Notes under the pieces: generated by a model
Told to the model about the DNA's origin: nothing
What the model saw: the letters and a program-made list of their open reading frames with translations, nothing else
Databases searched by the model: none
Made by a program: the position numbers and the translations under genes
Origin: Vicinamibacterales bacterium
Lineage (GTDB): Bacteria > Acidobacteriota > Vicinamibacteria > Vicinamibacterales > UBA2999
NCBI GenBank assembly: GCA_050748045.1
Contig: JBOGIW010000612.1
Coordinates: 14,573-78,572 of the forward strand
DNA length: 64,000 nt
Direction of reading: 5' to 3'
Shown here: positions 1-64,000 of the stretch, piece by piece
Position numbering within the stretch: the first letter of the stretch is position 1
Layout of the letters: the number at the start of each line of letters is the position of its first letter

Positions 1-2
1 CC

Positions 3-305
3 TTCGTCGCGCTGCCGGGCGGACTGGGAACGCTCGACGAGCTCTTCGAGATTCTGACGCTCATCCAGACCGAAAGGATCGCGCGTCTTCCCGTCGTCCT
101 GCTCGGCACCGAGTACTGGAGCCCACTGCTGACCGTTCTTCGCGGCATGGCGGCGGCAGGCACGCTCGACCGGTCCGATCTGGATCACATGTATCTCACC
201 GATGATGTGGCGGCCGCCGTCGGGCACATCGTGACCGGCACGGCCTCGCGCACCGTGCCCGCAGGACGCGTCTCACCATGGGCCGATCCGTCCATCGCGA
301 CGTAA
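3..305 (+). CDS. LOG-family (TIGR00730-like, 'lysine decarboxylase-like') protein, C-terminal fragment; the 5' end lies outside the window
   Basis: Frame-3 translation from base 3 reads [40 protein letters not shown]. This is the PGGxGTxxE region typical of LOG/YvdD proteins. The frame stays open to TAA at 303-305. Confidence 0.75.
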
Positions 306-1531
306 CCCTGGCCTCGACGATGGCGATGGGCGTCCTCGATCGCTGGGAGCACACCGACCTCGCGCAAACGATCTTCACGCGCTCCGTCGAGTGTTGGGGT
401 GAGGACCGGGCGGTCGTCCTGCTGGGTCGATCGCCGGCGATCGTCGGGGCGCAGCAGCGGCTCATGCAGTGCACGCATACCGACGGCGCCGCGCTCATCA
501 CCGGGGAGACGGGGTCGGGCAAGGAACTGTTTGCGCGCGGTCTATACCTGATGTCGCGCCGGTATGGGCGCCCGTTCGTGTCGATCAATTGCGCTCAGTA
601 CCTCGACAGCCAACTGCTGGCGAGCGAGCTGTTCGGGCACACGAAAGGAAGCTTCACCGGCGCGATTGCCGATCGCCGCAGCATGTTCGAAGAGGCGCAG
701 AGCGGCGTCATCTTCCTCGACGAGGTCGCCGAGCTCTCGCTCGCCGCCCAGGCGATGCTCCTGCGGGTCCTCGGCGAAGGCGAAATCGTGCGCGTGGGAG
801 AAAACCGCCCGCGGCGCGTCGACGTGCGCACGGTCGCCGCAACGGCCGTCGATCTGGAGCAGGCCGCCGCCCGCCGGGGCTTTCGCGAAGATCTGTTCTA
901 CCGCCTGCGCGGCGTACGACTCAGGATTCCGCCCCTGCGCGAGCGCGACGACGACTGGAGGGTGATCGCCGATTACGCGCTCCACGCGCTGAACACGCGC
1001 TACTCGGTGGTCAAGCGTTTCTCGGCTGCGTCGCTGCGGATTCTCGAGGGCTACTCGTGGCCGGGGAACATTCGAGAGCTCAAGAGCATCGTCGAGCAGG
1101 GGTTCTACATGAGCCGCGGCCAGCTCATCGAGCCGGCCGACTTCGCCGCCGATCTCAATCTCGACGCTTCCGGCGACACCGCTGGCGCCTCGACGAGCGC
1201 CGACGTCCGGCACGACGAGGGTGGCGACGTTACGCCGACCCAGGCGGAGCATCTCTACGCGCGAATTCGACGATGGGGCCTGACGTTCTGGGATGCCGTG
1301 CACCGGCCGTACCTGAACCGCGAGCTCAATCGCCGGGAAGTACAGGCCATCCTGGCCGCTGGTCTTCGCGAAACGCAGGGCAGCTACAAGCGACTCCTGC
1401 CGCTCATCGGGCTCGACGCGACGGAGTACGTGCGGTTCATGGATTTCCTGCGGCATCACGCGCTCAAACCGCCGCGCCGGGACGTTGCGTCCGGATCGCC
1501 CGATTGCATGCTGACGGAACGACGCCCGTGA
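278..1531 (+). CDS. Sigma-54-dependent transcriptional activator (AAA+ bEBP) with almost no N-terminal sensor domain
   Basis: Walker [31 protein letters not shown] (ESELFGH/GAFTGA motifs), Walker [29 protein letters not shown]-terminal helix-turn-helix-like tail. Only ~50 aa precede the AAA+ core. An alternative start is ATG 320, since the 278 start overlaps the upstream gene. Confidence 0.85.
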
Positions 1532-1556
1532 GCACCTACCGCTGCTCACCCCGAGG

Positions 1557-3134
1557 ATGCAGATGATCGCGCACCGCTCCGGTCTCGCGCGCCGCTCGCG
1601 AACGCTCGCCTTCCGCGCCACGCCTGCGGCGGCGTGCCTGGTCGCGCTGTCGGCAGCCGCCGGCGCGCAGGGGACGGCGACGCTGTCCCTCGAGCACGTG
1701 TTCACGGCATTGCTTCAGCACAACCCCGATATCGCGAAGGCCCAGGCGAGCGTGGACGTGGAGCGCGGTGCGCTCGTGCAGGCACGGTATCCGTTCGACC
1801 TGCGTCCGCGGGCGGCGCTGACGAACAGCCGCACGGTGCAGAGCGCGAACAGCGACGTCACACAGGCGGTGCCGTCATACGTCACGCTGGCCAGTCGGAC
1901 GAAGCTCGAGCTCACGAAGCTCTTTCGCTCGGGCATTCAGGTGGCTTCCGAGCTCGCCGTCGAGCGCACTTCGCCGGCCGAGCTCGGGGGGCCCACGCTC
2001 AACCGCCTCATCGCCGACGCCAGCGTGACTGTGCCGTTGATGCAGGGACGCGACGGCGGCCTGTTGGCGGCCGTGGAGCACGCCGCGGCCAAGAGCCATG
2101 CCGCCGCGAGGCAGACCCTGCGCTCCACGGCCGGAGCGGCGCTGTTCCGGGCCACGGTCGCGTACTGGGAGTATGTCGCCGCATTCCAGCGCGCCGCCAT
2201 CCACGGTGCCGCCGCACGCCGGTCGCGGCAGATCGTCGACGAGATCACGATCCTGATTCGCGCCGACGAGCGGCCGCGGTCGGACCTGGATTTGATGGTG
2301 GCCAATGCGGCCTCGAAGCAGGTGGCGCAGCTCCGCGCCGAGCGGCAGATCATCGACGCGCGAACGGCTCTCGCAGGGGCGATCGGGCTCGATCTCGATC
2401 AGGCAGCTACGCTCGCCGACCCAGGCACCGCGTTCCCCGAACAGGACGAGACGCGGCACACGCCTGCGGTCGACGAGATGATACGGGACGCCCTGGCGCG
2501 GCACGACGCGTTGGCGGCGGCGCAGACCCGTCGCGACAGTGCCCGGGCGCTGCGCGACGCCGCGGCGCGCCAGCTGAAACCGCGGGTCGACCTCCTCGTC
2601 GGGGCCGGCTACACGGGCCAGGCCGGTGGCGGCGGAATCGGGCGTCTCTTTCATCCGTTGTTCCACAACACGCTCGGGCCGAACGCATCGGTGCAGCTGC
2701 TGGTGGAGCCATCGGCGATCAACAGCCTCCTGCGCGGCACGCTGATCTCGTCGGACGCCTCCTATGTCCAGGCCGTGACTGCGGCCGACGCGCTCGCACG
2801 CGGCCTCCGCCTCCAGATTGCGAACGCCGCCGAAGGGCTGGCCAACAGCCGCGCGCAGCTGGATCGGACGCAGGAAGCGGTGGATCGCTCGCGCTTGGCG
2901 CTCGCCACCGTCCAGCGCACGTTCGAGCTCGGGAACGCGACACTTTTCGATCGGATTCTGGCCGAGGACACGCTCACGAATGCCGAACTGGCGGATCTCG
3001 GCGCCCGCCAGGAGCACGCGATGGCGCTCGCGGAGCTTCAATCCGCTCGCGGCCTCGTGGTCGAGTGGCGCGACGGCCACTTGGTGGCCGACGCCAGGCG
3101 GGTTCTGCGGGCGTCACGGGGAGACGGCCGGTGA
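1557..3134 (+). CDS. TolC-like outer membrane efflux protein
   Basis: Signal-like N-terminus MQMIAHRSGLARRSRTLAFRATPAAACLVALSAAAGAQG. ~520 aa of Ala/Leu/Arg/Gln-rich repeated coiled-coil-type sequence, as in outer membrane factor proteins. Its stop overlaps (GTGA) the start of the HlyD-like gene. Confidence 0.65.
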   Translation: MQMIAHRSGLARRSRTLAFRATPAAACLVALSAAAGAQGTATLSLEHVFTALLQHNPDIAKAQASVDVERGALVQARYPFDLRPRAALTNSRTVQSANSDVTQAVPSYVTLASRTKLELTKLFRSGIQVASELAVERTSPAELGGPTLNRLIADASVTVPLMQGRDGGLLAAVEHAAAKSHAAARQTLRSTAGAALFRATVAYWEYVAAFQRAAIHGAAARRSRQIVDEITILIRADERPRSDLDLMVANAASKQVAQLRAERQIIDARTALAGAIGLDLDQAATLADPGTAFPEQDETRHTPAVDEMIRDALARHDALAAAQTRRDSARALRDAAARQLKPRVDLLVGAGYTGQAGGGGIGRLFHPLFHNTLGPNASVQLLVEPSAINSLLRGTLISSDASYVQAVTAADALARGLRLQIANAAEGLANSRAQLDRTQEAVDRSRLALATVQRTFELGNATLFDRILAEDTLTNAELADLGARQEHAMALAELQSARGLVVEWRDGHLVADARRVLRASRGDGR

Positions 3135-4393
3135 GTCACACTTTTGCGTTTCGACGGATCGCCCTCGACCGCTTGTCGTCGGCAGACGATCTCGATCGGG
3201 TGCTTCGCGTCACGAGTCCGCGGAGCTGGTTGTTGCTGGCGGCGCTTTGCGGTCTCGTGGCCGCGGTGCTCGTGTGGAGCGTGGTCGCGGTCGTGCCGCT
3301 CAAAGTGTCGGGGCCCGGAATCCTGCTCAAGAGCGGCGGCATTTTCAGCGTCGTGTCGACGATCGGCGGCCGCGTGGCGGACGTGTCGGTCGGCGTCGGC
3401 GACACCGTCAAGGAAGGGCAGGTCGTGGCGCGCATTGCGCAGCCGGAAATCGTCGAGCGCCTGCGGGAGGCCCGCATCACGCTCACGAACCTGCGGGAGG
3501 CGCATGCGTTCCTCACGGCCGCCGGCGGCCGCGAGCTGTCGACACAGGAGGCGTCGCTGCGCCAGCAGGCCATGCACCTGGCCGACGCCATCAAGGCCGA
3601 CGAAAGACGGGCGGCGTTCTTTCGCGAGAAGGTCGTCTCCCAGCAGCAACTCGTGGCGGAGGGTCGCCTCGTGCGCCAGACCCTGATCAACACGCTCCAG
3701 GAGCTCGACGCGACGAACGAGCAGATCCGCATGCGTCGCGGCGAGCTCACGAAGATCGAGCTGCAGACGCTTCAGGCGCGATCGCAGCGGCAGGTCAGCC
3801 TGCAGAAGAGCGCGTTCGCGATTCGCGAGGCCGACCACGACGTCGCGCAGCTCGAACGCAGCCTCACCTCGGGCGCCGAGGTGCGATCGCCGTACACGGG
3901 GCGGATCATCGAAATGGCCGCGGAGCAGGGATCGATCGTGAACCGTGGCGAGGTGCTCTTCACGCTCGACCTGACGGGCCGAACGGTTGCGGCCCTCGAG
4001 GCGATGTTGTATGTCCCGGCCAAAGACGGCAAGCGCATCGCACCCGGCATGGTCGTGCAGATCGCGCCCGCCACGATCCGCCCGGAGGAGCACGGGTACC
4101 TGATCGGACAGGTCACATACGTCTCCGACCTGCCGGCCACCGCACGCGGAATGCTGCGCGTGCTCAAGAACGAGGAACTCGTGCGATCGTTGACCGGCGC
4201 GACGCCGCCGCACGAGGTGCGGGTGGATCTCCTTCCCGATCCATCGAGCGCGAGCGGGTACCGCTGGTCCTCCGCTCAGGGCCCGCCGACCAAAGTGCAG
4301 AGCGGAACGTTGTGCGACGCCGCGGTGATCGTCGAGTCGCGCCGCCCGATCGAGATGGTCGTGCCCTTCCTGCAGAGAGCCTCCGGGCTCTGA
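3131..4393 (+). CDS. HlyD-family membrane fusion protein, NHLM/NHLP bacteriocin-system secretion type (TIGR03794-like)
   Basis: Single N-terminal TM (SWLLLAALCGLVAAVLVWSVVAV), lipoyl-like hairpin (GGRVADVSVGVGDTVKEGQVVARI), long coiled coil. GTG 3131 was chosen because the upstream part of ORF 1634..4393 is the out-of-frame shadow of the TolC-like gene. Confidence 0.8.
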   Translation: MSHTFAFRRIALDRLSSADDLDRVLRVTSPRSWLLLAALCGLVAAVLVWSVVAVVPLKVSGPGILLKSGGIFSVVSTIGGRVADVSVGVGDTVKEGQVVARIAQPEIVERLREARITLTNLREAHAFLTAAGGRELSTQEASLRQQAMHLADAIKADERRAAFFREKVVSQQQLVAEGRLVRQTLINTLQELDATNEQIRMRRGELTKIELQTLQARSQRQVSLQKSAFAIREADHDVAQLERSLTSGAEVRSPYTGRIIEMAAEQGSIVNRGEVLFTLDLTGRTVAALEAMLYVPAKDGKRIAPGMVVQIAPATIRPEEHGYLIGQVTYVSDLPATARGMLRVLKNEELVRSLTGATPPHEVRVDLLPDPSSASGYRWSSAQGPPTKVQSGTLCDAAVIVESRRPIEMVVPFLQRASGL

Positions 4394-4417
4394 ATCCGCC
4401 GACGACGGGACACGCGC

Positions 4418-6634
4418 ATGCGCTTCGAAAGCCGACGTCCGTCTTTGCCGCCGTTCTGCCGGCGCTCCCGCGCGCCCCGACATCCGCGCGTGCGCGTGCC
4501 CTCCGTGCTGCAGATGGAAGCGGTGGAATGCGGCGCCGCGTCGCTGGCCATGATCCTCGCGCACTTCGGCCGCGTCGTGCCGCTCGAAGAGCTCCGCGTG
4601 GTCTGCGGCGTCTCGCGCGACGGCAGCCGCGCGCACAATATCCTCCGCGCGGGGCGGAGCTATGGGCTCCTCGGCAAGGCCTATCGCAAGGAGGTAGCCG
4701 ACCTGCGCCGAATCCCCACGCCGCTCATCGCGCACTGGAATTTCAACCACTTCCTCGTGATCGAGGGATTTCGCGGCAAGAAGGTATTCCTCAACGACCC
4801 CGCAACCGGCCCGCGGACCATCCGCGAGACCGAGCTCGACGCATGCTTCACCGGCGTGGTGCTCTCGTTCGATCGCAGTCCGACCTTCGAGGGCGGCGGG
4901 CAGCGGCACAGTGTCCTGCGCGCGCTCCGGAGGCGGCTCGCCGGCACGTCGCTGGCGCTCGCCTTCCTTCTCGTCGTCGGCCTCCTGTGGATGATGCTGG
5001 TGCTCGTCACACCGGCGTTCCTGACCATCTTCGTCGACGATGTGCTCATCGCCGGCATGCGCGATTGGGCCGTGCCGCTCAACCTCGCGATGCTCCTCAC
5101 GGGCGCCGGCCTCGCGCTGCTGACGTACGTCCAACAGCAGTACGTGTTGCGCCTCGAAACGAAGCTGGCGCTTGCGCAGTCGGCCCGGCTGCTCTGGCAC
5201 CTGCTCACGTTGCCGATCGGCTTCTTTCTCCAGCGCAGCGCCGGTGAGCTCGGCACGCGCGTCGCGGTGAACGAACGCATCGCGCAGGTCCTGTCGGTGG
5301 AGCTGGCGTCCGGCCTGCTCGGCGTGTGCGCCATCCTGCTGTACGTGACGTTCATGCTGGAGTACGACGCGTGGCTCACGCTCGTCATTCTGTTCACGAC
5401 GGCGCTGAACGTCGTGGCGGTGCAGGGCGCGGCGCGCCAGCGCGTGAACCTCAACCGCCGCCTGTCGCAGGACCAGGGAAAGATGGTCGGGACCGCCATG
5501 GGCGGACTGCAGTCGATCGAGACCCTGAAGGCGATGGGCGGCGAGTCGGACTTCTTCGCGCGCTGGTCGGGATATCAGACCAAGGTCCTCAGCGTTCAGC
5601 AGAGTCTCAAGCTCCAGACCGACCTGCTCGGCCTCGTGCCTCCGCTGCTCACGATGGTCAACACCATCCTCATCCTGGGCGTCGGCGGGCATCGTGTCAT
5701 GGACGGCACCCTCACCATCGGCATGCTCGTCGCCTTTCAGTCCTTCGTCTATCTCGTCGCCGTCCCCGCGCAGCAGGTCGTGGCACTCGGCAACAGTCTG
5801 CAGGAGGCCGCCGGACAGCTGGGACGTCTCGAAGACGTGGTGGACACCGTCCCCGACCCGCAGGTGCGCCTGCCGACGGCGGACGAGGCGACGGGTGGCA
5901 CCGAGAAGCTCGCCGGCCTCGTGGAGCTCAGGCAGGTCACGTTCGGATACAGCCCGCTCGACCCGCCGCTCATCGAGAATTTCAACCTGACGATCAGGCC
6001 CGGCCGCCGCGTGGCCCTCGTCGGTGGTTCGGGATCGGGAAAGAGCACCGTGGCGCGGCTGGTCTGCGGCCTCTACCGGCCGTGGAGTGGAGCGATCGCC
6101 TTTGACGGTGTGCCCCGCACCGAGCGCTCGCACCATGAGCTGAGCCACTCGTTCGCGGTCGTCGACCAGGATATCTTCCTCTTCGAAGGCACGGTCCGAG
6201 AAAACCTGACCCTCTGGGACACGACCGCGCCCGAGGCCGACGTCGTCCGCGCGGCTGCCGACGCCTGCATCCACGACGAGATCATGTCGCGAGCCGGCGG
6301 TTACAACAGTCGTGTGGACGAAGGCGGGCGCAACTTCAGCGGGGGCCAGGCGCAGCGGCTGGAGATTGCGCGCGCGCTCTGCAACAACCCGACCGTCCTC
6401 GTGCTCGACGAGGCGACGAGCGCGCTCGATCCCGCCACCGAACGCACGTTCGACGACAACCTGCGCCGCCGCGGGTGCACGTGCCTCATCATCGCGCACC
6501 GCCTCAGCACGATCCGTGACTGCGACGAGATCATCGTCCTCGAGGAGGGCCGGATCGTGCAGCGGGGCACCCACGACGCGATGAAGAGCGTGCCGGGACC
6601 CTACCAGCGTCTCATCGCCTCGGAGGAGTCGTGA
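4418..6634 (+). CDS. Peptidase-containing ABC transporter (PCAT): C39 double-glycine peptidase + TMD + NBD (TIGR03796-like)
   Basis: C39 catalytic Cys in LQMEAVECGAASLAMILAHFG and His in IAHWNFNHFLVIEG, then NDPATG. Six-helix TMD. Walker A GGSGSGKST, signature FSGGQAQRL, Walker B VLVLDEATSALD. Confidence 0.9.
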   Translation: MRFESRRPSLPPFCRRSRAPRHPRVRVPSVLQMEAVECGAASLAMILAHFGRVVPLEELRVVCGVSRDGSRAHNILRAGRSYGLLGKAYRKEVADLRRIPTPLIAHWNFNHFLVIEGFRGKKVFLNDPATGPRTIRETELDACFTGVVLSFDRSPTFEGGGQRHSVLRALRRRLAGTSLALAFLLVVGLLWMMLVLVTPAFLTIFVDDVLIAGMRDWAVPLNLAMLLTGAGLALLTYVQQQYVLRLETKLALAQSARLLWHLLTLPIGFFLQRSAGELGTRVAVNERIAQVLSVELASGLLGVCAILLYVTFMLEYDAWLTLVILFTTALNVVAVQGAARQRVNLNRRLSQDQGKMVGTAMGGLQSIETLKAMGGESDFFARWSGYQTKVLSVQQSLKLQTDLLGLVPPLLTMVNTILILGVGGHRVMDGTLTIGMLVAFQSFVYLVAVPAQQVVALGNSLQEAAGQLGRLEDVVDTVPDPQVRLPTADEATGGTEKLAGLVELRQVTFGYSPLDPPLIENFNLTIRPGRRVALVGGSGSGKSTVARLVCGLYRPWSGAIAFDGVPRTERSHHELSHSFAVVDQDIFLFEGTVRENLTLWDTTAPEADVVRAAADACIHDEIMSRAGGYNSRVDEGGRNFSGGQAQRLEIARALCNNPTVLVLDEATSALDPATERTFDDNLRRRGCTCLIIAHRLSTIRDCDEIIVLEEGRIVQRGTHDAMKSVPGPYQRLIASEES
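4496..4874 (+). other. C39 peptidase domain of the PCAT (approximate borders)
   Basis: The Cys/His/Asp-region motifs listed above all fall in this span. Confidence 0.8.
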
Positions 6635-9546
6635 TGTCGGTGTCGTCCTCCACCGTGCGCGCCGCTGGTCCGGGCGACGAGGCTGCCCGTTACGCCGCGG
6701 CACGGACGATGCTGCGCGGCGACGGCGGGTGGATCGTTCGCGCCGGCTACGCGGACATATTCGTGTCGCGGCGTGGTGCCAGCGAGTCACCCGGCCGGCG
6801 GCACCATCTGTTTCGCGCCGGCGAGCGATCGATCGTCTTTGGCCTGCCGGAGTCGTCCGACCTGCTGTTCGAGGCGATCGGGACCGAATCCACCGTCCTG
6901 GAGCCGGTCGGGCGCGAATGGATCGATGCGTGCGCGAACGACCCGCAGGCCGTCGCCATGACCCCGCGCGCCGTCGATCGATGGATCGACAATCTCTGCG
7001 AATACGTGGCGGCCGGCGTACCGCCCGCAAATTGCGCGTCCTACACGGCCGGGCAGGAAGCGACGGTCGACGCAGGTGGGTCCGTCCGTTCGGCACTTGG
7101 CGTGACCGTCGTCGAGGTCGTGAGCGGCGAGGCGGCGTTCTGCGGTTACGCGCGTGCGCGGTTGCAAACGGGCGATCTGGTCTCGGTATCGTGGCGCACG
7201 TGGCTGACGGCGACGGCGGAGAGCACGGTTCGGGTGAAGGCACTCGGCGAGGTCGTGAGCCGCGGCGATCTCTGGCGGGCGCTCGATACCCTTCACGAAC
7301 TCGCGGTCGAAGCCGTGCGGGTCCGCCTCGAACACATCCGTCAGGTGGAGCGCGACCGGCAGGGCGCCAAGTCGGTTGCCGCGCAGGCAGCCGGCGCCGG
7401 CGCGCTCGGAGAGATCGCGGCGGCGTTCCGCGAAGCGCCGGCCGAGGCTGTCGCGGCAACGTTCGCCGACGGCGCGGCCACGACGCAGGAAAGGCTGAAC
7501 GCCGCGTGCCGGCTGATCGCCGAGCGCCTGCGCATCCCGTTCGCGGCGCCGTCGACGACAGAGTACCGGACGCTCAAAGATGGCGTGGAGTCCGTGGCCC
7601 GCGCGTCGAGATTCCGCGCGCGGCAGGTGATGCTGACCGACGACTGGTGGCGCCACGACGAGGGTCCGCTCCTCGGCTCGTGGAAGGACAGCCAGCGTCC
7701 CGTCGCCCTGCTGCCTCGGAAGCGCTCGGGGTACGACGCGGTCGATCCCCACGACCGCTCGCGTCGGCCGGTCACGCTTCAGGTCGCCGCGCTCCTGGCG
7801 CCGACCGCATTCACCCTGTACCGTCCGTTTCGACCGGGCCGTGTCGGGGTATTCGAGCTCCTGCGCTTCGGCATGGCGGGATGCACGCGGGAGTTCGCGA
7901 CGATCGTGGCCACGGGTGCGCTTGCCGGCGTAATCGCCACCGGCGTTCCGATCGCAACCGGCGTCCTGATCAACTCCATCATTCCGAGCACGGATCGGCT
8001 GCAGCTCGTGCAGTGGACGGTGCTGCTTCTCGTGGGGGCGGCAGCAAGCGGGATGATCCAGGTCGCGCGCAGCATCTCGCTCATCCGCCTCGAGATGCGA
8101 CTCGCCTACGCCATTCAGTCGGCCGTGTGGGATCGGTTGATCAGCCTCCCCTCGGGCTTCTTCCGGCAATACGCCGCGGGCAATCTGGCCTCACGCGCGA
8201 TGGGGCTCGACAGCGTCCGCCAGACGCTGTCCGGCGCGACGATTCGCGCCGTCCTCGGCGGCGTCTTTTCGGTGTTCAACTTCGCGCTGCTGTTCTTCTA
8301 CGACGTTCGACTGGCGCTCTGTGCGGCGGTACTCGTCGCCACGGCAGTCCTGGTCTTCACCGGCTTGGCGTACTTTCAACGCGTGCAGCAGCGCGAAGTC
8401 GCCGCGATCCAGGCGAAGACGTCGGGGATCATCCTCCAGCTCCTCACCGGCATCCGCAAGCTGCGCGTCGCGGGAGCCGAGACGCGCGCCTTCGCGATCT
8501 GGGCCCGGCTGTTCAGCACGCAGCGACGCGCCCAGCTGCGGATTCGAGGCCTCGCCAACTGGCTGCGCGTGTTCACCGTCTCGTTCCCGCTCGTCGCGTA
8601 TGCGGCCCTCTTCACCGTGATCCTGACGACCCCGGGCGGCGGCGCGATACGCACCGGAGACTTCCTGGCGTTCCTCGCGGCCTTCACCGGTTGCATCGAC
8701 GCGACGATGATGACGGCGACCGCCGCCATCAACGCGTTGTCCGTCATCCCGCAGTATGAGATGTCCCGGCCCATTCTCGATGCGGAGCCGGAGGTCAGCG
8801 CCGGACAGGCGGACCCCGGTCCGCTCAACGGCGACATCACGTGCGACAAGATCGTGTTCCGGTATCGGCAGGAGGGGCCGCCGATCCTGAACGGCTTGTC
8901 GTTCAAGATCAAGGCCGGTGAGTTCGTGGCCTTCGTCGGCCCGTCCGGATCCGGCAAATCCACAGTGCTGCGACTGCTCCTCGGCTTCGAAAACGCCGAA
9001 TCGGGAGCGGTGTACTACGACGGCCGCGACTTCAGAGACCTCGACACCCGCGCCGTGCGCCGCCAGATCGGCGTCGTGCTGCAGAGCGGCCGGCTCATGC
9101 CCGGCGACATCTACACGAACATCGCGGGTTGCTCGTCGGCGTCGATGGACGAGGCATGGGCGGCCACACGGATGGCGGGGCTGGAGGACGACATCAGGCG
9201 CATGCCGATGGGCATGCACACCATGGTCACCGACGGCGGAGGCACATTGTCCGGAGGACAGCGCCAGCGGCTTCTGATCGCTCGCGCCGTTGTCGGCGCG
9301 CCGCGACTGCTGTTCTTCGACGAGGCGACGAGCGCGCTCGACAACCAGACGCAGGCGATCGTCAGTCAGAGCCTCGAGCGCCTGCGCGCCACGCGCGTGG
9401 TGATCGCGCATCGTCTCAGCACCATCGTCAACGCGGACCGGATCTTCGTCGTGGAGAAGGGGATCATCGTTCAAAGCGGCACGTACGACGAGCTCATGGC
9501 GCAGCCGGGGCTCTTCCGGGAGCTCGCCAGCCGGCAGTTGGCATGA
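6631..9546 (+). CDS. Second ABC transporter ATP-binding/permease protein of the NHLM bacteriocin system (TIGR03797-like); long N-terminal accessory domain, no peptidase catalytic Cys
   Basis: ~400-aa N-terminal non-peptidase domain, then TMD. Walker A GPSGSGKST, signature LSGGQRQRL, Walker B LLFFDEATSALD. The start overlaps the stop of the PCAT (GTGATG). Confidence 0.85.
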   Translation: MMSVSSSTVRAAGPGDEAARYAAARTMLRGDGGWIVRAGYADIFVSRRGASESPGRRHHLFRAGERSIVFGLPESSDLLFEAIGTESTVLEPVGREWIDACANDPQAVAMTPRAVDRWIDNLCEYVAAGVPPANCASYTAGQEATVDAGGSVRSALGVTVVEVVSGEAAFCGYARARLQTGDLVSVSWRTWLTATAESTVRVKALGEVVSRGDLWRALDTLHELAVEAVRVRLEHIRQVERDRQGAKSVAAQAAGAGALGEIAAAFREAPAEAVAATFADGAATTQERLNAACRLIAERLRIPFAAPSTTEYRTLKDGVESVARASRFRARQVMLTDDWWRHDEGPLLGSWKDSQRPVALLPRKRSGYDAVDPHDRSRRPVTLQVAALLAPTAFTLYRPFRPGRVGVFELLRFGMAGCTREFATIVATGALAGVIATGVPIATGVLINSIIPSTDRLQLVQWTVLLLVGAAASGMIQVARSISLIRLEMRLAYAIQSAVWDRLISLPSGFFRQYAAGNLASRAMGLDSVRQTLSGATIRAVLGGVFSVFNFALLFFYDVRLALCAAVLVATAVLVFTGLAYFQRVQQREVAAIQAKTSGIILQLLTGIRKLRVAGAETRAFAIWARLFSTQRRAQLRIRGLANWLRVFTVSFPLVAYAALFTVILTTPGGGAIRTGDFLAFLAAFTGCIDATMMTATAAINALSVIPQYEMSRPILDAEPEVSAGQADPGPLNGDITCDKIVFRYRQEGPPILNGLSFKIKAGEFVAFVGPSGSGKSTVLRLLLGFENAESGAVYYDGRDFRDLDTRAVRRQIGVVLQSGRLMPGDIYTNIAGCSSASMDEAWAATRMAGLEDDIRRMPMGMHTMVTDGGGTLSGGQRQRLLIARAVVGAPRLLFFDEATSALDNQTQAIVSQSLERLRATRVVIAHRLSTIVNADRIFVVEKGIIVQSGTYDELMAQPGLFRELASRQLA

Positions 9547-9558
9547 CGCGAGGACCAT

Positions 9559-10722
9559 ATGACCGCCAGAGTGTTGCTCGTTCTCGCCGGGTTCCTGTCC
9601 TTTCCCGCGTGCGATGCCGGGACGGGAGGAGCCGGCGACGGTGCCGCCGCCGGGCCGATCCTCATCGGCGCGCCGTGGCCGTGGGAAGCGCGAAAGAACC
9701 TGTTGTACGGCCAGGGACTGGACATGGCGCTCGAGGAGATCAACGGCGCGGGAGGGATCCACGGGCGGTTCCTGCAGATCCTTCGTGAAGACGATCGAGA
9801 GACCGTCGATCAGGGACGCATCGTGGCCCAGAAGCTTGCGGCCAATCCGAACGTCGTGGCGGTCATCGGACACCTCCAGTCGTTCATCACGGTTCCCGCG
9901 GCGGCGATCTACGACCTCGCCGGCGTGGCGCTGCTGACGCCCACGTCCACCGATCCAGGGCTCACCGAGCAAGGCTACAAGATGGTGTTCCGCGCCACGT
10001 TCACGGACAGACAGGTGGGCAGTCAGATGGCATCCCTCGCGCTCGCGAGGAAACATCGGCGCGTCGCCATCTATTACATCCGCGACCGGTATGGGCGCGG
10101 CCTCGCGAACGCGTTCGAGGAGACGTTCGGACAGAACGGGGGGCTCGTCATGGATCGCCAGTCGTACGATCCGAGCGGAGCGGCCAACAGCCGTCCGCTC
10201 GCGCAGCTCGTGGACGACTGGAAGGGTCGCGAGCTCGACGCGATCTTCATAGCCGGTGAAGCGCCCCAAGCGGCGCTCTTCATCGCCGAGGCGCACCGCC
10301 GCGGCCTCCGCGTGCCTGTCCTCGGCGGCGACGCGCTCGGCACACCGGAGCTCTTTGCCGTGGACCACAGGTCGGTCGAGGGTGTGACCATTGCCACGCC
10401 GTTCCATCCCGACGACTCGCGGCCCGAGGTCCGCAGGTTCGACGAGGCGTTTCAGCGGCGCTACGGACGCAGGCCCGACACGGCCGCCGCGCTCGCCTAC
10501 GATTCGCTTCGTCTCCTCGCCGAGGGAATCAGGCGCGCCAGGGCCGCCACGCGGGCCGAGATTGGAGCCGGGCTGCGTACGGTGTCGAAGTGGCCGGGCG
10601 TCACCGGTGCGTTTACGTTCGACGAGGCGGGCGATCTCGTGAGCCATCCGCTCGTCACCGCGGTGGCCCGCGATGGACGGTTCGCCTTCGTGCCCAATGG
10701 GGCAGCCGACGCTCACGAGTGA
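9559..10722 (+). CDS. LivK/Leu-Ile-Val-type periplasmic substrate-binding protein, probable lipoprotein
   Basis: N-terminus MTARVLLVLAGFLSFPAC (signal plus Cys). Type-1 periplasmic binding protein pattern: IGAPWP.., VVAVIGHLQS, YKMVFRATFTD, IFIAGEAPQAALFIAEA. Starts 12 nt after the ABC gene. Confidence 0.7.
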   Translation: MTARVLLVLAGFLSFPACDAGTGGAGDGAAAGPILIGAPWPWEARKNLLYGQGLDMALEEINGAGGIHGRFLQILREDDRETVDQGRIVAQKLAANPNVVAVIGHLQSFITVPAAAIYDLAGVALLTPTSTDPGLTEQGYKMVFRATFTDRQVGSQMASLALARKHRRVAIYYIRDRYGRGLANAFEETFGQNGGLVMDRQSYDPSGAANSRPLAQLVDDWKGRELDAIFIAGEAPQAALFIAEAHRRGLRVPVLGGDALGTPELFAVDHRSVEGVTIATPFHPDDSRPEVRRFDEAFQRRYGRRPDTAAALAYDSLRLLAEGIRRARAATRAEIGAGLRTVSKWPGVTGAFTFDEAGDLVSHPLVTAVARDGRFAFVPNGAADAHE

Positions 10723-10781
10723 TCGGGTTCATCGGCGTCTTCGGACGTCCGCTGCGGGGCCTTTCGTCTTCAGGAGCGAAT

Positions 10782-11792
10782 ATGTCACCAACGCCGATTG
10801 ACCTCTCGGCCCATGGCTCCGTTCACGCAACCACCTGGGAGACGACGGGATCGTGTCCACTCGTGCTGCAGCCGGCGGCGGCGTGCAGCGCGAGCGAGTG
10901 GGTTGCCGGCAATCTCGATGCGGTCGAGGCGGCCCTGCACGAGCATGGGGCAATGCTGTTTCGCGGCTTCAGCGAGCGCGAGCAGTCGGGACTCGAACGG
11001 TTCACCAACACGCTGCGTCTCGAGCTGATGCACTATGTCGAAGGCGCCACGCCGCGGAAGCAGCTCGGCGATCACGTCTACACATCCACCGAGTTCCCGC
11101 CAGAACATGCCATCGCGCTCCACAACGAGCTCTCGTACGTGCTCACGTGGCCGATGAAGATCATCTTCTTCTGCGTGACGGCGCCGGAGCACGGCGGCGA
11201 AACGCCGCTGGCCGACGTGCGACGCGTGTACGCGCGAATTCCGCTCGACATCCGGGCGCGATTCGCCGCGAAGGGATGGATGCTCGTCCGCAACTTCGGC
11301 GAGGGACTCGGTCTGACGTGGCAGAGCGCCTACCGTACGACGGACCGGTCGGCGCTCGAGACGTACGCGAAAGAGGCGCGACTCACGCTCGAATGGCGCG
11401 ACGAGCACAGGCTGCGGACGCGGCAGGTTCGTCCGGCGATCGCCCGCCATCCGGCAACGGGCGACACGGTGTGGTTCAACCACGTGGCGTTCTGGCATGC
11501 GTCGAGCCTGGGGTCAGAGTTCCGCGAGCTGCTCGTCGAGGAGTTCGGAGAGGACGGCCTTCCCTACAACACGTATTACGGCGACGGATCGCCGATCGAG
11601 GACTCCGTCGTGGAGCAGCTGCGGGCGGCGTACGACGCCGAAACAGTTGCGTTCCGCTGGCAGCAAGGCGATCTGCTGCTCGCCGACAACATGCTCGTGG
11701 CACACGGGCGACGTCCCTTCGCGGGGCCGCGGCGGATCATCGTGTCCATGGGGCAGCCACACACGCGCGACGACTTCCACGCCGTCGTGTGA
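10782..11792 (+). CDS. TauD/TfdA-family Fe(II)/2-oxoglutarate dioxygenase (SyrP/clavaminate-synthase-like hydroxylase)
   Basis: HNELSY..(H-x-E facial triad), WPMKIIFFCVTAPEHGGETPLADVRRVY, distal His/Arg in DLLLADNMLVAHGRRPF. AGGAG sits 5 nt upstream of ATG 10782. The longer ORF from 10590 has no support. Confidence 0.8.
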   Translation: MSPTPIDLSAHGSVHATTWETTGSCPLVLQPAAACSASEWVAGNLDAVEAALHEHGAMLFRGFSEREQSGLERFTNTLRLELMHYVEGATPRKQLGDHVYTSTEFPPEHAIALHNELSYVLTWPMKIIFFCVTAPEHGGETPLADVRRVYARIPLDIRARFAAKGWMLVRNFGEGLGLTWQSAYRTTDRSALETYAKEARLTLEWRDEHRLRTRQVRPAIARHPATGDTVWFNHVAFWHASSLGSEFRELLVEEFGEDGLPYNTYYGDGSPIEDSVVEQLRAAYDAETVAFRWQQGDLLLADNMLVAHGRRPFAGPRRIIVSMGQPHTRDDFHAVV

Positions 11793-11812
11793 TCGTCCAG
11801 GAGATGACCGCC

Positions 11813-11998
11813 ATGTCCGAGCCTCTTGCCCCCGGCCTCCGGTCGACGACGCCGCGCGTCGACTCGACGACGGCTGATCCGCAGGCGTTGGCGCCGCTCG
11901 CGGCGCGCGACCCGTCCGCCGACGACGGCGAGCTCACCGAAGCCGACCTCGCACGCGTGGTCGGCGGGCTCGATTGGTCGCAGATGCTCCTGCCGTAA
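11813..11998 (+). CDS. Candidate RiPP/bacteriocin precursor peptide: 52-aa leader ending in a double-glycine motif plus a 9-aa core
   Basis: MSEPLAPGLRSTTPRVDSTTADPQALAPLAARDPSADDGELTEADLARVVGG|LDWSQMLLP. The leader end ELTEADLARVVGG resembles the (E)LS/TxxxLxxVxGG cleavage region of Nif11/NHLP and class II bacteriocin leaders. Third-codon positions are strongly G/C, as in the neighbouring genes. AGGAG lies 9 nt upstream. An in-frame ATG at 11804 is an alternative start. Confidence 0.65.
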   Translation: MSEPLAPGLRSTTPRVDSTTADPQALAPLAARDPSADDGELTEADLARVVGGLDWSQMLLP

Positions 11999-12017
11999 GG
12001 CTTAATCCGTTTTTCGT

Positions 12018-12044
12018 CCCCGCGGCCTATGGAACGCCGCGGGG
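12018..12044 (+). promoter_or_regulatory. Perfect 9-bp GC stem-loop 20 nt downstream of the precursor gene (possible attenuator or mRNA-stabilising element; no U-tract)
   Basis: CCCCGCGGC-ctatggaac-GCCGCGGGG read directly from the sequence. It lies in the longest intergenic gap (145 nt) of the left half of the cluster. Confidence 0.45.
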
Positions 12045-12142
12045 CGCGGCGATACAGTAGCGGCCACATCGACCTTCCCTGGACCGCCCCCCACGGTGTC
12101 CATGGCGGAAGCCCGCCCATCGCATCACCCCAGGAGGAGACC

Positions 12143-12382
12143 ATGAGCATCTTCGACAATGAGGAAGACACGACCATCTACAACGTCGTCGTCAACCACG
12201 AGGAGCAGTACTCGATCTGGCCGGCACATCTTCCCGACGTTCTCGGCTGGCGCAAGGTCGGCGTCTCCGGCATCAAGCGCGAGTGCCTCGAGTACATCGA
12301 GCGGGTGTGGACCGACATGCGGCCGCTGAGCCTGCGGCGAAAGATGGAGCAGGACGCGCAGGCCGTGGCGGCGTCACGGTGA
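12143..12382 (+). CDS. MbtH-like protein
   Basis: [45 protein letters not shown], the canonical MbtH signature. GGAGGAG upstream of ATG 12143. Confidence 0.95.
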
Positions 12383-12386
12383 GGCG

Positions 12387-13157
12387 ATGACGTCGCCGTG
12401 GATCGCCCATCGCGTGCAGAAACCGGCCGCGCGCGTCCGCCTGCTCTGCTTCCCGCACGCCGGCGCGGGCGCATCGGTGTTCCGTCCGTGGACCCGCGCC
12501 GCGGATGAGACGCTCGACGTCTGTCCGGTGCAGCTGCCGGGCCGGGAGACGCGCTGGGGAGAGCCGCCGATCGATCGCGTCGAGCCGCTCGTCGACGCGC
12601 TCTGCGATGCGGTGGCGCCGTGCATCGAGGATCGTTACGCGCTCTTCGGCTGCAGCATGGGGGCGGTCGTCGCCTTCGAGCTCGCGCGAGCGCTGCGGCG
12701 GCGGTCGCTTCCCTCGCCGTCGCACCTCTTCGTCGCCGCACGGCGCGCTCCCACGCGGCTGGATCGCCGCGCGCCGATCCACCACCTGTCGGACGCGGAG
12801 CTCGTCCGCCGCATCGGGGCCTATGCCGGAACGCCGGCGGAGATACTCGCGAGTGCGGACGTCATGAGCCTCTATCTCCCGGCGATCCGCGCGGACTTCA
12901 CGCTCTGCGAGACCTACGTCTGCCAGCCCGGGCCGCTGCTCGACTGCCCCGTCAACGTTTTCGGCGGACACCTCGATTCGGAGGTGACGCCCGACGACCT
13001 CGCCGCGTGGCGCGACGTCACCGTGTCGTCCTGCCGTGTGCAGATGTTCGACGAGGGACACTTGTTCCTCCACAGCCAGCAAAGCGTTCTCCTCGACACG
13101 ATAGCGAGCGAGCTGTGGCGCACCGACGCCACGCCGGAACGCGTCGCCGTCGCCTAG
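12387..13157 (+). CDS. Type II (editing) thioesterase
   Basis: RLLCFPHAGAGASVFRPW, GxSxG as LFGCSMGAVVAFELA, C-terminal FGGHLD...DEGHLFL. Confidence 0.9.
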   Translation: MTSPWIAHRVQKPAARVRLLCFPHAGAGASVFRPWTRAADETLDVCPVQLPGRETRWGEPPIDRVEPLVDALCDAVAPCIEDRYALFGCSMGAVVAFELARALRRRSLPSPSHLFVAARRAPTRLDRRAPIHHLSDAELVRRIGAYAGTPAEILASADVMSLYLPAIRADFTLCETYVCQPGPLLDCPVNVFGGHLDSEVTPDDLAAWRDVTVSSCRVQMFDEGHLFLHSQQSVLLDTIASELWRTDATPERVAVA

Positions 13158-13187
13158 CCATCGCCCGAGGCCGTCCGGGAGCGGCAC

Positions 13188-16100
13188 GTGATGATCCGAT
13201 CTCAACGTGAAGATCCGGTGTCTGAGTTGGATGGACGCGAGAGCGCCAACGAGGCCAGGCGCACGCGGCTCTCGGCGGCCAAGCGTCTGCTGCTCGAGCA
13301 GCGGGCGCGCGGACAGGCCCCGCTCCGAGGCGCCCTCGATTGCATTCCTGCCCGTCCGCCCGGCGACGCGCCGTTGTCGTTCGCCCAGGAACGGATGTGG
13401 TTTCTGCAGCAGCTGTACCCAGCCGGCGCCGCATTCCATGTCCGCGTCGTGCAGCGGCTTCGCGGTCCTCTCGACGTGAATCTGCTCGAGGAGTGCCTGC
13501 AGACGATCATCGGCCGGCACGAAGCGCTGCGCACCACGTTTCCCGCGCACGACGGGGTTCCAGCGCAGGTCGTATCACCGAGCGCGACGTGCAGCGTCAC
13601 GCTCGTCGACCTCCGCCATCTCGGCGACGTCGAGCGGCAGGCTGCGATCGCCGCGACGATCGACGGCGAAACCTCGAGGCCGTTCGATCTCGCGAGCGGC
13701 CCGCTGTTGCGCGTCTCGGTGATGCGCCTTCGGAGCGAGGACCACGTGCTCCTGCTGGTCACCCACCACATCGTCGTGGACGGCCAAAGCGTCGGCACGC
13801 TCTTTCGCGAGCTCGGCGAGCTTTACGGCGCGCGCAAGGCGGGCCTTCGCCCCCGCCTGCCCGACCTGCCGATTCAGTACGCGGACTTCGCCGCCTGGCA
13901 GAGATCCTCGCTGACGGCCGAGCGACTCGAGCGGCACCTCGCCTACTGGAAGGAACAACTCGCCGGTGCGCCGCCCGTGCTGGAGCTGCCGACCGACCGG
14001 CCCCGCCCCGCCGTTCCGACCCATCGTGGCGCACACCGCCGCGTCCGGATCGCGGCGCCGCTCACGCGAGCATTGAAGGCCGTGAGCCGTCGGGCGGGCG
14101 CCACGATGTACATGACATTGTTGGCGACGTTCGAGATCCTGCTCGCGCGCTACACCGGTCAGACCGACGTCGTCGTCGGATCGCCGGTCGCCGGCCGGCT
14201 GCGGGCAGAGCTCGAGCCGCTCATCGGCTGCTTCATCAACATGGTGACGTTGCGAGCGAACGTGGCGGACGACCCGACGTTCGAGGCGTTCCTCGCGCGT
14301 GTCCGACAGACCGTGCTCGACGCGCAGGAACATCAAGAGTTGCCGTTCGAGCAACTCGTCGCCGAGCTGCAGCCCGAGCGGGCCGTACACACGACCCCGC
14401 TGTTTCAGGTCCTGTTCGGGTTCCAGAACGTCGAGGAGGGCGGGCTGCGGCTCGCTGGCACGACGGCGGAGACGATCGACCATCCCGTCACCACCACCGC
14501 GAAACACGACCTGTCGGTCAGTCTCACCGAGCGCGGCGGAGAGGTGACCGGCGCCGTCGAGTACGCGACGGATTCATTCGATCCGACGACCATCGACCGC
14601 TTCATCGGTCACTACATGACGTTGCTCGAAGAGATCGTCGCACGGCCCGGCTCGCGGCTGTCGCAGCTGCGGCTGCTCTCGCCCGCCGAACACCGCACGA
14701 TGGCCGAGTGGCAGGTCTCGTCACCCGTCTCGATCCCGACGGTGCCAGAGGTCTTTGCGGCGCATGCGGCGGCGACGCCGGCCGCGGTCGCGGTCGTCGA
14801 GGGTGCCCGCACGCTCTCCTACGGCGACTTGGAGCGGCGCGCGAACCGGGTGGCGCATGCGCTTCGTCAGCGGGGCATCCGTCGCGGCACGCTCGTGGGC
14901 GTTTCGCTGCCGCGGTCGATCGATCTCGTCGTGGCGCAACTCGCGGTGCTGAAAGTCGGCGCCGCCTACGTGCCGCTCGACCCGGGTTACCCGGCCGAGC
15001 GGCTTGGCATCATGGTGGGCGACACCGAAACCCCGCTCGTCATCTCGGATCCGGCGTCGCCGAACCGACTGCCTTCAGGGATCGCCGTGGTCGATGCCGC
15101 CGCGCTCGAATCGGAGGCGCCGCCAATCGACGCGACCCCGCCATGTCCGGCAGCCGCGGACGACCTCGCGTACGTGATGTTCACGTCGGGGTCAACCGGC
15201 CGTCCGAAGGGCGTGATGGTGACCCATCGCGGCATTCTGCGGCTGGCCGGCGCCAGCGGCCTCATCGCGCTCGGTCCGGACGACACGCTCGCGCACGTGT
15301 CGAACCCCTCGTTCGACGCCGCGACGTTCGAAATCTGGGGTGCGCTCCTGAACGGCGGACGACTCGTGGTGATGCCGCACGATCTCGTCCTCACCGTCGA
15401 TGCGTTCGTTGCGGCTCTTCGTGACAGCGGCGTGACGACGCTTACCCTGACGACGCCGCTGTTCAATGAGGTCGTGGCGCACGTACCTGATGTCATCGGC
15501 CGCATGCGTCACGTGCTGTTCGGCGCCGACCGCGTCGACCCGGCGTCGGTGGCAACGGCGATCGTTCACGGCGCACCCGAACGCCTGCTTCACGTGTACG
15601 GACCGACGGAGAACATGACGTTCACCACCGGGTTCCACGTGCGGCAGGCGCCGAAGCGCGGCGAGACGGTGCCGATCGGCCGTCCGGTGACCGACACATG
15701 TACATACGTCCTCGATCGCTTCCGCCAGCCGGTGCCGCCAGGCGTTATCGGAGAGCTGGTGGTCGGTGGCGCAGGCCTCTCCCCCGGATATTGGAAGCGC
15801 CCGGCGCTCACGGCGGAGAAGTTCGTGCCCGATCCGCTCAGCGCCATACCGGGATCCAGGGTGTACCGCACGGGCGACCTCGGTCGCTGGCGGGTCGACG
15901 GCGAGCTCGAGTTCGTCGGTCGCCGCGATCACCAGGTGAAGATTCGCGGATTCCGCGTCGAACCGGGCGAGATCGAGGCGGTTCTGCGCGGCCATCCTTC
16001 CGTCGGTGCCTGCGCCGTGGTGGCGCGAGAGGAGCCGAAGGGGCGGCGGCTCGTCGGATACGTGGTGGGGACCGCCGGTGCAGGGTTCGATCTCGAGAGC

Positions 16101-19100
16101 GACCTCCGCTCCTTTCTTTCAGCGCGGCTGCCCGACTACATGGTCCCCAGCGCGCTCGTACGCCTCGAACGGCTGCCACTCACGCCGAATGGCAAGGTCG
16201 ATCGAGGCGCGCTGCCAGGCCCCGACGCGGAGAGGCCGGTCACCGCAGCGCCGCGCACACCTACGGAGGAGGTCATCGCCGGCATCTGGGCCGAGGTGCT
16301 CGGACTCGACGACGTATCCGTCCACGACGACTTCTTCGATCTTGGCGGCCACTCGCTCCTGGCCATGCGAGTCGTGGCACGAATGCGCCGCGCGTTCGGG
16401 ATCGATCTCGCCGTCCGTGCCCTGTTCGAGAAACCGACGGTCGCCGCGCTGGCGGCCGAGATTGCCCGCACCGCGGCGCGTGGCCGGCATGCGGATGTAC
16501 CTCCGCCGGCGGCAGGCGCGGCCCGGCCCGACCGACTCCCGCTCTCGTTCGCGCAGCAGCGCATGTGGTACATGCAGCAGCTCGCGCCAGCGAGCACGGC
16601 GCTCCACATTCCGCTCACATGGCGCGGCCGCGGCCACCTCGACATCGAGGCGCTCTCATGGGCGCTCACCGAGCTCCTGGATCGTCACGAGACACTGCGC
16701 ACGCGATTTCCGCTGCGAGACGGCGTGCCGCTGCAGATCATCGATCCGCCGGCGCCGGTCACGATCGACGTCGAGGATCATCGCACGCTGACGGTCGAGG
16801 CACAGGAATTCATCGTGCGCGCGCGGACACGCGCCGTGATCGAGCAGCCGTTCGACCTCGCCACCGGCCCGCTGTGGCGCGCGCGCGTGATGAAGCTCGG
16901 CGCCGATCACCACGTCCTGGCGCTCGTGCTCCATCACATCGTCGCTGACGCGTGGAGCCTGGACATCTTCTGCCGCGAGCTGGCGGCGCTCTACAGCGCG
17001 CGCCTGTCGGCCCGGTCGTCGCCGCTGGCGCCTCTGTCTCTCCAGTACGCCGACTTCTCGACGTGGCAGCACACCTGGCTCGAAGGCGATCGACTCGACC
17101 GCGAGCTGGCGTTCTGGAAGGCGAATCTGGCGGGAGCACCCGCACTCCTGCAACTTCCCTCCGATCGACCGCGACCGCCGATCGCGAGCGGGCGAGGGGG
17201 CAACGCGCCGGTGCGCATCGGACCGGCGCTGACGAAAGCGCTGCGCGCCCTGAGCCGCCAGCACGACGTCACGCTGTACATGGTCCTGCTCGCCGCGTTC
17301 CAGGTGCTCGTCACGCGATATACGGGCCAGAAGGACCTCGTCATCGGAACGTCCATCGCCGGCCGGACCCAGGCCGAGGCCGAGTCGCTCATCGGCGTCT
17401 TCTTCAACGTGCTGCCGCTCCGCACGAGCCTCGCCGGAAATCCTTCGTTCGTCGAGCTCCTCGGCCGCGTGCGCGAGACGACACTGGGTGCGTATCAGCA
17501 CCAGGATCTGCCCTTCGAACGCCTCGTTCGCGAGCTCTCGCTGCCGCGCACGCTCAGCTACAGCCCCGTCTTCCAGGTCCTGTTCGAGCTGCACGACTCG
17601 CAACTGAGCGCCCCAGCGTTGCCGGGACTCGTCATCGACAGCGTGTGGATCGAGGGGAGCCACACGGCGAAGTACGACCTGACGATGTCGCTGGTGCAGC
17701 AGGGCGATGGCGTGGCCGGCGGCGTGGAGTACAGCCGCGACCTGTTCGAACCGGCGACGGTCGAGCGGCTCGTGGGCCATTACCTCACGCTGCTCGAAAG
17801 CATCGTGCAGGAGCCGGGTCAGGCGATCGCGCAGCTCCCGCTCATTCCCGCGGCGGAGCGGCGGCAGCTCGTGAACGAGTGGAATGCCACTGCACTGTCG
17901 TGGGACCCGGCATGTCTCGACGAGCTCTTCGAGGCGCAGGCGCATGCGACGCCAACGGCGGTTGCCGTCGAAGCGGCAGATGGCGCGTCGTGGACCTACG
18001 CCGCGCTGAACGCGCGCGCCAATCAGCTCGCGCGCATTCTCCGTCGCGGCGGCGTTGGACCCGACGATCGGGTCGCCATCTGCGTGCCCCGCAGCATCGA
18101 CCTGATCGCGGGACTGCTTGGGGTGTTGAAGGCAGGAGCGGCGTACGTGCCGCTGGATCCGTCGTATCCCGCCGAACGCCTCCAGTACATGGCGAGTGAT
18201 GCCGGAGTCCGCTCGATCGTGACGCACGCGTCGTGCGCGGCCATGTTTGCCGCGAACGCACCCGTGCTCTGTCTCGATCGCATGACTGAGGCGCTGGCCG
18301 CGGAGGATTCCGCCGACCTCCCGCGAGTCACGACGCCGGCACATCTGGCCTATGTCTACTACACGTCGGGATCGACCGGGCGGCCGAAGGGCGTCGCAAT
18401 CAACCACGACGGCATCGTCAATTACGTGCGTTGGGGTTGTCGCGCCTACGGCGCCGCGATGGGCGGCGGCGCGCCGCTGCATTCCTCGATCGCGGTGGAC
18501 CTGACGCTCACGAACCTGCTGCCGCTGTTTGCGGGCGGCCGCGTTCAACTCGTGGAGGAAGGGCCGGGCGTGGATGGACTCGTGAAGGCGCTTCACGCCC
18601 GTCCGCGTTGGGGTCTGCTGAAGCTGACGCCAACGCATCTTGCGCTCCTCAATCCGGCTCTCACCCCCGAGGAGCGGGAGGCCAGCGCCCGCGTACTGGT
18701 GATTGGCGCAGACCAGCTCACGGCAGAACCGACGGCGGTATGGCAGGAGACGGCACCGGGTGTGACGCTCATCAACGAGTATGGCCCCACGGAAACGGTC
18801 GTGGGCTGCAGCAGCTACGTCTTCGATCGCCGTGCGCCGAAAGCAGGCGTTGTGCCGATCGGGCGGCCGATTGCGAACACGACGTTCTACGTCATGGATC
18901 CCGAGCGCGAGCTGTTACCGATCGGCATTCCCGGTGAGCTGTACATCGGCGGCGTCGGCGTGGCGCGCGGCTATTGGGGCCGTCCGGGGCTGACCGCCGC
19001 GCAGTTCGTGCCCGATCCGTTCCGCGGCATTCCCGGCGGACGCATGTACAAGACCGGCGACCGTGCCCGCTATCTGCCGAGTGGCGACCTGGAGTGCCTC

Positions 19101-20564
19101 GGGCGCTTCGACGACCAGGTCAAACTTCGCGGCTATCGCGTCGAGCTCGCCGAGATCGAAGCGGTGCTCACGGCGCATCCGGCCATCCACAAGGCCGTGG
19201 CGCTGCTGCGCGAGGATGCGCCCGGCGATCGGAGACTCGTCGCCTACGTGGCCACGGGCGCAACTGACGTGCACGTCAGCGAGCTGCGCGACCACATGAA
19301 GCGGCACCTGCCCGACTACATGCTACCGACGGCCGTCGTCTGCCTGCCGGAACTGCCGATGGGTGCGAACGGAAAGATCGACCGACGCGCGTTGCCTCCT
19401 CCCGACCGCGATCGCCCGCATCCCGGCGCGGCGTATGTCGCACCGGCGAATGCTGTGGAGGAAGAGCTCGTGCACCTCTGGGAAGCGCTGCTCGACGTTC
19501 GTCCAATCGGCATGAACGACAATTTCTACGATCTCGGCGGTCATTCGCTGCTCGCCACGCGGCTGCTCGCTCAGATCCGCCTGCACTTCCAGGTCGAGCT
19601 GCCGCTATCGCTGTTCGTGACCGGCGCGACCGTTCGCGAGATGTCGGCGGTCGTTCGAACACAGAACGCCGCCAGCTCGATCGTCGTGCCGATTCAACCC
19701 GAAGGCACGAGGCCTCCGCTCTTCTGCGTGCATCCTGCCGGCGGGCAGGTGCTCTGCTACACGAACCTTGCGCGGCACCTCGACCGGAGTCAACCGCTCT
19801 ACGGATTGCAGGATCCCTACGCGAATGCGCCTGGGGGGTACTCGCCGCATTCGATCGCGCAGACGGCTGGAGCGTACGTCGCGGCCATTCGGCGTGTTCG
19901 TCCACACGGCCCCTACTGCCTGCTCGGCTGGTCGTTCGGCGGCACGGTGGCCTTCGAGATGGCGCAGCAGCTTCGCCGCGCAGGCGAAGACGTTCCATTG
20001 CTCGTGCAGCTGGATACGCCGGCACCACGATTCGCACGTCGGCTGACGCGAACGGAACGCGACGATTGCGTCATCCTTGCCGGCCTCGCGCGCGAGCGAG
20101 CGTATGTCGACGACCTCGAGGTGGCGATCTCGTCCGACGATCTACTGCAGCTCGCGAGGCAGCGGCGCTGTTGCCACGTCGTGGAACGCCTCAACGCCGC
20201 CGGCGTGACGCACCCGGGCGTGACGGCCGAGTCCTTCGAACAGCAGCTCGAACGGTGGTGGGGCCGCATCCATTCGCTGCAGACGTACGAGCCGCACGTG
20301 TACTCGGGCCGTATGCTCCTCATTCGCGCCGCAAGCACCGACACGGCGCTGCACCACGATTGGGCGGAGCTGATGACATCGACCTACCGCGATCGCGCGC
20401 TCGGCTGGAGCGAGTTCGTGTCGACGCCGATCGACATTCTCGACGTGCCCGGCCATCACAACACCATCGGCCGCGAGCCGTACGTGCGGGAGCTGGCGGC
20501 CCAGCTCGCCGCGCGTCTCGCGGCTGCCGTCGCCCGTATGTCGCCCGCTCCCGCATCCGTGTAG
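13188..20564 (+). CDS. NRPS, two modules plus terminal thioesterase: C-A-T-C-A-T-TE
   Basis: C: LSFAQERMWF/HHIVVDGQS. A1: FTSGSTGRPKG; hand-extracted code approx DAFTLGVTFK (aliphatic, Ile/Val-like). T: FFDLGGHSL. C: HHIVADAWS. A2: approx DLTKVGEVGK (Asx-like). T: FYDLGGHSL. TE: LLGWSFGG. Confidence 0.95.
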   Translation: MMIRSQREDPVSELDGRESANEARRTRLSAAKRLLLEQRARGQAPLRGALDCIPARPPGDAPLSFAQERMWFLQQLYPAGAAFHVRVVQRLRGPLDVNLLEECLQTIIGRHEALRTTFPAHDGVPAQVVSPSATCSVTLVDLRHLGDVERQAAIAATIDGETSRPFDLASGPLLRVSVMRLRSEDHVLLLVTHHIVVDGQSVGTLFRELGELYGARKAGLRPRLPDLPIQYADFAAWQRSSLTAERLERHLAYWKEQLAGAPPVLELPTDRPRPAVPTHRGAHRRVRIAAPLTRALKAVSRRAGATMYMTLLATFEILLARYTGQTDVVVGSPVAGRLRAELEPLIGCFINMVTLRANVADDPTFEAFLARVRQTVLDAQEHQELPFEQLVAELQPERAVHTTPLFQVLFGFQNVEEGGLRLAGTTAETIDHPVTTTAKHDLSVSLTERGGEVTGAVEYATDSFDPTTIDRFIGHYMTLLEEIVARPGSRLSQLRLLSPAEHRTMAEWQVSSPVSIPTVPEVFAAHAAATPAAVAVVEGARTLSYGDLERRANRVAHALRQRGIRRGTLVGVSLPRSIDLVVAQLAVLKVGAAYVPLDPGYPAERLGIMVGDTETPLVISDPASPNRLPSGIAVVDAAALESEAPPIDATPPCPAAADDLAYVMFTSGSTGRPKGVMVTHRGILRLAGASGLIALGPDDTLAHVSNPSFDAATFEIWGALLNGGRLVVMPHDLVLTVDAFVAALRDSGVTTLTLTTPLFNEVVAHVPDVIGRMRHVLFGADRVDPASVATAIVHGAPERLLHVYGPTENMTFTTGFHVRQAPKRGETVPIGRPVTDTCTYVLDRFRQPVPPGVIGELVVGGAGLSPGYWKRPALTAEKFVPDPLSAIPGSRVYRTGDLGRWRVDGELEFVGRRDHQVKIRGFRVEPGEIEAVLRGHPSVGACAVVAREEPKGRRLVGYVVGTAGAGFDLESDLRSFLSARLPDYMVPSALVRLERLPLTPNGKVDRGALPGPDAERPVTAAPRTPTEEVIAGIWAEVLGLDDVSVHDDFFDLGGHSLLAMRVVARMRRAFGIDLAVRALFEKPTVAALAAEIARTAARGRHADVPPPAAGAARPDRLPLSFAQQRMWYMQQLAPASTALHIPLTWRGRGHLDIEALSWALTELLDRHETLRTRFPLRDGVPLQIIDPPAPVTIDVEDHRTLTVEAQEFIVRARTRAVIEQPFDLATGPLWRARVMKLGADHHVLALVLHHIVADAWSLDIFCRELAALYSARLSARSSPLAPLSLQYADFSTWQHTWLEGDRLDRELAFWKANLAGAPALLQLPSDRPRPPIASGRGGNAPVRIGPALTKALRALSRQHDVTLYMVLLAAFQVLVTRYTGQKDLVIGTSIAGRTQAEAESLIGVFFNVLPLRTSLAGNPSFVELLGRVRETTLGAYQHQDLPFERLVRELSLPRTLSYSPVFQVLFELHDSQLSAPALPGLVIDSVWIEGSHTAKYDLTMSLVQQGDGVAGGVEYSRDLFEPATVERLVGHYLTLLESIVQEPGQAIAQLPLIPAAERRQLVNEWNATALSWDPACLDELFEAQAHATPTAVAVEAADGASWTYAALNARANQLARILRRGGVGPDDRVAICVPRSIDLIAGLLGVLKAGAAYVPLDPSYPAERLQYMASDAGVRSIVTHASCAAMFAANAPVLCLDRMTEALAAEDSADLPRVTTPAHLAYVYYTSGSTGRPKGVAINHDGIVNYVRWGCRAYGAAMGGGAPLHSSIAVDLTLTNLLPLFAGGRVQLVEEGPGVDGLVKALHARPRWGLLKLTPTHLALLNPALTPEEREASARVLVIGADQLTAEPTAVWQETAPGVTLINEYGPTETVVGCSSYVFDRRAPKAGVVPIGRPIANTTFYVMDPERELLPIGIPGELYIGGVGVARGYWGRPGLTAAQFVPDPFRGIPGGRMYKTGDRARYLPSGDLECLGRFDDQVKLRGYRVELAEIEAVLTAHPAIHKAVALLREDAPGDRRLVAYVATGATDVHVSELRDHMKRHLPDYMLPTAVVCLPELPMGANGKIDRRALPPPDRDRPHPGAAYVAPANAVEEELVHLWEALLDVRPIGMNDNFYDLGGHSLLATRLLAQIRLHFQVELPLSLFVTGATVREMSAVVRTQNAASSIVVPIQPEGTRPPLFCVHPAGGQVLCYTNLARHLDRSQPLYGLQDPYANAPGGYSPHSIAQTAGAYVAAIRRVRPHGPYCLLGWSFGGTVAFEMAQQLRRAGEDVPLLVQLDTPAPRFARRLTRTERDDCVILAGLARERAYVDDLEVAISSDDLLQLARQRRCCHVVERLNAAGVTHPGVTAESFEQQLERWWGRIHSLQTYEPHVYSGRMLLIRAASTDTALHHDWAELMTSTYRDRALGWSEFVSTPIDILDVPGHHNTIGREPYVRELAAQLAARLAAAVARMSPAPASV
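19670..20561 (+). other. Terminal TE domain of the NRPS (approximate)
   Basis: PLFCVHPAGGQVLCY..GWSFGGTVAFEMA..VPGHH. Confidence 0.85.
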
Positions 20565-20588
20565 GTCACCCGTCCGGGGGGTTCGCGT

Positions 20589-23500
20589 ATGGCCACCACC
20601 TCTTCGGCTCGATCGGCGCGATACGAAGCGCAGGTCGCCGAAATCCTGGCTCCGCTCTTTGGGTGTTCGGAGGCAGACGTGGACCGGAGCTCGACGTTCC
20701 TCGAGCTCGGCGCCGATTCCCTGCTCCTCATGCGCGCGAGCCGCGCCATCGAGCAGCGCTTCGGCGTCACGATCCCGTTCCGGACGCTGATGGGGGGCCT
20801 GGGGACGGTGCGCGATCTCGCCGCGCATCTCACGACCAACATCCCTGCCGAGACGCCCGCCGCGGAGCTGGACGTGCCGCTGCCCGAAGCGCCGTCGGTC
20901 TCTCCCGATCCGCCGCGGTCCTCGACCTGGGCGGCCCACGGTGATCGTGGCGGCGCCTCGGATCTCGAACGGATCGTCAGCGATCAGCTCCACCTGATGT
21001 CGCGCCAACTCGAGCTGCTGCGGCGCGCACGAGCAGGGACGCACGACCGGCGGCAGGACCAGCCGAGCGCCGCTCCGACAGTCGAAGCGGCCGCTGCGCC
21101 GGACACCGCGACACCCGAAGCGTTCGGGCCGTTTCGTCCCGCGTCTCGGCAGACGATCTCGGCGATGACCGACCGCCAACAGCGGCACTTGTCCGACCTT
21201 GTCGCGCGCTACACAGCGAGGACGGCGGCGTCGAAGCAATTCGCCGCCGAGCATCGCCGTTGCCTCGCCGATCCGCGGGCGCCAGCCGGCTTCCAGCTCG
21301 CCTGGAAGGAAATGGTGTATCCGCTCGTGGGCAGCCGGTCGAAGGGCTCGCGGCTGTGGGACCTGGACGGCAATCAGTACGTCGATTTCACGATGGGGTT
21401 CGGCGTTCACCTCTTCGGCCATTCGCCGCCCTGCGTGACCAACGCCATCGCCGCGCAGCTCGCCGAGGGCCTGCACCTCGGACCGCAGACGGAACGAGCC
21501 GGCCGCGTCGCCGCCCTCCTGGCCGAGTTGACCGGCATGGAGCGCGTGGCCTTCTGCAACTCCGGCACGGAAGCGGTGATGGGCGCGATCCGGCTCGCGC
21601 GAGCCGCAACCGGACGTGCCCGCATCGCGGTCTTTTCCGGCGCGTATCACGGCACGTTCGACGGCGTACTCGGCCGCGAGCAGACCGTCGGCGGCGTCCG
21701 GCGCACCGCACCCGTCTCCATCGGGACGCCCCTCTCGCTGGTCGCCGACGTGATGGTCCTCGACTACGGCGATCCGGCATCGATCGACGCCGTTCGACAT
21801 GCCGCTGATCTGGCCGCGGTCCTCGTGGAACCCGTCCAGAGCCGCAACCTGTCGCTGCAGCCACGCGCGTTCCTCGAGGAACTGCGAGCGGTGACGGCGC
21901 AGGTCGGTGCGGCGCTCATCTTCGACGAGATCATCTCCGGCTTCCGCGTGCATCCCCGTGGATGCCAGGGCTGGTTCGGCGTGAGCGCCGACCTTGCGAC
22001 CTATGGAAAGGTCGTGGCCGGCGGCCTGCCGATCGGTGTGATCGCGGGGGCGGCGCCCTTCCTCGACCGGATCGACGGCGGCTCCTGGCAGTACGGCGAT
22101 CGGTCGTGCCCGACGGTTCCGCAAGCGATCTTCGCAGGCACCTTCTCGAAGAACCCGCTGACGATGGCCGTGGCCGAAGCGGTCTTGTCGGCGATCCGAG
22201 AGCAGAGTCCCGAGTTGCAGGAGTCGCTGAACCGTCGCACCGGCGCCCTCGCGGAGGCGCTCAACGCCATCTTCACGCGCTGGCGAGCGGCGATGCAGGT
22301 GCACCACTTCGGCTCGATGTTCCGGTTCGCGCGCCGGCCCGACGCTCGCTGGCTCGATCTGCTCTTCTACCACCTCGTCGACCGCGGCGCGTACATCTGG
22401 GAGGGGCGAGGCTGTTTCCTGTCGACCGCGCACGGTGACGCGGATGCGACCTTCCTCGTCGACGCCGTCGACGACAGCCTTCGCGAGCTCGAGCGGGAGG
22501 GCTTTCTCGGCGAGCGCCCGCTCCCGGCCCCGGCTTCCGCGCCGACGCACACGTTCGTTCCGATGGCGGCGTCGGCGAGGCAGATCTGGGTGCACTCGCA
22601 GATCAGCGAGCAGGCTTCCCTGGCGTACAACGAGCTGCTCTGCCTCCGGATGCACGGCGAGATCGATATCGACGCGATGCGGCAATCGGTCCGGCAGCTC
22701 GCCGAACGCCATGACGCGCTTCGAGCTACGGCGGACGAATCGGGTGAACGGTGGTGCGTGGCGGGCGAGGTGGCGGCCGACGTCGCTCGCATCGACCTGT
22801 CGGAACGATACGCCGGCGAAGGCGAGGTCGCCATGGCGGCGGTACTCGACGAGGCGATAGGCGAGCCGTTCGATTTGACCCGCGGGCCGCTCTTCCGCGT
22901 CCGGCTCTATCGTCTCGCCTCCGACCAGCATCTTTTTGCGCTCGTATTTCACCACCTGGCGATGGACGGATTGTCCGCTCAGTTGTTCCTGCAGGAGCTG
23001 CGGACGATGTACGTGGCGGCCATCGAGCGACGCCCGCATGCGCTGCCGCCGGCGAGGCAGTTCAGCGAGCGCGCCGGCGCCGCGCCGGGTCTCCATTCAT
23101 CGGCCGACGCCCTCCACGGAGAGCGCTTCTGGTCAGAGCTGTTGGATGGCGCGGCGCCGCTGCATCTGCCGCTCGACCGGCCGCGCCCGGCGATCGGCGT
23201 CAGCGACGGCCGGCGTGAGCGGATCACGACGCGTGGCGGGCTCGGCGCGGCACTCGCCGACGACGCGGCGCGCGCCAACTGCTCGCTCTTCGTCGTTCTC
23301 CTGTCGGCCTTCGTCGCCACGCTGCACCGCTTGTCGCGACAGAACGACTTCGTCGTGGGTGTGACCTCGATGGGCCGCGCGTTCGACGGCGACCAGCGCA
23401 TGATCGGTCACTGCGTCGATCTGCTGCCGCTGCGCAGCCGTGCGGCCGACGACCCGGAGCTCAGCGGGATCTTCGGGGCGATGAAGTCGCAGCTCCTCGA

Positions 23501-26500
23501 CGCGCAGCAGTACGCGCCCTGGTTGCATCCGAGCAGCGGACCCCGCCGACTCCCCGCCATTCGCGCAACGTTCAACATGGATCCGCCGGCTCGCGACGCC
23601 GGCAGCTCGCTCGACTTCGGGTCGATACACGTCACGAAGCTTCCGGGACGCGTTCGCCACGTCAAATTCGACGTGCAATGGAACGTCGCCGTCGTCCAGG
23701 ACGAGCTCTCGATCGTCTGCGACTACAACGCCCGCTGCTTCGACCCCTCGTCCATTCGATCGATGCTCGACACGTACGTGCAGATCTGCACGCTCGTCGC
23801 CCGGACGGCGCATGTTCGATTGTCCGAGCTGCCCCCCGTGACCGACGTCGGGCGGGAGCGGCTGATGGCCGAACGCGCCGCAACGGCGCGCTCCGTTCCG
23901 CACACGACCATTCCGGCCCTGTTCGAGACGCAGGTCCGGCGAACGCCGCATGCGGTCGCCGTGGCGTGCGGCGAAGAGCGGCTGACCTACGCACAGCTCG
24001 ACGAACGCGCGAATCGGCTCGCGCATCACCTGATCGCCTCGGGCGTCGGCCCAGAGCGGCTCGTCGGCGTGGCGCTGCCTCGCTCGACAAATCTCGTGGT
24101 GGCGATCGTCGCGACGTTGAAGGCTGGTGGAGCCTACGTGCCGATTGAGCCGGACTATCCCGACGCTCGGCTCGCGTTCATGATCGAAGACGCTCGCCCG
24201 AGCCTGGTGCTGACGACCGCGGCGATGCAGCCGCGGCTGCCGCCCGTGGCGCCGACGCTCGATCTCGACGACGAGGCAGTCCAGGACATGCTCGGGCGGC
24301 TGCCGTCGGCGCCGCCCGACCTCACCGTTCTCCCGCAGCATCCCACGTACGTGATCTACACGTCCGGATCCACCGGCGCACCGAAGGGTGCCACGAACAC
24401 ACACGAGGCGCTCGTCAACCGCTTGCTCTGGATGCAGCACGCGTACGGACTGAACGAAGGCGATCGCGTCCTGCAGAAGACGCCATACGGCTTCGACGTT
24501 TCGGTCTGGGAGTTCGTCTGGCCGCTGATCGTAGGGGCGCAGGTCGTGGTGGCCTCGCCGGGCGCGCATCGCGACCCGGTCGCGATTGCCGACGCCATCT
24601 GCGAGCACGGCGTCACGACGGTTCACTTTGTACCGTCGATGCTGCGCGAGTTCCTGCGGTCGCCCGCCGCACCGCGTTGCGTGACGCTGCGCCGCGTCAT
24701 CTGCAGCGGCGAGGCGCTCGCCGGCGATCTGCGGCAGCGGTTCTTCGACGCGCTTCCCGCGGTCGAGCTGCACAACCTCTATGGTCCGACTGAGGCGGCA
24801 ATCGACGTGAGCGCCTGGGCGTGCCGCCCCGACGAGGGCCATGCGGCGCCGCCGATCGGCCACGCGATCTGGAACACCGCACTCTACATCCTCGACGAGC
24901 ACCTCCAGCCGGTGCCGGACGGCGTCATCGGCGATCTCTACATCGTCGGCGCCGGGCTCGCGCGTGGATACCTGCGGCGGCCCGGGCTGACGGCCGACCG
25001 GTTCATCCCTGATCCGTACGCGGATGGAGCGCGGATGTATCGGACCGGCGATCTCGCCCGTCGACGGCAAGGCGGCGCGCTCGAGTTTGCCGGGCGTCGA
25101 GACGATCAGATCAAGCTGCGCGGAGTACGGATCGAGCCTGGCGAGATCGAGGTGGCGCTTCGCCGACATCCGGCGGTCCGTGACGCCGCGGTGGTGCCTG
25201 TCGCGAGCGCCGACGGCGGGAGTCGACTCGCGGCGTACGTCGCGCTCGATACCCGTGTAGCCGGAACGGCGCTGCGCCTGGCGGCGTGCGAACGGGAAGG
25301 CCGACTCTCCGCTGACGCGTGGGTCGAGCTTCCCAACGGCTTGCCGGTCGCGCACCTGACTCGCGGTGAAACGGAGTTCCTCTACGACGAGATCTTCGCG
25401 CGGCAGCGGTATCTGCGACACGGCGTGACGCTCTCGCCTGGCGCATGCGTGCTCGACGTCGGCGCGAACATCGGCATGTTCAGCCTGTTCGTCGGGCACC
25501 ACTACCCGGGCACGCGCATCTACGCATTCGAGCCGATCGCAGCGATCCGCAAGGTGCTGGAGCTCAACGCCGGAATTCACGGACTCGACGTGCGGGTGAT
25601 CGGTGCCGGCCTCGCGGAAGAAGAGGGCGAGCGAACGTTCACCTTCTACCCACGCATGTCGATACTCTCCGGTCAGTTCGCCGATGCGGATCAGGAGCGC
25701 GCCGTCGTCACCGCCTACGCACGGGGGCACGCCACCGGCTCGGCGGACGCGTTCGACGAGCTGCTCGACGACCGGCTGGCGGCGGAAAACGTGCGCTGCC
25801 GGGTGACCACCATCTCCGCGGCCCTCGCGGAGCAGCGAATCGAGCGGGTCGACCTCCTCAAGATCGACGCCGAGAAGAGCGAACTGGCGGTGCTTGACGG
25901 ACTTGCCGCAGACGACTGGCCGAAGATTCGACAGGTGGTCGTGGAGGTGCACGACGAGCGTGCGGCGCTCCCGACCATCCGTGCCCGCCTGCAGCAACAC
26001 GGCTTCCACGTCTCCGAGGAGTGCGACGACAGCCTGGCGGCGACGGGACTGACCACGTTGTACGCGGTACGCGAAGCCGGTCGCGAGAGCGAAGTTCCTC
26101 CGGCCCCCGCGACATGGAGCAGCCCGGCGCGTCTCATCGCGGACATGCGCGCCCGTCTCGGCGAGTCACTGCCGGAGATCATGATTCCCCCGGTCTTCGT
26201 GCTGCTCGATCGACTCCCAGTCAGCGCGAATGGAAAGCTCGATCGGCGGGCGCTGCCGCTGCCCGACCGCGGGTCGCTGCAGGCCGCGTCTCTCGTCCCT
26301 CCCCGCACGCCCACGGAGGAGGTGCTGGCCGCACTCTGGCGCGAGGTGCTCGGCATCGACGGCTTCGGAGTGCACGCCAATTTCTTCGATCTCGGCGGCC
26401 ATTCGCTGCTCGCCACACGTGTGACGGCCGGCATCCGCCGTCACTTCCACGTCCAACTCCGCCTCCACGTCGTGTTCGACCAACCGACGATCGCGCAGCT

Positions 26501-26579
26501 CGCCGAGGTCGTGGAGACGGCGTTGCTCGACGCGCTCGATGCGATCCCGGAGGAAGAGGCCGCACGGCTCGTGGGCTAG
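20589..26579 (+). CDS. Hybrid synthetase: ACP - class III aminotransferase (AMT) - C - A(Ser-like, interrupted by an FkbM-type methyltransferase) - T
   Basis: Carrier LELGADSLLLMRAS. AMT: GSRLWDLDGNQYVDFTMGFG, FCNSGTEAVMGAIRLAR, YGKVVAGGLPIG. C: HHLAMDGLS. A: YTSGSTGAPKG; code approx DVWHISLIDK. MT: VLDVGANIGMFSLF, inserted between the RGVRIEPGEIE core and the A10 core NGKLDRRALP. T: FFDLGGHSL. Confidence 0.9.
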   Translation: MATTSSARSARYEAQVAEILAPLFGCSEADVDRSSTFLELGADSLLLMRASRAIEQRFGVTIPFRTLMGGLGTVRDLAAHLTTNIPAETPAAELDVPLPEAPSVSPDPPRSSTWAAHGDRGGASDLERIVSDQLHLMSRQLELLRRARAGTHDRRQDQPSAAPTVEAAAAPDTATPEAFGPFRPASRQTISAMTDRQQRHLSDLVARYTARTAASKQFAAEHRRCLADPRAPAGFQLAWKEMVYPLVGSRSKGSRLWDLDGNQYVDFTMGFGVHLFGHSPPCVTNAIAAQLAEGLHLGPQTERAGRVAALLAELTGMERVAFCNSGTEAVMGAIRLARAATGRARIAVFSGAYHGTFDGVLGREQTVGGVRRTAPVSIGTPLSLVADVMVLDYGDPASIDAVRHAADLAAVLVEPVQSRNLSLQPRAFLEELRAVTAQVGAALIFDEIISGFRVHPRGCQGWFGVSADLATYGKVVAGGLPIGVIAGAAPFLDRIDGGSWQYGDRSCPTVPQAIFAGTFSKNPLTMAVAEAVLSAIREQSPELQESLNRRTGALAEALNAIFTRWRAAMQVHHFGSMFRFARRPDARWLDLLFYHLVDRGAYIWEGRGCFLSTAHGDADATFLVDAVDDSLRELEREGFLGERPLPAPASAPTHTFVPMAASARQIWVHSQISEQASLAYNELLCLRMHGEIDIDAMRQSVRQLAERHDALRATADESGERWCVAGEVAADVARIDLSERYAGEGEVAMAAVLDEAIGEPFDLTRGPLFRVRLYRLASDQHLFALVFHHLAMDGLSAQLFLQELRTMYVAAIERRPHALPPARQFSERAGAAPGLHSSADALHGERFWSELLDGAAPLHLPLDRPRPAIGVSDGRRERITTRGGLGAALADDAARANCSLFVVLLSAFVATLHRLSRQNDFVVGVTSMGRAFDGDQRMIGHCVDLLPLRSRAADDPELSGIFGAMKSQLLDAQQYAPWLHPSSGPRRLPAIRATFNMDPPARDAGSSLDFGSIHVTKLPGRVRHVKFDVQWNVAVVQDELSIVCDYNARCFDPSSIRSMLDTYVQICTLVARTAHVRLSELPPVTDVGRERLMAERAATARSVPHTTIPALFETQVRRTPHAVAVACGEERLTYAQLDERANRLAHHLIASGVGPERLVGVALPRSTNLVVAIVATLKAGGAYVPIEPDYPDARLAFMIEDARPSLVLTTAAMQPRLPPVAPTLDLDDEAVQDMLGRLPSAPPDLTVLPQHPTYVIYTSGSTGAPKGATNTHEALVNRLLWMQHAYGLNEGDRVLQKTPYGFDVSVWEFVWPLIVGAQVVVASPGAHRDPVAIADAICEHGVTTVHFVPSMLREFLRSPAAPRCVTLRRVICSGEALAGDLRQRFFDALPAVELHNLYGPTEAAIDVSAWACRPDEGHAAPPIGHAIWNTALYILDEHLQPVPDGVIGDLYIVGAGLARGYLRRPGLTADRFIPDPYADGARMYRTGDLARRRQGGALEFAGRRDDQIKLRGVRIEPGEIEVALRRHPAVRDAAVVPVASADGGSRLAAYVALDTRVAGTALRLAACEREGRLSADAWVELPNGLPVAHLTRGETEFLYDEIFARQRYLRHGVTLSPGACVLDVGANIGMFSLFVGHHYPGTRIYAFEPIAAIRKVLELNAGIHGLDVRVIGAGLAEEEGERTFTFYPRMSILSGQFADADQERAVVTAYARGHATGSADAFDELLDDRLAAENVRCRVTTISAALAEQRIERVDLLKIDAEKSELAVLDGLAADDWPKIRQVVVEVHDERAALPTIRARLQQHGFHVSEECDDSLAATGLTTLYAVREAGRESEVPPAPATWSSPARLIADMRARLGESLPEIMIPPVFVLLDRLPVSANGKLDRRALPLPDRGSLQAASLVPPRTPTEEVLAALWREVLGIDGFGVHANFFDLGGHSLLATRVTAGIRRHFHVQLRLHVVFDQPTIAQLAEVVETALLDALDAIPEEEAARLVG
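21290..22510 (+). other. Aminotransferase (GSA-aminomutase-like) domain (approximate)
   Basis: See the motifs above. The arrangement is the same as the AMT of iturin/mycosubtilin-type loading modules. Confidence 0.75.
25260..26100 (+). other. FkbM-family methyltransferase insertion inside the Ser-type A domain (approximate)
   Basis: LTRGETEFLYDEIFARQRYLRHGV..VLDVGANIGMFSLFVGHHYPG..IYAFEP...LLKIDAEKSELAVLDG. Confidence 0.75.
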
Positions 26580-26599
26580 ACCATCCACAGGACGAGACA

Positions 26600-28591
26600 A
26601 TGAACACCTTTCGAGTGACGCTGATCAACATGCCTTTCGGCGATCTGCAGATGCCTTCGCTCGGCCTGATGCAGCTCAAGGCGAGGCTCGAGTCGGTCTT
26701 CAAAGACCGTGTCAGCTGCCGGATTCTGTATCTGAGCAACGACTACGCGCGTTACCTCGGCCTGGACGTCTACACGCGGATCGTCGCCTCGACCGAGCTG
26801 CAGGTCACCGGTCTCGGCGACTGGTTCTTCCGCCAGCTCGCCTTCCCCGAGGAACCGGACAACGAGCGCGGGTACTTCCGCAGATACTTCAACGCGAAAG
26901 ACGACGCAACCGTGCGGCTCCGCGAGCGGCTGCGCGATCGGCGGCCCGGCCTCGAAGCGTTCACGGAGCGTCTCATCGACGCCTGTGACCTGCGCTCGGC
27001 CGACCTGGTCGGCCTCACGTCGATGTTCTCGCAGAATGTCGCCTGCTTCGCCATGGCGCGTCTGCTCAAGCGGTCGCAGCCCGCACCGCTCGTCGTGATG
27101 GGCGGCGCGAATTGCGAGGCGCCGATGGGAAAAGTCATCGCCGATCACGTCGAGTGGCTGGACGCCGTCTTCTCGGGACCGGCCTTGCACAGCTTCCCCG
27201 AGTACGTCGAGGCGTGCATGGATGGCCGGCCCGAGCGGATTCAGTCGATCGAAGGCGTCTTCACGCGACAGGGTCGCCAGCTGCTGGCCAGGAATGGCCT
27301 GCTCACAATGGCGCAGCCGGCCGTGCCGCCGTTCGGCAAGGAGCTCGACATCAACACCACCATCGAGCCCGACTACGACGAGTTCCTGGATCAGTTCTCC
27401 ACCCACTTTCGCGGCGAGGCGATGAAGCCGACCCTGACCTTCGAAACGTCGCGCGGGTGCTGGTGGGGCGCGAAGGCGCACTGCACGTTCTGCGGGCTGA
27501 ACGGGTCGAACATGACCTACCGGGCGCTCGACTCGCGCAAGGCGGTGGAGCAGTTCCAGCGTCTCTTCACCTACGCCGATCGCAGCTCGTTCTTCTTCTC
27601 GGTGGACAACATCCTGCCGACGAATTACCCGACCGAGGTGCTGCCGCTCCTCGACGCACCTCCGAACGTCAAGATCTTCTACGAGGTGAAGGCGGACCTC
27701 AGCGACAAGACGCTCGCCTCGCTGGCGCGCGCCGGCGTCCGGATCGTGCAGCCGGGAATCGAAGCGCTTTCGACCTCCACGCTGAAGCTGATGAGAAAGG
27801 GCACGAGCGCCTTCAGCAACATCGCGTTCCTGAAGGGGTGTCTGCAACACGACATCAAGCCGCTCTGGAACCTGCTCATCGGCTTTCCAGGCGAGCAGGC
27901 CGCCGTCTACGAGAAGTACCAGCGCGACATCCCGCTGCTTGCGCACCTGCCGCCGCCGAGCGGCGTGTTCCCGATTCGCTTCGATCGATACAGCCCGTAC
28001 TTCACCAAGGCCGCCGAGTACGAGCTGTCGCTCGAGCCAATGGAGTTCTACCGGCTCGTGTACCCCTTCCCGCAGGCCGCGATCGCCGATCTCGCCTACT
28101 ACTTCGTCGACGTGAACCCGAACGCGTCGTACATGCTCAACATGGCTGAATGGCACGGACCGCTGAACCATGCCGTCGACCGCTGGAAGCGTCGATGGCT
28201 CGACGGCGACTGCGGAGCCGTCCGCCCCGTCCTGCACGTCACGAACGGCTCCGAGGGGGTCGTGGTCCACGATTCACGCTTCGACCGCGAAGCGGCCTAC
28301 CGGCTGACGACGGAACAGGCGAGGTGCCTGCATCGGCTGGCGCTGCCGGCGCGCAGCGCCGACCTCGCCCAGCTCTCGAGAGAAATCCCAACCATCGTCG
28401 TCGAGCGCGAGCTCGCGTTTCTGCGCGACAGACGCCTCGTATTCGAGGAGGGCGACCGCCTGGTCGGCCTCGTCAGCAACGCCGAGCTGGCAGCGCCAGC
28501 CCTTCAGGATCTCGTTTCGCGCGCTCCCGAGCCTCTGGAGGTAGCGGCCGCGGAAGCAGACGTTCACATAGCCTCGTTCGCCTGCTCGTAA
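26600..28591 (+). CDS. B12-binding radical SAM enzyme of the 'RiPP maturation radical SAM protein 1 / C-methyltransferase' type (TIGR03975-like; PoyB/PoyC family)
   Basis: N-terminus MNTFRVTLINMPFGDLQMPSLGLMQLKARL. Extended cluster motif FETSRGCWWGAKAHCTFCGLNG (Cx8CxxC, characteristic of this family). VQPGIEALS, LWNLLIGFPGE. Confidence 0.8.
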   Translation: MNTFRVTLINMPFGDLQMPSLGLMQLKARLESVFKDRVSCRILYLSNDYARYLGLDVYTRIVASTELQVTGLGDWFFRQLAFPEEPDNERGYFRRYFNAKDDATVRLRERLRDRRPGLEAFTERLIDACDLRSADLVGLTSMFSQNVACFAMARLLKRSQPAPLVVMGGANCEAPMGKVIADHVEWLDAVFSGPALHSFPEYVEACMDGRPERIQSIEGVFTRQGRQLLARNGLLTMAQPAVPPFGKELDINTTIEPDYDEFLDQFSTHFRGEAMKPTLTFETSRGCWWGAKAHCTFCGLNGSNMTYRALDSRKAVEQFQRLFTYADRSSFFFSVDNILPTNYPTEVLPLLDAPPNVKIFYEVKADLSDKTLASLARAGVRIVQPGIEALSTSTLKLMRKGTSAFSNIAFLKGCLQHDIKPLWNLLIGFPGEQAAVYEKYQRDIPLLAHLPPPSGVFPIRFDRYSPYFTKAAEYELSLEPMEFYRLVYPFPQAAIADLAYYFVDVNPNASYMLNMAEWHGPLNHAVDRWKRRWLDGDCGAVRPVLHVTNGSEGVVVHDSRFDREAAYRLTTEQARCLHRLALPARSADLAQLSREIPTIVVERELAFLRDRRLVFEEGDRLVGLVSNAELAAPALQDLVSRAPEPLEVAAAEADVHIASFACS

Positions 28592-28618
28592 CCAGGAGTT
28601 GCGTTACGGAGGATCATC

Positions 28619-29770
28619 ATGCACCAAGGCAGCGCACCGGCAAACCGACTGGGAATCACGGGCGTCGATCACATGTTGCTGTACGCGGGCAATGCGCATC
28701 AGACCGCCCATTTCTACAGTGCGGCGTTCGGCTTCCGAATCCTCGGATATTCCGGTCTCGAAACGGGACACCGCAACCAGGCGTCCTGGGTTCTCGGGCA
28801 CGGTGACGCAACCCTCGTGGTCACCAGCGGCCTCGACGCCGACGGACCCGCGGCACGACACGTCAATAGACACGGCGACAGCGTCAAAGATGTCGCGTTC
28901 CGTGTAGAGAGCGTCGAACGGGCGTTCGCGGAGGCGGTTCGCGGCGGCGCTCGACCGGTGCTGGAGCCGGCAACCATCGAGGATCAGTACGGTCGTTTCG
29001 TCGTGGCGACCGTGGGAACGGTCGGCGACCTGGTGCATTCGTTCGTCGATCGGCGCGCCTATCACGGGCCGTTCGTGCCGGGGTACGTCCCGAAGGTATC
29101 GCGGGCCCGCACGCGCCGACTCGCGATCACCGCCTTCGACCATTTTGCGGTCGCCCTCACGGCCGGAACGCTCGACGCGTGGGTAGACTTCTACCGTTGT
29201 GCGCTCGGCTTTCATGAGTGCCACGAGCAGAGGATCGACACGGGAAAGACCGGCATGCGATCGCGCGTGATGGCCGGCGGGCCCGCCGGCGTGGTCTTTC
29301 CGCTGCTCGAGCCGGTCGACGGCGCCAGCCGCTCCCAGGTGCAGGAGTTTCTCGACTTCAACTGCGGCCCCGGGGTGCAGCATGCCGCCATCCACACCAC
29401 CGACATCATCGCGGCGGTTCGCTCGCTGATTCACATGGGCATGGAGTTCGTCCACACGCCGGACGCGTATTACGAAGCGGTGCCGTCGCGCATGGGTCGG
29501 CTCGACGAGGATCTCGCCGCACTCCAAGAGCTGCGCATCATGGTCGACAAGGACGATTCCGGCTATCTGTTCCAGATCTTCACGAAGTCCGTCACCGGAC
29601 GGCCCACGTTCTTCATCGAGCTGATCCAGCGGAAGGGATCGCGCGGGTTCGGCGCCGGCAACGTTCGCGCCTTGTTCGAAGCGATCGAACGAGAGCAGGC
29701 GGTGCGCGAGCGCGCAGCCGAGTACGGGGACGCGCCGCTCGCGCAAGCCTCCGCGGGAGGCGGCGCGTGA
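28619..29770 (+). CDS. 4-hydroxyphenylpyruvate dioxygenase family enzyme (HPPD or 4-hydroxymandelate synthase; not distinguishable by eye)
   Basis: Two VOC-fold halves. VDHMLLYAGNAHQTAHFY.., FDHFAV, GPGVQHAAIHTTDI, YLFQIFTKSVTGRPTFFIELIQRKGSRGFGAGNVRALFEAIE. GGAGG RBS. Confidence 0.85.
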   Translation: MHQGSAPANRLGITGVDHMLLYAGNAHQTAHFYSAAFGFRILGYSGLETGHRNQASWVLGHGDATLVVTSGLDADGPAARHVNRHGDSVKDVAFRVESVERAFAEAVRGGARPVLEPATIEDQYGRFVVATVGTVGDLVHSFVDRRAYHGPFVPGYVPKVSRARTRRLAITAFDHFAVALTAGTLDAWVDFYRCALGFHECHEQRIDTGKTGMRSRVMAGGPAGVVFPLLEPVDGASRSQVQEFLDFNCGPGVQHAAIHTTDIIAAVRSLIHMGMEFVHTPDAYYEAVPSRMGRLDEDLAALQELRIMVDKDDSGYLFQIFTKSVTGRPTFFIELIQRKGSRGFGAGNVRALFEAIEREQAVRERAAEYGDAPLAQASAGGGA

Positions 29771-32634
29771 CACCGGCGGCACGCTGCAGTTGCGGCGGCC
29801 ACGATTGGCCGCGCGCGATCGGCGACCACGCACGGCGGCAGCCGCAGCGGACGGCGGTCGTCTGGACGGGCGGGCGCCTCACCTACGGCCAGCTCGTCAC
29901 GTTGAGCGGCGCGCTCGCCCATCACCTGCGCGACGTGACGCCGTCGCGGCCGGCGCGCATCGGCGTCTGCCTCGATCGTTCGTGGCGAGCCGTCGTGGCG
30001 GTGCTCGGCATCCTCGAAGCGGAATGCATTTACGTGCCGCTCGACGCGAGTCACCCCCTCGAACGCCTCCAGGCCGTCATCGAGGACGCACAGCTCGACG
30101 CGCTCCTCGTCGAGCGGCCGACCGCCAGCCTCATCCCCGATTCTGCGCGCCCGATTGCGTGCGTGATCGACGATCTCCTCGCGCCTGCGCCCGCCGCCGG
30201 GTCAGGCACGGAACCGGCGGTCTGCCGCTGCCGCGAGCTGGCGTACATCATGTACACCTCGGGAACGACCGGCACGCCGAAGGGCGTGATGATCGAGCGC
30301 CGCAATCTCGCCGCGTGCTTGGCCGCGAGCCAGGAGCGATTCGAGTGGCGGCGGTCCGACAAGCTGGCAGCGGTGGCGCCGTGGGCCTTCGATATCTCCC
30401 TCTTCGAGATCCTCAACCCGCTCGTCGCTGGCGGATCCGTCTGGATCGTCGGCAAGGTGGAAATACTGAATGCACGGGCGCTGACCGACGTGCTCGCCCG
30501 CTGCACGATGTTCCATGCCGTGCCGGCGCTCATGCAGGGCCTGGTCGGACACCTGAGGAACACCACCACGTCCCTGCCGTCGCTCGCAACCGTCTTCGTG
30601 GGCGGCGACCGCGTGCCGCCGGATCTGCTGGCGTCGCTGCGCGACGTGTTTCCGCACGCGCAGGTCCACGTCCTCTACGGGCCGACCGAAGCGACGATCA
30701 TCAGCACCTCCCATCGCGTGTCCGCAGACCTGCGTGCCGACGCGATCATCGGCTCCGCTCTCCCCGGCTCGATCGTCAAGGTCGTCCCGCTGGAACCGTC
30801 GGGCACGAGCGGAGAGATCTGGATTGGCGGCGAGGGCGTAGGCCGCGGCTATTGGCGGCGCGACGATCTCACGCAGGCGCAATTCGTCAAGCGCGACGGC
30901 GATCGCTACTATCGCACCGGCGACCTCGCGCGCGTGCAGCCGGACGGGAACCTGGTCTTCCTCGGGCGCCTCGACCGGCAGGTCAAGATTCGCGGACAGC
31001 GCATCGAGCCCGCCGAGATCGAGATTGCGCTTCGTCGCCATCCCGGCGTGCTCGACGCCGCGGTGGCACCGCGCGTGAACAGCAACGGCGACACCACGCT
31101 GGCCGCCTGGGTGGTGCCGGTCGCAGGCGACAGTCGCACGCACATGTGGCCGTCCGTGGGCGAATACCCCCTTTACGACGAGCTCATCTATCGCGGCCTG
31201 ACGAGCGATGAGGAACGAAATCGCGCCTACCTCCACGCGCTGACGTGCACAGCGCCCGGTCGAGTCGTCGTAGACGTCGGCACCGGCGCCGACGCGATTC
31301 TGGCGCGAATGGCGGCGCAAGCGGGCGCCCGCCGTGTCTACGCGATCGAAGCCCGTGAAGACGCCTTTCGAGCCGCTGTCGCGTGCGTCGCCAACGCTGG
31401 CATGTCCGATCGAATCCAGGTGATCAAGGGCGACGCCCGCCAGGTCGCGTTGCCCGAACAACCCGAGGTATGTGTCTCCGAAATATTCGAGTCGATCGGG
31501 GGCGCGGAAGGTGCCGGGATGATTCTCTCCGCCGTCCGCCGACAGCTCTGCGGTGCGCGCGTCATGGTGCCGTGGCAGGTGACGACGATGGTCGCCGCGG
31601 TGTCGATCCCGGACTCGTCGAGGAAGGCGCCGCGCTTCGATCCCGTCGCCGCGTACTACGTCGAGAAGGCGTTCGCCGCATTCGGCCGCCCGTTCGACAT
31701 TCGTCTCTGTGTGCGCGGGGCGTCGCGCGAGTGGCTGCTCTCGGGCGAAGACGTCTTCGAGCGCCTCGATCTCGACGATCCCGGGACGACGCGGTCGGAC
31801 CGGCGGGCACATCTCCGCATCCAGCGCAAGGGAACGGTGGACGGATTTCTGCTCTGGCTCCGGCTCACGATGCCGGACGGTCGTGTCCTCGATACGCTCG
31901 ACACGGCGACCTCGTGGTTTCCGGCGTTCGTACCGGCATTCGACGGAGCCGCGGTTGAACCAGGCGACGAGTTGATCGCCGATTGCGTGTCGCGCCTCTC
32001 GGCGGACGGCGTGCATCCGGACTATGCTCTGCGCGGAACGCTCACGCGCCCCGGCCGCCGCCACCTTGGTTTCGACTGCGACCTGGCGTACCGGCCGCAA
32101 CACTTCCGCCGCGACCTGTTCTACCAGCAGCTGTTCCACGACTCGGGCGTGCCGGCGCGAGGACTGACGATCGACGCGAGCGAGATCAGGCGGCACGCCG
32201 CCAGCCTGCTGCCGGCCCACATGATTCCCTCCACGGTCACCCTCGTCGAACGCCTTCCGCTGACGCCGAACGGGAAGCTCGATTACGCGGCGTTGCCCGA
32301 GCCGACGGTCGCGCGATCGCCGGCGCTCAGCGGCTACGCGCCTCCCACCGACGAACGTGAGCGACGCATGGTCGGCATCTGGGAACAGGTTCTCGACGCA
32401 TCCCCCATCGGCGTGCGCGACAGCTTCTTCGATCTCGGCGGCGACTCACTCACGGCGTTGCGGCTGATCGAGCGTGTCCGGCACGAACTCGATGTCGACA
32501 TTCCGCTCGCCAGTCTGTACCGCGATCAGACCGTCGAGCGCCTGGTGCAATCGCTCGCCGGCCGCCCGCCGGACAGGGCGGATCGCGCGCGCGCACGGCT
32601 CGCGCGGCTCACGCCGTGCGACGTACACCTGTGA
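29767..32634 (+). CDS. Stand-alone NRPS A-T didomain whose A domain is interrupted by a PRMT-like class I methyltransferase (A-MT-T, no C domain)
   Basis: A: YTSGTTGTPKG, LYGPTE, YRTGDL, KIRGQRIEPAEIE. Insertion: PSVGEYPLYDELIYRGLTSDEERNRAY..VVDVGTGADAILARMAAQAGARRVYAIEAREDAF (arginine-methyltransferase-like motifs I/post-I). A10: PNGKLDYAALP. T: FFDLGGDSL. Code approx DIFHFGLIIK (unassigned). GTG 29767 overlaps the previous stop (GTGA). Confidence 0.85.
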   Translation: MTPAARCSCGGHDWPRAIGDHARRQPQRTAVVWTGGRLTYGQLVTLSGALAHHLRDVTPSRPARIGVCLDRSWRAVVAVLGILEAECIYVPLDASHPLERLQAVIEDAQLDALLVERPTASLIPDSARPIACVIDDLLAPAPAAGSGTEPAVCRCRELAYIMYTSGTTGTPKGVMIERRNLAACLAASQERFEWRRSDKLAAVAPWAFDISLFEILNPLVAGGSVWIVGKVEILNARALTDVLARCTMFHAVPALMQGLVGHLRNTTTSLPSLATVFVGGDRVPPDLLASLRDVFPHAQVHVLYGPTEATIISTSHRVSADLRADAIIGSALPGSIVKVVPLEPSGTSGEIWIGGEGVGRGYWRRDDLTQAQFVKRDGDRYYRTGDLARVQPDGNLVFLGRLDRQVKIRGQRIEPAEIEIALRRHPGVLDAAVAPRVNSNGDTTLAAWVVPVAGDSRTHMWPSVGEYPLYDELIYRGLTSDEERNRAYLHALTCTAPGRVVVDVGTGADAILARMAAQAGARRVYAIEAREDAFRAAVACVANAGMSDRIQVIKGDARQVALPEQPEVCVSEIFESIGGAEGAGMILSAVRRQLCGARVMVPWQVTTMVAAVSIPDSSRKAPRFDPVAAYYVEKAFAAFGRPFDIRLCVRGASREWLLSGEDVFERLDLDDPGTTRSDRRAHLRIQRKGTVDGFLLWLRLTMPDGRVLDTLDTATSWFPAFVPAFDGAAVEPGDELIADCVSRLSADGVHPDYALRGTLTRPGRRHLGFDCDLAYRPQHFRRDLFYQQLFHDSGVPARGLTIDASEIRRHAASLLPAHMIPSTVTLVERLPLTPNGKLDYAALPEPTVARSPALSGYAPPTDERERRMVGIWEQVLDASPIGVRDSFFDLGGDSLTALRLIERVRHELDVDIPLASLYRDQTVERLVQSLAGRPPDRADRARARLARLTPCDVHL
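31140..32180 (+). other. PRMT-like methyltransferase insertion (approximate borders)
   Basis: The motifs listed above lie between the A8/A9 region and the A10 core. Confidence 0.65.
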
Positions 32635-32647
32635 GCCGGAGACTGTC

Positions 32648-33970
32648 ATGAGCCGCTCCCGACACGTCGAGCTCAAGGCGTGTTTCTCCGATCCGTTGCT
32701 CGACGTGATGACCTTCCTGAACGAAGTCGTGTCCGAATATCCATCGGCCATTTCGTTCGCCCCCGGCCGTCCGCTCGACTCGTCGTTCCAGATCGAGGAA
32801 TCGCTTCCGGCAATCGCCGCGTTCGTGACCGCATCCGCCGCGCGTCGCGGCGTCGCGGCCGGCACCGTCTGGCAGGAGCTCGCGCAATACGGCCGCACCA
32901 ATGGGATCATCCACGAGCTCATCGCCACGCATCTGGCAACGGACGAGGGGATCGTCGCGGATCCAGCGTCGATCGTGGTCACGGTCGGCGCGCAGGAAGC
33001 GATGGCCATCGCCCTCGCCGGTCTGTTCGAGCCGCGTGAGGACGTGCTGCTCGTCAGCGATCCGACGTATATCGGGATCACCGGCCTCGCACGCATTCTC
33101 GGGATACGCGTCGCGCCGGTGCCATCCGGCGATCGCGGTCTGGACGCCGGCGTCGTAGAGCAGGCGATCGCGCGGGCGTCGCGCGAAGGGCGCGTTCGTG
33201 CCCTGTACGACATCCCCGATTTCAACAACCCGCTCGGAACCAGTCTGCCCTTCGAAGATCGATTGCGGCTGCTGGACGTGTGCACCCGTCACGGCGTGCT
33301 CGTGATCGAGGACAATCCCTACGGGATGTTCGCCTACGACAACCAGCGCCTGCCCACTCTCAAGGCGCTCGATCGGGATGGCGTCGTCTTGTACATCGGC
33401 AGTTTCGCCAAAACGCTGTTTCCGGGTCTCCGCCTCGGGTATCTCGTGACGGACCAGCGCACCGCGTGCGGCGAGCCGCTGGCCGCCGCGCTCTCGCGCG
33501 TGAAGAGCCTCATCAGCGTGAACACCTCGCCGATCGTGCAGGCAATCGCCGGTGGGATGCTCCTGAGAAGCGGCGGGTCCCTCGAACCGATCGTGGCGCC
33601 GAAGCGGAACGCGTACCGTGCCCGTCGAGACGCGATGCTCGCGGCGCTGGACCGGCACTTCGGCGGCGGTCCGGTCTCGTGGAGCTCGCCGCAGGGAGGG
33701 TTCTTCCTCACGATGACGCTGCCGTTCGAGTTCGGGCCCGTCGAGCTCCGGCAATGCGCCGCCGACTACGGCGTCATCGTGGCGCCGATGCGCTTCTTCG
33801 GCCTGACCGCGACACGGACCACGCAGATCCGCCTGTCGTTCAGCTACGTCGATCCTGAACGGATCGCCGTAGGTGTCCAGCGTCTGGCTCGTTTCGTTCA
33901 CGATCGTCTGGGAGCAGCCCCGGATGCGTCGTTGTGCGCATGGTCCAACGCATGTAAACTCGCCCGTTGA
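32648..33970 (+). CDS. PLP-dependent aminotransferase, class I/II fold
   Basis: ISFAPGRP.., VTVGAQEAMAIALAGL, EDNPYGMF, SFAKTLFPGLRLGYL (PLP-Lys region), RLSFS. Confidence 0.8.
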   Translation: MSRSRHVELKACFSDPLLDVMTFLNEVVSEYPSAISFAPGRPLDSSFQIEESLPAIAAFVTASAARRGVAAGTVWQELAQYGRTNGIIHELIATHLATDEGIVADPASIVVTVGAQEAMAIALAGLFEPREDVLLVSDPTYIGITGLARILGIRVAPVPSGDRGLDAGVVEQAIARASREGRVRALYDIPDFNNPLGTSLPFEDRLRLLDVCTRHGVLVIEDNPYGMFAYDNQRLPTLKALDRDGVVLYIGSFAKTLFPGLRLGYLVTDQRTACGEPLAAALSRVKSLISVNTSPIVQAIAGGMLLRSGGSLEPIVAPKRNAYRARRDAMLAALDRHFGGGPVSWSSPQGGFFLTMTLPFEFGPVELRQCAADYGVIVAPMRFFGLTATRTTQIRLSFSYVDPERIAVGVQRLARFVHDRLGAAPDASLCAWSNACKLAR

Positions 33971-33975
33971 TCCCG

Positions 33976-35322
33976 ATGCCCCGACGCATGCCCGGCCGAT
34001 GGCTGCTCGGTCCCGTCCTGATCGCGCTGCTCGTGGTCGGGCCTGCCGCCCGGCGTGGGCGCCCGCTGACGATTACCCACGCCACGGTCGTCGACATGGT
34101 GACCGGACGCACGACCCCCGACAGCACAGTGGTGGTACGAGACGGGGTCATCGTGTCGGTGGGGACGCGCACGGCGCCGCCGGCGGGCGCGCACGTCGTC
34201 GACGCCGCGGGCGGCTTTCTGATTCCAGGCCTCTGGGACATGCACGCGCATCACGAGGCCACTGGTGAGACCTCCCTCGGCCTGTACGTCGCCAACGGCG
34301 TCACCGGTACGCGCGACATGGGATCGGATCTCGATGCGGTGCTTCGGCTGCGGGCGATGACCGCGGCCGGTACCCTCCTTGGTCCGCGCATCGTCGCCGC
34401 CGGGCCGATTCTCGACGATGCGCCGGACGACTGGCCGTATCGGCTGCGGGTGCGCACGGCCGACGAAGCGCGGCGCGCCGTTCGCATGCTGAAGACGCGA
34501 GGCGTCGATTTCGTCAAAGTGCACGACCGTACGCCGCGCGAGGCATATCTCGCAATCGTCGAGGAGGCCAGCCAGCACAGCCTGCCCGTGGTCGGGCACG
34601 TGCCGCGCGGGATTACGCTCGAGGACGCCGTGCAGGCAGGGCAACGCAGCATCGAGCACCTCGCGGGGTTCCGCGTCGTGCGCCAATGTTCGGGCGGCGA
34701 GACGTATCGTCGAGAGGCGTGCGCGCCGTTCTTCGCGTGGCTCGCCACACGCGCGGTCTGGCAGACGCCGACGTTGGCATCGTGGCGCAGCCTGATGACC
34801 ATCGGCACCGCACAATCGGATGCGGAGAAAGACCACGTCGAGTACGCCAGCCCTTCACTGCGGGAAGGATGGGCGCTGAATCAGCGCGTGTCCAACTCCA
34901 GCGCCGAACAAGCGCGCCAGCTCGTGGCATCCTCCGACAATGCCGCGATTGCAGTGAGCGATATGCAGAGGGCGGGTGTCGGCATTCTTGCCGGCTGCGA
35001 CGGGCTCGTTCCGGGCTTCTGCGTTCACGACGAGCTCGAGGTGATGGTTCGGGGCGGCATGTCACCGCTCGCGGCGCTGCAGACCGCGACGATCAACCCG
35101 GCGCGGTTTCTCGCTCTCGAGCGGACGCTGGGCGCGGTAGCGGAGGGCAAGGCCGCCGACCTCCTCTTGCTGCAGGCGAACCCGCTCGAGGACATCGCCA
35201 ACGTCAGGAAGATCGAGGGCGTTGTCGTGGCTGGGCGCTGGCTCGATCGGCAGCAACTCGACGCCCTGCTCGCCGACATCAAGCGCCGGTTCAACCCGGC
35301 ATCGCTCGCGCCCGCGAACTAG
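33976..35322 (+). CDS. Metal-dependent amidohydrolase-family protein with an N-terminal signal/anchor
   Basis: MPRRMPGRWLLGPVLIALLVVGPAA, then ITHATVVDM.., FLIPGLWDMHAHH (HxH metal site), DFVKVHD, GILAGCDG, HDELE. TTG 33967 (TTGA overlap with the previous stop) is an alternative start. Confidence 0.8.
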   Translation: MPRRMPGRWLLGPVLIALLVVGPAARRGRPLTITHATVVDMVTGRTTPDSTVVVRDGVIVSVGTRTAPPAGAHVVDAAGGFLIPGLWDMHAHHEATGETSLGLYVANGVTGTRDMGSDLDAVLRLRAMTAAGTLLGPRIVAAGPILDDAPDDWPYRLRVRTADEARRAVRMLKTRGVDFVKVHDRTPREAYLAIVEEASQHSLPVVGHVPRGITLEDAVQAGQRSIEHLAGFRVVRQCSGGETYRREACAPFFAWLATRAVWQTPTLASWRSLMTIGTAQSDAEKDHVEYASPSLREGWALNQRVSNSSAEQARQLVASSDNAAIAVSDMQRAGVGILAGCDGLVPGFCVHDELEVMVRGGMSPLAALQTATINPARFLALERTLGAVAEGKAADLLLLQANPLEDIANVRKIEGVVVAGRWLDRQQLDALLADIKRRFNPASLAPAN

Positions 35323-35459
35323 ATCTCCTTTCGTCCGGACAGCCGATGGCGGCCTGGCCCGCAACCGGCTACGCTTCTCGACCACGGCGGATTCTTCCGC
35401 CGGGCCTTCCTCGAGCTTCCGACATGTCTGGCGGAAGCCCGTTCATCGAAGGTGAGCCG

Positions 35460-35765
35460 ATGCTTGATTGGGAAATGCTGATGCTGCTCGATGAGCGGGA
35501 GGACGAAGACGAGGCGACGCGATACGAACGCCGCGCGTTCCGGCAGGAGCTGCAGTGGAGCGTGTCGCCGCTCGTTTTCGCGGCCATCCTTCTCGCCCAC
35601 GGCGGCGCCGCGCTTGCCCGCCTGCTCTCGTCGCGAGCGCGGCGCGTGTGGACGGCCGTCCGAGGATCCGCGCGTCGGCGCTCCTTCGCCGCCGACACGA
35701 GCCCGTCACGAGAGCCGCTCGCACACGTCCACGCCGATGTGAGCTCCCCGATCGGCCGGCTCTGA
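35460..35765 (+). CDS. Small hypothetical protein (101 aa): acidic N-terminus, central hydrophobic segment, Arg-rich C-terminus; candidate scaffold or accessory peptide of the LanB-like enzyme
   Basis: MLDWEMLMLLDEREDEDEATRYERRAFRQELQWSVSPLVFAAILLAHGGAALARLL SSRARRVW... Third-codon positions are strongly G/C, as in real genes here. AAGGTGAG lies 5 nt upstream. The ORF ends 30 nt before the LanB-like gene. In-frame ATG 35424 is an alternative start. Confidence 0.45.
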   Translation: MLDWEMLMLLDEREDEDEATRYERRAFRQELQWSVSPLVFAAILLAHGGAALARLLSSRARRVWTAVRGSARRRSFAADTSPSREPLAHVHADVSSPIGRL

Positions 35766-35794
35766 TTCTCGCGCTGACCTTCCGAGGCCGAGCG

Positions 35795-38359
35795 ATGGCT
35801 GTTGATCGCGCAGCGTTCGTCGCCGATGCGCCACTCGACGCGGCACGCGAGCGGACCACCTCCGCGCCGCTGCACGTGTGGGAACACGAACGGCCGCTGC
35901 CGGGCGGCGACTGGGTCATCTGGCGTCCGACGGTCCTTCGCGGCACCGGCTTCCCGGTGTCGACCATGGCCGGTCTGGCGGGGATGCAAGCGCCATCGGC
36001 CGCGGACGAGTACTCCGACACTCGGGCCGACGTGATCCGTTTGCGCCGGCTCGCACTTGCGCAGATCGGCCAGGATCTGCGGGCGTGTCCTCCGAGCGCC
36101 CGCGCCGCGCTCCGTGCCAGGCGGCGTCGTATTCGTCAGGGGAGAATCGCGCGCGACGCCACGACTCACATCGAACGGGCGCTGGCATCCGCGACGGAGG
36201 CGCGCGTCGCGGCGCACGCTCGGTTGATGGAGGTGTACCGGGCGGAGACGCAGCTCATCGACGCGCGTCTTGCCGGGATCCTGGCCGACCCCCGCTTTCG
36301 CGAAGCAGTGCGGTGGCAAAATCCGCGCGCGCTCTCGCTGATCGATCGCAGGTTTCAAGCGCCGGCAGGCGCACGCGCCGACCGTCGCGCCGCAGGCGAT
36401 CTCGTCGCGATGCTCATTCAGCGCTACGCGCTCAAGAACGACAGCATCGGGTTCTTTGGACCGGTGGGGTGGGGCTCCCTTTCCGAGCAGGAGATGACGG
36501 TCGACATCTCGCCGGGTGCCGGCTTGCTCGCCCGCCGCGCGGTGTACTTCGAAGGGTGGTGCATCGACGCGCTCGCCGACGCGCTCGACGCGCATCCATC
36601 GGTCAGGTGCTGGACCGCGCCCCGTCTCGCCGGCGGCGTCTGGCAGGGAGAGAACGGCGTCGTGCACGTGCCTCTGGTTGGGCAGGTGGCCGTATCGGAA
36701 GGCGAGCGCCGTGTCCTGGCGTTGTGCGACGGGGAGCGCTCCGCGCGGGAGATCGCCGACGTCGTGCTCCGCCACCCTGAATCGGATCTGCGTTCCGAGG
36801 ACGACGTGTTTGCCGCGCTTCGTGCTCTCGTCGACAGACGGGTGCTCGTCTGGAGACTGGACGTCGCTCCTCAACTTCATCCCGACCACGAGCTCCGCAG
36901 GCGTCTCCATCGCATCGGCGATCCCCGGTTGCGCCAGGAGTGCTTCGCCGCGCTCGACGCGCTGGTCGAAGCGCGCGACGCGGTTGCGCGCGCCTCAGGC
37001 GATCCCGACGCACTCGACGAGAGGCTCACCGCGCTGAACACGACGTTTACGGGTCTCACAGGTCGCGCGCCGACGCGCCGCGTCGGACAGATGTATGCCG
37101 GCCGCACGCTGGTATACGAAGACTGCCGCCGTGCCGGCCGGGTCACCCTCGGCGCTGCATTCCTCGCGCGGCTCGGTCCGCCTCTCACGCTTGTCCTCGA
37201 GAGCGCCCGATGGGTGGCGGCGGAGCTCGCACGTGGATTCCGGGTGCAGATGCGGCAGTGTTATGCCGCGCTCGCGCGTGAACGGCGGGATGCGGTCGAC
37301 GCGCACGAGTTCTATACACGAGTCACGCAGATCCCGCTCGACGAACGGATGGCGCGCATTCGCGACGTGGAACGGCGATTCCGTGAGCGGTGGCAGTTCG
37401 CGCTCGGCGTGGACGGAGAGCCGCGCCGAGTGAGCCGATCGGTGGACCAGATCGCGCTCCGCGCCCGCGAGGCCTTCCTCTCGCGCTCGCCGCTATGGAG
37501 CAGGGTGAGGTTCCTCAGTCCGGACGTGCTGGTGGCCGCCGATGGCCCGGAAGCATTCCGCCGTGGCGACTTTCACTGCGTGCTCGGCGAGATCCACAGC
37601 GGCAACGGACTCCTCTGGTCCGCGCTGGCTTCGCAGCATCCCGATCCGCAGGAGCTCGCGGACGCGGTCGAGCGCGATGCGCGCGACGTCACGCCTATCG
37701 TGACCCAGGTCCTCAAGAGCGACTGGTCGGCCCGGCTGAACGTCGCGGCGCGTCCCCCGTGCGGCTGGCGGTACGAGTTTCACGACGATCGACCGAGCCA
37801 GCCCGGTTGCCGACCGATGCCGGCGGCAATGCTCGTTCCATCGGATGACGGCCTCACGGTGACGATGCGGACGCGCGACGGCAACCACGAGTTCGACGCG
37901 ATCGAGTTGTTCGGTCTGCCGCTGTGCTGGGAGGTGGACAGCGTCCTCAAGCAATACCTCCCGGACGCACCTCACGTGCCCCGCGTGACGATCGGCGCCT
38001 TGACTATCGCGCGCGAGCGTTGGTGCGCCACCCGCGACGAGCTGCCGTTCGTCACCGAGCCCGACCGTGCGGCGCGCTTCGCTGCGCTGCGCGCGTGGGC
38101 GCGCGGCCTCGGGCTCCCGCGACGCGTGTTCTACAAGTTCCCGCGCGAGCGCAAGCCGTGTTATCTGGACTTCGACAGCCCGCTGTACAGCGATCTCTTC
38201 CTGAAAGGCGTGCGCAGCCTCGAAGAGGGCATCGCGGTTCGCCTCGACGAGATGTTCCCGGGAATCGCCGAGACATGGCTCGCAGACGGCACCGGCGACC
38301 GGTACACCAGCGAGTTCCGGTTCGCCACTCGACTGGCGAGTCCCGGGTGCCTGGCATGA
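35795..38359 (+). CDS. Small LanB-like protein: lantibiotic-dehydratase N-terminal (glutamylation / aminoacyl-tRNA-using) domain only, no elimination domain (PEARL-like)
   Basis: 854 aa. WVIWRPTVLRGTGFP, ADPRFREAVRWQNPRAL and QRYALKNDSIGFFGPVGWG resemble the conserved 'dp.f.eAl..aSp.L' and '..Y..R...R.TPFGLFAG' blocks of LanB N-terminal domains. The length fits the ~800-aa N-domain. No SpaB_C-like C-terminal region follows. ATGA overlap with the next gene. Confidence 0.6.
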   Translation: MAVDRAAFVADAPLDAARERTTSAPLHVWEHERPLPGGDWVIWRPTVLRGTGFPVSTMAGLAGMQAPSAADEYSDTRADVIRLRRLALAQIGQDLRACPPSARAALRARRRRIRQGRIARDATTHIERALASATEARVAAHARLMEVYRAETQLIDARLAGILADPRFREAVRWQNPRALSLIDRRFQAPAGARADRRAAGDLVAMLIQRYALKNDSIGFFGPVGWGSLSEQEMTVDISPGAGLLARRAVYFEGWCIDALADALDAHPSVRCWTAPRLAGGVWQGENGVVHVPLVGQVAVSEGERRVLALCDGERSAREIADVVLRHPESDLRSEDDVFAALRALVDRRVLVWRLDVAPQLHPDHELRRRLHRIGDPRLRQECFAALDALVEARDAVARASGDPDALDERLTALNTTFTGLTGRAPTRRVGQMYAGRTLVYEDCRRAGRVTLGAAFLARLGPPLTLVLESARWVAAELARGFRVQMRQCYAALARERRDAVDAHEFYTRVTQIPLDERMARIRDVERRFRERWQFALGVDGEPRRVSRSVDQIALRAREAFLSRSPLWSRVRFLSPDVLVAADGPEAFRRGDFHCVLGEIHSGNGLLWSALASQHPDPQELADAVERDARDVTPIVTQVLKSDWSARLNVAARPPCGWRYEFHDDRPSQPGCRPMPAAMLVPSDDGLTVTMRTRDGNHEFDAIELFGLPLCWEVDSVLKQYLPDAPHVPRVTIGALTIARERWCATRDELPFVTEPDRAARFAALRAWARGLGLPRRVFYKFPRERKPCYLDFDSPLYSDLFLKGVRSLEEGIAVRLDEMFPGIAETWLADGTGDRYTSEFRFATRLASPGCLA

Positions 38360-40137
38360 CCGTCACCAATCGCTTCGAAGCCCGGGCCGCGGCGTCTCCG
38401 GAGGCCGTTGCGCTGATCGCCAACGATCGGACGTGCACGTATCGCGCCCTCAACGCGCGGGCCAATCGGCTGGCGTGGCATCTCCGCGAGCGCGGCGTCG
38501 GACCGGAGACGATTGTCGGCATCTGCATCCCACGAAGCATCGATTTCGTCGTGGCGCTGCTCGCGGTCGCGAAAGCCGGGGGTGCGTACCTCGCCATCGA
38601 CGTCGATCATCCACGCCAGCGAGCCGAGTGGATGCTGCGCGACACCGGCGCGCGTCTTCTCCTGGCGACGGCCGACACCCGCGGACTGGTCTGCGCGGCG
38701 CCCGTGATCGTGCTGACCGAGCTCGATGAGGTCCTGGACCATCAGCGCCACGACAATCCGGCCTCGCCTGCCAGCCCCGATGGCCTCTTCAAGGTCGTTT
38801 ATACGTCGGGCAGTACAGGTCGACCCAAAGGCGTGCTGGTGCCGATGCGGGCCGTCCTGCACCGACTCGATGCGATGGCGGCCCGCTTCCCGTTCGTCAA
38901 CGGCGATGTTGCGCTGCTCCATCGATCGTCGATGATCGCCGGATCGTCGTGGGATGCGCTCGGCCCGCTCATCGCCGGCGTGCCGACGCTCGTGATGCCC
39001 ACGTTCGACCCGATGGATGCCGCCGTGTGGGAGCTGGTTGCGAGGACGCGTGTCTCGCATCTCGCCGCCGGACCATCCTTGTGGCACCTCATCCTGACCA
39101 TGGCGGAGCGGTCGGCCGTCCGCTGGGATGCGCTGCGCATGGTAATCGTCGGCGGCGAGCGTGCCAGCCGCAAGCTCGTGACACGTTTCGCTCGCGCCTT
39201 CCCGCACGCGTCTCTCGTCAACATCTATGGGCTGACCGAGAGCATCTATCCGTGCGGCTGCGACGCAACGCTCACCGCCGCCTGCGGATCGTACGTTCCG
39301 GCGGGAGGGCCGTTCCCGGACGTGTCCGTCGCCGTCGTCGACGACGCCGGACGCGCGCAGCCCCATGGTACGTCCGGACATATCTGCCTCGCAGGCCCGG
39401 GCACGGCACGCGGATATCTGCACGCGCCGAGCCTCACCGCAGAGAAATTCGCCCCTAATCCCTCGGGCGCCACGCCCGGCGAGCGCATGTTCAGGACCGG
39501 TGACCGGGGCCGGTGGCGCGCCGACGGGGTGCTCGAGGTGCTCGGCCGCCGCGACAATCAGGTGAAGGTGCGCGGAACACGCGTCGAGCTCGCCGAAGTA
39601 GAAGCGGTGCTGTCGGCGTCGCCCGGCGTCAGCGAAGCGGCCGTCACGAGCCACACGGCGGACGAGGGCGAATCGCGCATCGTCGGATACGTCGTGCCCG
39701 AGCCTGGCGTGTCGATTTCCATCCGCGAGCTGCGCGCGTCACTTGCACGCGCGCTGCCGGCGGGGGCCGTTCCCGCGGCGTTCGTCGTGCTCGCAGAGAT
39801 GCCGATCACCTCACAGGGCAAGGTCGATCGCGCGCGGCTGCCGGCGCCGGCGACCACGGGGGCCGACGACAGACACAGCGGCCCGGCGCCGCGCACGAAC
39901 ACCGAACGGGCCATTGCCCGGATCTGGCGGGAGCTGCTGAACGTACCTCAGGTCGGTGTGCACGACGACTTCATCAGTCTCGGCGGCACGTCGCTGGCCG
40001 GCATGTACGTCGCGTCGCGGATCCGCCAGGAGTTCGGAATCAGTTTGTCGTTTGATACGGTGCTCGGCGCACCGGGACTCGACGCGCTCGCCTCGTATGT
40101 CGACGCCGCGCAGGAGCGGAAGGCCCACGGCGCATGA
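38356..40137 (+). CDS. Stand-alone A-T didomain with a non-amino-acid (carboxylic/aryl/keto acid-type) adenylation pocket
   Basis: YTSGSTGRPKG, FRTGDRGRW, KVRGTRVELAEVE, QGKVDRARLP. T: FISLGGTSL. The position equivalent to Asp235 (FDxS) reads IAGSSWD, so Ala replaces Asp. The A5 core reads YGLTES instead of YGPTE. Confidence 0.85.
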   Translation: MTVTNRFEARAAASPEAVALIANDRTCTYRALNARANRLAWHLRERGVGPETIVGICIPRSIDFVVALLAVAKAGGAYLAIDVDHPRQRAEWMLRDTGARLLLATADTRGLVCAAPVIVLTELDEVLDHQRHDNPASPASPDGLFKVVYTSGSTGRPKGVLVPMRAVLHRLDAMAARFPFVNGDVALLHRSSMIAGSSWDALGPLIAGVPTLVMPTFDPMDAAVWELVARTRVSHLAAGPSLWHLILTMAERSAVRWDALRMVIVGGERASRKLVTRFARAFPHASLVNIYGLTESIYPCGCDATLTAACGSYVPAGGPFPDVSVAVVDDAGRAQPHGTSGHICLAGPGTARGYLHAPSLTAEKFAPNPSGATPGERMFRTGDRGRWRADGVLEVLGRRDNQVKVRGTRVELAEVEAVLSASPGVSEAAVTSHTADEGESRIVGYVVPEPGVSISIRELRASLARALPAGAVPAAFVVLAEMPITSQGKVDRARLPAPATTGADDRHSGPAPRTNTERAIARIWRELLNVPQVGVHDDFISLGGTSLAGMYVASRIRQEFGISLSFDTVLGAPGLDALASYVDAAQERKAHGA

Positions 40138-41015
40138 TCGCGAATCCCTCTGCTGAACATCAGGAGGCCGCGTGCGCGCCGGCTGTTCTTTCCGGCGCCG
40201 GCGAGCTGACCTGTCGCGATCTCAGGAGCCACCAGGACCTGGAGAGCGCGGCCGCGCTGGAAACCGAGATCTGGGGGTACACGGATCGTCTCGACGCGCT
40301 GCCACCCTCGCTTCTCTCGGCCTCGATCCGCGTCGGGGGCCTCCTGCTGGGCGCGTTCGACGCGGATCGCCTCGTGGGATTCGTCTACTCGTTTCCCGCG
40401 ATTCGGAACGGCGAGACGATCCACTGGTCGCATCGGCTTGGCGTCGCAGAAGCATACAGGAGCACGGGCGTCGGGCACTGGTTGAAGCTGGAGCAGCGGA
40501 GGCGTGTGGCCGCGCTCGGTCTCAACCTCGTTGCCTGGACCTACGACCCTATGCTGGCGGCGAACGCGCACCTGAACCTGACGAAATTGCGCGCCACGGC
40601 GGCGCGATACGAAACTGACGTGTACGGCACCTCGAGCAGCCCGCTGCATGCCGGAATCCCGACGGATCGGCTCGTCGTGGACTGGCGGATCGGCGGCGCG
40701 ACCGGCGAACCCGACGCGGATCGAAGTCGTCGGCGCCACACCGCCATCTGCGACGCCCCGGTCGTGAACAGGACGCGACGCGGTCGCGTCTGGCCTGCAT
40801 GCGCCGCCCTCGAGCTCTCGTGTCCGTCAGATACCGTGCGCGTCGAGATTCCACTCGGGTTCACCCAGATGCTGCGCCGCGATCGCGGGCTGGCGCTGCA
40901 GTGGCGACTGGCGACGCGCGCGGTCTTCACGACGTATTTCGGTGCCGGATTCACTGCGGTCGACTTCGCCGTCTGTCGCGACCGCGGGCTCGGATGGTAC
41001 CTGTTGACGCGCTGA
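40134..41015 (+). CDS. GNAT-fold acyltransferase-like protein (COG3375-like), function unknown
   Basis: LETEIWGY...PSLLSASIRVGGLLLGAFD..LVGFVYSFPA...SHRLGVAEAYRSTGVGHWLKLEQRR.ALGLNLVAWTYDPMLAANAHLNLTKL resembles the 'predicted GNAT superfamily acetyltransferase' family. ATGA overlap with the previous gene. Confidence 0.45.
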   Translation: MIANPSAEHQEAACAPAVLSGAGELTCRDLRSHQDLESAAALETEIWGYTDRLDALPPSLLSASIRVGGLLLGAFDADRLVGFVYSFPAIRNGETIHWSHRLGVAEAYRSTGVGHWLKLEQRRRVAALGLNLVAWTYDPMLAANAHLNLTKLRATAARYETDVYGTSSSPLHAGIPTDRLVVDWRIGGATGEPDADRSRRRHTAICDAPVVNRTRRGRVWPACAALELSCPSDTVRVEIPLGFTQMLRRDRGLALQWRLATRAVFTTYFGAGFTAVDFAVCRDRGLGWYLLTR

Positions 41016-41053
41016 CTTCCGTCGCGACCGACGCATCCGTAGGAGTGCCGTGC

Positions 41054-43867
41054 ATGACCGTGCCGCCGCAGGACGGGCGTGAGCCCGAGCGAGAGTGTGA
41101 CATCGCCGTGATCGGCATGGCCGGGAGGTTTCCCGGCGCAAGGGACGTCGACGAGCTGTGGCGCAATCTCTCGAACGGCGTCGAGTCGATTTCGGAACTG
41201 ACGTCGTCGGACCTCGTCCAGGCCGGCGTGCCGCGAGCGGACCTCGAGCATCCCAACTATGTCCGCGCGCGCGGGCTGCTGGCGGACGCCGAGTGCTTCG
41301 ACGCGGCGTTCTTCGGAGTCACGCCGGCGGAAGCCACGGTCATGGACCCGCAGCACCGCCTGCTGCTGGAGTGTGCATGGGCGGCACTGGAGCACGCGGG
41401 GTACGCCCCGGACAGCGTCCCAGGGGTCGTCGGCGTCTACGCCGGCGCGAGTGCCAGCGATCACCGCGCCAGGCTGGGATCTCGCCCCGAGCTATGCGAT
41501 CTCCTCGGCGGCTACCTGGTGCAGGTTGGCAACGACGTCGATTTCCTCACGACGCGGATCTCGTACAAGCTGAACCTCAAGGGACCGAGCATCGCGGTGC
41601 AGACATCGTGCTCGACCTCCCTCGTCGTCGTCCATCTCGCATGCCAGGCCCTGTTGAACGGCGAGTGCGACCTGGCGCTGGCGGGCGGCGTGAACGTATC
41701 GACCCTGCGGCGCATCGGCTATCTCTATCAGGAGGCCGGGATTCGATCGCCCGACGGACACTGCCGGCCGTTCGACGCAGGCGCGAAGGGAATGGTCAGC
41801 GGTGCAGGGCTCGGCCTGGTGGTGATCAAGCCGTTGCGCGCCGCGCGGCGCGACCGCGATTTCGTTCACGCGGTCATCAAGGGTTCCGCCGTGAACAATG
41901 ACGGCCGCGCAAAGGTGAGCTACACGGCGCCGAGCGTGGACGGGCAGGCCACGGCCATTCGCGAGGCGCTGTCATGGGCCGCCGTCGATCCCGCGACGAT
42001 CGGCTATGTCGAAGCGCACGGCACCGGCACGCATCTCGGCGATCCCATCGAGATCGCGGCGCTCACCGACGTCTTTCGCGCCTCCACCTCGCGGCGCTCG
42101 AAGTGCCCCGTCGGGTCGATCAAGGCGAACATCGGCCACCTGTCGGCCGCGGCGGGCGTCGCCGGCCTCATCAAGACGATTCTGATCCTGAAACATGGAT
42201 GCGTCCCCCCGAACCCGTACTTCCGGGCGCCGAATCCGGAAGCGCGGCTCGACGAGAGTCCCTTCTACGTCAACCAGGGGGCGGTGGACTGGCCGGCGAC
42301 GGCCCATCCGCGCCGCGCCCTGGTCAGCGCCCTCGGCATTGGCGGCACGAATGCGCACTTGGTGCTCGAGGAAGCACCGGTGCACGCGCCGACAACCCCC
42401 TCGAACACCTGGCACGTCCTGACTTTGTCTGCCCGCACGGCATCGGCTCTCGATGCGATGACCCAGAACCTCTCGGGGCACCTCACCTCCGCGGCTGCGC
42501 CCTCGTTGCCGGATCTCGCCCACACGCTCCACGCTGGTCGGACCGGCTTTTCCTACCGCCGCGCGATCACATGCCGCGACATCGACGGTGCCGTGCGGGC
42601 GCTTCGCGGTGAGGAGGGCGCACGTGCATGGACGGGCGTCGCCTCGGAGGAGCCTCCGCCCGCCGCATTCATGTTTCCTGGCGTCGGCACGCAGTACGTG
42701 GGCATGGCGGCGGAGCTGTACCGCGAAGATGCGCTGTTCCGACAGGAGCTGGATCGATGTTTCGACGTCCTCGCTCGTCACTCGGACGTGAACTTCCGGG
42801 ACGTGCTCTACCGGCCTGACTCCCAGACCGATCCCACGACGATCGATCGCGCTGTCGTCGTGAATCCGCTCGTGTTCGCCGTCGCCTATGGCGTCGCGAT
42901 CCGCTGGACGCAGTGCGGAATTCGTCCGGCCGCGCTCATCGGCCACAGCCTGGGCGAGTACGCAGCCGCCACGCTGGCGGGCGTGTTCACGCTCGAGCAT
43001 GCGCTCGAGCTCATGTTGACGCGCGGCCGCCTCATCGAGCGCGTCCCTCCTGGCGCGATGCTCGCGGTACCTCTCTCCGAGGAGGAGACGCTTCCGTATC
43101 TCAACGACGACGTCTCGCTTGCATCCGTGAACGCGCCGACGGCGTGCATCCTGTCGGGGGCGCCTGCGGCAATCGCCGCAGTCGAGGCCGCACTGCACCA
43201 GCGTGGCACCGCGTGCCGGGCGCTGCGCTTCCCTCACGCTCCTCATTCCGCGATGATGGACCCCATCCTTGGCGAGTTCGCCGACCACGTTCGCGCGGCG
43301 GCACCGAAAGCTCCACGAATTCCACTGGTGTCGAGCGTCACCGGCACGTGGATCACGCCCGCGCAGGCTGAGGACCCGCACTACTGGGCCTCGCACCTTC
43401 GCCGCACGGTACGATTCGCCGAAGGACTTCGGTGCGTGTTGAGCAATCCGCGGCAGCTCCTCATCGAGATGGGGCCCGGCCGCAGCCTGAGCCGGCTCGT
43501 GAAGCGGCAGGGGGCGGGCGCGGCCAAACGACAGGTCATCCCCACGCTTTGCGCACCCGACGATGACACACCCGATCGGGAGCTGTTCGCGCGCGGGCTC
43601 GCCCGCTGCTGGGCGGCTGGCGTGCGGGTCGAGTGGACGCACTACACCGGCGCCGAGCCGCGGTACCGCGTGCCGCTGCCGACGTATCCATTCGAGCGAA
43701 CGCGGTATGCGCTCGAGACCAGCACGGGCGCGCCCTCGCCAAGCGATGCGAGCGGCCATACCGCGCGCACGGCCGACGATCGAGGGGCGCCTGGGTCGGA
43801 TCTGGAACGCGTCATCACCGACCAGCTTCGTCTGATGTCGGCGCAGCTCGACGCACTCCAGGGCTGA
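41054..43867 (+). CDS. Type I PKS fragment: KS-AT only (no ACP, KR, DH)
   Basis: KS: IAVIGMAGRFPGA, VQTSCSTSLVVVHLAC, EAHGTGTHLGDPIE, KANIGHLSAAAG. AT: GHSLGEYAAATLAG, FPHAPHSAMM (HAFH-like, suggesting malonyl). C-terminal tail GSDLERVITDQLRLMSAQLDALQG. AGGAG 8 nt upstream. Confidence 0.9.
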   Translation: MTVPPQDGREPERECDIAVIGMAGRFPGARDVDELWRNLSNGVESISELTSSDLVQAGVPRADLEHPNYVRARGLLADAECFDAAFFGVTPAEATVMDPQHRLLLECAWAALEHAGYAPDSVPGVVGVYAGASASDHRARLGSRPELCDLLGGYLVQVGNDVDFLTTRISYKLNLKGPSIAVQTSCSTSLVVVHLACQALLNGECDLALAGGVNVSTLRRIGYLYQEAGIRSPDGHCRPFDAGAKGMVSGAGLGLVVIKPLRAARRDRDFVHAVIKGSAVNNDGRAKVSYTAPSVDGQATAIREALSWAAVDPATIGYVEAHGTGTHLGDPIEIAALTDVFRASTSRRSKCPVGSIKANIGHLSAAAGVAGLIKTILILKHGCVPPNPYFRAPNPEARLDESPFYVNQGAVDWPATAHPRRALVSALGIGGTNAHLVLEEAPVHAPTTPSNTWHVLTLSARTASALDAMTQNLSGHLTSAAAPSLPDLAHTLHAGRTGFSYRRAITCRDIDGAVRALRGEEGARAWTGVASEEPPPAAFMFPGVGTQYVGMAAELYREDALFRQELDRCFDVLARHSDVNFRDVLYRPDSQTDPTTIDRAVVVNPLVFAVAYGVAIRWTQCGIRPAALIGHSLGEYAAATLAGVFTLEHALELMLTRGRLIERVPPGAMLAVPLSEEETLPYLNDDVSLASVNAPTACILSGAPAAIAAVEAALHQRGTACRALRFPHAPHSAMMDPILGEFADHVRAAAPKAPRIPLVSSVTGTWITPAQAEDPHYWASHLRRTVRFAEGLRCVLSNPRQLLIEMGPGRSLSRLVKRQGAGAAKRQVIPTLCAPDDDTPDRELFARGLARCWAAGVRVEWTHYTGAEPRYRVPLPTYPFERTRYALETSTGAPSPSDASGHTARTADDRGAPGSDLERVITDQLRLMSAQLDALQG

Positions 43868-43908
43868 TCGTTCCAGCTCGCCTCGCTCCTTCTCAGCGCG
43901 AGAGTTCC

Positions 43909-45336
43909 ATGCCAGACAAGTTCGAAGACGAGTGCGGCGTCTTTGGCGTGTACAACCACCCCGGCGCCGTCTCGCTTACCACGATCGGCCTCCTGTCGCT
44001 TCAGCATCGCGGGCACGAAAGCGCCGGGGTGGCGTGCAGCCGCGATGGCGTGCTCCATTGCGTTCGCGCCAAAGGGTGGGTGTCCCACCTCGCCGACCGG
44101 CACCTCGGCGGCGTCAGCGGATCCGCCGCGATCGGGCACGTCAGATACTCGACGTGCGGCGACAGCTCGCTCGCCAACGCCCAGCCTCTCGTCGTGGCCA
44201 CGCGCGACGGACACCTCGCGCTCTGTCACAACGGAAACATTGTGAACGCGCACGACATACGGACGACACTGCGCGATTCGGGCGCGACCTTCGACGGCGA
44301 CGGCGACACCGAGGTCGTTGCGCGACTGCTCGCACGACGATGGTCGGAGCTTCCGGAGCACGAGGCGTTCCGCAAGACGTTCGAGATGGTGCGCGGCGCC
44401 TACTCGATCGTCGTCCTGACCAGCGATCGCATGTACGCTCTGCGCGATCCGCTGGGCATTCGTCCGCTGAGTCTCGGCCGCATCGGCGACGCAATCGTGA
44501 TCAGTTCGGAGACGTGCGGGTTCGATGCCATTGGCGCCACACACGTGCGCGACATTCGTCCAGGCGAGCTGCTCGTCGTCGGCCGCGCGGGCGTCCGCTC
44601 CTTCCAATTCCAGACTCCCGCGCCGCTCTCCGCGCAATGTGTGTTCGAGTTGATCTACTTCGCCCGGCCCGACAGCGTGACGTTCGGTCACAGCGTCGCG
44701 GCGGTGCGCATGGCGCTCGGCCGAAGGCTCGCCCAGGAGCAGCCAGCCGACGCCGACGTCGTCGTGCCGATTCCCGATTCCGGCCTCTATTGCGGTATCG
44801 GCTATGCCCGTGGCACCGGCATCGGATGCGAGCTGGCGCTCGTTCGCAACGCGCACGTCGGCCGAACCTTCATTCGGCCCGACGTAGCGGAACGGCGCGC
44901 CACCATCGCCGCCAAGTACAACGTGATTCGCGATCTCGTCGCAGGCCGGAGGGTGGCGCTGGTCGATGACTCGCTCGTCCGCGGCTCCACGTGCGAATCC
45001 ATCGTCGCACGAGTCCGAGAGGCCGGCGCGCGCGAGGTTCACGTGCGAATCGCGAGTCCGGAAACGATCGGACCGTGCTACTTCGGCGTCGACACACCCG
45101 ACGAGGGCGACCTCTTCGCAACCGGTCGATCGGTCGCGGAGATGGCGCGGCTCCTCGGAGCGGACTCTCTGGCCTTTCTCAGTCTGGATGGACTGCTCCG
45201 TGCGGTTGCCGGTGCCACCGGCGGCTACTGCTCGGGCTGCTATACCCGCCGATATCCGATCGATCCGGACGCATCGCCGCGGACGGCACGATCCGTGGCG
45301 GCGCCGGCCCGTCTGTATACGGCGTGCACGAGGTAA
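43909..45336 (+). CDS. purF: Amidophosphoribosyltransferase (glutamine PRPP amidotransferase), B. subtilis-type with propeptide and Fe-S Cys ligands
   Basis: MPDKFEDE|CGVFGV (propeptide plus catalytic Cys1), LQHRGHESAG, PRTase motif VALVDDSLVRGST, Cys ligands in GPCYFGVDTP and GYCSGCYT. Confidence 0.9.
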   Translation: MPDKFEDECGVFGVYNHPGAVSLTTIGLLSLQHRGHESAGVACSRDGVLHCVRAKGWVSHLADRHLGGVSGSAAIGHVRYSTCGDSSLANAQPLVVATRDGHLALCHNGNIVNAHDIRTTLRDSGATFDGDGDTEVVARLLARRWSELPEHEAFRKTFEMVRGAYSIVVLTSDRMYALRDPLGIRPLSLGRIGDAIVISSETCGFDAIGATHVRDIRPGELLVVGRAGVRSFQFQTPAPLSAQCVFELIYFARPDSVTFGHSVAAVRMALGRRLAQEQPADADVVVPIPDSGLYCGIGYARGTGIGCELALVRNAHVGRTFIRPDVAERRATIAAKYNVIRDLVAGRRVALVDDSLVRGSTCESIVARVREAGAREVHVRIASPETIGPCYFGVDTPDEGDLFATGRSVAEMARLLGADSLAFLSLDGLLRAVAGATGGYCSGCYTRRYPIDPDASPRTARSVAAPARLYTACTR

Positions 45337-45343
45337 GTCTCGA

Positions 45344-46600
45344 GTGATCGCGGCTCCAGACGACGTGACCGGCGATTGGATCGTCGTGATGACCTGCCAC
45401 GGCGCCAGCGACGTCATGCGCATGACGCTGCAGATGCACGGCGATCGCGCGACCGCGTGCCTTGGCGGCTGTGCTTTCGAAGGTCGCGCGAGCGGCTCGC
45501 GCCTGGAGCTTCGGACGCCGGATGGTGCAACACCCGCCGCTCGGATCAGCGGGACCTTCGAGCGGCACGCGTTGTCGGGAGAGTATGTCGTCGGCAAAAC
45601 GCGCTGGACCTGGTCGGCCACGCGACCCGCCGGACGTGCCGCAGGGGCGTCGCGGACGCACGTGTTCGCGCCCACAACCTTTCATCGGATGTTTTCCGGA
45701 TCGATCCCGCCCGCATTGCACATTCGGTGCGGCGACCGCGTGAAGACCTGGACGCTCGACTCGTCGGGGATCGATGCCGACGGAGCACGGCGATCGCGAC
45801 CCGGTAACCCTCAAACCGGCCCCTTCTACGTCGAGGGGGCCGTTCCCGGTGACACGCTGGCGGTGACCTTCACGCGCATGCGCTTGAACCGCGATACGGC
45901 AACGTCGCGACGGAGGATCTGGAAGGACGCGGTCACGGCGGCGTATATCGAGAGCCGGCGCCCGCTTGCCGATCCCGACAGCGCGTGGCTGCTCGACCGC
46001 GCGAAGGGAGTGGCGCGGCCGGCGCAGCCGACTCCCGCGCTCGCCGGATATGCGGTGCCGCTCCAGCCGATGCTCGGGTGCGTAGCCGTGGCGCCGCCGT
46101 TCGACATGGCGGTCACGTCGCAGCATCCCGGGACGTTCGGAGGCAACATCGACTATGCCGGCATCCGTGAAGGCGTGACGGTGTACCTGCCGGTGTTTCA
46201 GATCGGCGCGCTCCTGTTCATCGGAGACGGCCACGCGGCCCAAGGCGACGGCGAGGTCACCGTCAGCGCGCTCGAGACGTCGATGGACGTGGAGTTCGTC
46301 GTCGACGTGCTCCCAGGGCGAACGCTGGCGACACCGTGCGCCGAAGACGCCGAATGCCTGATGGCGATAGGAATCGAGCGATCGCTCACGAGGGCGCTGC
46401 AGAGCGCCACCACCGAAATGGCGCGCTGGCTCGAACGCGACTACGGGCTCGACCGCGAAGAGGCCGCGACGGTGCTAGGGACGGCGCTGCGCTATGACAT
46501 CGCGCAAGTCGTCAATCCCCATCCGAGCGTCGTGGCGAAGCTGCCCAAGGCGGTGATGGCCCGGGTCCGCAAACCGCCTGTCAACGGTGAAAGGCGATGA
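45344..46600 (+). CDS. Acetamidase/formamidase-family amidohydrolase
   Basis: NPQTGPFYVEGAVPGDTLAV, GTFGGNIDY, LFIGDGHAAQGDGEV. The N-terminal ~100 aa are unusual. The start is uncertain (GTG 45344, 8 nt after purF). The stop overlaps the next NRPS start (ATGA). Confidence 0.75.
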   Translation: MIAAPDDVTGDWIVVMTCHGASDVMRMTLQMHGDRATACLGGCAFEGRASGSRLELRTPDGATPAARISGTFERHALSGEYVVGKTRWTWSATRPAGRAAGASRTHVFAPTTFHRMFSGSIPPALHIRCGDRVKTWTLDSSGIDADGARRSRPGNPQTGPFYVEGAVPGDTLAVTFTRMRLNRDTATSRRRIWKDAVTAAYIESRRPLADPDSAWLLDRAKGVARPAQPTPALAGYAVPLQPMLGCVAVAPPFDMAVTSQHPGTFGGNIDYAGIREGVTVYLPVFQIGALLFIGDGHAAQGDGEVTVSALETSMDVEFVVDVLPGRTLATPCAEDAECLMAIGIERSLTRALQSATTEMARWLERDYGLDREEAATVLGTALRYDIAQVVNPHPSVVAKLPKAVMARVRKPPVNGERR

Positions 46601-49600
46601 CCATGGATGCTTCATCCGATCGGCCCCTGCTGGTCCGCCGGCCACCTCAGACGCCGGCACCGCTGTCGTATGCGCAGCACGCGCTCTGGGTGGCGCAGCA
46701 GCTCCACGGACCCGCTGCGAAGTACAACGTTGTCACCGCATGGCGGCTGCATGGCCCGGTCGACCGAGCGGCCCTGTGCCGCGCCATCAATACCATCGTC
46801 GAGCGCCACGAGAGCCTGCGCACGCGCTTCGACGAGCTCGACGAGGAGCCGGTGCAGATCGTCTGCCCCGCGGCGCCATTCGATCTCTCCCCGGAAGACC
46901 TGACCGGCCTCGACGATGTCGCGCAGCGTCGGGCGGTGACGCAGGCGCTCGACGACGAATGGGCGAAGCCTTTCGACCTGCGACGCGCGCCGCTGCTGCG
47001 CGTACGTCTCCTGGAGCTCGGCACCGTCGAGCACGTGCTGATTCAGACGGCTCACCACATCGTGTGGGACGGCTGGTCGCGTGGAGTCTTCGCACGGGAG
47101 CTGAGCGCGCTCTATCGCGCGGCGCACCACGAGGTGCCGCATGGCCTCGCGGCTCTCGAGGTGCAGTGCGCCGATGCCGCGGTGTGGCAGCGCTCGCGGC
47201 TCACGGGGCCGCGCCTCGCTCACGGTCTCGGATACTGGAACGAGCAGCTGGCAAATGCACCTCAGGAGCTCACCCTGCCGTCCGATCGCCGCCGGCCGGC
47301 TGTGCGGCGGCAGGAGGGTCGCGCCCTCGACGTGCAGCTGTCGCCCGAGCTGATCGGCGCCGTCACGCGCTTCGGCCAGGCCAATCGCGCTTCCCTCTTC
47401 ACCACCCTCCTCGCGGGCTTTGGTGCCCTGCTGGCGCGGTACACGCACGCCTGCGACATCGTCGTCGGAACGCCCGTCGCCGACCGGCCCGACGCGCGGC
47501 TCGAGCCGCTGATAGGCCTCTTCACGAACGAACTGCCCATTCGAATGAAGATCGGCCCGGAGACAACGTTCCGGCAGCTGGTGAACGACGTGCGCGAGAC
47601 GACGCTTGCGGCGTATCGGCACAAAGAGGTGCCGTTCGACCGGATCGTGCAGGAGCTCTCGCCGCAACGGAGCCGCAACGCTGCTCCTCTGTTTCAGGTT
47701 GGATTCGGTCTACAGGATGCGACGTCGGCAGCCTTGACGTTGGCCGGCCTCGACGTCGAGGCGTGGCTCCGCGCCGAGCGTCTCCGGGCAAAGCTCGATC
47801 TCGAAGTGCAGGTGCTCGTCGACGGCGATCGCGCCAGACTGTATTGGCTTTACGACGCCGAACTCTTCGGCCGCGCCCGCATGGAGCAGATGGCCCGTCA
47901 CTATAGACAGCTGCTCGACGGGCTGACGGCCGATCCCGACGTGCCCCTGCACCGGCTCCCCATCGTGAGCGAGGAAGACCGCCTGGCGCTCGATGGATGG
48001 CAGGGCGCCGCGCACGAGATCGCGCCGGCGACGATTCCCGAGCTCTTCGAACATCAGGTAGACGCCACGCCAGCGCGGATCGCGGTTGCGAGCGGCACCG
48101 AGTCGCTGAGCTACGCGGACCTGGACAGGCTCGCAAACGCCGTCGCGCATCGCCTCCGGGTGTGCGGAGTCGGCCCGGAGACGATTGTCGCCGTGTGCGC
48201 GGAGAGGTCGCCGCAACTCGTGGCCGGCCTGCTCGCCGTCCTCAAGGCCGGCGGCGCGTATCTACCGATCGATCCCGCCTACCCGCGTGATCGGATTGCG
48301 TTCATGCTCGAAGACAGCGGCGCCGCGGTGGTACTCGCCGAACCTGGAACGCTGGAGCGCGTGGTGCCAGGAGACCGGACGATCGTCAATCTCGACGACT
48401 ATCGATGCGTCACGGCGGATCAACGGCACGAGACCCGGCGTCTCGCGCATCGGGCTACGGCGGCGAACCTGGCGTACGTGCTGTACACGTCGGGTTCGAC
48501 GGGACGGCCGAAGGCTGTGATGGTGTCGCGCGGCGCCCTCGCGAACCACATGGCGTGGATGAACTCGCATTTTCCGCTCGACTTGCACGATCGGATTTTG
48601 CAACGGACCGCCCTCAGCTTCGATGCCTCCGTCTGGGAGTTCTATGCGCCGCTTCTGACCGGAGCCCGTCTCGTCCTCGCACCACCCGAAAGCCATCCCG
48701 ACGGCGCAACGCTCACGCGATGGATGCGAGAAGAGGCAATCACCATCGTGCAAATGGTGCCGTCGCTCCTTCGCGTGCTGACCGAAGCACCGGACCTCGA
48801 GCGCTGCCTGTCGTTGCGTCGCGTGTTCTGCGGCGGTGAGCCTCTCACGAGCGAGCTGCAGCAGCGAGTGCGCGCGCGCCTGCCGAACGTCGAGCTGCAC
48901 AATCTGTACGGCCCCACGGAGGCCACCATCGATGCGACGTGGTGGCCCTGCGCATCGGGCACCGAATCCGAGGAGCCCGCGATCGGGCGCCCCGTGTGGA
49001 ACACGCGCGCGTATGTCGTGAACGCGGCGCTGCAGCTGGCACCGGCAGGCGTCACGGGTGAACTGTGTCTCGCCGGGGCCGGACTGGCGCGTGGCTACCT
49101 CCGACGGGCGGCGTTGACGGCCGAACGATTCGTTCCGGACCCGTACTGCGGTCGTCCTGGCGAGCGCATGTACCGCGTTGGAGACCTCGTGCGATGGCGA
49201 CCGGACGGAGCGCTCGACTTCGTCGCGCGAATCGACCATCAACTCAAGATCAGGGGTCTCCGTATCGAGCTTGGAGAAATTGAAGCCGCGTTGAGGGCAT
49301 TGCCGGGCGTGGCGCAGGTCGTGGTCGTCGGCCGTGAGGAGGAGTTTGCTCAGGCACGTCTGGTCGCCTACGTCGTCGCGTCCACGGCGGACGTGGTGAC
49401 CGCCGACACGCTGCGAAACCGGCTGCGCGAGACCTTGCCGGACTACATGGTCCCGGCCGCGTTCGTCTTGCTCGATGCGCTGCCGCTCATGCCGAACGGC
49501 AAGATCGACCGCAAGGCACTGCCCGCCCCCGAGGCCTCCGCCGCGGGGTACCGCCAGCCGCGGACGGCCGACGAACGAGCGCTATGCACGATTTTCGCGG

Positions 49601-49800
49601 AAGTGCTCGGCGTCGATCGTGTCGGCCTCGACGACGATTTCTTCGCCATCGGCGGCCACTCGCTCTCGGCGATGCGCGTGATCATGCGCTCGCGCGCGCA
49701 GCTGGGGATTCCGCTGTCGTTTCGAACCATGCTGGAGCACGGCACGGTGGCCGCCATCCTTCAGCAGGTCGCGAGCGCATCGGGGGAGGTCGCGCGATGA
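46597..49800 (+). CDS. NRPS module C-A-T (Gln-like code)
   Basis: C: LSYAQHALWV/HHIVWDGWS. A: YTSGSTGRPKA; code approx DAWQFGLIDK (the classical Gln code). T: FFAIGGHSL. Confidence 0.95.
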   Translation: MTMDASSDRPLLVRRPPQTPAPLSYAQHALWVAQQLHGPAAKYNVVTAWRLHGPVDRAALCRAINTIVERHESLRTRFDELDEEPVQIVCPAAPFDLSPEDLTGLDDVAQRRAVTQALDDEWAKPFDLRRAPLLRVRLLELGTVEHVLIQTAHHIVWDGWSRGVFARELSALYRAAHHEVPHGLAALEVQCADAAVWQRSRLTGPRLAHGLGYWNEQLANAPQELTLPSDRRRPAVRRQEGRALDVQLSPELIGAVTRFGQANRASLFTTLLAGFGALLARYTHACDIVVGTPVADRPDARLEPLIGLFTNELPIRMKIGPETTFRQLVNDVRETTLAAYRHKEVPFDRIVQELSPQRSRNAAPLFQVGFGLQDATSAALTLAGLDVEAWLRAERLRAKLDLEVQVLVDGDRARLYWLYDAELFGRARMEQMARHYRQLLDGLTADPDVPLHRLPIVSEEDRLALDGWQGAAHEIAPATIPELFEHQVDATPARIAVASGTESLSYADLDRLANAVAHRLRVCGVGPETIVAVCAERSPQLVAGLLAVLKAGGAYLPIDPAYPRDRIAFMLEDSGAAVVLAEPGTLERVVPGDRTIVNLDDYRCVTADQRHETRRLAHRATAANLAYVLYTSGSTGRPKAVMVSRGALANHMAWMNSHFPLDLHDRILQRTALSFDASVWEFYAPLLTGARLVLAPPESHPDGATLTRWMREEAITIVQMVPSLLRVLTEAPDLERCLSLRRVFCGGEPLTSELQQRVRARLPNVELHNLYGPTEATIDATWWPCASGTESEEPAIGRPVWNTRAYVVNAALQLAPAGVTGELCLAGAGLARGYLRRAALTAERFVPDPYCGRPGERMYRVGDLVRWRPDGALDFVARIDHQLKIRGLRIELGEIEAALRALPGVAQVVVVGREEEFAQARLVAYVVASTADVVTADTLRNRLRETLPDYMVPAAFVLLDALPLMPNGKIDRKALPAPEASAAGYRQPRTADERALCTIFAEVLGVDRVGLDDDFFAIGGHSLSAMRVIMRSRAQLGIPLSFRTMLEHGTVAAILQQVASASGEVAR

Positions 49801-52800
49801 CCACCGGCGCGCCACGCGAATACCCGGCGTCATTCGCCCAGGAGCGCATGTGGTTCCTGGAGCAGCTCGACACCGCGCAGTCCCACTACGGGATGTCCCG
49901 CGTGTGGCGCCTGCGCGGTCATCTGGATTGTGACGCCTTGTCGGCGAGCGTGGAAGCGCTGACGGCGCGGCACGAGATACTCCGCACGACATTTCGGATG
50001 CGACCCGACGGCTTGCGCCAGGTCGTACGAGATGACGCGGTGACGCTGGAGGTGGTGCCCGTCAGCGAGGCTTTGCTCGACGCGAGCGTCCGCGACATGA
50101 CCTCACGCCGATTCGATCTCGCGGTTGGTCCGCTCGCGCAGTTCAGGCTGTTGCGGCACTCCGACGAGCACTACGTGCTTGCGATCCTTCTCCATCACAT
50201 CGTGTGTGACGGCTGGGGCCTCGACGTGATGTTGCGTGAGCTCTCGGAGCAGTATGCCGCGCGGGTGCAGGGATGCGAGCCGGCCCTGCCGCCTCTGCCG
50301 ATGCAGTACGGCGACTACGCCGCGCAACAGCGGGAGGCATGGGCGAGCGGCCGACTGAACACCGATCTGGCGTTCTGGAGGCGCGAGCTCGATGGCGCGC
50401 CGACGGTCGTGAATCTGCCGGCCGACCGGCCGCGCCCGGCCGTCCGCAGCGGACGCGGCGCGCGCGAACGGCTGACCGTGCCCGCGGGTATCACGCGACG
50501 CTTACGGGCGACGGCGCAGCGCACGCGCACGACGCTGTTCATGGTGCTGGTGACGGCGTTCCACGCGCTCTTGAGCCGCTACTCCGGACAACGCGACATC
50601 GTCGTGGGCACACCCGTCGCCGGTCGCGCACGCCAAGCCACGGAGCCGCTCGTCGGCCTTTTCGTCAACACGCTTCCAGTACGTGCCACTCTCGCGGGGG
50701 ATCCGCCGTTTGACGCCCTTCTGCAACAGGTTCGGGAACGGCTATCCGAGAGTTACATGCACCAGGACGTGCCGTTCGAGAAGCTGGTTGCAGAACTGCA
50801 GATCGAGCGATCCACGGCCCATGCGCCGCTCGTGCAGGTGATGTGTGCCCTGCAGAACACGCCGAAGACGCTGTTCGCGCTGCCAGGCATCCGGATCGAG
50901 CGTATCGACGTACCGCTGGAGGTCGCGCGTCTCGATCTGACGCTTGCCCTCGAAGAGGTTGGCGATGCGCTCGCCGGCCGTATCGACTATGACCGCGATC
51001 TGTTCGACCCGGGAACCATCTCCCGATTGGCCGATCATTACGTGCGGCTGCTGGACGGAATCGCTACCGACCACAGGCGGCGCGTCTTGGCGCTTCCGCT
51101 CCTGAGCGAGGCTGAACGGACACACCTGCGGCACGCGACCCACGGTGCGCGTGTGACGCTGCCCGAAGCCGCGGGCATTCACGATGTCATCGCCGCGCAG
51201 GCCGCTCGAACGCCGGCGCGCCCTGCGCTGGCGTGCGACGACGCGTGTTTGACCTACGGCGAAATGAATGCCCGCGCGAACCAGCTCGCGCGCTTCCTGC
51301 AGCGTCACGGCGTCGGGCCTGATGTGACGGTCGCCATCTGCCTGGAGCGCGGCGTCGACGTGATCGTGGCGCTGCTCGCGGTGTTGAAAGCCGGTGGCGC
51401 GTATGTCCCGCTCGAATCGACCTTTCCCCGCGAGCGTCTGGCGTTCATGATCGCCGACTCCAGAAGTCGCGTCGTGATTACCAGGTCGCGCTTGCGCACG
51501 CCGCTCCCCGGTTCCATCGAGACGATCTGTCTCGACGAGGCGGCCGCCGACATCGCGCGGCAAGCGGCCGCGGAACCGAAGAGTGACGTACGGCCGGCAC
51601 ACCTCGCATACGTGATCTATACCTCCGGATCGTGCGGCCGTCCGAAGGGTGTAGCCGTCGAGCATCGCCAGATTCTGAACTACGTCGCCGCCGTGACGCG
51701 CGATCTGGCGTTTCCCTCGGGTCCCCTGGCGCTGGCGTCGACGATCGCTGCCGACCTCGGACACACGATGCTCTTTCCCGCGCTGTGCCACGGCAACACG
51801 CTGCACGTGCTGCCCGATGGCGTCATCCGCGACGGGCATGAGTGGCGTCGCTACTTCGATCGTCATGGCATCGCGGGACTGAAGATTACGCCGACTCACC
51901 TCAGGGCCTTGCTGGGACCGGCTCGCGACGCGAGCGCGTTGCCGAGCTGCCAGCTCGTGATTGGAGGAGAGGCGAGCACGTGGGACTGGATCGCGGAGCT
52001 CGAGCGGGCCAGCCCCGAATGCCGCATCTTCAATCACTACGGACCGACGGAGTGCACGGTCGGCGCAGTCGCGTGCGAGCTGTCGGCGATCGAGGAGCGC
52101 CACGGGCTCGTGCCGCTCGGCACGCCGCTCGCAAACACGACCGTGTACGTGCTCGACGACGCAGCGGAACTGTCGCCGACGTCGGTTCCGGGAGAGCTTT
52201 ACATCGGAGGTGACGGCGTTGCGCGGGGGTACCTCGGTCAGCCGTCGCTGACGGCGGAACGGTTCCTGCCCGATCCGTTCGCCTCCACACCGGGCGCGCG
52301 GCTGTATCGCACCGGGGATCGCGTGCGATGGCGCAGCGACCGCCGTCTCGAGTTCCTGGGACGTGTCGATGAGGAGCTGAAGGTGCGCGGGTTTCGGGTG
52401 CACCCGCGCGAGATCGAGTCGACACTGCGACAGCACGCGCACCTGAACGACGCGCTCGTCACCGCCCACATGGTGGATGGCCGGCAAGAGCTCGCCGCCT
52501 ACGTCGTCGCTGGCGCGCATGCGCCGATGAGTGAAGAGAGTCTGCGTGCGTGGCTCGCGGCACGGCTCCCGGACCACATGGTGCCTGCGACCGTCACGCT
52601 GCTTCCGGCATGGCCCCTGACGGCGAATGGCAAGCTCGATCGGCGGGCCCTGCCGGTACCGGAACCGCGGGCGCGCCGCGAACGAGCGTACGACCCGCCG
52701 CGGACGCCCGTCGAGGCGATACTCGCCGACATCTGGCAGGACGTTCTGGGCCTTCCTCGTGTTGGGATTTACGACAACTTCTTCGAGCTCGGCGGCGACT

Positions 52801-54350
52801 CGATCCACAGCATCCAGGTGATTACACGCGCCGCCCAACGCGGCCTCGAGCTCGTGCCGCGCGACGCCTTCGAGCACCAGACCGTGGCGGCCCTCGCCGC
52901 CGGATTGCGCCCGCGACCGGCGATACGCATCGAAGACGCGCCGCTCTCGGGCATCGTGCCGCTTACACCCGTTCAGCGCTGGTTCTTCGCGCAGGACCTG
53001 GCGTGTCCACACCACTACAACCAGTCACTGCTGCTCGAGCCGCGCGAAACGCTCGACGCTGACGTGCTGCGCCGCGCATTCGACGCCGTGTACAGGCACC
53101 ACGACGCGTTCGGGATGCGCTACGAGCGCGATGGCAGCGTCTGGCGGCAATGCGCCCGGCTCGATCATGGCGTGGCCCCGTACGAGATCGTCGACCTCGG
53201 ACGCCTTCCAGCCGCCGCCCAGCCTAACGCCGTCAAATCGATTGCAGCAGACCGTCAGTCGCAACTTCACATCCACACCGGCCCGCTTGCACAATTCACG
53301 CTGTTCGAGCGGGGAGCCGGGCGCCCGCAGCGGCTGCTGCTCATCGCGCATCACCTGATTGTCGACGGCGTGTCGTGGCGAATCCTCGCCGAGGACCTCG
53401 ACACCGCGTACCGTCAGCTTCGGCACGGCGACAGCGTCGATCTGCCCCCGAGAACGTCGTCACTGTGCACGTGGGGGGCGGCGCTCGACCGGTACGCTCG
53501 GAGCGCCGAACACGTGTCGGAGATCCCGGTCTGGCAGGAGTCGGCGTGGCGCGGCCGCCAACGGATGCTGCCCAGGGATGGCCCCGGCGGCGTGAACACC
53601 GAGGCGTCGGCTCGGTACGTGACGGTTCGGCTGTCGGTGCCGGAGACCGAGCAGCTGCTTCGCGACGCGCCGCGCGCGGCCCACGCTCGGGTACCGGAGG
53701 TGCTGCTCGCAGCGCTCTGGCAGGCTGTTGCGGAATGGGCCGGTCACGAGGAGTTCGGCGTCATGCTCGAGGGTCATGGCCGCGAAGTCCTCGAGCCAGG
53801 GCTCGATCTCTCACGCACGATCGGCTGGTTCACCGCGACGCGGCCGGTCCGGCTGGATCTGCGGCGAGCCGCAACTGCGGCGCAGCGCCTGAGGACCGTG
53901 AGGAGCGAGCTGGGGCGCGTGGCGCATGGCGGCATCGGCTACGGCTGCTGGCGCTACCCGGCGGCGTCCCCTGGTACGGCCGGCGTGGCTGACGCTGCGC
54001 CCGAGCTGACGCTCAACTATCTTGGCCAATTCGATCAGACGTTTGGGGGGCACACGCTCTGGCGGGTCGTATCCGAGCCTCAGGGACCGGTGCACGCGCC
54101 CGTGAATCTCAGGTCGCGAGTGCTGCAGATCAACGGACGCGTGCTCCACGGAAGGCTCGAGTTGAGCTGGACGTACTCGTCGCATCTGCACCGGCGCAAG
54201 ACGATCGCGCGCCTCGCCGAGCGGCATCTCACGGCAGTGCGATCGCTCGTGCGCGAATGCCTGGCTTCGGCCGCTCCGGCGTCGAGCGACGTCGACCCCG
54301 ACGTTACCGACCACGACCTGTTGACGATTTCACGCGCTCTCGGCCGCTGA
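49797..54350 (+). CDS. NRPS module C-A-T-E (Asp-like code, epimerising)
   Basis: C: ASFAQERMWF/HHIVCDGWG. A: YTSGSCGRPKG; code approx DLTKVGHVGK (Asp). T: FFELGGDSIHSIQ (E-coupled T motif). E: HHLIVDGVSWRIL. Confidence 0.95.
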   Translation: MTTGAPREYPASFAQERMWFLEQLDTAQSHYGMSRVWRLRGHLDCDALSASVEALTARHEILRTTFRMRPDGLRQVVRDDAVTLEVVPVSEALLDASVRDMTSRRFDLAVGPLAQFRLLRHSDEHYVLAILLHHIVCDGWGLDVMLRELSEQYAARVQGCEPALPPLPMQYGDYAAQQREAWASGRLNTDLAFWRRELDGAPTVVNLPADRPRPAVRSGRGARERLTVPAGITRRLRATAQRTRTTLFMVLVTAFHALLSRYSGQRDIVVGTPVAGRARQATEPLVGLFVNTLPVRATLAGDPPFDALLQQVRERLSESYMHQDVPFEKLVAELQIERSTAHAPLVQVMCALQNTPKTLFALPGIRIERIDVPLEVARLDLTLALEEVGDALAGRIDYDRDLFDPGTISRLADHYVRLLDGIATDHRRRVLALPLLSEAERTHLRHATHGARVTLPEAAGIHDVIAAQAARTPARPALACDDACLTYGEMNARANQLARFLQRHGVGPDVTVAICLERGVDVIVALLAVLKAGGAYVPLESTFPRERLAFMIADSRSRVVITRSRLRTPLPGSIETICLDEAAADIARQAAAEPKSDVRPAHLAYVIYTSGSCGRPKGVAVEHRQILNYVAAVTRDLAFPSGPLALASTIAADLGHTMLFPALCHGNTLHVLPDGVIRDGHEWRRYFDRHGIAGLKITPTHLRALLGPARDASALPSCQLVIGGEASTWDWIAELERASPECRIFNHYGPTECTVGAVACELSAIEERHGLVPLGTPLANTTVYVLDDAAELSPTSVPGELYIGGDGVARGYLGQPSLTAERFLPDPFASTPGARLYRTGDRVRWRSDRRLEFLGRVDEELKVRGFRVHPREIESTLRQHAHLNDALVTAHMVDGRQELAAYVVAGAHAPMSEESLRAWLAARLPDHMVPATVTLLPAWPLTANGKLDRRALPVPEPRARRERAYDPPRTPVEAILADIWQDVLGLPRVGIYDNFFELGGDSIHSIQVITRAAQRGLELVPRDAFEHQTVAALAAGLRPRPAIRIEDAPLSGIVPLTPVQRWFFAQDLACPHHYNQSLLLEPRETLDADVLRRAFDAVYRHHDAFGMRYERDGSVWRQCARLDHGVAPYEIVDLGRLPAAAQPNAVKSIAADRQSQLHIHTGPLAQFTLFERGAGRPQRLLLIAHHLIVDGVSWRILAEDLDTAYRQLRHGDSVDLPPRTSSLCTWGAALDRYARSAEHVSEIPVWQESAWRGRQRMLPRDGPGGVNTEASARYVTVRLSVPETEQLLRDAPRAAHARVPEVLLAALWQAVAEWAGHEEFGVMLEGHGREVLEPGLDLSRTIGWFTATRPVRLDLRRAATAAQRLRTVRSELGRVAHGGIGYGCWRYPAASPGTAGVADAAPELTLNYLGQFDQTFGGHTLWRVVSEPQGPVHAPVNLRSRVLQINGRVLHGRLELSWTYSSHLHRRKTIARLAERHLTAVRSLVRECLASAAPASSDVDPDVTDHDLLTISRALGR
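52930..54347 (+). other. Epimerisation domain (approximate)
   Basis: PLTPVQRWFF..HHLIVDGVSWRIL..EGHGRE..NYLGQF. Confidence 0.85.
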
Positions 54351-54389
54351 CGCGCCCGTCGCAGCGCCCACGCTCCAGCGGGACCTCCT

Positions 54390-57300
54390 ATGCCTACAGC
54401 GGATCTCGAATCTGTCTACGCGTTGTCTCCTCTGCAGGAGGGGATGCTGTTCCATGCGCTCTACCTGCCCGACGCCGGACTCGACGTCTCGCAGTCGGTG
54501 TGGATGCTCGACGGCAGATTGAACGTCGATGCGCTCAAACGCGCGTGGCGCACGACCCTCGCGCGACACGCCGTGCTGCGTACCTCCTTCCATTGGGAGG
54601 GTGTGCACAAGCCGATGCAGGCCGTGAGTCGCGAGGTGGATGCGCCGTGGATCGAAGACGACTGGCGGCGAGCCGGCGAAACCGAGCGGCTCCAGAAGCT
54701 CGACGCCTTTCTCGACGCCGATTTGAAGACCGCGTTTCATCTGAATCGCGCGCCGCTCGCCCGCCTGGCGCTCTTCCGCACTGGAGACGAGCGTCACCAG
54801 CTGGTGTTGACCACACATCACCTCGTGCTCGATGGCTGGTCGAAGCGGATCGTCCTCGGGGACCTGCTGCACTTCTATGACGCCGCATCGACGGGCCGCG
54901 GCGCGACGCTTCCTCCGGCTCCGCCCTTCAGTGAACACGTCCGCTGGCTCGCCTGCCAGGACCTCGGAAAGGCGGAAGCCTACTGGCGCCGCGTGCTGCA
55001 CGGCTGTCAAGCGACGCACATGGCGCCTCCGGCTCTCGCGGGCACGGGCGACCACCATGTATCGGAAGCCGTGGCAATCCTCTCCGATACAGACAGCACC
55101 CTCGTTCGAGAGGCCGCACGTCGCGAGCGGGTGACGATGAACACGCTCGCCCTTGGCGCGTATGCGCTGATGGTGTCCCGCCATGCGGGGGCGAACGAGG
55201 CGGTGTTCGGCACCGCCGTATCCGGCCGTCCTGCAGCGCTCCCCGATGTCGAGCGGCGTGTCGGTATGTTCGTCAACACCCTTCCGGTGCGCGTGGGCGT
55301 GCCGCCCGGCGATTGTGTGGGTGACTGGTTGCGCGCCCTACAGCGCAGCCAGGCAGAGGCACGCGAGTACGAGTACACGCCGCTCTCAGCGGTTCACGCC
55401 TGGTGCCGTGTTCCGTCGCGCGAGTCGCTGTTCGACACGGTGCTCGCGTTCCAGAACTATCCCGATTTGCTGCGCACATCGACGGGAATCCGGATGCGAC
55501 CGGACCGGTCGCGTCAGCGAACCACCTATCCGCTGGTGATCTTCGTCACGCCGTCGACGGCGATACACGTTAAGGCGCTGTACAAACCCGATCGGTTTAC
55601 CCGAGCGGCGGTCGACACGCTGCTGTCAGACTATACGCGACTGCTGCGCGAGGTGGCCGGCGGCAGCGATCGCGTGCTGGCGACCGTGCCGCACGCCGCC
55701 TGCACCGAACAGCGGGCGATCGAGCGATGGAACGCGACCGATCGCCCCCTCCCGCCGTGGCGAGGGCTCCACGACGTCGTCGCCGCGTGGGCCGAGCGCG
55801 ACCCGGCGCGCTGTGCGGTGATCGCGGGTGACGAGCGTCTCACCTACGCTGAGTTGTCGCGGCGGGCGGATCGGCTCGCGAGCCGGCTGCGGGTGTGTGG
55901 CGTCGGTCCTGAAGTTCGGGTGGCGGTGTGCGTCACCCACAGCATCGATGTCGCGGTCGTCCCGCTCGCGATCTGGAAGGCCGGCGGCGCCTACGTCCCG
56001 CTCGATCCCGAATACCCGGCCGATCGCATCCGGCTCATGCTGCAGGACTGCAGGCCTCGCCTCATCGTGACGCGCGACGCGTTCCGGCACTCGTTGCCAT
56101 CGGACCACGGTGCAGAGGTACTGAACCTCGATCACGACTCCTGGACGGTGAGCACGGAGGCGTCTGACCCACCCGCCAGCGCCCATGACATCGACAACCT
56201 GGCGTACATCATCTACACATCCGGATCGACCGGAGCGCCGAAAGGCGTCGCGGTCACACATCGTGGCCTCGTCAACGTTGCCGCCGCGCAGGCCGGCTTT
56301 GGCCTCACTCGCGACGACCGTGTGTTGCAGTCGTCATCACCGAGCTTCGACGGCTGCATCTTCAACGTGTCGCTGGCCTTTTCGGCTGGTGCGTCTCTCG
56401 CGCTCGCTCCCGATCGAGGGCGACCCTTCATCACGGAGCTGCTGCGGCTGCTGGTCGAAGGCCAGGTCACGGTGGCGGTGCTTTCGCCAACCGTTCTTTC
56501 CGCCGTGCCGAGAGAGCCGCTGCCGCACCTGCGCGTCGTGATGGCCGCCGGCGAGGAGTGCGCGCTGGAGCTTGCACGCTACTGGGCGCGGGGACGTATC
56601 TTCTGGAATCTCTACGGTCCGACGGAACAGACCATCTGGTCAACCGCACAACGGATCTCCGTCGACGCCGACGTTGCGCCAATCGGCGGCCCCATCGCGA
56701 ATACCCGCGCGTATGTGTTGGACGCAAACCTGCAACCGGTTGCAATCGGCAGGACGGGAGAGCTGTACCATTCCGGTGTCGGAACGGCGCGCGGCTATCA
56801 CGGACGTCCGGATCTGACGGCGGAGAGGTTCGTACCGAATCCGTTCAGCGCGTCCGGTGGTTCACGCTTGTACCGGACCGGCGACCGCGTGAAATGGCGC
56901 GCCGACGGCACCCTCCACTTCGTCGGACGCGCCGATCACCAGGTCAAGCTGCGCGGCTACCGAGTGGAGCTCGGCGAAGTCGAGACAGCGCTCCGCCGTC
57001 ACCCGATGGTGGAGGATGCCGTAGCCATCGTGCATGGACGCGACGGCGACGCCCAGCTCGTCGCCTACGTTGTCTGCCGGGAGGGTGCCTTCGAGATGGA
57101 CGACGTTCGGAGCTGGCTCGCCGGCCGTCTGCCGCACTACATGGTTCCAGGTATCGTGACGAGGCTCGCCGAATGGCCGCTGACCCCCAGCGGCAAGCTC
57201 GATCGCTCGAAGCTGCCGGATCCTCGCAGGCGGGCAGCGCCCCTCGAGAGCGGCGCCGGGGCGGAGACCGCGCTCGAGCGGGTGATCAGCGGCATTTGGT

Positions 57301-57605
57301 CCGAGATCCTCGGGGTCGACGCGGTTGGAGTCGACGGCAACTTCTTCGAGCTCGGCGGCAACTCGGTGCTGGCCATCCGCGTCTGCAGCAAGCTTCGCGA
57401 GCGGTGCGCGAGCGGGCTACCGCTGGTGACGCTCTTTCAGTACCCCACCATCCGATCGCTCGCGCGCCACCTAGGAGACGGCCGCGCGAGCGAAGGCACT
57501 GCCGTCACGTCAGACGATTCGGCAAGAGCGCGTGGCGGCATGCGACGAGCGCGGCGGATCGGCCGCCAGCGCGGAGCGATCGCGCGCGACGAGCGGGGCG
57601 CCTAA
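54390..57605 (+). CDS. NRPS module (D)C(L)-A-T with a basic C-terminal tail, no TE
   Basis: C: YALSPLQEGMLFHAL/HHLVLDGWS (the type that follows E domains). A: YTSGSTGAPKG; code approx DGFVMALIWK (unassigned). T: FFELGGNSV. ~45-aa Arg-rich tail. Confidence 0.95.
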   Translation: MPTADLESVYALSPLQEGMLFHALYLPDAGLDVSQSVWMLDGRLNVDALKRAWRTTLARHAVLRTSFHWEGVHKPMQAVSREVDAPWIEDDWRRAGETERLQKLDAFLDADLKTAFHLNRAPLARLALFRTGDERHQLVLTTHHLVLDGWSKRIVLGDLLHFYDAASTGRGATLPPAPPFSEHVRWLACQDLGKAEAYWRRVLHGCQATHMAPPALAGTGDHHVSEAVAILSDTDSTLVREAARRERVTMNTLALGAYALMVSRHAGANEAVFGTAVSGRPAALPDVERRVGMFVNTLPVRVGVPPGDCVGDWLRALQRSQAEAREYEYTPLSAVHAWCRVPSRESLFDTVLAFQNYPDLLRTSTGIRMRPDRSRQRTTYPLVIFVTPSTAIHVKALYKPDRFTRAAVDTLLSDYTRLLREVAGGSDRVLATVPHAACTEQRAIERWNATDRPLPPWRGLHDVVAAWAERDPARCAVIAGDERLTYAELSRRADRLASRLRVCGVGPEVRVAVCVTHSIDVAVVPLAIWKAGGAYVPLDPEYPADRIRLMLQDCRPRLIVTRDAFRHSLPSDHGAEVLNLDHDSWTVSTEASDPPASAHDIDNLAYIIYTSGSTGAPKGVAVTHRGLVNVAAAQAGFGLTRDDRVLQSSSPSFDGCIFNVSLAFSAGASLALAPDRGRPFITELLRLLVEGQVTVAVLSPTVLSAVPREPLPHLRVVMAAGEECALELARYWARGRIFWNLYGPTEQTIWSTAQRISVDADVAPIGGPIANTRAYVLDANLQPVAIGRTGELYHSGVGTARGYHGRPDLTAERFVPNPFSASGGSRLYRTGDRVKWRADGTLHFVGRADHQVKLRGYRVELGEVETALRRHPMVEDAVAIVHGRDGDAQLVAYVVCREGAFEMDDVRSWLAGRLPHYMVPGIVTRLAEWPLTPSGKLDRSKLPDPRRRAAPLESGAGAETALERVISGIWSEILGVDAVGVDGNFFELGGNSVLAIRVCSKLRERCASGLPLVTLFQYPTIRSLARHLGDGRASEGTAVTSDDSARARGGMRRARRIGRQRGAIARDERGA

Positions 57606-57694
57606 GATGCTCTGACGAGCGGCGCGCAATGCGTGTGTGGGCCCACGAGCATGCCGCCACCACGATCCATTCGGGCGGGACTTGTCTACGGTAC

Positions 57695-57795
57695 TCATTC
57701 GATCGCGTTGGCACACGCGATCAAGAGGACACAACCAACGGCAGCCAACATCAGCAGCAGCGTGGTACTCGCAATTTCGACGACACACGACGGAG
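57695..57795 (-). pseudogene. Fragment of an FtsX/ADOP-type permease gene (TM-helix motif only)
   Basis: The - strand reads ..VVEIASTTLLLMLAAVGCVLLIACANAIE*. This aligns with ..GDVGTVLWVLMATIGVVLLIACANVANLLL of the intact ADOP gene next door. It breaks off right after ACAN and lacks the ~270 aa that should precede it. Confidence 0.55.
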
Positions 57796-57902
57796 CACCG
57801 CGTGCGTGTCCGTGGTCGCATTCGGCGGCCTGAACTGGGCTCTCGATGACGCCGCCGGGCCGGTGCTTCGACTCGAGCCCACGCAGGAATCTCCCACGTC
57901 CC

Positions 57903-57920
57903 GCTGTCATTCATGACAGC
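57903..57920. terminator. Palindromic hairpin just downstream of the ADOP stop (weak, no U-tract)
   Basis: GCTGTCAT-tc-ATGACAGC read directly. It lies in the convergent gap between the NRPS and ADOP genes. Confidence 0.25.
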
Positions 57921-57929
57921 GTCGACCCG

Positions 57930-60374
57930 CTACTCGGACCGGAGCGCTTCGACTGGATCGATGGACGTTGCTCTCAGCGCGGGAAGATAGCTCGCAACCA
58001 TCGTCGCGGCCAGCAAGCTGACGGCGACTCCGGCGTACGTGACCGGATCGACCGGGCTGACGTTGAAGAGCAGCGACACCATCAATCGCGTTGCCGCGAA
58101 GGCGGCGGCGAGTCCACACACGATTCCAACAACGGCCAATCTCACACCATGAGCGACGAACATGCGTGTCACTTCGCGGTGCTTTGCCCCGAGCGCTAGG
58201 CGGATGCCGATCTCTCGAGTGCGCTGCGATACGGAGTACGAGATCACGCCGTATATTCCCGCGATGCCGAGGAGCAGCGCCATCGCTCCGGCGAGAGCAA
58301 GCATCACTAGCGTGAAAGAGGTGCGCGCCATCGATCGGTTGTAGATCTCCTGAAGCGTCTGCACGCTGGCGAGCGCGAGGTTGGGGTTCACAGACCAGAC
58401 AGCTTGACTGACCGCGTTGAAGAACGTTTCGGACCCGACGCGGCTACTTCTGATCACATACGAGACCGATCGTGGGACAAATGGTCCATCGCCCATCACA
58501 TCGTCCATCAGGATTGGCCAGTACACCATCGTTGGCGGCTCCTGGTTCACGCCAAGGTCGCGACTATCGCTCACGACTGCGACGACTTCGCGCCATGGTC
58601 CCTTGACGGGACGAATTCGCTTACCGAGTGCTGCGGAAGGTGTGCGCCAGAGCTCACGCGCCAGGCGTTCCGACACCATTGCAAGAGGCCGCTTTTCGTA
58701 GGTATCCGTCCAGGTGAAGTCGCGGCCGATCACGAGCGGCCGGCCGAGCGCCGCCAGCAAACCTGGCGTGATGAACCTAAAGGAGCGAGCTGGCGGTACC
58801 TGTGACTCGCCGTAGGCGTGATCCTCCGCAAAAAGAGGATCGCTCCAGTCATTCCCGTCCATGGGAAGCGAAGACATGAGCCCCACCGGCTTCACGCCGG
58901 CGATGGCTCCCACCCTTTCAGCGATCGCTTCTTGCATGCGCACCACCGCGATCGGATCGCGGACCTGCGACTGCGGAATCGAAATACGAAGCGTCAGGAC
59001 TTCTTCAGGGCGGGTGAACCCTGGGTTCACGTCCCTCAGCGCCTGAAAAGTCCGAATCATGAGGGAAGAGCTGACGAGCAGTACCAGTGCGAGGGCAACC
59101 TGCACGACCGCCAGCGCGCTTCTCGCCCGCGACCGCTCACGGCTCGCACCGCGGCCTCCGGCGCGCAAGGCCGTGGCCACTCGCGGTCCGGCATACTTGA
59201 CCACCGGAATCGCTCCAAACAAGAGGCCCGCTGCGATCGAGATCGCGAGGGTAAAGAGAAGGACTGTCGCGTCGATCGAAATCTCCTGAAGGCGGGGGAG
59301 ATTGCCAGGCGCCAGCGCGAGCAGCACGCGCAACGCGCCGTACGCGAGCACCACACCCAGCACTCCGCCAAGCAATCCGAGAACCACGCTTTCCGCCAGC
59401 AGCTCCCGCGCAACACGCGACCAGCTCGCCCCGAGCGCCGCGCGAATCGCAAGCTCCTGCTGGCGCCCTTCGGCACGGACCAGCAGCAGGTTGGCAACGT
59501 TCGCGCACGCAATCAGCAGCACCACACCAATCGTTGCCATCAGTACCCACAACACCGTGCCGACGTCGCCAATCAAGTGCTCCTTGAGCCCGCGCGAGGT
59601 GGCCGTGATTCGCGCTTCCTCGAACATCTTGACTGTTACGCCGGGGAACGGTGGAAAGCGTTGCAGTGCCACGGGTATCAAACGAGCAAATTCCGCATTG
59701 GCCCGTTCGACGGTGACGCCCGGCCTCAACCGCGCCATTCCGGCGTAACTGGAGCCACCGAGCAGCGTCCGACTGCGGTCGATCCGCATCGGCAGGACCA
59801 ATGCAGGTCGAAGGTCGAGGAAGCGGAAGCTCTCAGGCAAGACACCAATGATGTCAACGAGTTCGCCGTCGACGAGGAGCCGCTGGCCGAGGACTGAGGG
59901 ATTCGCGCCGAACGTCGTCTTCCAATAGCCAGCGGAGAGAATCACCGTGCGTGGGCTCCGCGGGTCATCGTCCTGGGCGGAGAAGAGTCGGCCGATGAGC
60001 GCCTGCGCACCAAGCATCGGCAGCACCCGGTCGGACACCTGAAGCACGGATACTTCTTCCGGCGTTGCAACCCCGGTCACGGTTCTTGTGCCCCGCCTCC
60101 AGATCCCGATGTCGCCAATCGTTCGAGCTTGCTCGCGGTAGGTGAAGTACAGGAATCCGAACAAACCGGCGTGCTCGATGTTTACGCCAGGCGCGGCATG
60201 GTCCACCGCAATCAGCTCGTGCGCGTTCGGATAGGGCAGAGGTGTGAGCAGGATTCCCTGGACCACGCTGAACATCGCCGTGTTGGCGCCGACGCCGATA
60301 GCCAGCGTGGCGATCGTGACGATGGTGAAGGTCGGGAGCTGCAGAAGACGTCGCAGAATCTGTCGGAGTCGCAT
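57930..60374 (-). CDS. ADOP-family duplicated MacB/FtsX-type ABC permease
   Basis: MRLRQILRRLLQLPTFTIVTIATLAIGVGANTAMFSV. Two MacB_PCD/FtsX halves with VLLIACANVANLLLVRAEGRQQELAIRAALGA and SQRTREIGIRLALGA. Confidence 0.9.
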   Translation of the reverse strand: MRLRQILRRLLQLPTFTIVTIATLAIGVGANTAMFSVVQGILLTPLPYPNAHELIAVDHAAPGVNIEHAGLFGFLYFTYREQARTIGDIGIWRRGTRTVTGVATPEEVSVLQVSDRVLPMLGAQALIGRLFSAQDDDPRSPRTVILSAGYWKTTFGANPSVLGQRLLVDGELVDIIGVLPESFRFLDLRPALVLPMRIDRSRTLLGGSSYAGMARLRPGVTVERANAEFARLIPVALQRFPPFPGVTVKMFEEARITATSRGLKEHLIGDVGTVLWVLMATIGVVLLIACANVANLLLVRAEGRQQELAIRAALGASWSRVARELLAESVVLGLLGGVLGVVLAYGALRVLLALAPGNLPRLQEISIDATVLLFTLAISIAAGLLFGAIPVVKYAGPRVATALRAGGRGASRERSRARSALAVVQVALALVLLVSSSLMIRTFQALRDVNPGFTRPEEVLTLRISIPQSQVRDPIAVVRMQEAIAERVGAIAGVKPVGLMSSLPMDGNDWSDPLFAEDHAYGESQVPPARSFRFITPGLLAALGRPLVIGRDFTWTDTYEKRPLAMVSERLARELWRTPSAALGKRIRPVKGPWREVVAVVSDSRDLGVNQEPPTMVYWPILMDDVMGDGPFVPRSVSYVIRSSRVGSETFFNAVSQAVWSVNPNLALASVQTLQEIYNRSMARTSFTLVMLALAGAMALLLGIAGIYGVISYSVSQRTREIGIRLALGAKHREVTRMFVAHGVRLAVVGIVCGLAAAFAATRLMVSLLFNVSPVDPVTYAGVAVSLLAATMVASYLPALRATSIDPVEALRSE

Positions 60375-60552
60375 TGGGCGTACCTACACAACCGATCTGT
60401 TCTCAGTGTCGTTGACGGATTAGTGGCGAAGCGACGCCGATCGAGCGCGACAACTTACTGCCAAGTACGCGTCGAGCGGCGCGGCGCCGACCGCCGCGCG
60501 AGTCACGCGACCCTACGGCAGCAGTCAAGCGAACACGTCGCCAGACGGATGG

Positions 60553-60972
60553 TCAAGTGCCTTGAACAGCATTTTCTTCCAATCGCACGCCAATCGTCCC
60601 GTTGGCGTGGGCGGTGGTGGATAGACGCACGGCGAAGCGCAGTTTCATCGATTGACTCTGCAACCAGTCGACGATCGCGAGAGAGATTGTGCTGTTCCGA
60701 TGCTCGTCAGTTCGCCCGACGCTTCTGAAAACATTGTAAGGGATTCGGATCGTCCCGGTCTGCACGTACGGATGCCGCTGGCGCAAAACACGAACGTGCG
60801 CGACGAATTCGCCCCGCTCGATGCGCTGCACGTCGTCTTGCAGAACCGCGTAATCCCGGGCGTCGCGGCCTTTGTAAACGCCGGAGAGGACGATTGAGAC
60901 GGGGCGCTCTCTGGCTCGCGCCAGCGGCATCCGCGCGGTTCTGGCGGGCAACACATGAATCCTTCGAAGCAT
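60553..60972 (-). CDS. Hypothetical protein (no family recognised)
   Basis: Open frame MLRRIHVLPARTARMPL...GVRLEENAVQGT. Third-position G/C is clearly lower than in the cluster genes, so this is either foreign or non-coding. Confidence 0.3.
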   Translation of the reverse strand: MLRRIHVLPARTARMPLARARERPVSIVLSGVYKGRDARDYAVLQDDVQRIERGEFVAHVRVLRQRHPYVQTGTIRIPYNVFRSVGRTDEHRNSTISLAIVDWLQSQSMKLRFAVRLSTTAHANGTIGVRLEENAVQGT

Positions 60973-61417
60973 ACGCCACCCCTCAAGTGACTTGACGCGA
61001 ACTCGCACGGCGCCGCACAAGCGCCGCTTTGAATTTCAGCGCGTACCAACAGAAATGCAGCGGCGTACAGCGCGAGAAGGCCGAGTGCGGCAATCGCGGA
61101 TCGGCGAATCACGTCCAACGCGTCGTCGCCATCGAGCCAGGGCTGGTGTAATCGCAGCGGCTGCCGCGCGGGCCGCGTCCAGCCGTACAATCGCATTCAA
61201 CCGATTCGATGCGACGCTGGACGCGTCCATCGTGCACGCGAGGTCCACTCCGGCGTCACGCCGGCAGCGGCAGCAGCTCCGGCAGGAGTTTCCATGGAGC
61301 AAGTGAGCATCAGGTCTCACAGCCATCGATCGTCCGTCTCGGACGCGTGATCGCCAGGAGTGGTTTGGCTCAGCTCCATGCAGAGCGCCTGAGGCACCTT
61401 TCCGGTGCCGTGCGCGA

Positions 61418-62083
61418 TCATGTCTCGGCCCAGAGCCTCACGAGGTTTCCGAGGGTTTTTTCAAGGAGCAGCCGCGGCTCGCCGCCCTCGGGCACCACCG
61501 ACCGCAAGCGGACTAAGTCATATACGATCTCGCGCTGGTCCTCTCGCCGCAAAACGCTCTGTACCCAGCCGACGCAGACATACCGCTCGCCGCGCGTGAC
61601 CGGTGATACACAATGCGGCACTCGGGTCGAGTAGACGATGGCGCTGCCCGCTTCAAGCTTTACGGTCCGGTTCTCCCCTGCCATGTCCAGGTGCAGCTCG
61701 CCGCCATCGTACGAATCGGGATCAGACAGATAGAGCGTGAACGACAAGTCCGACCGCACGAGCCCACGATCATCCTGCATCACGGGGAAGTCCACATGCA
61801 TTCCGTAGCCATTTCCCGGAACGTACCGCGCAAATCGCATCTTGGTCCACCGACTGGGGCGAGCGTATACCGGGAAGGTCGGGTGCCGCATCAGTGCGGT
61901 CTTCACGAGGCTTGTCAGATCCAGCGCAGTGGGATCATCGAAGTCGATTTGGCCGTTCGCCTTCTTGCCCACAGTACCGGCACCTTTTCCGCGGAGCTGG
62001 CCGTCAATGAACGGAGCTTCTGCCAGCGCGGCGCGGACGTGCGCCAACTCGTCGGACGTCAACACGCGATCGATTGCGATCAT
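61418..62083 (-). CDS. PiuC/YbiX-type Fe(II)/2-oxoglutarate-dependent hydroxylase (PKHD-type)
   Basis: MIAIDRVLTSDELAHVRAAL..FIDG.., YVPGNGYGMHVDF (HxD), SFTLYLSDPDSYDGGEL, VYSTRVPHCVSPVTRGERYVCVGWVQS. GGAGG 7 nt upstream of ATG 62083. Confidence 0.85.
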   Translation of the reverse strand: MIAIDRVLTSDELAHVRAALAEAPFIDGQLRGKGAGTVGKKANGQIDFDDPTALDLTSLVKTALMRHPTFPVYARPSRWTKMRFARYVPGNGYGMHVDFPVMQDDRGLVRSDLSFTLYLSDPDSYDGGELHLDMAGENRTVKLEAGSAIVYSTRVPHCVSPVTRGERYVCVGWVQSVLRREDQREIVYDLVRLRSVVPEGGEPRLLLEKTLGNLVRLWAET

Positions 62084-62822
62084 GAGCTTACCTCCAGAGA
62101 CTGCTCGGCTTCCGATCGACAGCGGCAAACGGCCTCTTGAACCACCTCACGAGCAACTGACCCAACGCTTCGTGAATTGGTGTCCTCGTTCCGGGAATTG
62201 CCGGCGCTCGGTGAATAGACCGGTCTGCGACGAGGCCAAGACCGCCATTCACGCCCAGTGCCTCGCGGTCGCGAACTGCGGTGGCGGAACGCATAGGGCC
62301 ATCTATCAAGTCGCACATCGTCCGCGGGACACGGCGAAATCAACGGCGATGCGGTTCGGGTGAGAGCAGGCAACACATCAGGCAGCGGGAATGACACGCT
62401 TCCGCCGTTGGTGGCCCGAATGGCCGATGTGGTGAGGACACCAATATTCGCAGACGCGCCCAGAGACTGCCGCCGGTCTGCAGCGCCGCGTCTAAGCTAT
62501 CCCCTTCGCGCGAACCGGGCAATCAACCATTGGAGCGGTTGATGGTGTAGTTCCAGAGCTCGTGACCGCCTCCCAGCGTTTCAGCAGCGACCGAGAGCAA
62601 TGATGAAGATCCGATGCCTCAATGACTTACGGCGCCGAAGCGACCTCACATCGATCAGAGTCGACTTCGTGGCAACCGCATCTGTCGAAGGGATTAGCAG
62701 ATCATTGACATTGGGACCTGGCACGGTCCCGATCTTTCCCGTGCTGATTTCATCGCAACCGCCGGCTCCACGAACGCTGATCGCACAGCATCGACATCCA
62801 CAAGTCGTCCATGAGCACTCGT

Positions 62823-63815
62823 CTATCTTGCGGCCCCTGCCCATCGGCGCTGCATCCCGCGTACGGCCTGAATCCCATCGGCTTCCGAGGGCCTGATCTG
62901 ATGACCCGTTAACTTGACGAATGCATCTTCGAGTGTGGGCCGATTGAAGTGCACGCTGTGCACGTGAATCGATGGACTGTTGGCCCGCAGCGCTTCCATC
63001 ATCTGTGGGATGACCGATTCGCGTCGGTTGTTTCGATGATCACCTCGCCGCCTGGCGCGAGACGAGCCTTGCTTCCTCGCACCCGCGTCAAACAACTCAC
63101 AGCGCGATCGTTGTCGGAGGTCACGACCGCAACGACGTCCCCGCCTGCCAGCGCCTTCAGACCCTGCGGCGTATCGAGGGCGGCGAGGCGACCCCGGTCG
63201 ATCACGGCGATGCGATCACAGTGCTCGGCCTCTTCCATATAGTGAGTCGTCATGAACATCGTGATCCCCTGCTGCCGCCGCAGCTCGAGGAGATACTGCC
63301 AGATATGCCTTCGTGTCTGCGGGTCCAGGCCGATGGTCGGTTCATCCAGAAACAGGACCGGGGGACGATGCAGGAGGCCCCGCGCGATCTCCAGTCGACG
63401 TTTCATCCCGCCCGAATACATGCGAGTAGGCGCGTGGGCCTTGTCAGCCAGGTCCAGCAGGGCAAGCAGCTCGTCGGCCCGCGGACCGAAATCGCTGCGA
63501 GGTACGTCGTAGAGCATCGCGTGGAACCGCAAGTTCTCCAGAGCGGTGAACCGGTCGTCAAGGCACGGATCCTGGAAGATGATGCCGATCGATTGGCGGA
63601 TCCGATCGGGGTGTCGTCGAAGACCGTGGCCGTTGATCACCGCCGTGCCTGACGTCGGCCGCAACATCGTGCAGAGCATGTTGATCGTCGTCGTCTTTCC
63701 CGCGCCGTTCGGGCCGAGAAAGCCAAAGACCTCTCCCGGAGCGACGGCGAAGTCGATGTCGTCGACAGCGATCACCGTGCCGAACGAACGCCCCAGTCCT
63801 CGAGATCAGTGACAA
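62823..63815 (-). pseudogene. DrrA/ABC-2-type ABC transporter ATP-binding gene, disrupted at both ends (frameshifts) and without a partner permease
   Basis: The core frame (62999..63775) has GPNGAGKTT, YSGGMKRRLEIA, VLFLDEPTIGLD and TTHYMEEAE. The expected C-terminus (ESVIPQMMEALRANSPSIHVHSVHFNRPTLEDAFVKLTG) is in another frame (62823..63095). The expected N-terminus (..SRGLGRSFGTV) is cut by an in-frame TGA at 63806-63808. Confidence 0.7.
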
Positions 63816-64000
63816 AGAAGGTATCTGCAGTCACCTGGCGGCAGTGACGAAGGCCGTCCAGGACGCACATCGGATTGTGTGGGAGCTAACGTCCGCGCTC
63901 GACACGACTGTCGGGCCGAAGACCCGTGCCGTTGGCTGCTGAGGAATCCGCCTCCGCTGATCTCTCTCGCGGCATCCCACAGACACGGTGGAAGCGTATG

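Follow-up and report, generated by a model that had tools for sequence, protein, structure and literature searches.

LanB-like enzymes have already been found in NRPS/PKS clusters. SnaE, a LanB-like enzyme in such a cluster, was described in 2023/2024 as a PEARL-like amide ligase (PMC10769383, PMC11212132), and approximately 2000 NRPS/PKS clusters carry LanB-like genes, some of them fused to T domains (PMC11212132). In PEARLs the Glu and Arg of the ATP site are found in an E-x-R spacing (PMC11962472). A B12 radical-SAM enzyme, CysS, acts on a pantetheinyl substrate after an O-methyltransferase (PMC12846815). The locus described here lies in a 64-kb stretch of DNA (the window) from an uncultured soil acidobacterium (Vicinamibacterales, Acidobacteriota). 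It has three components of RiPP type, an NHLP exporter, a B12 radical-SAM enzyme and a LanB-like enzyme, all of which are real members of their families. Judged by sequence comparison, the window is probably a single NRPS/PKS cluster that has recruited parts from RiPP families, and neither a RiPP cluster nor a ribosomal/non-ribosomal hybrid; our confidence in this reading is moderate.

GC3 frame analysis placed all coding stretches from position 1 to ~57.7 kb on the + strand. With the start codon taken beside the stop of the preceding gene, 27 genes were counted from 3 to 57605, including a partial gene at 3-305, and these make up 98.6% of 1-57605. The preliminary description, which gave ~28 genes from 278 to 57605, was right about the common strand. 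It also described gaps mostly under 60 nt and eight stop/start overlaps. Both observations hold, as 24 of the 26 junctions are shorter than 60 nt (nine are overlaps) and each of the eight cited overlaps is a 4-nt NTGA sequence (GTGA at 3131, 6631 and 29767, TTGA at 33967, and ATGA at 38356, 40134, 46597 and 49797). Two genes near 43.9-46.6 kb fit better at 43909-45336 and 45344-46600, by the frame plot, starts and Pfam. Past 58 kb the GC content drops to 0.62-0.63.

A second locus (L004, L001; a 73-kb JGI contig) has the same order as the window with 50-83% identity. The shared order is LOG, activator, exporter, binding protein, TauD, MbtH, TEII, NRPS, hybrid, radical-SAM, small ORF, LanB, A-T, unknown protein, KS-AT and PurF-like. 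Whether RiPP-type and NRPS genes co-occur in relatives had been raised as a check, and in this locus the exporter, NRPS, radical-SAM and LanB genes are kept together. The second-locus array opens with an RfaH/LoaP-like NusG paralogue; such paralogues support long biosynthetic operons. The window begins with the 3' end of a LOG/lysine-decarboxylase-like gene (3-305; identified by translation, a 54% match in L004, and Pfam LDcluster4/Lysine_decarbox in the 73-kb contig), and in the syntenic locus too a gene of this type precedes the regulator. The regulator is a sigma-54-dependent activator with an AAA+ domain (278-1531; PF00158, E 1e-55; 64% match in L004). The approximately 48 residues before its AAA+ domain are too few for a receiver or any other sensory domain.

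The proposed NHLP/NHLM identity of the exporter set was confirmed, and all NHLP and radical-SAM TIGR calls score above the NCBI cut-offs. A TolC-like outer-membrane efflux protein (1557-3134; PF02321, E 3.5e-19) is followed by an NHLP bacteriocin system HlyD-type secretion protein (3131-4393; TIGR03794, 355 bits, cut-off 156), the NHLP export ABC transporter ABC1 with an N-terminal C39 peptidase (4418-6634; TIGR03796, 1020 bits, cut-off 853), and the NHLP export ABC permease/ATPase subunit 2, ABC2 (6631-9546; TIGR03797, 889 bits, cut-off 709, residues 287-970). The N-terminal extension of ABC2 (286 residues) is conserved (alignment A1) and matched no Pfam domain. ABC2 has a 100% identical counterpart in an NCBI Vicinamibacterales MAG. 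Next is a periplasmic binding protein of the Leu/Ile/Val-binding type (9559-10722; PF13458, E 2.6e-46), which also accompanies the exporter cassette in L004-L006, L010, L012, L016, L030 and L168. In relatives the cassette serves lanthipeptide and NHLP peptides. The cassettes next in similarity, whose ABC2 subunits are 57-61% identical to this one, serve lanthipeptide clusters in which precursors can be seen; one (L005) adjoins a LanM with a 63-aa precursor, and another adjoins a class III/IV-type synthetase and a 69-aa ORF. We infer that the exporter block (sigma-54 activator, TolC-like, HlyD, two ABC proteins and binding protein) is a portable export cassette that was joined here to an NRPS cluster, and it probably exports the NRPS/PKS product. 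The earlier view that RiPP genes are interleaved with NRPS genes holds for the radical-SAM and LanB-like genes, which lie inside the NRPS part, whereas the exporter genes form one unbroken block at the 5' edge.

A GG precursor peptide had been claimed at 12143-12382. This gene encodes an MbtH-like NRPS accessory protein instead (PF03621, E 4e-19, and a typical MbtH motif), with a ribosome-binding site, AGGAGGAG, and an 83% match in L004. When NHLP and GG precursors from related exporter loci were used as tblastn queries, the best match in the 64-kb window reached an E of only 0.004, on the minus strand inside the TolC-like gene, and nothing was found in L004. The same queries recover precursors in ~17 other exporter loci. 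Small ORFs in nine non-coding gaps were considered as precursors and rejected as Arg-rich noise. A ribosomal precursor, the leader-peptide substrate of the C39 protease, could still exist. The C39 domain has all four catalytic residues (Gln, Cys, His, Asp), which argues for an extant substrate, and its motifs LQMEAVECG, NHFLV and NDP are identical in L012, a locus with GG precursors. Such a precursor could sit in the 14.7 kb of the 78.7-kb source contig beyond the window, or elsewhere in the genome. Within the window and L004 themselves, no NHLP/GG-leader peptide was detected. The NRPS/PKS reading does not explain why the C39 protease is intact when the window shows no substrate for it.

A TauD/TfdA-family Fe(II)/2-oxoglutarate dioxygenase (10782-11792, alternative start 10719; PF02668, E 3.9e-48; frame plot; 69% match in L004) follows the exporter block and is probably an amino-acid beta-hydroxylase. 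The enzyme had been recognized previously, but its gene ends at 11792 and not 11998, the earlier frame being wrong there. The 350-nt gap upstream of mbtH contains a conserved non-coding block, TTTTTCGTCCCC ... GATACAGT (12010-12066, + strand; alignment with L004), in which RNA structure was not significant (z -1.3). Because of this block the exporter and NRPS parts may be separate transcription units, and the block itself is possibly an internal promoter or operator. A type II thioesterase (12387-13157; PF00975, E 3e-39) lies after mbtH.

In addition to MbtH, the type II thioesterase and the TauD hydroxylase, the cluster has eight adenylation domains, six condensation domains and one KS-AT. 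The adenylation specificities are tentative readings, made with GrsA as the alignment reference and against published specificity codes. A terminating NRPS, C-A-T-C-A-T-TE (13188-20564; Pfam, motifs and specificity codes), has an Asn-like code in its second A domain. The hybrid protein that follows (20589-26579; Pfam) is ACP-aminotransferase-C-A-T with an FkbM-type methyltransferase insert in the A domain and the Ser-like code DVWHISLIDK, and its architecture is the same in the syntenic contig. Further downstream are a 4-hydroxyphenylpyruvate dioxygenase/hydroxymandelate synthase family enzyme (28619-29770; TIGR01263, 370 bits, cut-off 277), a stand-alone A-(methyltransferase)-T with the hydroxyphenylglycine-like code DIFHFGLIIK (29767-32634; Pfam), a class I/II PLP-dependent aminotransferase that is MppQ/PdxR-like (32648-33970; PF00155, E 1.7e-30; NCBIfam), and an amidohydrolase-family metallohydrolase (33967-35322; PF01979, E 2.9e-27), which is upstream of a small ORF and LanB-like gene in the P0002 contig too. 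Three NRPS proteins close the array: a C-A-T with the Gln-like code DAWQFGLIDK (46597-49800; Pfam), a C-A-T with the Asp-like code DLTKVGHVGK and a second C/E-type domain (49797-54350; Pfam, motifs), and a C-A-T whose code, DGFVMALIWK, is left unassigned (54390-57605; Pfam). Preceding these are a PurF-type glutamine amidophosphoribosyltransferase paralogue conserved in the syntenic contig (43909-45336; TIGR01134, 439 bits, cut-off 350) and an acetamidase/formamidase-family (FmdA-like) protein (45344-46600; PF03069, E 2.5e-19).

Synthesis may start at an A-T didomain protein (38356-40137; Pfam). Its A domain does not have Asp235, the alpha-amino-binding residue (A4 region SMIAGSSWD), and it would load a non-alpha-amino acid starter. 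A conserved 293-aa protein with a weak GNAT signal (40134-41015; PF13508, E 0.0013, below cut-off; 53% match in L001) separates it from a KS-AT polyketide synthase without ACP (41054-43867; Pfam; 61% match in L001). The hybrid protein carries at its N-terminus the ACP for this KS-AT, onto which the starter would be extended, and its aminotransferase domain would then form a beta-amino group, in the manner of MycA/iturin-type hybrids. The chain would grow through the Ser-like module with its FkbM-type methyltransferase, the Gln-like module, the Asp-like module with its epimerase-like domain, the unassigned module and finally C-A-T-C-A-T-TE.

The radical-SAM maturase reported between two megasynthase genes was confirmed as a B12-binding radical-SAM C-methyltransferase with the cluster motif CWWGAKAHCTFC (26600-28591; TIGR03975, 504 bits, cut-off 282). 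TIGR03975 is named 'RiPP maturation radical SAM C-methyltransferase'. Inspection of the closest homologues (P0242, 67%; P0244, 58%; P0247, P0251 and P0281, ~50%) showed that all five lie within NRPS/PKS clusters. In the deltaproteobacterial L085 the homologue comes directly after a C-A(Methyltransf_21)-T module, and in L166 directly after a stand-alone carrier protein. The position directly 3' of a Ser/FkbM-methyltransferase module is shared by the window, the syntenic contig and the deltaproteobacterial cluster, and the pairing of radical-SAM with a LanB-like gene is found again in L102, L122 and L141. The enzyme probably methylates an unactivated carbon of the carrier-bound Ser-module residue. 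One option is that it extends an O-methyl group, like CysS in cystobactamid synthesis.

The LanB-like gene (35795-38359; PF04738, E 2.4e-22) encodes a stand-alone enzyme of the LanB glutamylation fold (small LanB/PEARL-like). Pfam found Lant_dehydr_N only and no elimination domain, and its coupling to the A-T gene at 38356 is as first described; this pairing is repeated in L001 and the P0002 contig. The gene upstream (35460-35765; alignment A2) belongs to the 'MxDWE' family and encodes a small membrane protein that spans the membrane once, through a single hydrophobic helix; its N-terminus is acidic and conserved, and its tail varies. A search of 1.84 billion representative proteins gave only 5 homologues, and the protein is homologous to a 110-aa ORF adjoining a NusG paralogue in L168. 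The LanB-like family has an invariant C-terminal YTSEFR motif, whose E-x-R has the spacing of the ATP-site Glu and Arg of PEARLs and may correspond to them. Its homologues include T-LanB (P0006, P0012) and C-T-LanB (P0016) fusions, and NRPS genes lie within 10 kb in 56 of 80 GTDB loci of the clade (MbtH in 16). The enzyme probably acts like SnaE: with ATP and an aminoacyl-tRNA it would form an amide bond on a free carboxylate that is out of reach of thioester chemistry, and its substrate is most likely a starter or intermediate attached to a carrier protein. However, domain and motif searches found no ureido-forming condensation domain in this cluster, unlike the SnaE system, and therefore the one scheme proven for LanB-like enzymes in NRPS clusters does not transfer directly. 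It is also possible that the enzyme glutamylates or dehydrates Ser: the cluster has a Ser-like module, and the best Foldseek matches of its AF2 model (pLDDT 87.6) are true glutamylating enzymes, TbtB (E 4e-27) and then GodF, MibB and NisB, of which TbtB and GodF are stand-alone.

MacB homologues adjoin 23 of the 80 LanB-like loci. In the lower-GC flank of the window, on the - strand, are a MacB/FtsX-type permease (57930-60374; Pfam) and an ABC ATPase that is its likely partner (62999-63775; PF00005, E 5e-33). Going by these loci, the permease is perhaps the standard exporter for clusters of this type. A second exporter then seems redundant, which counts against the proposed reading.

A genuine ribosomal/non-ribosomal hybrid is unsupported, as the sole candidate precursor is MbtH, no NHLP/GG-leader peptide was detected in the window (98.6% coding over 1-57605) or in the syntenic relative, and a Pfam search of the window gave neither an elimination domain nor any RiPP core enzyme such as LanC or YcaO. 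The other suggestion of the preliminary description, that RiPP tailoring enzymes were recruited to carrier-bound substrates, is supported by the LanB fusions to T and C-T domains in NRPS loci and by the NRPS/PKS setting of the radical-SAM homologues. The combination had been considered undescribed. This does not apply to its LanB-like part (PMC10769383, PMC11212132), but no description was found in the literature of an NHLP exporter or a TIGR03975 radical-SAM added to NRPS clusters. LanB-like enzymes in NRPS/PKS clusters were thus known already, and this cluster appears to be an unusual form of that kind, with an NHLP exporter and a TIGR03975 radical-SAM enzyme joined to it.

GC3 frame analysis placed all coding sequence on the + strand from position 1 to about 57.7 kb of the window, followed by - strand coding in a flank of lower G+C content; the G+C content of the window is 62-70%. 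With start codons picked beside the preceding stops, 27 + strand genes cover 98.6% of positions 1-57605, with 24 of the 26 junctions shorter than 60 nt and nine overlaps. The preliminary description had reported a co-directional, tightly packed array, and because these counts agree with it and the eight overlaps it cited are all 4-nt NTGA overlaps, that physical observation holds. Two gaps are long, one of 350 nt before the gene at 12143 and one of 137 nt before 35460.

Gene content was read from Pfam and NCBIfam scans of 30 proteins. The array, all on the + strand, begins with a partial LOG-like gene, a sigma-54 activator and a TolC-like protein, followed by an NHLP export trio of HlyD, a C39-peptidase ABC protein (ABC1, 4418-6634) and a second ABC protein (ABC2, 6631-9546). 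All three passed their family models (TIGR03794, 355 bits against a cut-off of 156; TIGR03796, 1020 against 853; TIGR03797, 889 against 709). A periplasmic binding protein and a TauD dioxygenase come next; the 3' end of the dioxygenase had previously been taken in the wrong frame, and the gene spans 10719/10782-11792. Beyond the 350-nt gap lie genes for an MbtH-like protein (12143-12382), a type II thioesterase, a C-A-T-C-A-T-TE NRPS (gene 13188), an ACP-aminotransferase-C-A(FkbM methyltransferase)-T protein (20589-26579), a B12 radical-SAM enzyme (26600-28591), an HPPD-family enzyme, an A-MT-T protein (gene 29767), an aminotransferase and an amidohydrolase. The second long gap precedes a small ORF (35460-35765), a LanB-like protein that matched Lant_dehydr_N only (35795-38359), an A-T didomain (38356-40137), a 293-aa protein of no known function with a weak GNAT signal (single-sequence AlphaFold2 pLDDT of 32), a KS-AT protein (41054-43867), and a PurF paralogue and an FmdA-like protein (43909-46600). 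The array ends with C-A-T, C-A-T-C/E and C-A-T proteins (genes 46597, 49797 and 54390).

The gene at 12143-12382 had been taken for a ribosomal precursor with a GG site. Its product matched the MbtH family (PF03621, E 4e-19, 68 bits against a cut-off of 27) and has the NxExQxSxWP motif and NRPS neighbours, as MbtH-like proteins do; the preliminary description was largely correct in what it observed, but its key precursor is an MbtH protein. The nine non-coding gaps of the window held Arg-rich spurious ORFs only and no plausible precursor. Seven real NHLP or GG-leader precursors from the related exporter loci L005, L006 and L012 were used as tblastn queries and gave chance-level matches to the 64-kb window, the best of which (E 0.004) lies within the TolC-like gene but on the other strand. 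L004, the syntenic locus, gave no match, although the same queries detected homologues in about 17 other exporter loci. No precursor gene encoding a leader and a GG-type cleavage site was found within the 64-kb window. Domain scans, gap ORFs and tblastn likewise gave no LanA precursor or LanC cyclase in the window, and neither an elimination domain nor YcaO was found there.

Nearly the entire array is kept, with protein identities of 50-83%, in a second locus covered by the 73-kb JGI contig 3300041965 and the NCBI fragments L001 and L004. The genes there run in the order NusG paralogue, two small ORFs, LOG, activator, TolC-like, HlyD, ABC1, ABC2, binding protein and TauD, then MbtH, type II thioesterase, NRPS-TE, ACP-AMT-C-A-MT-T, radical-SAM, small ORF, LanB-like, A-T, the protein of no known function, KS-AT and PurF-like. 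The genes of RiPP type and the NRPS genes therefore co-occur in a syntenic relative, as the preliminary description had suggested should be checked, and because the order of the array is kept, the combination is conserved and not accidental. The full-length PurF (amidophosphoribosyltransferase) paralogue, which scores above the equivalog cut-off, and the adjoining formamidase-like gene are also kept in the syntenic contig, where they are separated by a second radical-SAM gene and a PEP-utilising-enzyme gene. In L004 the array opens at 1177-2802 with a NusG paralogue of RfaH/LoaP/UpxY type and then a pair of paralogous ORFs, with 46% mutual identity, for which there was no database match, including to Pfam and NCBIfam; the counterpart of this region on the window's contig falls just upstream of position 1. 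These two small ORFs were considered as precursors and rejected, as they have no GG site and no likeness to NHLP peptides.

The best reading of these data is a single NRPS/PKS cluster that contains NRPS-adapted members of two RiPP enzyme families and a borrowed export cassette of RiPP type. The LanB part of this cluster is of a kind described in 2024; what is new here is the lack of a ureido-forming domain, the presence of an NRPS-associated branch of TIGR03975 and an exporter with an intact peptidase.

The assembly line itself was examined through the Stachelhaus-type positions of its A domains, read from an alignment to GrsA; the readings rest on what we take to be the GrsA reference sequence and the meaning of the specificity codes. 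The code was Asn-like for the second A domain of gene 13188, Ser-like for gene 20589, Hpg-like for gene 29767, Gln-like for gene 46597 and Asp-like for gene 49797, while no substrate was assigned to the first A domain of gene 13188 or to that of gene 54390. The A domain of the A-T didomain at 38356 has Ala in place of Asp235 (A4 region SMIAGSSWD), and the L001 homologue has Val. Asp235 normally binds the alpha-amino group, and because it is missing, the substrate is probably a keto, hydroxy or other non-alpha-amino acid. This separate A-T didomain is, judging from the same substitution, the likely loader, and no fatty-acyl ligase loading domain was found in the window. The set KS-AT, ACP, aminotransferase and C-A-T follows the logic of the MycA/iturin hybrids, in which it would make a beta-amino acyl unit, and it is complete here. 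However, it is split between two distant genes (41054-43867 and 20589-26579), the starter would be loaded by the A-T didomain lacking Asp235 instead of a fatty-acyl ligase domain, and the A domain bears an FkbM-type methyltransferase insert. One KS and six C domains provide seven condensations for eight units in one chain, and this leaves one C-less loading protein (29767 or 38356) with no obvious condensation partner. The LanB-like protein, acting as a ligase, may work at this point.

The LanB-like protein has a glutamylation domain (PF04738, E 2.4e-22), and its AlphaFold2 model (pLDDT 87.6) matched TbtB (E 4e-27) and GodF (E 3e-22) and then MibB, NisB and MadB in Foldseek, with a span of 4e-27 to 2e-19 from TbtB to NisB. 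A family-profile search also picked the TbtB/GodF type (E 9e-19), whereas phmmer against PDB sequences found nothing, so that these matches came only by way of the family profile and the predicted structure. The C-terminal elimination domain (Lant_dehydr_C/SpaB_C) is absent from all 30 proteins scanned, and the model shows no additional domain past the region aligned with TbtB and GodF, shortly after which the protein ends at residue 854. Beyond that region, 12-17 residues from the C-terminus, lies a motif, (Y/F)T(S/C)E(L/F)R, that is invariant in 25 family members. Its E840 and R842 resemble, by position only, Glu801/Arg803 of TglB and Glu813/Arg815 of BhaB (PMC11962472), and in PEARLs a Glu-x-Arg pair in this part of the protein is reported to serve the activation of carboxylates with ATP (PMC11962472).

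A scan with the family alignment found at least 530 GTDB loci with this LanB-like family, mostly in Acidobacteriota, Ktedonobacteria, Sorangium and actinomycetes. Among the best 80 of these, NRPS genes lay within 10 kb in 56, MbtH in 16, a MacB-type exporter in 23 and a homologue of the radical-SAM enzyme in 3. Homologues are also found fused to a carrier domain (P0006 and P0012) and to C-T (P0016). Tandem paralogues occur in an acidobacterial MAG (L141, 7783-12502) and in Sorangium sp. So ce134 (L158, 9999-14980). According to published work, about 2000 NRPS/PKS clusters encode LanB-like enzymes, with no precursor found there and with some T-domain fusions (PMC10769383, PMC11212132). One of these enzymes, SnaE (ADD43711.1), comes from Stackebrandtia nassauensis, where it is encoded in the NRPS-PKS cluster for threopeptin, sna (Yu & van der Donk 2024, PMC11212132); a ureido-forming condensation domain leaves a carboxylate free, and SnaE attaches Thr to it (PMC10769383, PMC11212132). 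Compared by architecture and context and not by sequence alignment, the window resembles sna in having a stand-alone LanB-like enzyme of glutamylation type with no elimination domain, in an NRPS/PKS cluster in which no precursor or scaffold peptide was found. The two differ in that the host here is an acidobacterium and that of sna an actinobacterium, that the window adds a B12 radical-SAM enzyme and an NHLP exporter, and that sna relies on the ureido-forming C domain (EHHxxHDG). No EHHxxHDG motif is found in the window, where the seven C/E motifs begin THH, LHH, FHH, AHH, LHH, AHH and THH, and it is present in 2 of the 80 related loci (L123 and L151). By analogy with SnaE, ATP- and aminoacyl-tRNA-dependent amide ligation is a possible activity of the LanB-like enzyme.

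Two other groups of LanB proteins were compared with the window. The PEARLs TglB, BhaB and AmmB, of the 3-thiaglutamate and ammosamide pathways, have the same glutamylation-type fold and no elimination domain, and the Glu-x-Arg near their C-terminus is resembled in position by that of the LanB-like protein, but they extend the C-terminus of an adjacently encoded ribosomal scaffold peptide, and none was found in the window. The small ORF that adjoins the LanB-like gene (35460-35765) encodes a membrane protein with a variable tail, and given the membrane helix and variable C-terminus it is an unlikely PEARL scaffold. This protein belongs to a family with only five homologues among 1.84 billion representative proteins, characterised by an N-terminus of the form MxDWE...ERRxFRQELQWS, one hydrophobic helix and a variable tail. 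In the three closest loci its gene stands ahead of the LanB-like gene, whereas L168, an NHLP-exporter locus with no LanB gene, has a further homologue (12547-12879) immediately upstream of a NusG paralogue. TbtB (thiomuracin) and GodF (goadsporin) share the stand-alone format and are the best matches of solved structure, but their identity to the LanB-like protein is only 16-18% and they act on a ribosomal precursor in partnership with a separate elimination protein, whereas the window yielded neither a precursor nor such a protein.

The structural matches nevertheless bear on what the LanB-like enzyme does within the same cluster. It could be a Glu-tRNA-dependent glutamylase whose target is a hydroxyl group, that of Ser or of a beta-hydroxy residue bound to a carrier, and whose action leads to a dehydro-amino acid or a glutamyl ester. 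The closest structural and profile matches (TbtB, GodF, MibB and NisB) are glutamylating enzymes, the Ser-like module and the TauD beta-hydroxylase would supply hydroxyl groups, and there is no ureido-forming domain to supply a free carboxylate. We consider this activity unlikely, as no elimination domain or protein was found anywhere in the 98.6%-coding window, the invariant E-x-R motif lies outside the TbtB/GodF-aligned region, in a position resembling that of the residues reported to activate carboxylates in PEARLs (PMC11962472), and ligase activity is what was found for the one NRPS-associated member characterised so far (PMC11212132).

The radical-SAM enzyme gave a strong match to TIGR03975 (504 bits against a cut-off of 282) and a weak one to PF02310, the B12-binding region. 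In place of the canonical CxxxCxxC it has a Cx7Cx2C motif (CWWGAKAHCTFC, residues 287-298) that is kept in its homologues. The closest of these are P0242 of the syntenic contig (67%) and P0244 (58%), followed by thousands at about 50%, many of them named 'RiPP maturation radical SAM'. However, all five of the close homologues whose context was inspected lie inside NRPS/PKS clusters, and this makes that name misleading for this branch of TIGR03975. In a deltaproteobacterial MAG (L085) the homologue directly follows a C-A(Methyltransf_21)-T module, and the one in L166 comes after a stand-alone carrier protein of 75 aa (7736-7963). Tandem pairs of B12 radical-SAM genes are found in two of the NRPS-embedded loci (L085, 8001-11998; L167, 6277-9890). 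These arrangements hint at carrier-bound substrates and repeated methylation for the NRPS-embedded homologues. More distant homologues (28-35%) adjoin NHLP exporters, and no ribosomal precursor was found near the radical-SAM gene in the window. The enzyme thus passes the same family model as PoyB/PoyC-type proteins but differs in that its close homologues occur in NRPS/PKS clusters and not beside NHLP precursors. A precedent for such chemistry is CysS, which shows that B12 radical-SAM enzymes are able to lengthen an O-methyl group when the NRPS building block that bears it is pantetheinyl-bound (PMC12846815). Like CysS, the enzyme of the window sits in an NRPS pathway beside a SAM-dependent O-methyltransferase function, a likeness of logic only and not of close kinship. 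It had no phmmer match at E<=0.01 to PDB chains, in a copy that may not hold the structure of a CysS homologue published in 2026 (PMC12846815). We found no description of TIGR03975 enzymes in NRPS clusters in the literature.

The export cassette is the part of the array that fits a purely non-ribosomal reading least well. The C39 domain keeps the catalytic Gln, Cys, His and Asp, with motifs identical to those of L012, a locus that carries GG precursors, and, judged from these residues, its intactness is the strongest point against such a reading. The window resembles NHLP/Nif11 bacteriocin export in the three family models passed and the C39 residues present, and it shares the cassette with relatives that bear NHLP, GG-leader or lanthipeptide precursors, but in the window no cognate precursor was found and NRPS genes flank the cassette instead. 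An ABC2 alignment retrieved 80 metagenomic loci, of which L004 was the only one with NRPS genes beside the cassette, and no description of NHLP exporters together with NRPS clusters was found in the literature. The next-closest cassettes are 57-61% identical in ABC2. One of them (L005) adjoins LanM and a 63-aa precursor, another (JGI 3300078620 contig) a class III/IV-type lanthipeptide synthetase and a 69-aa ORF, and that of L168 peptidases and a NusG paralogue. Because these gene sets differ, the cassette, including the binding protein and often the sigma-54 activator, is judged from its contexts to act as a portable module. In L005 (14077-21464) and the JGI contig the cassette is followed by a TonB-dependent-receptor-like protein with a CarboxypepD_reg domain and the lanthipeptide system; the synthetase of the latter, which goes with the 69-aa ORF, is of RamC/kinase/LanC type. 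Residues 1-286 of ABC2 (window 6631-7490) form an N-terminal extension that lies outside TIGR03797 and has no Pfam match, yet is well conserved in six relatives, for example in an invariant RRHHL.

A portable module could simply abut an independent NRPS/PKS cluster. Two units would then lie side by side. One would be a RiPP export module, made up of the activator, TolC-like, HlyD, ABC1, ABC2 and binding-protein genes, with its precursor and maturases encoded outside the window, and the other an NRPS cluster to which the NRPS-adapted LanB-like and radical-SAM enzymes belong. The intact C39 residues, the lanthipeptide clusters with visible precursors served by the closest cassettes outside the lineage (57-61%) and the NHLP precursors in about 17 exporter loci are consistent with this, as is the 350-nt gap between TauD and mbtH. 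This gap (11793-12142) contains a non-coding block at 12010-12066 (TTTTTCGTCCCC...GATACAGT), about 80-130 nt upstream of mbtH, that is conserved and common to L004. The block is probably an internal promoter or operator that divides the array into at least two transcription units. The RNA fold of the gap was not significant (z -1.3), no Rfam match was found in the window at gathering thresholds, and sigma-54 promoters (TGGCAC-N5-TTGC, up to two mismatches) gave 14 matches against 19.8 expected, none of them in gaps. Promoter and terminator scans of positions 1-60000 gave only weak terminator-like sites, all within coding sequence and at about chance level, and no convincing intergenic terminator. 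Just downstream there is also a gene for an exporter of the MacB type that is typical of LanB-like NRPS loci. The - strand flank at 57930-63775 (GC 0.62-0.63) contains a MacB/FtsX permease, a 2OG-Fe(II) oxygenase, an ABC ATPase and possibly a small gene at about 60553-60900, and because MacB-type exporters adjoin 23 of 80 LanB-like NRPS loci, this permease may be the usual exporter of the cluster. However, the same adjacency and order are found in the relative at 54-76% identity, and the array there opens with the NusG paralogue and has no GG or NHLP gene by gene calls or tblastn. In addition, the gap leaves TauD, an enzyme typical of NRPS tailoring, together with the exporter genes, and the genes are all co-directional and tightly packed. 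On balance, two separate units are a doubtful explanation of the window, and a single cluster with a borrowed cassette remains the best reading.

If the exporter does belong to the NRPS/PKS pathway, its C39 peptidase may be a working part that cleaves and exports the non-ribosomal product or processes a ribosomal peptide joined to the NRPS/PKS chain, a suggestion to which we give little weight. The first variant could be a new type of prodrug release. In the second, a peptide encoded outside the window, or the small MxDWE protein itself, could be methylated by the radical-SAM enzyme and extended by the LanB-like enzyme to give a true ribosomal/non-ribosomal hybrid.

A genuine hybrid of this kind, with the peptide methylated, extended or dehydrated, linked to the product of the NRPS/PKS (the weakly GNAT-like protein being one candidate for this step), cleaved by C39 and exported, is highly improbable, although the protease is intact, the LanB-like model has a winged-helix element at about 290-347 with a weak family-profile match to PqqD (E 0.13), each of the three closest loci has the conserved small ORF ahead of its LanB-like gene, the 293-aa protein has its weak GNAT signal and true RiPP/fatty-acyl hybrids are known (PMC8784127): the small ORF is a hydrophobic helix flanked by basic residues with a variable tail and no conserved GG site, its homologue in L168, a locus that lacks LanB, has a NusG paralogue as its neighbour, neither the window nor L004 yielded an NHLP or GG peptide, close homologues of both enzymes occur in NRPS loci with no RiPP genes, fused or adjacent to carrier proteins, and recognition elements like the winged helix are reported to be dispensable in PEARLs (PMC11962472).

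To our knowledge, the natural products of uncultured soil acidobacteria, the group to which the host belongs, are almost unknown. The conservation of an NHLP exporter that is complete, and whose leader peptidase is intact, beside an NRPS cluster with no visible substrate is a testable case. From the contexts of its homologues, a branch of considerable size within the 'RiPP maturation radical SAM C-methyltransferase' family appears to work in NRPS/PKS pathways, and because of this, automated genome mining will mislabel such clusters as RiPP or hybrid clusters. The function of LanB-like enzymes is known for one NRPS cluster only, and there it depends on a ureido-forming domain that is missing here and in 78 of the 80 related loci inspected. 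A tractable case with a clear partner, the overlapping A-T gene, could reveal the role of LanB-like enzymes in most of the approximately 2000 clusters that encode them.

What the first reader, a model, noticed from the sequence alone, without database searches (positions are those of the whole stretch)
11804..11998. Minimal double-glycine precursor: degenerate Nif11/NHLP-like leader end plus a 9-residue core LDWSQMLLP
This 61-aa ORF has coding-like G/C third positions and a well-spaced AGGAG. Its leader ends in ...DGELTEADLARVVGG, followed by only nine residues (core at 11969-11995).

The leader end matches the cleavage-site pattern used by C39-peptidase transporters, and such a transporter with an intact Cys/His site is encoded 5 kb upstream. 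The N-terminal 40 residues are Pro/Ala/Thr/Asp-rich and look disordered. They do not resemble the helical Nif11 or nitrile-hydratase-like leader domains that normally accompany this exporter family.

A 9-mer core is very short for a bacteriocin. It could be a heavily tailored small RiPP (hydroxylase and C-methyltransferase are present), a signalling peptide, or a scaffold on which chemistry is done. Gene callers are likely to miss the ORF.
Basis: partly seen in the sequence, partly recalled or inferred. Interest (0 to 1): 0.85.

Follow-up and report, generated by a model that had tools for sequence, protein, structure and literature searches.

The report
Conserved double-glycine peptide in NRPS cluster
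The small ORF is a real, conserved gene for a 61-residue peptide whose leader should be cut off by the neighbouring peptidase-transporter to release a 9-residue peptide; what is unusual is that it sits inside a giant non-ribosomal peptide/polyketide gene cluster of an uncultured soil Acidobacterium.

Summary
ORF 11813-11998 (61 aa, AGGAG 9 nt upstream) ends in ...ELTEADLARVVGG|LDWSQMLLP. The motif alone is near chance level, about 0.5 such patterns expected per window. Conservation is what decides it.

- Four further sequence variants exist in metagenomes, always between the same TauD and MbtH genes.
- Synonymous codon changes are common in the motif. In two lineages the gene lies on the opposite strand.
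- The N-terminal ~39 residues are unconserved and predicted unstructured.

The exporter upstream is a full NHLP-type set above curated cut-offs (TIGR03794/03796/03797, plus an outer-membrane factor). Its C39 domain is 55% identical to LahT150, with Cys38/His111/Asp127 in place.

Not supported:
- Membership of the NHLP or Nif11 families.
- The claim that gene callers miss the ORF; NCBI, JGI and Logan records all carry it.
- TauD as a tailoring enzyme for the peptide. It fits the Asp/Asn modules of the NRPS.

The role of the 9-mer is open: signal, tailored RiPP, or scaffold/hybrid with the NRPS. I rate it a new variant of a known kind, of moderate to high interest.

The parts
11799..11803 (+). 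Shine-Dalgarno AGGAG, 9 nt before ATG 11813
   Evidence: Read from the sequence. GGAG lies 8-10 nt before the ATG in all four distinct homologues.
11813..11998 (+). Precursor peptide gene: 61 aa plus stop, made of a 52-aa leader and a 9-aa core
   Evidence: GC3 0.89. Exact product in NCBI as MGH9350159.1. Homologues P0001, P0128, P0129 and P0124. Synonymous changes dominate in the motif.
11813..11929 (+). Variable N-terminal leader, residues 1-39, rich in Ala/Pro/Asp/Ser/Thr
   Evidence: No conserved columns apart from Met1 and one Leu. AlphaFold2 pLDDT is 54-56 with no secondary structure. Composition.
11930..11968 (+). Conserved recognition segment ELTEADLARVVGG (residues 40-52): Leu-12, Leu-7, Val-4, Gly-2, Gly-1
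   Evidence: Invariant E40, L41, D45, L46, V49, G51, G52 in 5 sequences. Predicted helix at 43-50. Matches the 13-residue minimal substrate and the critical positions of LahT150 (PMC6363468).
11969..11995 (+). Core LDWSQMLLP, 9 residues
   Evidence: Core length is 9 in all members. L1, W3 and L8 are invariant, with D/E at 2 and S/G at 4.
12019..12053 (+). GC-rich hairpin just after the stop codon (stem CCCCGCGGC/GCCGCGGGG, loop CTATGGAAC). Its function is uncertain.
   Evidence: Fold of -30 kcal/mol but z only -1.6. The loop sequence is conserved in L165. No Rfam match.
4418..6634 (+). NHLP-type export ABC subunit 1 with an N-terminal C39 peptidase domain (residues ~27-154). Cys38 is at 4529-4531, His111 at 4748-4750, Asp127 at 4796-4798.
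   Evidence: TIGR03796 scores 1019.8 bits against a cut-off of 853. PF03412. 155 bits to LahT150 (6MPZ), with the triad aligned.
6631..9546 (+). NHLP-type export ABC subunit 2, without a peptidase domain and with a ~286-aa N-terminal extension
   Evidence: TIGR03797 scores 889.5 bits against a cut-off of 709.
3131..4393 (+). HlyD-type periplasmic adaptor of the NHLP export system
   Evidence: TIGR03794 scores 355 bits against a cut-off of 156.
1557..3134 (+). Outer-membrane efflux protein (TolC-like)
   Evidence: PF02321, E 3.5e-19. The position is conserved in L163.
278..1531 (+). Sigma-54-dependent activator with no N-terminal sensor or receiver domain
   Evidence: PF00158, E 1.2e-55, at residues 49-215. 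Conserved at the head of the array in L163.
9559..10722 (+). Periplasmic solute-binding lipoprotein (LivJ-like), always found between the exporter and TauD
   Evidence: PF13458, E 2.6e-46. Lipoprotein-type N-terminus ...LSFPAC. Conserved in L163, L165 and the P0006 contig.
10782..11792 (+). TauD-family Fe/2-oxoglutarate oxygenase, immediately upstream. Probably an NRPS accessory enzyme rather than a peptide tailoring enzyme.
   Evidence: PF02668. Homologues are widespread in NRPS loci without the peptide. The NRPS has Asp and Asn codes.
12143..12382 (+). MbtH-like protein, immediately downstream (NRPS accessory)
   Evidence: PF03621. Flanks the peptide gene in every homologous locus.
26576..28591 (+). 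B12-radical-SAM C-methyltransferase of the RiPP-maturation family. A candidate tailoring enzyme, with no proven link to the peptide.
   Evidence: TIGR03975 scores 504 bits against a cut-off of 282. Homologues at 50% identity lie near TauD in the peptide-less loci L128 and L129.
35792..38359 (+). Lant_dehydr_N-only (small LanB / PEARL-like) protein. A candidate partner, with no proven link to the peptide.
   Evidence: PF04738, E 3.6e-22, with no PF14028 domain. The start is inferred from alignment A4 and the upstream ORF. Homologues occur in peptide-less loci.

Best explanation
ORF 11813-11998 encodes a true double-glycine-leader precursor.

Proposed mechanism, with each step marked as shown or inferred:
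1. In this lineage the ORF is translated from its own Shine-Dalgarno site, 20 nt after the TauD stop. It is probably read from the same long transcript (inferred).
2. The first ~39 residues are a variable, unstructured spacer (shown by alignment and model).
3. Residues 40-52 (ELTEADLARVVGG) form a short amphipathic helix. Its Leu-12, Leu-7 and Val-4 dock into the C39 peptidase domain of the adjacent NHLP-type ABC exporter (inferred by analogy with LahT150).
4. The peptidase (Cys38/His111/Asp127) cuts after Gly52 (inferred).
5. The ABC1/ABC2, HlyD and outer-membrane-factor assembly passes the 9-residue C-terminal peptide LDWSQMLLP out of the cell (inferred).

The peptide-exporter module comprises the sigma-54 activator, the exporter, a periplasmic binding lipoprotein and the peptide. 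It is interleaved with, and inherited together with, a large NRPS-PKS cluster.

My leaning for the biological role is an exported, little- or un-modified short peptide that acts as a co-regulated extracellular factor, most likely a signal (about 0.35). A C-methylated mini-RiPP is the next most likely role (about 0.25). The confidence given below (0.72) refers to the processing-and-export mechanism, not to the biological role.
For: The gene is real:
- GC3 is 0.89, with a frame switch at the ORF.
- GGAG sits at conserved spacing in all four distinct homologues.
- Independent pipelines have annotated it.

Protein-level conservation:
- Five members share E40, L41, D45, L46, V49, G51, G52, L53, W55 and L60, and all have a 9-residue core.
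- Window versus L165: 8 synonymous-only against 6 non-synonymous codon differences in the last 26 codons.
- In L083/L163 and L164 the gene lies on the opposite strand between the same neighbours. So it is the peptide that is conserved, not a DNA or RNA feature.

The exporter:
- TIGR03794, TIGR03796 and TIGR03797 all score above their curated cut-offs.
- The C39 domain has 73 of 132 aligned residues identical to LahT150 by my count, with the catalytic Cys/His/Asp and the oxyanion Gln aligned.
- LahT150 needs only the last 13 leader residues. It depends on positions -4, -7 and -12, and tolerates changes at -3, -5 and -8 (PMC6363468). That is exactly the conservation pattern seen here.

Co-occurrence:
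- Every contig long enough to show it (the window, L163, the P0006 contig, L165) carries the exporter, the binding protein, TauD and the peptide together.
- None of about 160 other TauD-NRPS loci has the NHLP-type exporter set (HlyD adaptor plus C39-ABC pair) or the peptide.

Other points:
- A separate MacB-type exporter (57930-60374) is available for the NRPS product.
- In the opposite-strand loci a conserved sigma-54-type -24/-12 element lies ~64 nt before the peptide ATG, matching the cluster-encoded sigma-54 activator.
Against: - No cleavage, export or expression data exist.
- The family has only five sequences from three or four lineages, all uncultured.
- The window peptide does not reach any curated double-glycine HMM. 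TIGR01847 gives no hit for the window and 15.4 and 14.1 bits for two relatives, against a cut-off of 15.7.
- The gene is not next to the exporter. It is separated from it by the binding protein and TauD, and it is embedded among NRPS accessory genes.
- For the signal reading: there is no sensor kinase in the locus, the activator has no receiver domain, and no sigma-54 promoter lies before the window's own copy.
- RiPP-type enzymes (TIGR03975 radical SAM, Lant_dehydr_N protein) are in the same operon and could act on the peptide before export.
Confidence: 0.72

Rival explanations
1. Carrier (scaffold) peptide or hybrid partner of the NRPS pathway. In one version, the Lant_dehydr_N-only, PEARL-like enzyme (35792-38359) extends the C-terminus of the peptide with an aminoacyl-tRNA. 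In another, a carrier-protein-bound NRPS/PKS chain is joined to the peptide. Either way chemistry is done on the peptide, and GG cleavage and export then release a 9-mer conjugate.
For: - A PF04738-only protein without an elimination domain lies in the same co-directional operon. It has a weak PqqD/RRE-like stretch (E 0.82).
- PEARL carrier peptides are 5-10 kDa (PMC11212132); this precursor is 6.3 kDa.
- The PEARL BhaB needs only a C-terminal 12-mer and tolerates any last residue (PMC11962472). That fits a conserved C-terminal region with a variable last residue.
- The core has no conserved Ser/Thr/Cys, so classical dehydration is excluded.
- A weak GNAT-like protein follows an A-T didomain.
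Against: - Homologous Lant_dehydr_N proteins sit next to TauD and NRPS genes in loci L079 (two copies), L037 and L004. These loci have neither the peptide nor room for one.
- SnaE, the characterised member from an NRPS-PKS cluster, acts on the NRPS product itself. No precursor peptides were found in about 2000 such clusters (PMC11212132).
- The GNAT hit is below threshold, and its structure model was unusable (pLDDT 32).
Confidence: 0.13
2. A heavily tailored mini-RiPP. The core would be C-methylated by the TIGR03975 radical SAM enzyme, and possibly hydroxylated by TauD, before GG cleavage, giving a small antimicrobial.
For: - TIGR03975 scores 504 bits, and NCBIfam names that family a RiPP maturation radical SAM C-methyltransferase.
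- The exporter set is the one NCBIfam names the NHLP bacteriocin export system.
Against: - The radical SAM gene is 14.6 kb away. Its start overlaps the stop of an NRPS gene.
- Homologues at 50% identity lie near TauD in the peptide-less loci L128 and L129.
- The leader lacks the NHLP/Nif11 domain that accompanies this enzyme family.
- TauD homologues are common in NRPS loci without the peptide, and the NRPS has Asp/Asn modules.
- Positions 4-7 of the core differ completely between the two subtypes.
Confidence: 0.25
3. Donor of a modified amino acid for the NRPS, as in rufomycin, where a ribosomal pentapeptide is nitrated and then proteolysed. Here the invariant Trp or Asp/Glu of the core would be modified on the peptide, then released and loaded by an adenylation domain.
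For: - There is a precedent for a ribosomal peptide gene inside an NRPS cluster (10.1101/2024.07.12.603347).
- L-[DE]-W is invariant.
- The gene lies among NRPS accessory genes.
Against: - This reading does not explain the conserved GG recognition helix or the strict co-occurrence with a peptidase-exporter.
- No dedicated cytoplasmic protease was identified.
- None of the six adenylation codes I could read resembles a Trp code.
Confidence: 0.04
4. Chance ORF in GC-rich DNA, or a decayed remnant of a longer NHLP precursor with no function.
For: - The frame is open for 381 codons across the TauD gene.
- The bare motif is expected about 0.5 times per window.
Against: - There is protein-level conservation with synonymous changes, a fixed core length, a conserved ribosome-binding site, and conservation after strand inversion.
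- HMM E-values are 1e-15 to 1e-17, against 0.48 for the best unrelated ORF.
Confidence: 0.02

Closest known systems
NHLP / Nif11-leader precursors with the NHLM export cassette (proteusins, prochlorosins; TIGR03793/TIGR03798 with TIGR03794/03796/03797)
   Same: - The same three-gene exporter, above curated cut-offs.
- The same type of leader end (acidic-Leu-x4-Leu-x2-Val-x-Gly-Gly).
- A TIGR03975 radical SAM C-methyltransferase in the locus.
   Different: - No NHLP or Nif11 domain. The first ~39 leader residues are unconserved and unstructured.
- The core is only 9 residues, single copy, with no Cys and no conserved Ser/Thr.
- The gene lies between NRPS accessory genes inside an NRPS-PKS cluster.
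LahT / LahT150 double-glycine protease and its substrates (PDB 6MPZ; PMC6363468)
   Same: - The C39 domain scores 155 bits, with 73 of 132 residues identical and the triad and oxyanion Gln aligned.
- The substrate determinants Val-4, Leu-7, Leu-12 and GG are all present and invariant in the family.
   Different: - LahT comes from a Gram-positive lanthipeptide cluster. Here the transporter is part of a tripartite diderm system with a second ABC subunit.
- Cleavage was not tested.
Class II bacteriocin and competence-pheromone leaders (TIGR01847 bacteriocin_sig; Pfam ComC PF03047), and the Gram-negative RaxX/RaxB system (10.1101/442517)
   Same: - A GG leader removed by a peptidase-containing ABC transporter.
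- The mature product can be a short unmodified signal.
- The mature part diverges between lineages while the leader end stays fixed.
   Different: - Scores are below threshold: TIGR01847 gives 15.4 and 14.1 bits against 15.7, and ComC gives 12 bits against 20.4.
- The leader is 52 residues, twice the usual length.
- The 9-mer is shorter than known GG-exported signals.
- No cognate sensor kinase is present.
PEARL carrier peptides (TglA, BhaA, AmmA) and the NRPS-associated PEARL-like enzyme SnaE (PMC11212132, PMC11962472)
   Same: - A Lant_dehydr_N-only enzyme without an elimination domain is in the cluster.
- The peptide is ~6 kDa with a conserved C-terminal stretch and a variable last residue.
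   Different: - Known carrier peptides are not GG-cleaved or exported.
- SnaE-type enzymes in NRPS clusters work without any ribosomal peptide.
- Homologous enzymes occur here in peptide-less loci.
BytA-type pentapeptide in the rufomycin NRPS cluster (10.1101/2024.07.12.603347)
   Same: A tiny ribosomal peptide gene embedded in, and conserved with, an NRPS-PKS cluster.
   Different: - BytA has no leader and no exporter. It is modified by a P450 and proteolysed to feed the NRPS.
- The defining features here are a GG leader and a dedicated exporter.

Membership tests
Double-glycine leader peptides processed by C39 (PCAT/AMS) transporters | Gly-Gly (or GA/GS) at -2/-1, immediately before the mature part | tested here: met
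   G51 and G52 are invariant in all 5 members.
Double-glycine leader peptides processed by C39 (PCAT/AMS) transporters | Hydrophobic residues at -4, -7 and -12, which are the critical positions in LahT150 mutagenesis | tested here: met
   V49, L46 and L41 are invariant. The criteria come from PMC6363468.
Double-glycine leader peptides processed by C39 (PCAT/AMS) transporters | Cognate ABC transporter with a catalytically intact C39 domain in the locus | tested here: met
   PF03412 and TIGR03796. Cys38, His111 and Asp127 align to Cys27, His101 and Asp117 of LahT.
Double-glycine leader peptides processed by C39 (PCAT/AMS) transporters | Match to the curated leader model TIGR01847 at or above 15.7 bits | tested here: not met
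   No hit for the window peptide. P0124 scores 15.4 and P0128 14.1 bits, just below the cut-off.
Double-glycine leader peptides processed by C39 (PCAT/AMS) transporters | Actual cleavage after GG, and export | not testable with these tools
   Needs an in vitro protease assay or heterologous expression.
NHLP (TIGR03793) / Nif11 (TIGR03798) precursor families | N-terminal nitrile-hydratase-like or Nif11-like leader domain | tested here: not met
   NCBIfam and Pfam scans of all members list neither model: window peptide and P0001 at E up to 10 (NCBIfam), relatives P0124/P0128/P0129 at E up to 0.1 (NCBIfam) and 5 (Pfam). The N-terminal 39 residues are unconserved.
NHLP (TIGR03793) / Nif11 (TIGR03798) precursor families | Co-located NHLM export cassette (TIGR03794, TIGR03796, TIGR03797) | tested here: met
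   Scores of 355, 1019.8 and 889.5 bits, all above their cut-offs. The cassette is conserved in L163.
NHLP (TIGR03793) / Nif11 (TIGR03798) precursor families | A maturase acting on the core, for example the TIGR03975 radical SAM enzyme | tested here: inconclusive
   The enzyme is present. But it is 14.6 kb away inside the NRPS operon, and homologues occur in peptide-less loci.
PEARL carrier peptides (pearlins) | A PF04738-only ligase without the PF14028 elimination domain in the cluster | tested here: met
PEARL carrier peptides (pearlins) | Peptide and ligase co-occur across related clusters | tested here: inconclusive
Ligase homologues exist without the peptide.
PEARL carrier peptides (pearlins) | ATP- and aminoacyl-tRNA-dependent extension of the C-terminus | not testable with these tools
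   Needs biochemistry.
Class I lanthipeptide precursors | Ser/Thr and Cys in the core for dehydration and ring formation | tested here: not met
   No Cys in any core. The two opposite-strand members have no Ser or Thr in the core. No elimination or cyclase domain was found.
ComC competence-pheromone family (PF03047) | Pfam gathering score of 20.4 bits | tested here: not met
   About 12 bits, E 0.16-0.19, for two relatives. No hit for the window peptide.

The most novel reading that the evidence does not exclude
The peptide is a working part of the NRPS-PKS pathway rather than a neighbour. It would be the first ribosomal carrier or partner peptide found for the roughly 2000 NRPS/PKS clusters that encode LanB-like (PEARL-like) enzymes and were reported to lack any precursor peptide.

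In this reading, the PEARL-like enzyme, or a carrier-protein-dependent transferase, builds or attaches non-ribosomal chemistry on the 9-residue tail. The double-glycine exporter then releases a ribosomal/non-ribosomal hybrid.
Probability: 0.13. Interest if true: 0.9.

Novelty: new variant of a known kind. Interest (0 to 1): 0.6.

Why it matters
Double-glycine peptides and their peptidase-exporters are well known. Three things here are not in the curated families.
- The precursor is reduced to the 13-residue protease recognition helix plus a fixed 9-residue product.
- The leader has no NHLP/Nif11 domain, although the exporter is of the NHLP type.
- The gene is stably interleaved with a giant NRPS-PKS cluster in uncultured Acidobacteria. 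It lies between TauD and MbtH, in either orientation.

If the 9-mer is a signal, it would be a rare peptide-based control or partner of a non-ribosomal pathway in a diderm soil bacterium. If it is a substrate of the cluster's PEARL-like or radical SAM enzymes, it would link ribosomal and non-ribosomal peptide synthesis in a new way.

The question is directly testable with a 22-residue synthetic peptide and one 165-residue protease domain. The finding also shows genome miners that precursor genes can hide among NRPS accessory genes and escape RiPP family models.

Tried and rejected
- **Word-indexed protein searches.** Searches with the peptide and with a 3-sequence alignment found only near-identical copies and P0124. 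The exhaustive profile search was needed to find P0128 and P0129. Its other hits (P0125-P0127, P0130) are long low-complexity proteins that match only the Ala/Pro-rich leader, and I discarded them.
- **Peptide in other TauD loci.** tblastn, a regular expression and an HMM over 160 other TauD loci found no further members.
- **Sigma-54 promoter before the window's copy.** None found, and the pattern is not enriched in the window. No sigma-70 promoter or terminator lies next to the ORF.
- **Hairpin after the stop codon.** Not better than shuffled sequence.
- **Rfam.** No match in 11600-12400.
- **Lant_dehydr_N protein.** No PDB relative by sequence or by a 3-sequence profile. Only a non-significant PqqD hit appeared.
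- **GNAT-like protein 40134-41015.** The single-sequence AlphaFold2 model had pLDDT 32, so I ran no fold search.
- **Walking along the relatives' clusters.** I tried to see whether the radical SAM and Lant_dehydr_N genes are conserved there. This failed because the 73-kb JGI contig has no DNA on record and the other contigs are short.
- **A C39 transporter near TauD in Pseudoalteromonas (L071).** It has no such peptide.
- **Does the 9-mer mimic the NRPS product?** The six adenylation codes I could read are Ile/Val-like, Asn, Ser, Gln, Asp and one unknown. They do not mirror the core.
- **TauD against the PDB.** This gave no characterised close relative.
Full report
**1. What is in the sequence**

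The window is 68% GC. Positions 11804-11998 translate to MTAMSEPLAPGLRSTTPRVDSTTADPQALAPLAARDPSADDGELTEADLARVVGGLDWSQMLLP*.

That ATG lies 9 nt after AGGAG (11799-11803) and 20 nt after the TauD stop codon. GC at codon positions 1/2/3 is 0.77/0.57/0.89. A sliding GC3 plot switches from the TauD frame to this frame exactly at the ORF.

The frame is open from 10853, as is usual in GC-rich DNA, so openness proves nothing. The exact 61-aa product is in NCBI as MGH9350159.1, a hypothetical protein of a Vicinamibacterales (Acidobacteriota) MAG on a 78.7-kb contig. It was also called on a Logan assembly. Gene callers therefore do find it.

**2. Is it more than chance?**

The bare pattern is: hydrophobic at -12, -7 and -4, then GG, then a 5-15 residue tail and a stop. 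It occurs 15 times among unrelated six-frame ORFs of 166 loci (3.6 million residues). That gives about 0.5 expected per 64-kb window.

**3. Conservation settles it**

Word-indexed protein searches found only a 98%-identical copy (P0001) and P0124. An exhaustive profile search of 1.84 billion representatives added P0128 and P0129. The family is:

| Member | Leader end and core |
|---|---|
| window / P0001 | ...GELTEADLARVVGG-LDWSQMLLP |
| P0128 | ...HELTDEDLARVVGG-LDWSQIVLP |
| P0129 | ...GELSEADLEHVTGG-LDWGYGRLD |
| P0124 | ...EELSDADLAQVTGG-LEWGVGRLE |

- Invariant residues are E40, L41, D45, L46, V49, G51, G52, L53, W55 and L60. The core is 9 residues in every member. The first ~39 residues cannot be aligned.
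- In the last 26 codons, window versus L165 has 8 synonymous-only and 6 non-synonymous differences. Across the motif itself almost all changes are synonymous. All four distinct genes have GGAG 8-10 nt before the ATG.
- Every copy lies between the same TauD and MbtH genes. In L083/L163 (P0124) and L164 (P0129) it is on the opposite strand. Conservation of the protein after inversion rules out a DNA or RNA feature.
- A 26-column HMM hits only these ORFs (E 1e-15 to 1e-17) among 51,210 six-frame ORFs. The next best hit has E 0.48, and there is no paralogue in the window.
- AlphaFold2 with the 5-sequence alignment gives no structure and pLDDT about 55 for residues 1-40, and a helix at 43-50.

**4. 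Surroundings**

All genes from 278 to 57605 are on the + strand and tightly packed.

| Coordinates | Gene |
|---|---|
| 278-1531 | sigma-54 activator without a sensor domain |
| 1557-3134 | outer-membrane factor |
| 3131-4393 | HlyD adaptor (TIGR03794, 355 bits) |
| 4418-6634 | ABC subunit with C39 domain (TIGR03796, 1020 bits) |
| 6631-9546 | second ABC subunit (TIGR03797, 890 bits) |
| 9559-10722 | LivJ-like binding lipoprotein |
| 10782-11792 | TauD |
| 11813-11998 | the peptide |
| 12143-12382 | MbtH |
| 12387-13157 | type II thioesterase |
| 13188-20564, 20589-26579, 29767-32634, 38356-40137, 41012-43867, 46597-57605 | about 45 kb of NRPS/PKS |
| 26576-28591 | TIGR03975 radical SAM C-methyltransferase (504 bits) |
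| 28619-29770 | 4HPPD/HmaS-like enzyme |
| 35792-38359 | Lant_dehydr_N-only protein |
| 40134-41015 | weak GNAT-like protein |
| 43864-45336 | purF paralogue |
| 57930-60374 (minus strand) | MacB-type exporter |

The same order recurs in L163, whose TauD is 69% identical: activator, outer-membrane factor, HlyD, ABC1, ABC2, binding protein, TauD, peptide, MbtH, thioesterase, NRPS. Its second NRPS gene has the identical unusual domain order. The order recurs in part in the P0006 contig and in L165.

Among about 160 other TauD-containing NRPS loci from genomes and metagenomes, none has the NHLP-type exporter set (HlyD adaptor plus C39-ABC pair) or the peptide.

**5. The protease**

The C39 domain scores 155 bits to LahT150 (6MPZ), with 73 of 132 aligned residues identical by my count. 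Cys38, His111 and Asp127 align with the LahT triad Cys27/His101/Asp117, and Gln32 aligns with the oxyanion Gln (PMC6363468).

For LahT150, the last 13 leader residues suffice. Positions -4, -7 and -12 are critical, and positions -3, -5 and -8 are tolerant. The family shows exactly this pattern: V-4, L-7 and L-12 are invariant, while -3 is V/T and -5 is R/Q/H.

**6. Mechanism**

- Shown: a real, translated-looking, conserved gene; a complete exporter with an intact peptidase; a leader end that satisfies the known determinants; co-inheritance of the peptide and the exporter.
- Inferred: docking of the helix at residues 40-52 into the C39 groove; cleavage after Gly52; export of the 9-mer through the tripartite system.

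The role of the 9-mer is not determined. Points that favour a little-modified exported factor or signal:
- its size and the absence of Cys;
- a core that is fixed at positions 1-3 and 8 but falls into two lineage-specific forms;
- a conserved binding lipoprotein and sigma-54 activator in the module;
- a conserved sigma-54-type element (TGG[CT]CCACG[TA]TTTGC) about 64 nt before the peptide ATG in the two opposite-strand loci. It is the only match to that pattern in either locus.

Points against a signal: no sensor kinase, an activator without a receiver domain, and no such promoter before the window's own copy.

**7. Candidate tailoring enzymes**

- **TauD.** It belongs to a family with more than 580 relatives in NRPS loci. 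The NRPS has Asn (DLTKVGEVG) and Asp (DLTKVGHVG) codes. From general knowledge of SyrP-type hydroxylases, it is most simply the beta-hydroxylase of those modules.
- **TIGR03975 radical SAM enzyme and Lant_dehydr_N protein.** These are RiPP-type families, but both are embedded in the NRPS operon. Both have homologues next to TauD in loci without the peptide: L128 and L129 for the radical SAM enzyme, and L079 (two tandem copies), L037 and L004 for the Lant_dehydr_N protein.
- **Literature context.** Yu and van der Donk showed that such an enzyme (SnaE) ligates an amino acid to an NRPS product. They found no precursor peptides in about 2000 such clusters (PMC11212132). A link to the peptide is therefore possible but not needed.

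The carrier-peptide reading stays open. PEARLs recognise a C-terminal ~12-mer and tolerate any last residue (PMC11962472). The rufomycin BytA case shows that ribosomal peptides can serve NRPS pathways.

**8. Comparison with known families**

It works like a double-glycine precursor of the NHLP/Nif11-exporter world. However, it fails membership of NHLP and Nif11 (no domain), it falls just below the generic bacteriocin-leader model, and it is not ComC or a lanthipeptide precursor. JGI's automatic name for P0124, 'bacteriocin-like protein', agrees with the general class.

I file it as a new variant of a known kind: a minimal-leader, 9-residue-core double-glycine peptide family tied to an acidobacterial NRPS-PKS cluster.

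**9. Limits**

- There are five sequences from three or four uncultured lineages.
- There are no expression or chemistry data.
- The relatives' contigs are too short to test co-inheritance with the radical SAM and Lant_dehydr_N genes.
- The structure model of the GNAT-like protein was unusable.

Noticed in passing
window 35424-35765 (+): A 113-aa ORF (NCBI hypothetical MGH9350169.1) with coding-like GC3 and one hydrophobic stretch. It contains ...EPMLDWEMLMLLDE..., which resembles the 9-mer core LDWSQMLLP. LDW alone is expected by chance, so this may mean nothing. The ORF also implies that the Lant_dehydr_N gene starts near 35792 rather than 35555.
   Followed up: partly
L083 11272-11286 (-) and L164 1237-1251 (+): A conserved sigma-54-type -24/-12 element (TGGCCCACGTTTTGC / TGGTCCACGATTTGC) lies about 64 nt upstream of the peptide start in the two loci where the gene is inverted. 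It is the only match to the pattern in each locus. The cluster encodes a sigma-54 activator.
   Followed up: partly
window 35792-38359; L079 3405-5987 and 6048-8687; L037 1-756; L004/L085 20212-20937: Lant_dehydr_N-only (PEARL-like) genes recur next to TauD and NRPS genes in several Acidobacteria, twice in tandem in L079, with no elimination domain and no precursor peptide nearby. The window protein has a PqqD/RRE-like stretch (LALCDGERSAREIA), but the PDB hit is not significant.
   Followed up: partly
window 26576-28591; L128 6297-7463; L129 2860-4779: The start of a RiPP-family radical SAM C-methyltransferase (TIGR03975) overlaps the stop of an NRPS gene. Homologues at 50% identity sit 1.8 kb from TauD in unrelated, lower-GC loci without the peptide. 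This family may therefore also serve NRPS pathways.
   Followed up: partly
window 11999-12142; L165 3301-3437: The spacer between the peptide gene and MbtH has conserved blocks: CTATGGAAC in a hairpin loop, TACAGTAGCG, and GTGGCGGAAGCCCGC. GGCGGAAGCC is also found upstream of MbtH in the inverted loci. There is no Rfam match, and the function is unknown.
   Followed up: partly
L002 (GCA_050725555.1, contig JBOHHQ010001484.1, 1552 bp): A near-identical copy of the TauD-peptide-MbtH segment (peptide 98% identical; 97% nt identity over its last 26 codons) is binned in a MAG labelled Gammaproteobacteria, while the window contig is labelled Vicinamibacterales. The short contig is probably mis-binned.
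   Followed up: no
window 38356-40137 and 29767-32634: The A-T didomain at 38356 lacks the conserved Asp235 of amino-acid-activating adenylation domains (code AGWSIGIYC), so it probably loads a non-amino acid. The A-T protein at 29767 carries a ~440-residue insert with a class I methyltransferase motif (VVDVGTGAD).
   Followed up: no
window 43864-45336: A purF (amidophosphoribosyltransferase) paralogue, TIGR01134 at 438 bits, lies inside the biosynthetic operon. It is followed by a formamidase-like gene whose ORF overlaps it by about 370 nt, so the true start of that gene is unclear.
   Followed up: no
window 6631-7490: The second ABC subunit (TIGR03797) has a ~286-residue N-terminal extension with no Pfam or NCBIfam match. 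It is 45% identical in L163.
   Followed up: no

Follow-up and report, generated by a model that had tools for sequence, protein, structure and literature searches.

The gene at positions 26600-28591 of the stretch of DNA analysed here (64,000 nucleotides, hereafter the window) is predicted, from its profile match and its modelled fold, to encode a genuine cobalamin-type radical SAM (rSAM) methyltransferase of the "RiPP maturation" family. Its best explained role, for which the chances seem about even, would be the late-stage C-methylation of the product of the NRPS/PKS assembly line that surrounds it. Established for the enzyme are its family, its fold, the intactness of its cluster-binding motif, its position in the clade and its gene neighbourhood; methylation is its probable chemistry, and the nonribosomal product is its presumed substrate and would carry the site of modification. 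All features described below lie on the forward strand unless stated otherwise.

Identity and predicted fold of the radical SAM enzyme

The open reading frame of 663 aa is genuine, and every sequence detail given for it in the initial annotation was borne out, including the family-specific N-terminus LINMPFGDLQMPSLGLMQLKA at residues 8-28 and the extended cluster motif SRGCWWGAKAHCTFCGL at residues 284-300. The [4Fe-4S] cluster motif C287-X7-C295-X2-C298 (CWWGAKAHCTFC) is encoded at 27458-27493, and its three cysteines are invariant in 60 homologues. The TIGR03975 profile, proposed earlier as a check, matched the protein with 504.2 bits, far above the cutoff of 281.85, over residues 6-624 of 663 and profile positions 1-604 of 606; the second-best family reached only 39.7 bits, and an assignment to the BchE/HpnR type does not compete. 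With Pfam, Radical_SAM scored 44 bits and the B12-binding domain was matched weakly (E=0.0058). A full-length sequence search of the PDB returned no match. The AlphaFold (AF2) model (pLDDT 86.9) was closest in Foldseek to the cobalamin-dependent rSAM enzymes OxsB, TsrM, CysS and MgmA (E 1e-12 to 1e-10), and these matches indicate an N-terminal Rossmann-type cobalamin domain followed by the rSAM barrel. CysS of cystobactamid biosynthesis (PDB 9n1b-d), a class B methylase of an NRPS pathway that acts on a pantetheine-linked substrate, superimposes with a TM of about 0.45-0.5, although it is only about 13-14% identical, belongs to another family and has no RRE-like C-terminal domain matched.

Such a domain was predicted in the window enzyme at residues 543-625 (28226-28474), where AF2 secondary structure and a PDB profile search point to an RRE-like winged helix. 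Its PqqD-like topology of three strands, three helices and a wing was seen in two AF2 models. The first match in the PDB profile search was the RRE of the lasso-peptide protein TfuB1 (E=0.005), and Foldseek returned the same TfuB1 chain (6jx3_B, TM 0.53/0.60) at a non-significant E of 0.31. The suggested search for a peptide-binding domain was thus positive at moderate strength, so that a peptide substrate stays plausible, and with moderate confidence the domain may be regarded as a putative peptide-binding module. It is kept in both clades. As a hallmark of leader-peptide-guided enzymes it argues against a nonribosomal product as the substrate, and its retention makes one ask what such a leader-binding module could recognise in the absence of a leader.

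Phylogenetic placement and gene context of homologues

In a neighbour-joining tree, built without bootstrap support, the NRPS-embedded sequences formed a single clade, apart from the family members that adjoin Nif11 precursors or PCAT exporters. The closest relatives of the window enzyme make up this clade, in which 18 of the 19 members with readable flanks, a sample rather than an exhaustive survey of gene contexts, lie inside NRPS/PKS operons. None of these 19 has an NHLP/Nif11 precursor or an NHLM exporter beside it. The two groups also differ in their TIGR03975 scores, which range from 480 to 540 bits for NRPS-embedded members and from 673 to 699 bits for those in a RiPP context; the window enzyme (504 bits) falls within the NRPS band. 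Membership of TIGR03975 itself does not decide the substrate: the profile is passed, yet passing it does not distinguish between the two options considered in the initial annotation, a ribosomal core peptide and a substrate of the NRPS pathway, and the score band alone is informative.

The clade sits inside NRPS clusters, and the enzyme therefore most likely methylates a nonribosomal product. Recruitment to an NRPS pathway, which had been put forward as a second and unusual option, is the better supported of the two; within this branch it is nothing unusual, because of the operons in which nearly all of its members are found. The NHLP/Nif11 context that had been quoted for the family does not apply here, the nearest peptide gene being 14.6 kb away and matching no NCBIfam family, and the clade being NRPS-embedded. 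The proteusin C-methyltransferases PoyB and PoyC of polytheonamide biosynthesis, which we take to match TIGR03975 themselves, share with the window enzyme the full-length family relationship, the CX7CX2C motif and the cobalamin-rSAM fold, and, as in these two, radical C-methylation of unactivated side-chain carbons would be expected. However, PoyB and PoyC act on adjacent precursors with NHLP leaders, whereas the window enzyme has no NHLP/Nif11 leader to act on, lies in an NRPS operon and belongs to the lower score band.

The nearest relative (67% identity) is known from a JGI contig of 73 kb (sample 3300041965) and shares its synteny with the window: NRPS, ACP-aminotransferase-NRPS, rSAM, small ORF, LanB-N, A-T and KS-AT. 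Upstream of its rSAM gene are, as in the window, a C-A-T-C-A-T-TE gene and then, directly 5', the same ACP-aminotransferase-C-A(MT)-T gene. A relative at 58% identity (P0004) likewise lies in an NRPS/PKS cluster, as do all six of the sampled homologues at about 50% identity. Of 11 relatives of roughly at least 40% identity with usable flanks, drawn from species-representative genomes that include several MAGs, 10 are NRPS-flanked. Among these 10, the homologue of Chitinophaga rupis lies between two NRPS genes with gaps of 4 nt. The L032 homologue adjoins a free-standing ACP and an FkbH-like gene. A regular-expression scan for GG peptides in the relatives' loci found only the Nif11 precursors of L013; this was a crude scan, which missed the window's own peptide and is not taken as a sign that such peptides are missing. 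A 98-aa ORF near the L039 homologue was considered as a precursor and rejected, leader-like features being absent.

The NRPS/PKS cluster and the proposed C-methylation

The genes from 278 to 57605 are all co-directional, with no intergenic gap greater than about 145 nt. The assembly line is preceded by genes for an MbtH-like protein (12143-12382) and a type II thioesterase (12387-13157), both recognised with Pfam. The first NRPS gene (13188-20564) has the organisation C-A-T-C-A-T-TE, with the A-domain codes DAFTLGVTFK (Val/Ile-like) and DLTKVGEVGK (Asn). It is followed by an ACP-aminotransferase-C-A-T gene (20589-26579), the A domain of which carries an FkbM-type methyltransferase and a Ser code (DVWHISLIDK). 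The rSAM gene had been described as wedged between two NRPS genes, 20 nt after the one and 27 nt before the next gene. Both distances match the coordinates (upstream stop at 26579, rSAM ATG at 26600; rSAM stop ending at 28591, downstream ATG at 28619), and an NRPS gene does lie directly 5', but directly 3' is an HPPD/HmaS-like gene (28619-29770, HMM matches), followed by an NRPS gene of the type A(MT)-T (29767-32634) with the Hpg-like code DIFHFGLIIK. A class I/II aminotransferase (32648-33970) and an amidohydrolase (33967-35322) complete a block, 28619-35322, that is missing in the 67% relative.

Further downstream, the region 38356-43867 encodes an A-T protein (code AGWAIGIYPK, no Asp235), a 293-aa weakly GNAT-like protein and a KS-AT, in an order common to the window and the 67% relative. 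The 293-aa ORF was also considered as a split LanB elimination domain and rejected, as it has no PF14028 domain, weak GNAT matches and chance-level PDB matches. The region 43932-57605 encodes a 345-aa protein, an FmdA/AmdA-like protein and the NRPS proteins C-A-T (Gln), C-A-T-C (Asp) and C-A-T (code DGFVMALIWK). A MacB/FtsX-type permease (57930-60374, reverse strand) closes the cluster and is of the exporter type usual beside NRPS-embedded clade members, many of which adjoin MacB-type genes; the nonribosomal product can thus dispense with the NHLM exporter described below.

As a class B enzyme, using cobalamin and a [4Fe-4S] cluster, the rSAM protein would tailor the nonribosomal peptide/polyketide. 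SAM would be reductively cleaved to a 5'-deoxyadenosyl radical, which would abstract a hydrogen from an unactivated side-chain carbon, and the methyl group would then be delivered by methylcobalamin. The likeliest substrate would be a released or late-stage peptide, possibly held by the conserved C-terminal RRE-like domain, by analogy with DscE, which converts Val to tert-Leu; a Val/Ile-like module is encoded two genes 5' of the rSAM gene. DscE is a cobalamin rSAM enzyme of the discodermin NRPS cluster of 'Entotheonella' that, in vitro, adds a methyl group to Val5 of free discodermin D (PMC12858407). It resembles the window enzyme as a RiPP-like rSAM protein encoded within an NRPS cluster and acting on a released peptide (PMC12858407), the likeness being one of role and context. 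No leader peptide, NHLM exporter or PEARL-like gene is reported for the dsc cluster, whereas the window has all of these. Among such NRPS-cluster enzymes, DscE alone is known to have been assayed.

The double-glycine leader peptide and its export module

The window contains a single ORF with a GG leader, a 61-aa peptide gene at 11813-11998, and the initial annotation was accurate in placing it 14.6 kb from the rSAM gene (it ends 14,602 nt upstream of the rSAM start). The peptide ends in ...ELTEADLARVVGG followed by a 9-aa core, LDWSQMLLP, and has the features of a double-glycine cleavage site (L-12, L-7 and V-4, then GG). From its ribosome-binding site (AGGAG 9 nt 5' of the ATG), its GC3 of 0.89 and its homologues, it is judged a real, conserved gene: both substitutions relative to a 99% twin are at third codon positions, and the homologues P0125 and P0126 retain the GG region and the core. 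In a second lineage the core, LDWSQ[M/I][L/V]LP, is conserved at 7 of 9 positions, and the gene keeps its place in the order exporter, binding protein, TauD, peptide, MbtH. The peptide is not a precursor of the NHLP or Nif11 type: it had no NCBIfam match at E<=0.01 and is a short double-glycine leader peptide. The NHLM exporter invoked in the initial annotation is present. Together with an outer-membrane efflux protein it occupies 1557-9546 (Pfam and TIGRFAM matches), and all three of its components exceed their cutoffs: HlyD (3131-4393; TIGR03794, 355 bits, cutoff 156), the C39 peptidase/ABC transporter (4418-6634; TIGR03796, 1020 bits, cutoff 853) and ABC2 (6631-9546; TIGR03797, 890 bits, cutoff 709). 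Between the exporter and the peptide are a periplasmic binding protein (Peripla_BP_6 in Pfam, 9559-10722), found also in relatives between ABC2 and TauD, and a TauD-family Fe/2-oxoglutarate dioxygenase (10782-11792), which ends 20 nt 5' of the peptide gene in a conserved adjacency. Two candidate regulatory elements were discarded: a hairpin 3' of the peptide gene (-29.7 kcal/mol) was like shuffled sequence (z = -0.55), no terminator being called after this gene, and the sigma-54 promoter consensus gave 1 match with 1 mismatch against 3.7 expected by chance.

The LanB-like protein and the small ORF

Another peptide-related unit lies between the amidohydrolase and the A-T gene. It comprises a LanB N-terminal (glutamylation/PEARL-type) protein of 854 aa (35795-38359, start revised; PF04738, 79 bits) and, 29 nt directly 5' of it, a small ORF of 101 aa (35460-35765; GC3 0.82, no Pfam match). 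Neither gene figured in the initial annotation. A phmmer search of the PDB with the LanB-N protein gave no match. The PF14028 elimination domain was not found in the window even at E<=10, and a PF04738 protein with no neighbouring PF14028 is the arrangement expected of a pearlin pathway. In the 67% relative, as in the window, the small ORF precedes the LanB-N gene. It is 59% identical to the 94-aa ORF of L001, which is located between the rSAM and LanB-N genes; about 65 N-terminal residues are conserved and the C-terminal tail is variable. The product has a hydrophobic helix and then an Arg-rich stretch, and belongs to no known family.

Alternative roles of the radical SAM enzyme

Two features of the cluster stand against a nonribosomal product as the substrate, in addition to the RRE-like domain: the real, conserved GG-leader peptide with its cognate NHLM exporter lies in the same co-directional array, and the rSAM gene of the 67% relative adjoins a small ORF and a PEARL-like gene, recalling TmoA/TmoB/TmoD. 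One could imagine an obligate hybrid of three kinds of pathway, whose NRPS route would run through ribosomal peptide intermediates: the RRE-bearing rSAM enzyme and the PEARL-like ligase would build a C-methylated non-proteinogenic residue on a carrier, either the 101-aa ORF product or the LDWSQ(M/I)(L/V)LP peptide. The residue might then be freed for NRPS incorporation, or the modified peptide might be cut at GG and exported by NHLM, possibly after the PEARL-like or GNAT-like enzyme has linked it to the NRPS/PKS product. We consider this a minority possibility; if true, it would mark the first use of a TIGR03975 enzyme in a pearlin/RiPP-NRPS pathway.

A TmoD-like role in a pearlin pathway seems unlikely. 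In this scheme either the 101-aa ORF product or the 61-aa peptide would serve as the ribosomal carrier. The LanB-N protein would extend its C-terminus with an aminoacyl residue taken from aminoacyl-tRNA, the RRE-docked rSAM enzyme would C-methylate that residue, and the amidohydrolase or the FmdA-like protein would act as the hydrolase that frees the non-proteinogenic amino acid for an NRPS A domain. The absence of the elimination domain, the conserved small ORF and its position in the relative, and the RRE-like domain all speak for this, as do the similarity of the amidohydrolase to Xaa-Pro dipeptidases (112 bits, below cutoff) and the unassigned code DGFVMALIWK. The precedent is the pathway to 3-thiahomoleucine in Tistrella mobilis, in which TmoA, TmoB and TmoD are the carrier peptide, the PEARL and the B12-rSAM enzyme (PMC9303977). 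In the tmo cluster, as in the window, a B12-rSAM enzyme is accompanied by a small ribosomal peptide and by a ligase of the LanB-N/PEARL type; TmoD binds its carrier peptide and is a singleton in the cobalamin-rSAM similarity network (PMC9303977). The tmo cluster differs in having no NRPS and in its DUF692/RRE partner proteins, which are missing in the window (PMC9303977). A ribosomal origin for an NRPS building block is known from rufomycin, where BytA/RufO/RufB supply a modified amino acid from a peptide gene within the NRPS cluster, although through P450 nitration of a leaderless 5-mer, with no exporter or rSAM (bioRxiv 10.1101/2024.07.12.603347). Against the pearlin route, no LanB-like gene or small ORF was found near any other examined NRPS-embedded clade member, and the small ORF, with its hydrophobic helix and Arg-rich stretch, may be a mere small membrane protein. 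Moreover, PEARL-like enzymes of NRPS clusters can modify a nonribosomal peptide directly, without a carrier, as does the amide ligase SnaE, wrongly annotated as a lantibiotic dehydratase, in the threopeptin NRPS-PKS cluster (PMC11212132). SnaE and the window protein are both LanB-N-type enzymes within an NRPS/PKS cluster, but the window has two small peptide genes, and the sna cluster none that could encode a carrier peptide. SnaE is preceded by a ureido-forming C domain bearing the motif EHHxxHDG (PMC11212132); this motif is absent from all C domains of the window, and chain reversal of the SnaE type was rejected here.

It is doubtful that the rSAM enzyme instead C-methylates the core LDWSQMLLP, which the C39 peptidase/ABC exporter would cut after GG and secrete. 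TIGR03975 enzymes co-occur with NHLM exporters, all three components of which are present here above cutoff, the peptide gene and its core are conserved, the rSAM enzyme has an RRE-like domain, and everything lies in one closely spaced co-directional array. On the other hand, the rSAM gene is far from the peptide gene, the leader is neither NHLP nor Nif11, and the enzyme belongs to the NRPS-embedded clade and not to that adjoining precursors and exporters. The core is conserved and the N-terminus of the leader has diverged, the reverse of the usual RiPP pattern, and so a signalling or otherwise sequence-constrained peptide fits better. The three contigs with a peptide homologue (<=8.7 kb) are too short to reveal an accompanying rSAM gene.

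Very improbable is an action on a carrier-protein-bound or free building block, for example a CysS-like extension of the O-methyl group that the FkbM-type MT domain encoded just 5' would place on Ser, or non-methylating radical chemistry: the FkbM-interrupted Ser-coded A domain directly upstream in the window and the 67% relative, CysS with its pantetheinylated methoxy substrate as one of the top fold matches, and the ACP and FkbH-like neighbours of the L032 homologue would fit it, but the FkbM association is not general (the FkbM-interrupted A domain of L031 has an Asp code and other loci have no such domain, so that this module was rejected as a universal rSAM partner), the RRE-like domain favours a peptide-sized ligand, and the precedent DscE modifies a free peptide.

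Implications for genome mining

C-methylation of the nonribosomal product, the preferred reading, would concern a large branch of NRPS/PKS-operon enzymes, found within our samples in Bacteroidota, Acidobacteriota, Proteobacteria and deltaproteobacterial MAGs. Since this branch lies in NRPS/PKS operons, genome mining that follows the family name would put clusters in the wrong class or, in predicting structures, overlook C-methylated residues, tert-leucine among them. The window cluster is of interest in itself, with a GG-leader peptide and exporter set conserved among NRPS accessory genes in at least two lineages, and its PEARL-like ligase with its own small ORF, together with the peptide module, makes it a compact system in which to study how ribosomal and nonribosomal peptide pathways interact. 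The "RiPP maturation" label is already carried by NRPS-embedded homologues in public databases, P0041 and P0043 having received it from NCBI and many of the matches from JGI.

Identification of the radical SAM enzyme

The gene at positions 26600-28591 (+) encodes a 663 aa radical SAM enzyme, and both the N-terminal string and the SRGCWWGAKAHCTFCGL motif described in the initial annotation are found in its translation. The coordinates bear out its position wedged between NRPS genes: it starts 20 nt past the stop codon of a gene for a 1996 aa NRPS (20589-26579), and 27 nt separate its end from an HPPD-like gene (28619-29770). Its proposed membership of the "RiPP maturation" family was supported by an end-to-end match to TIGR03975 of NCBIfam (504.2 bits, cutoff 281.85); since the next-best NCBIfam family reached only 39.7 bits, there is no competing assignment to the BchE/HpnR type. 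Pfam recognised Radical_SAM and, weakly, a B12-binding domain. Residues C287, C295 and C298 are invariant across 60 homologues, and an AlphaFold model built from 60 homologues (pLDDT 86.9, pTM 0.88) best matched the cobalamin-dependent enzymes OxsB, TsrM, CysS and MgmA.

An RRE-like domain, raised earlier as a point to check, is present at residues 543-625, where the AlphaFold models show a winged fold of three strands and three helices. The top match in a profile search of the PDB was the lasso-peptide RRE TfuB1 (E=0.005), and Foldseek returned the TfuB1 chain again (90 columns, TM 0.53/0.60) at a non-significant E of 0.31. Both clades of the enzyme conserve this domain together with its D(S/T)R motif; going by sequence and models, the substrate may yet be a ribosomal peptide.

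Organisation of the gene cluster

All genes from 278 to 57605 are co-directional (+) and separated by short gaps of at most about 145 nt. The array opens with a sigma-54 activator (278-1531) whose N-terminal sensor domain is almost absent, followed by an outer-membrane efflux protein (1557-3134) and the NHLM exporter components HlyD (3131-4393), C39-peptidase ABC transporter (4418-6634) and ABC2 (6631-9546), all three above curated cutoffs. Next are a Leu/Ile/Val-type periplasmic binding protein (9559-10722), TauD (10782-11792), a 61 aa GG-leader peptide (11813-11998), MbtH (12143-12382), a type II thioesterase (12387-13157) and two NRPS genes with the architectures C-A-T-C-A-T-TE (13188-20564) and ACP-aminotransferase-C-A(FkbM MT)-T (20589-26579), in the latter of which an FkbM-type methyltransferase interrupts the Ser-coded A domain. 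Downstream of the radical SAM gene lie the HPPD/HmaS-like gene, A(MT)-T with an Hpg-like code (29767-32634), an aminotransferase (32648-33970), an amidohydrolase (33967-35322), a 101 aa ORF (35460-35765), a PEARL-like protein consisting of the LanB N-terminal part only (35795-38359; its ATG is placed at 35795, not 35555, owing to the 101 aa ORF), A-T (38356-40137), a 293 aa weakly GNAT-like protein (40134-41015), KS-AT (41054-43867), two poorly assigned ORFs (43932-46600) and three further NRPS genes (46597-57605). Within 58001-64000 GC content drops (about 0.68 to 0.62) and the genes switch direction, with a MacB-type permease (57930-60374, minus strand) and an ABC ATPase; these changes probably mark the end of the cluster.

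Stachelhaus codes, read by a procedure that correctly recovered the GrsA control, suggest Val/Ile-like, Asn, Ser, Hpg-like, Gln and Asp substrates, with one further code unassigned. The A domain of the A-T protein (AGWAIGIYPK) lacks Asp235, and so has no specificity for an alpha-amino acid. Together with the stand-alone KS-AT and the ACP-aminotransferase start module, it suggests that a beta-amino acyl unit may be made in trans. The 293 aa ORF between A-T and KS-AT, kept as a 300 aa counterpart in the 67% identical relative's cluster, matched three GNAT Pfam families, all below threshold (E 0.001-0.07) and all over residues 68-120. The block 28619-35322, missing between the radical SAM and LanB-like genes of the same relative, has the look of an inserted cassette for a building block; a hydroxymandelate oxidase was not found.

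Relatives of the enzyme

Beyond a near-identical copy, the closest matches are P0002 (67% identity), P0003 (67%) and P0004 (58%), and hundreds of homologues follow at 46-51%. The gene order around P0002 is that of the window: C-A-T-C-A-T-TE, ACP-AMT-C-A(MT)-T, radical SAM, a 94 aa ORF, LanB-like protein, A-T, a 300 aa ORF and KS-AT. NRPS genes also lie near P0004, and six of six sampled homologues of about 50% identity on long contigs fall within NRPS/PKS clusters. Among 27 loci from species-representative genomes, 10 of the 11 with roughly at least 40% identity and usable flanks are NRPS/PKS-flanked; in Chitinophaga rupis, 4-nt gaps separate the homologue from the NRPS genes on either side. 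NHLM-type exporters or Nif11 precursors were found solely beside 30-33% relatives, and a neighbour-joining tree sets the NRPS-embedded clade, including the enzyme studied here, apart from the rest. NRPS-embedded members score 480-540 bits against TIGR03975 (the present enzyme 504) and members adjoining precursors or exporters 673-699; all exceed the cutoff, so the family HMM is unable to decide the substrate class, and the "RiPP maturation" label of the databases sits on many NRPS-embedded genes.

Possible substrates

Because of this clade-level context, the common synteny and the precedent of DscE, a substrate belonging to the NRPS pathway is best supported, with about even confidence, and the reaction would most likely be C-methylation of the peptide product at a late stage. 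DscE, encoded in the discodermin NRPS cluster, was shown to methylate Val5 of free discodermin D in vitro, and the 2025 'Entotheonella' study termed NRPS plus radical SAM C-methyltransferase "an unusual enzyme combination" (PMC12858407). As a radical SAM gene within an NRPS cluster, it belongs to a kind with one assayed precedent; what is new is a cluster in which such a gene occurs together with an NHLM exporter, a conserved GG peptide and a PEARL-like ligase.

[quoted passage not shown] The unannotated 101 aa ORF immediately 5' of the LanB-like gene (GC3 0.82), with a hydrophobic helix and then an Arg-rich stretch, could be such a carrier or a small membrane protein. Over its N-terminal ~65 aa it shares 59% identity with the 94 aa ORF between the radical SAM and LanB-like genes of P0002 (locus L001, 12141-12425), and the two C-terminal tails show no relationship. 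No family could be assigned to it, and no counterpart was found in the other homologue loci. The PEARL-like ligase SnaE uses an NRPS product without a carrier peptide (PMC11212132). In rufomycin biosynthesis an NRPS is fed by a ribosomal peptide.

Methylation of the exported 9-mer is somewhat less probable still. Its sequence features indicate that the 61 aa peptide is a real gene: AGGAG lies 9 nt 5' of the ATG, GC3 is 0.89, both substitutions against a 99% twin fall at third codon positions, and the leader conforms to the double-glycine pattern (L-12, L-7, V-4, GG). An exhaustive HMMER search yielded two 59 aa homologues, P0125 and P0126, which retain ELTDEDLARVVGG and the core LDWSQIVLP and have a diverged leader N-terminus. 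As far as each of the three contigs reaches, the order matches that of the window (PCAT, ABC2, binding protein, TauD, peptide, MbtH and thioesterase), which makes the peptide and exporter module a conserved feature of this type of cluster; the flanking proteins are 73-90% identical between lineages. Between lineages (peptide genes at 11813-11998 here, L037 3121-3300 and L038 941-1120) the core LDWSQ(M/I)(L/V)LP is kept, as are the 14 leader residues ahead of GG, the first ~36 leader residues being almost unrelated. A conserved core with a drifting leader is unlike typical RiPPs and would fit a role that constrains the sequence, for instance as a signal or recognition handle. The binding protein, found between ABC2 and TauD in each peptide-bearing contig reaching there (L037 and that of P0126), is a candidate receptor for the secreted 9-mer. 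A GC-rich hairpin of 9 bp (CCCCGCGGC...GCCGCGGGG, 12018-12049) lies about 20 nt 3' of the stop codon of the peptide gene, and L037 has a similar sequence at the corresponding place; shuffled sequence folds no less stably (z = -0.55).

It is improbable that the enzyme works on a building block bound to a carrier or performs other radical chemistry, and roles beyond all these are very improbable.

In two NRPS/PKS clusters of the clade, a second, different B12-binding radical SAM gene directly adjoins the TIGR03975 homologue (L031 12031-13998, L039 8277-9947). The L032 homologue is flanked by a free-standing ACP-like 75 aa protein and an FkbH-like protein (9736-9963, 11912-13615), a hint of a glyceryl-type substrate bound to a carrier in that cluster. 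In two MAG loci (L028 10001-11881, L029 10001-11514) the homologue is matched piecewise in different frames, reflecting either a pseudogene or an assembly frameshift.
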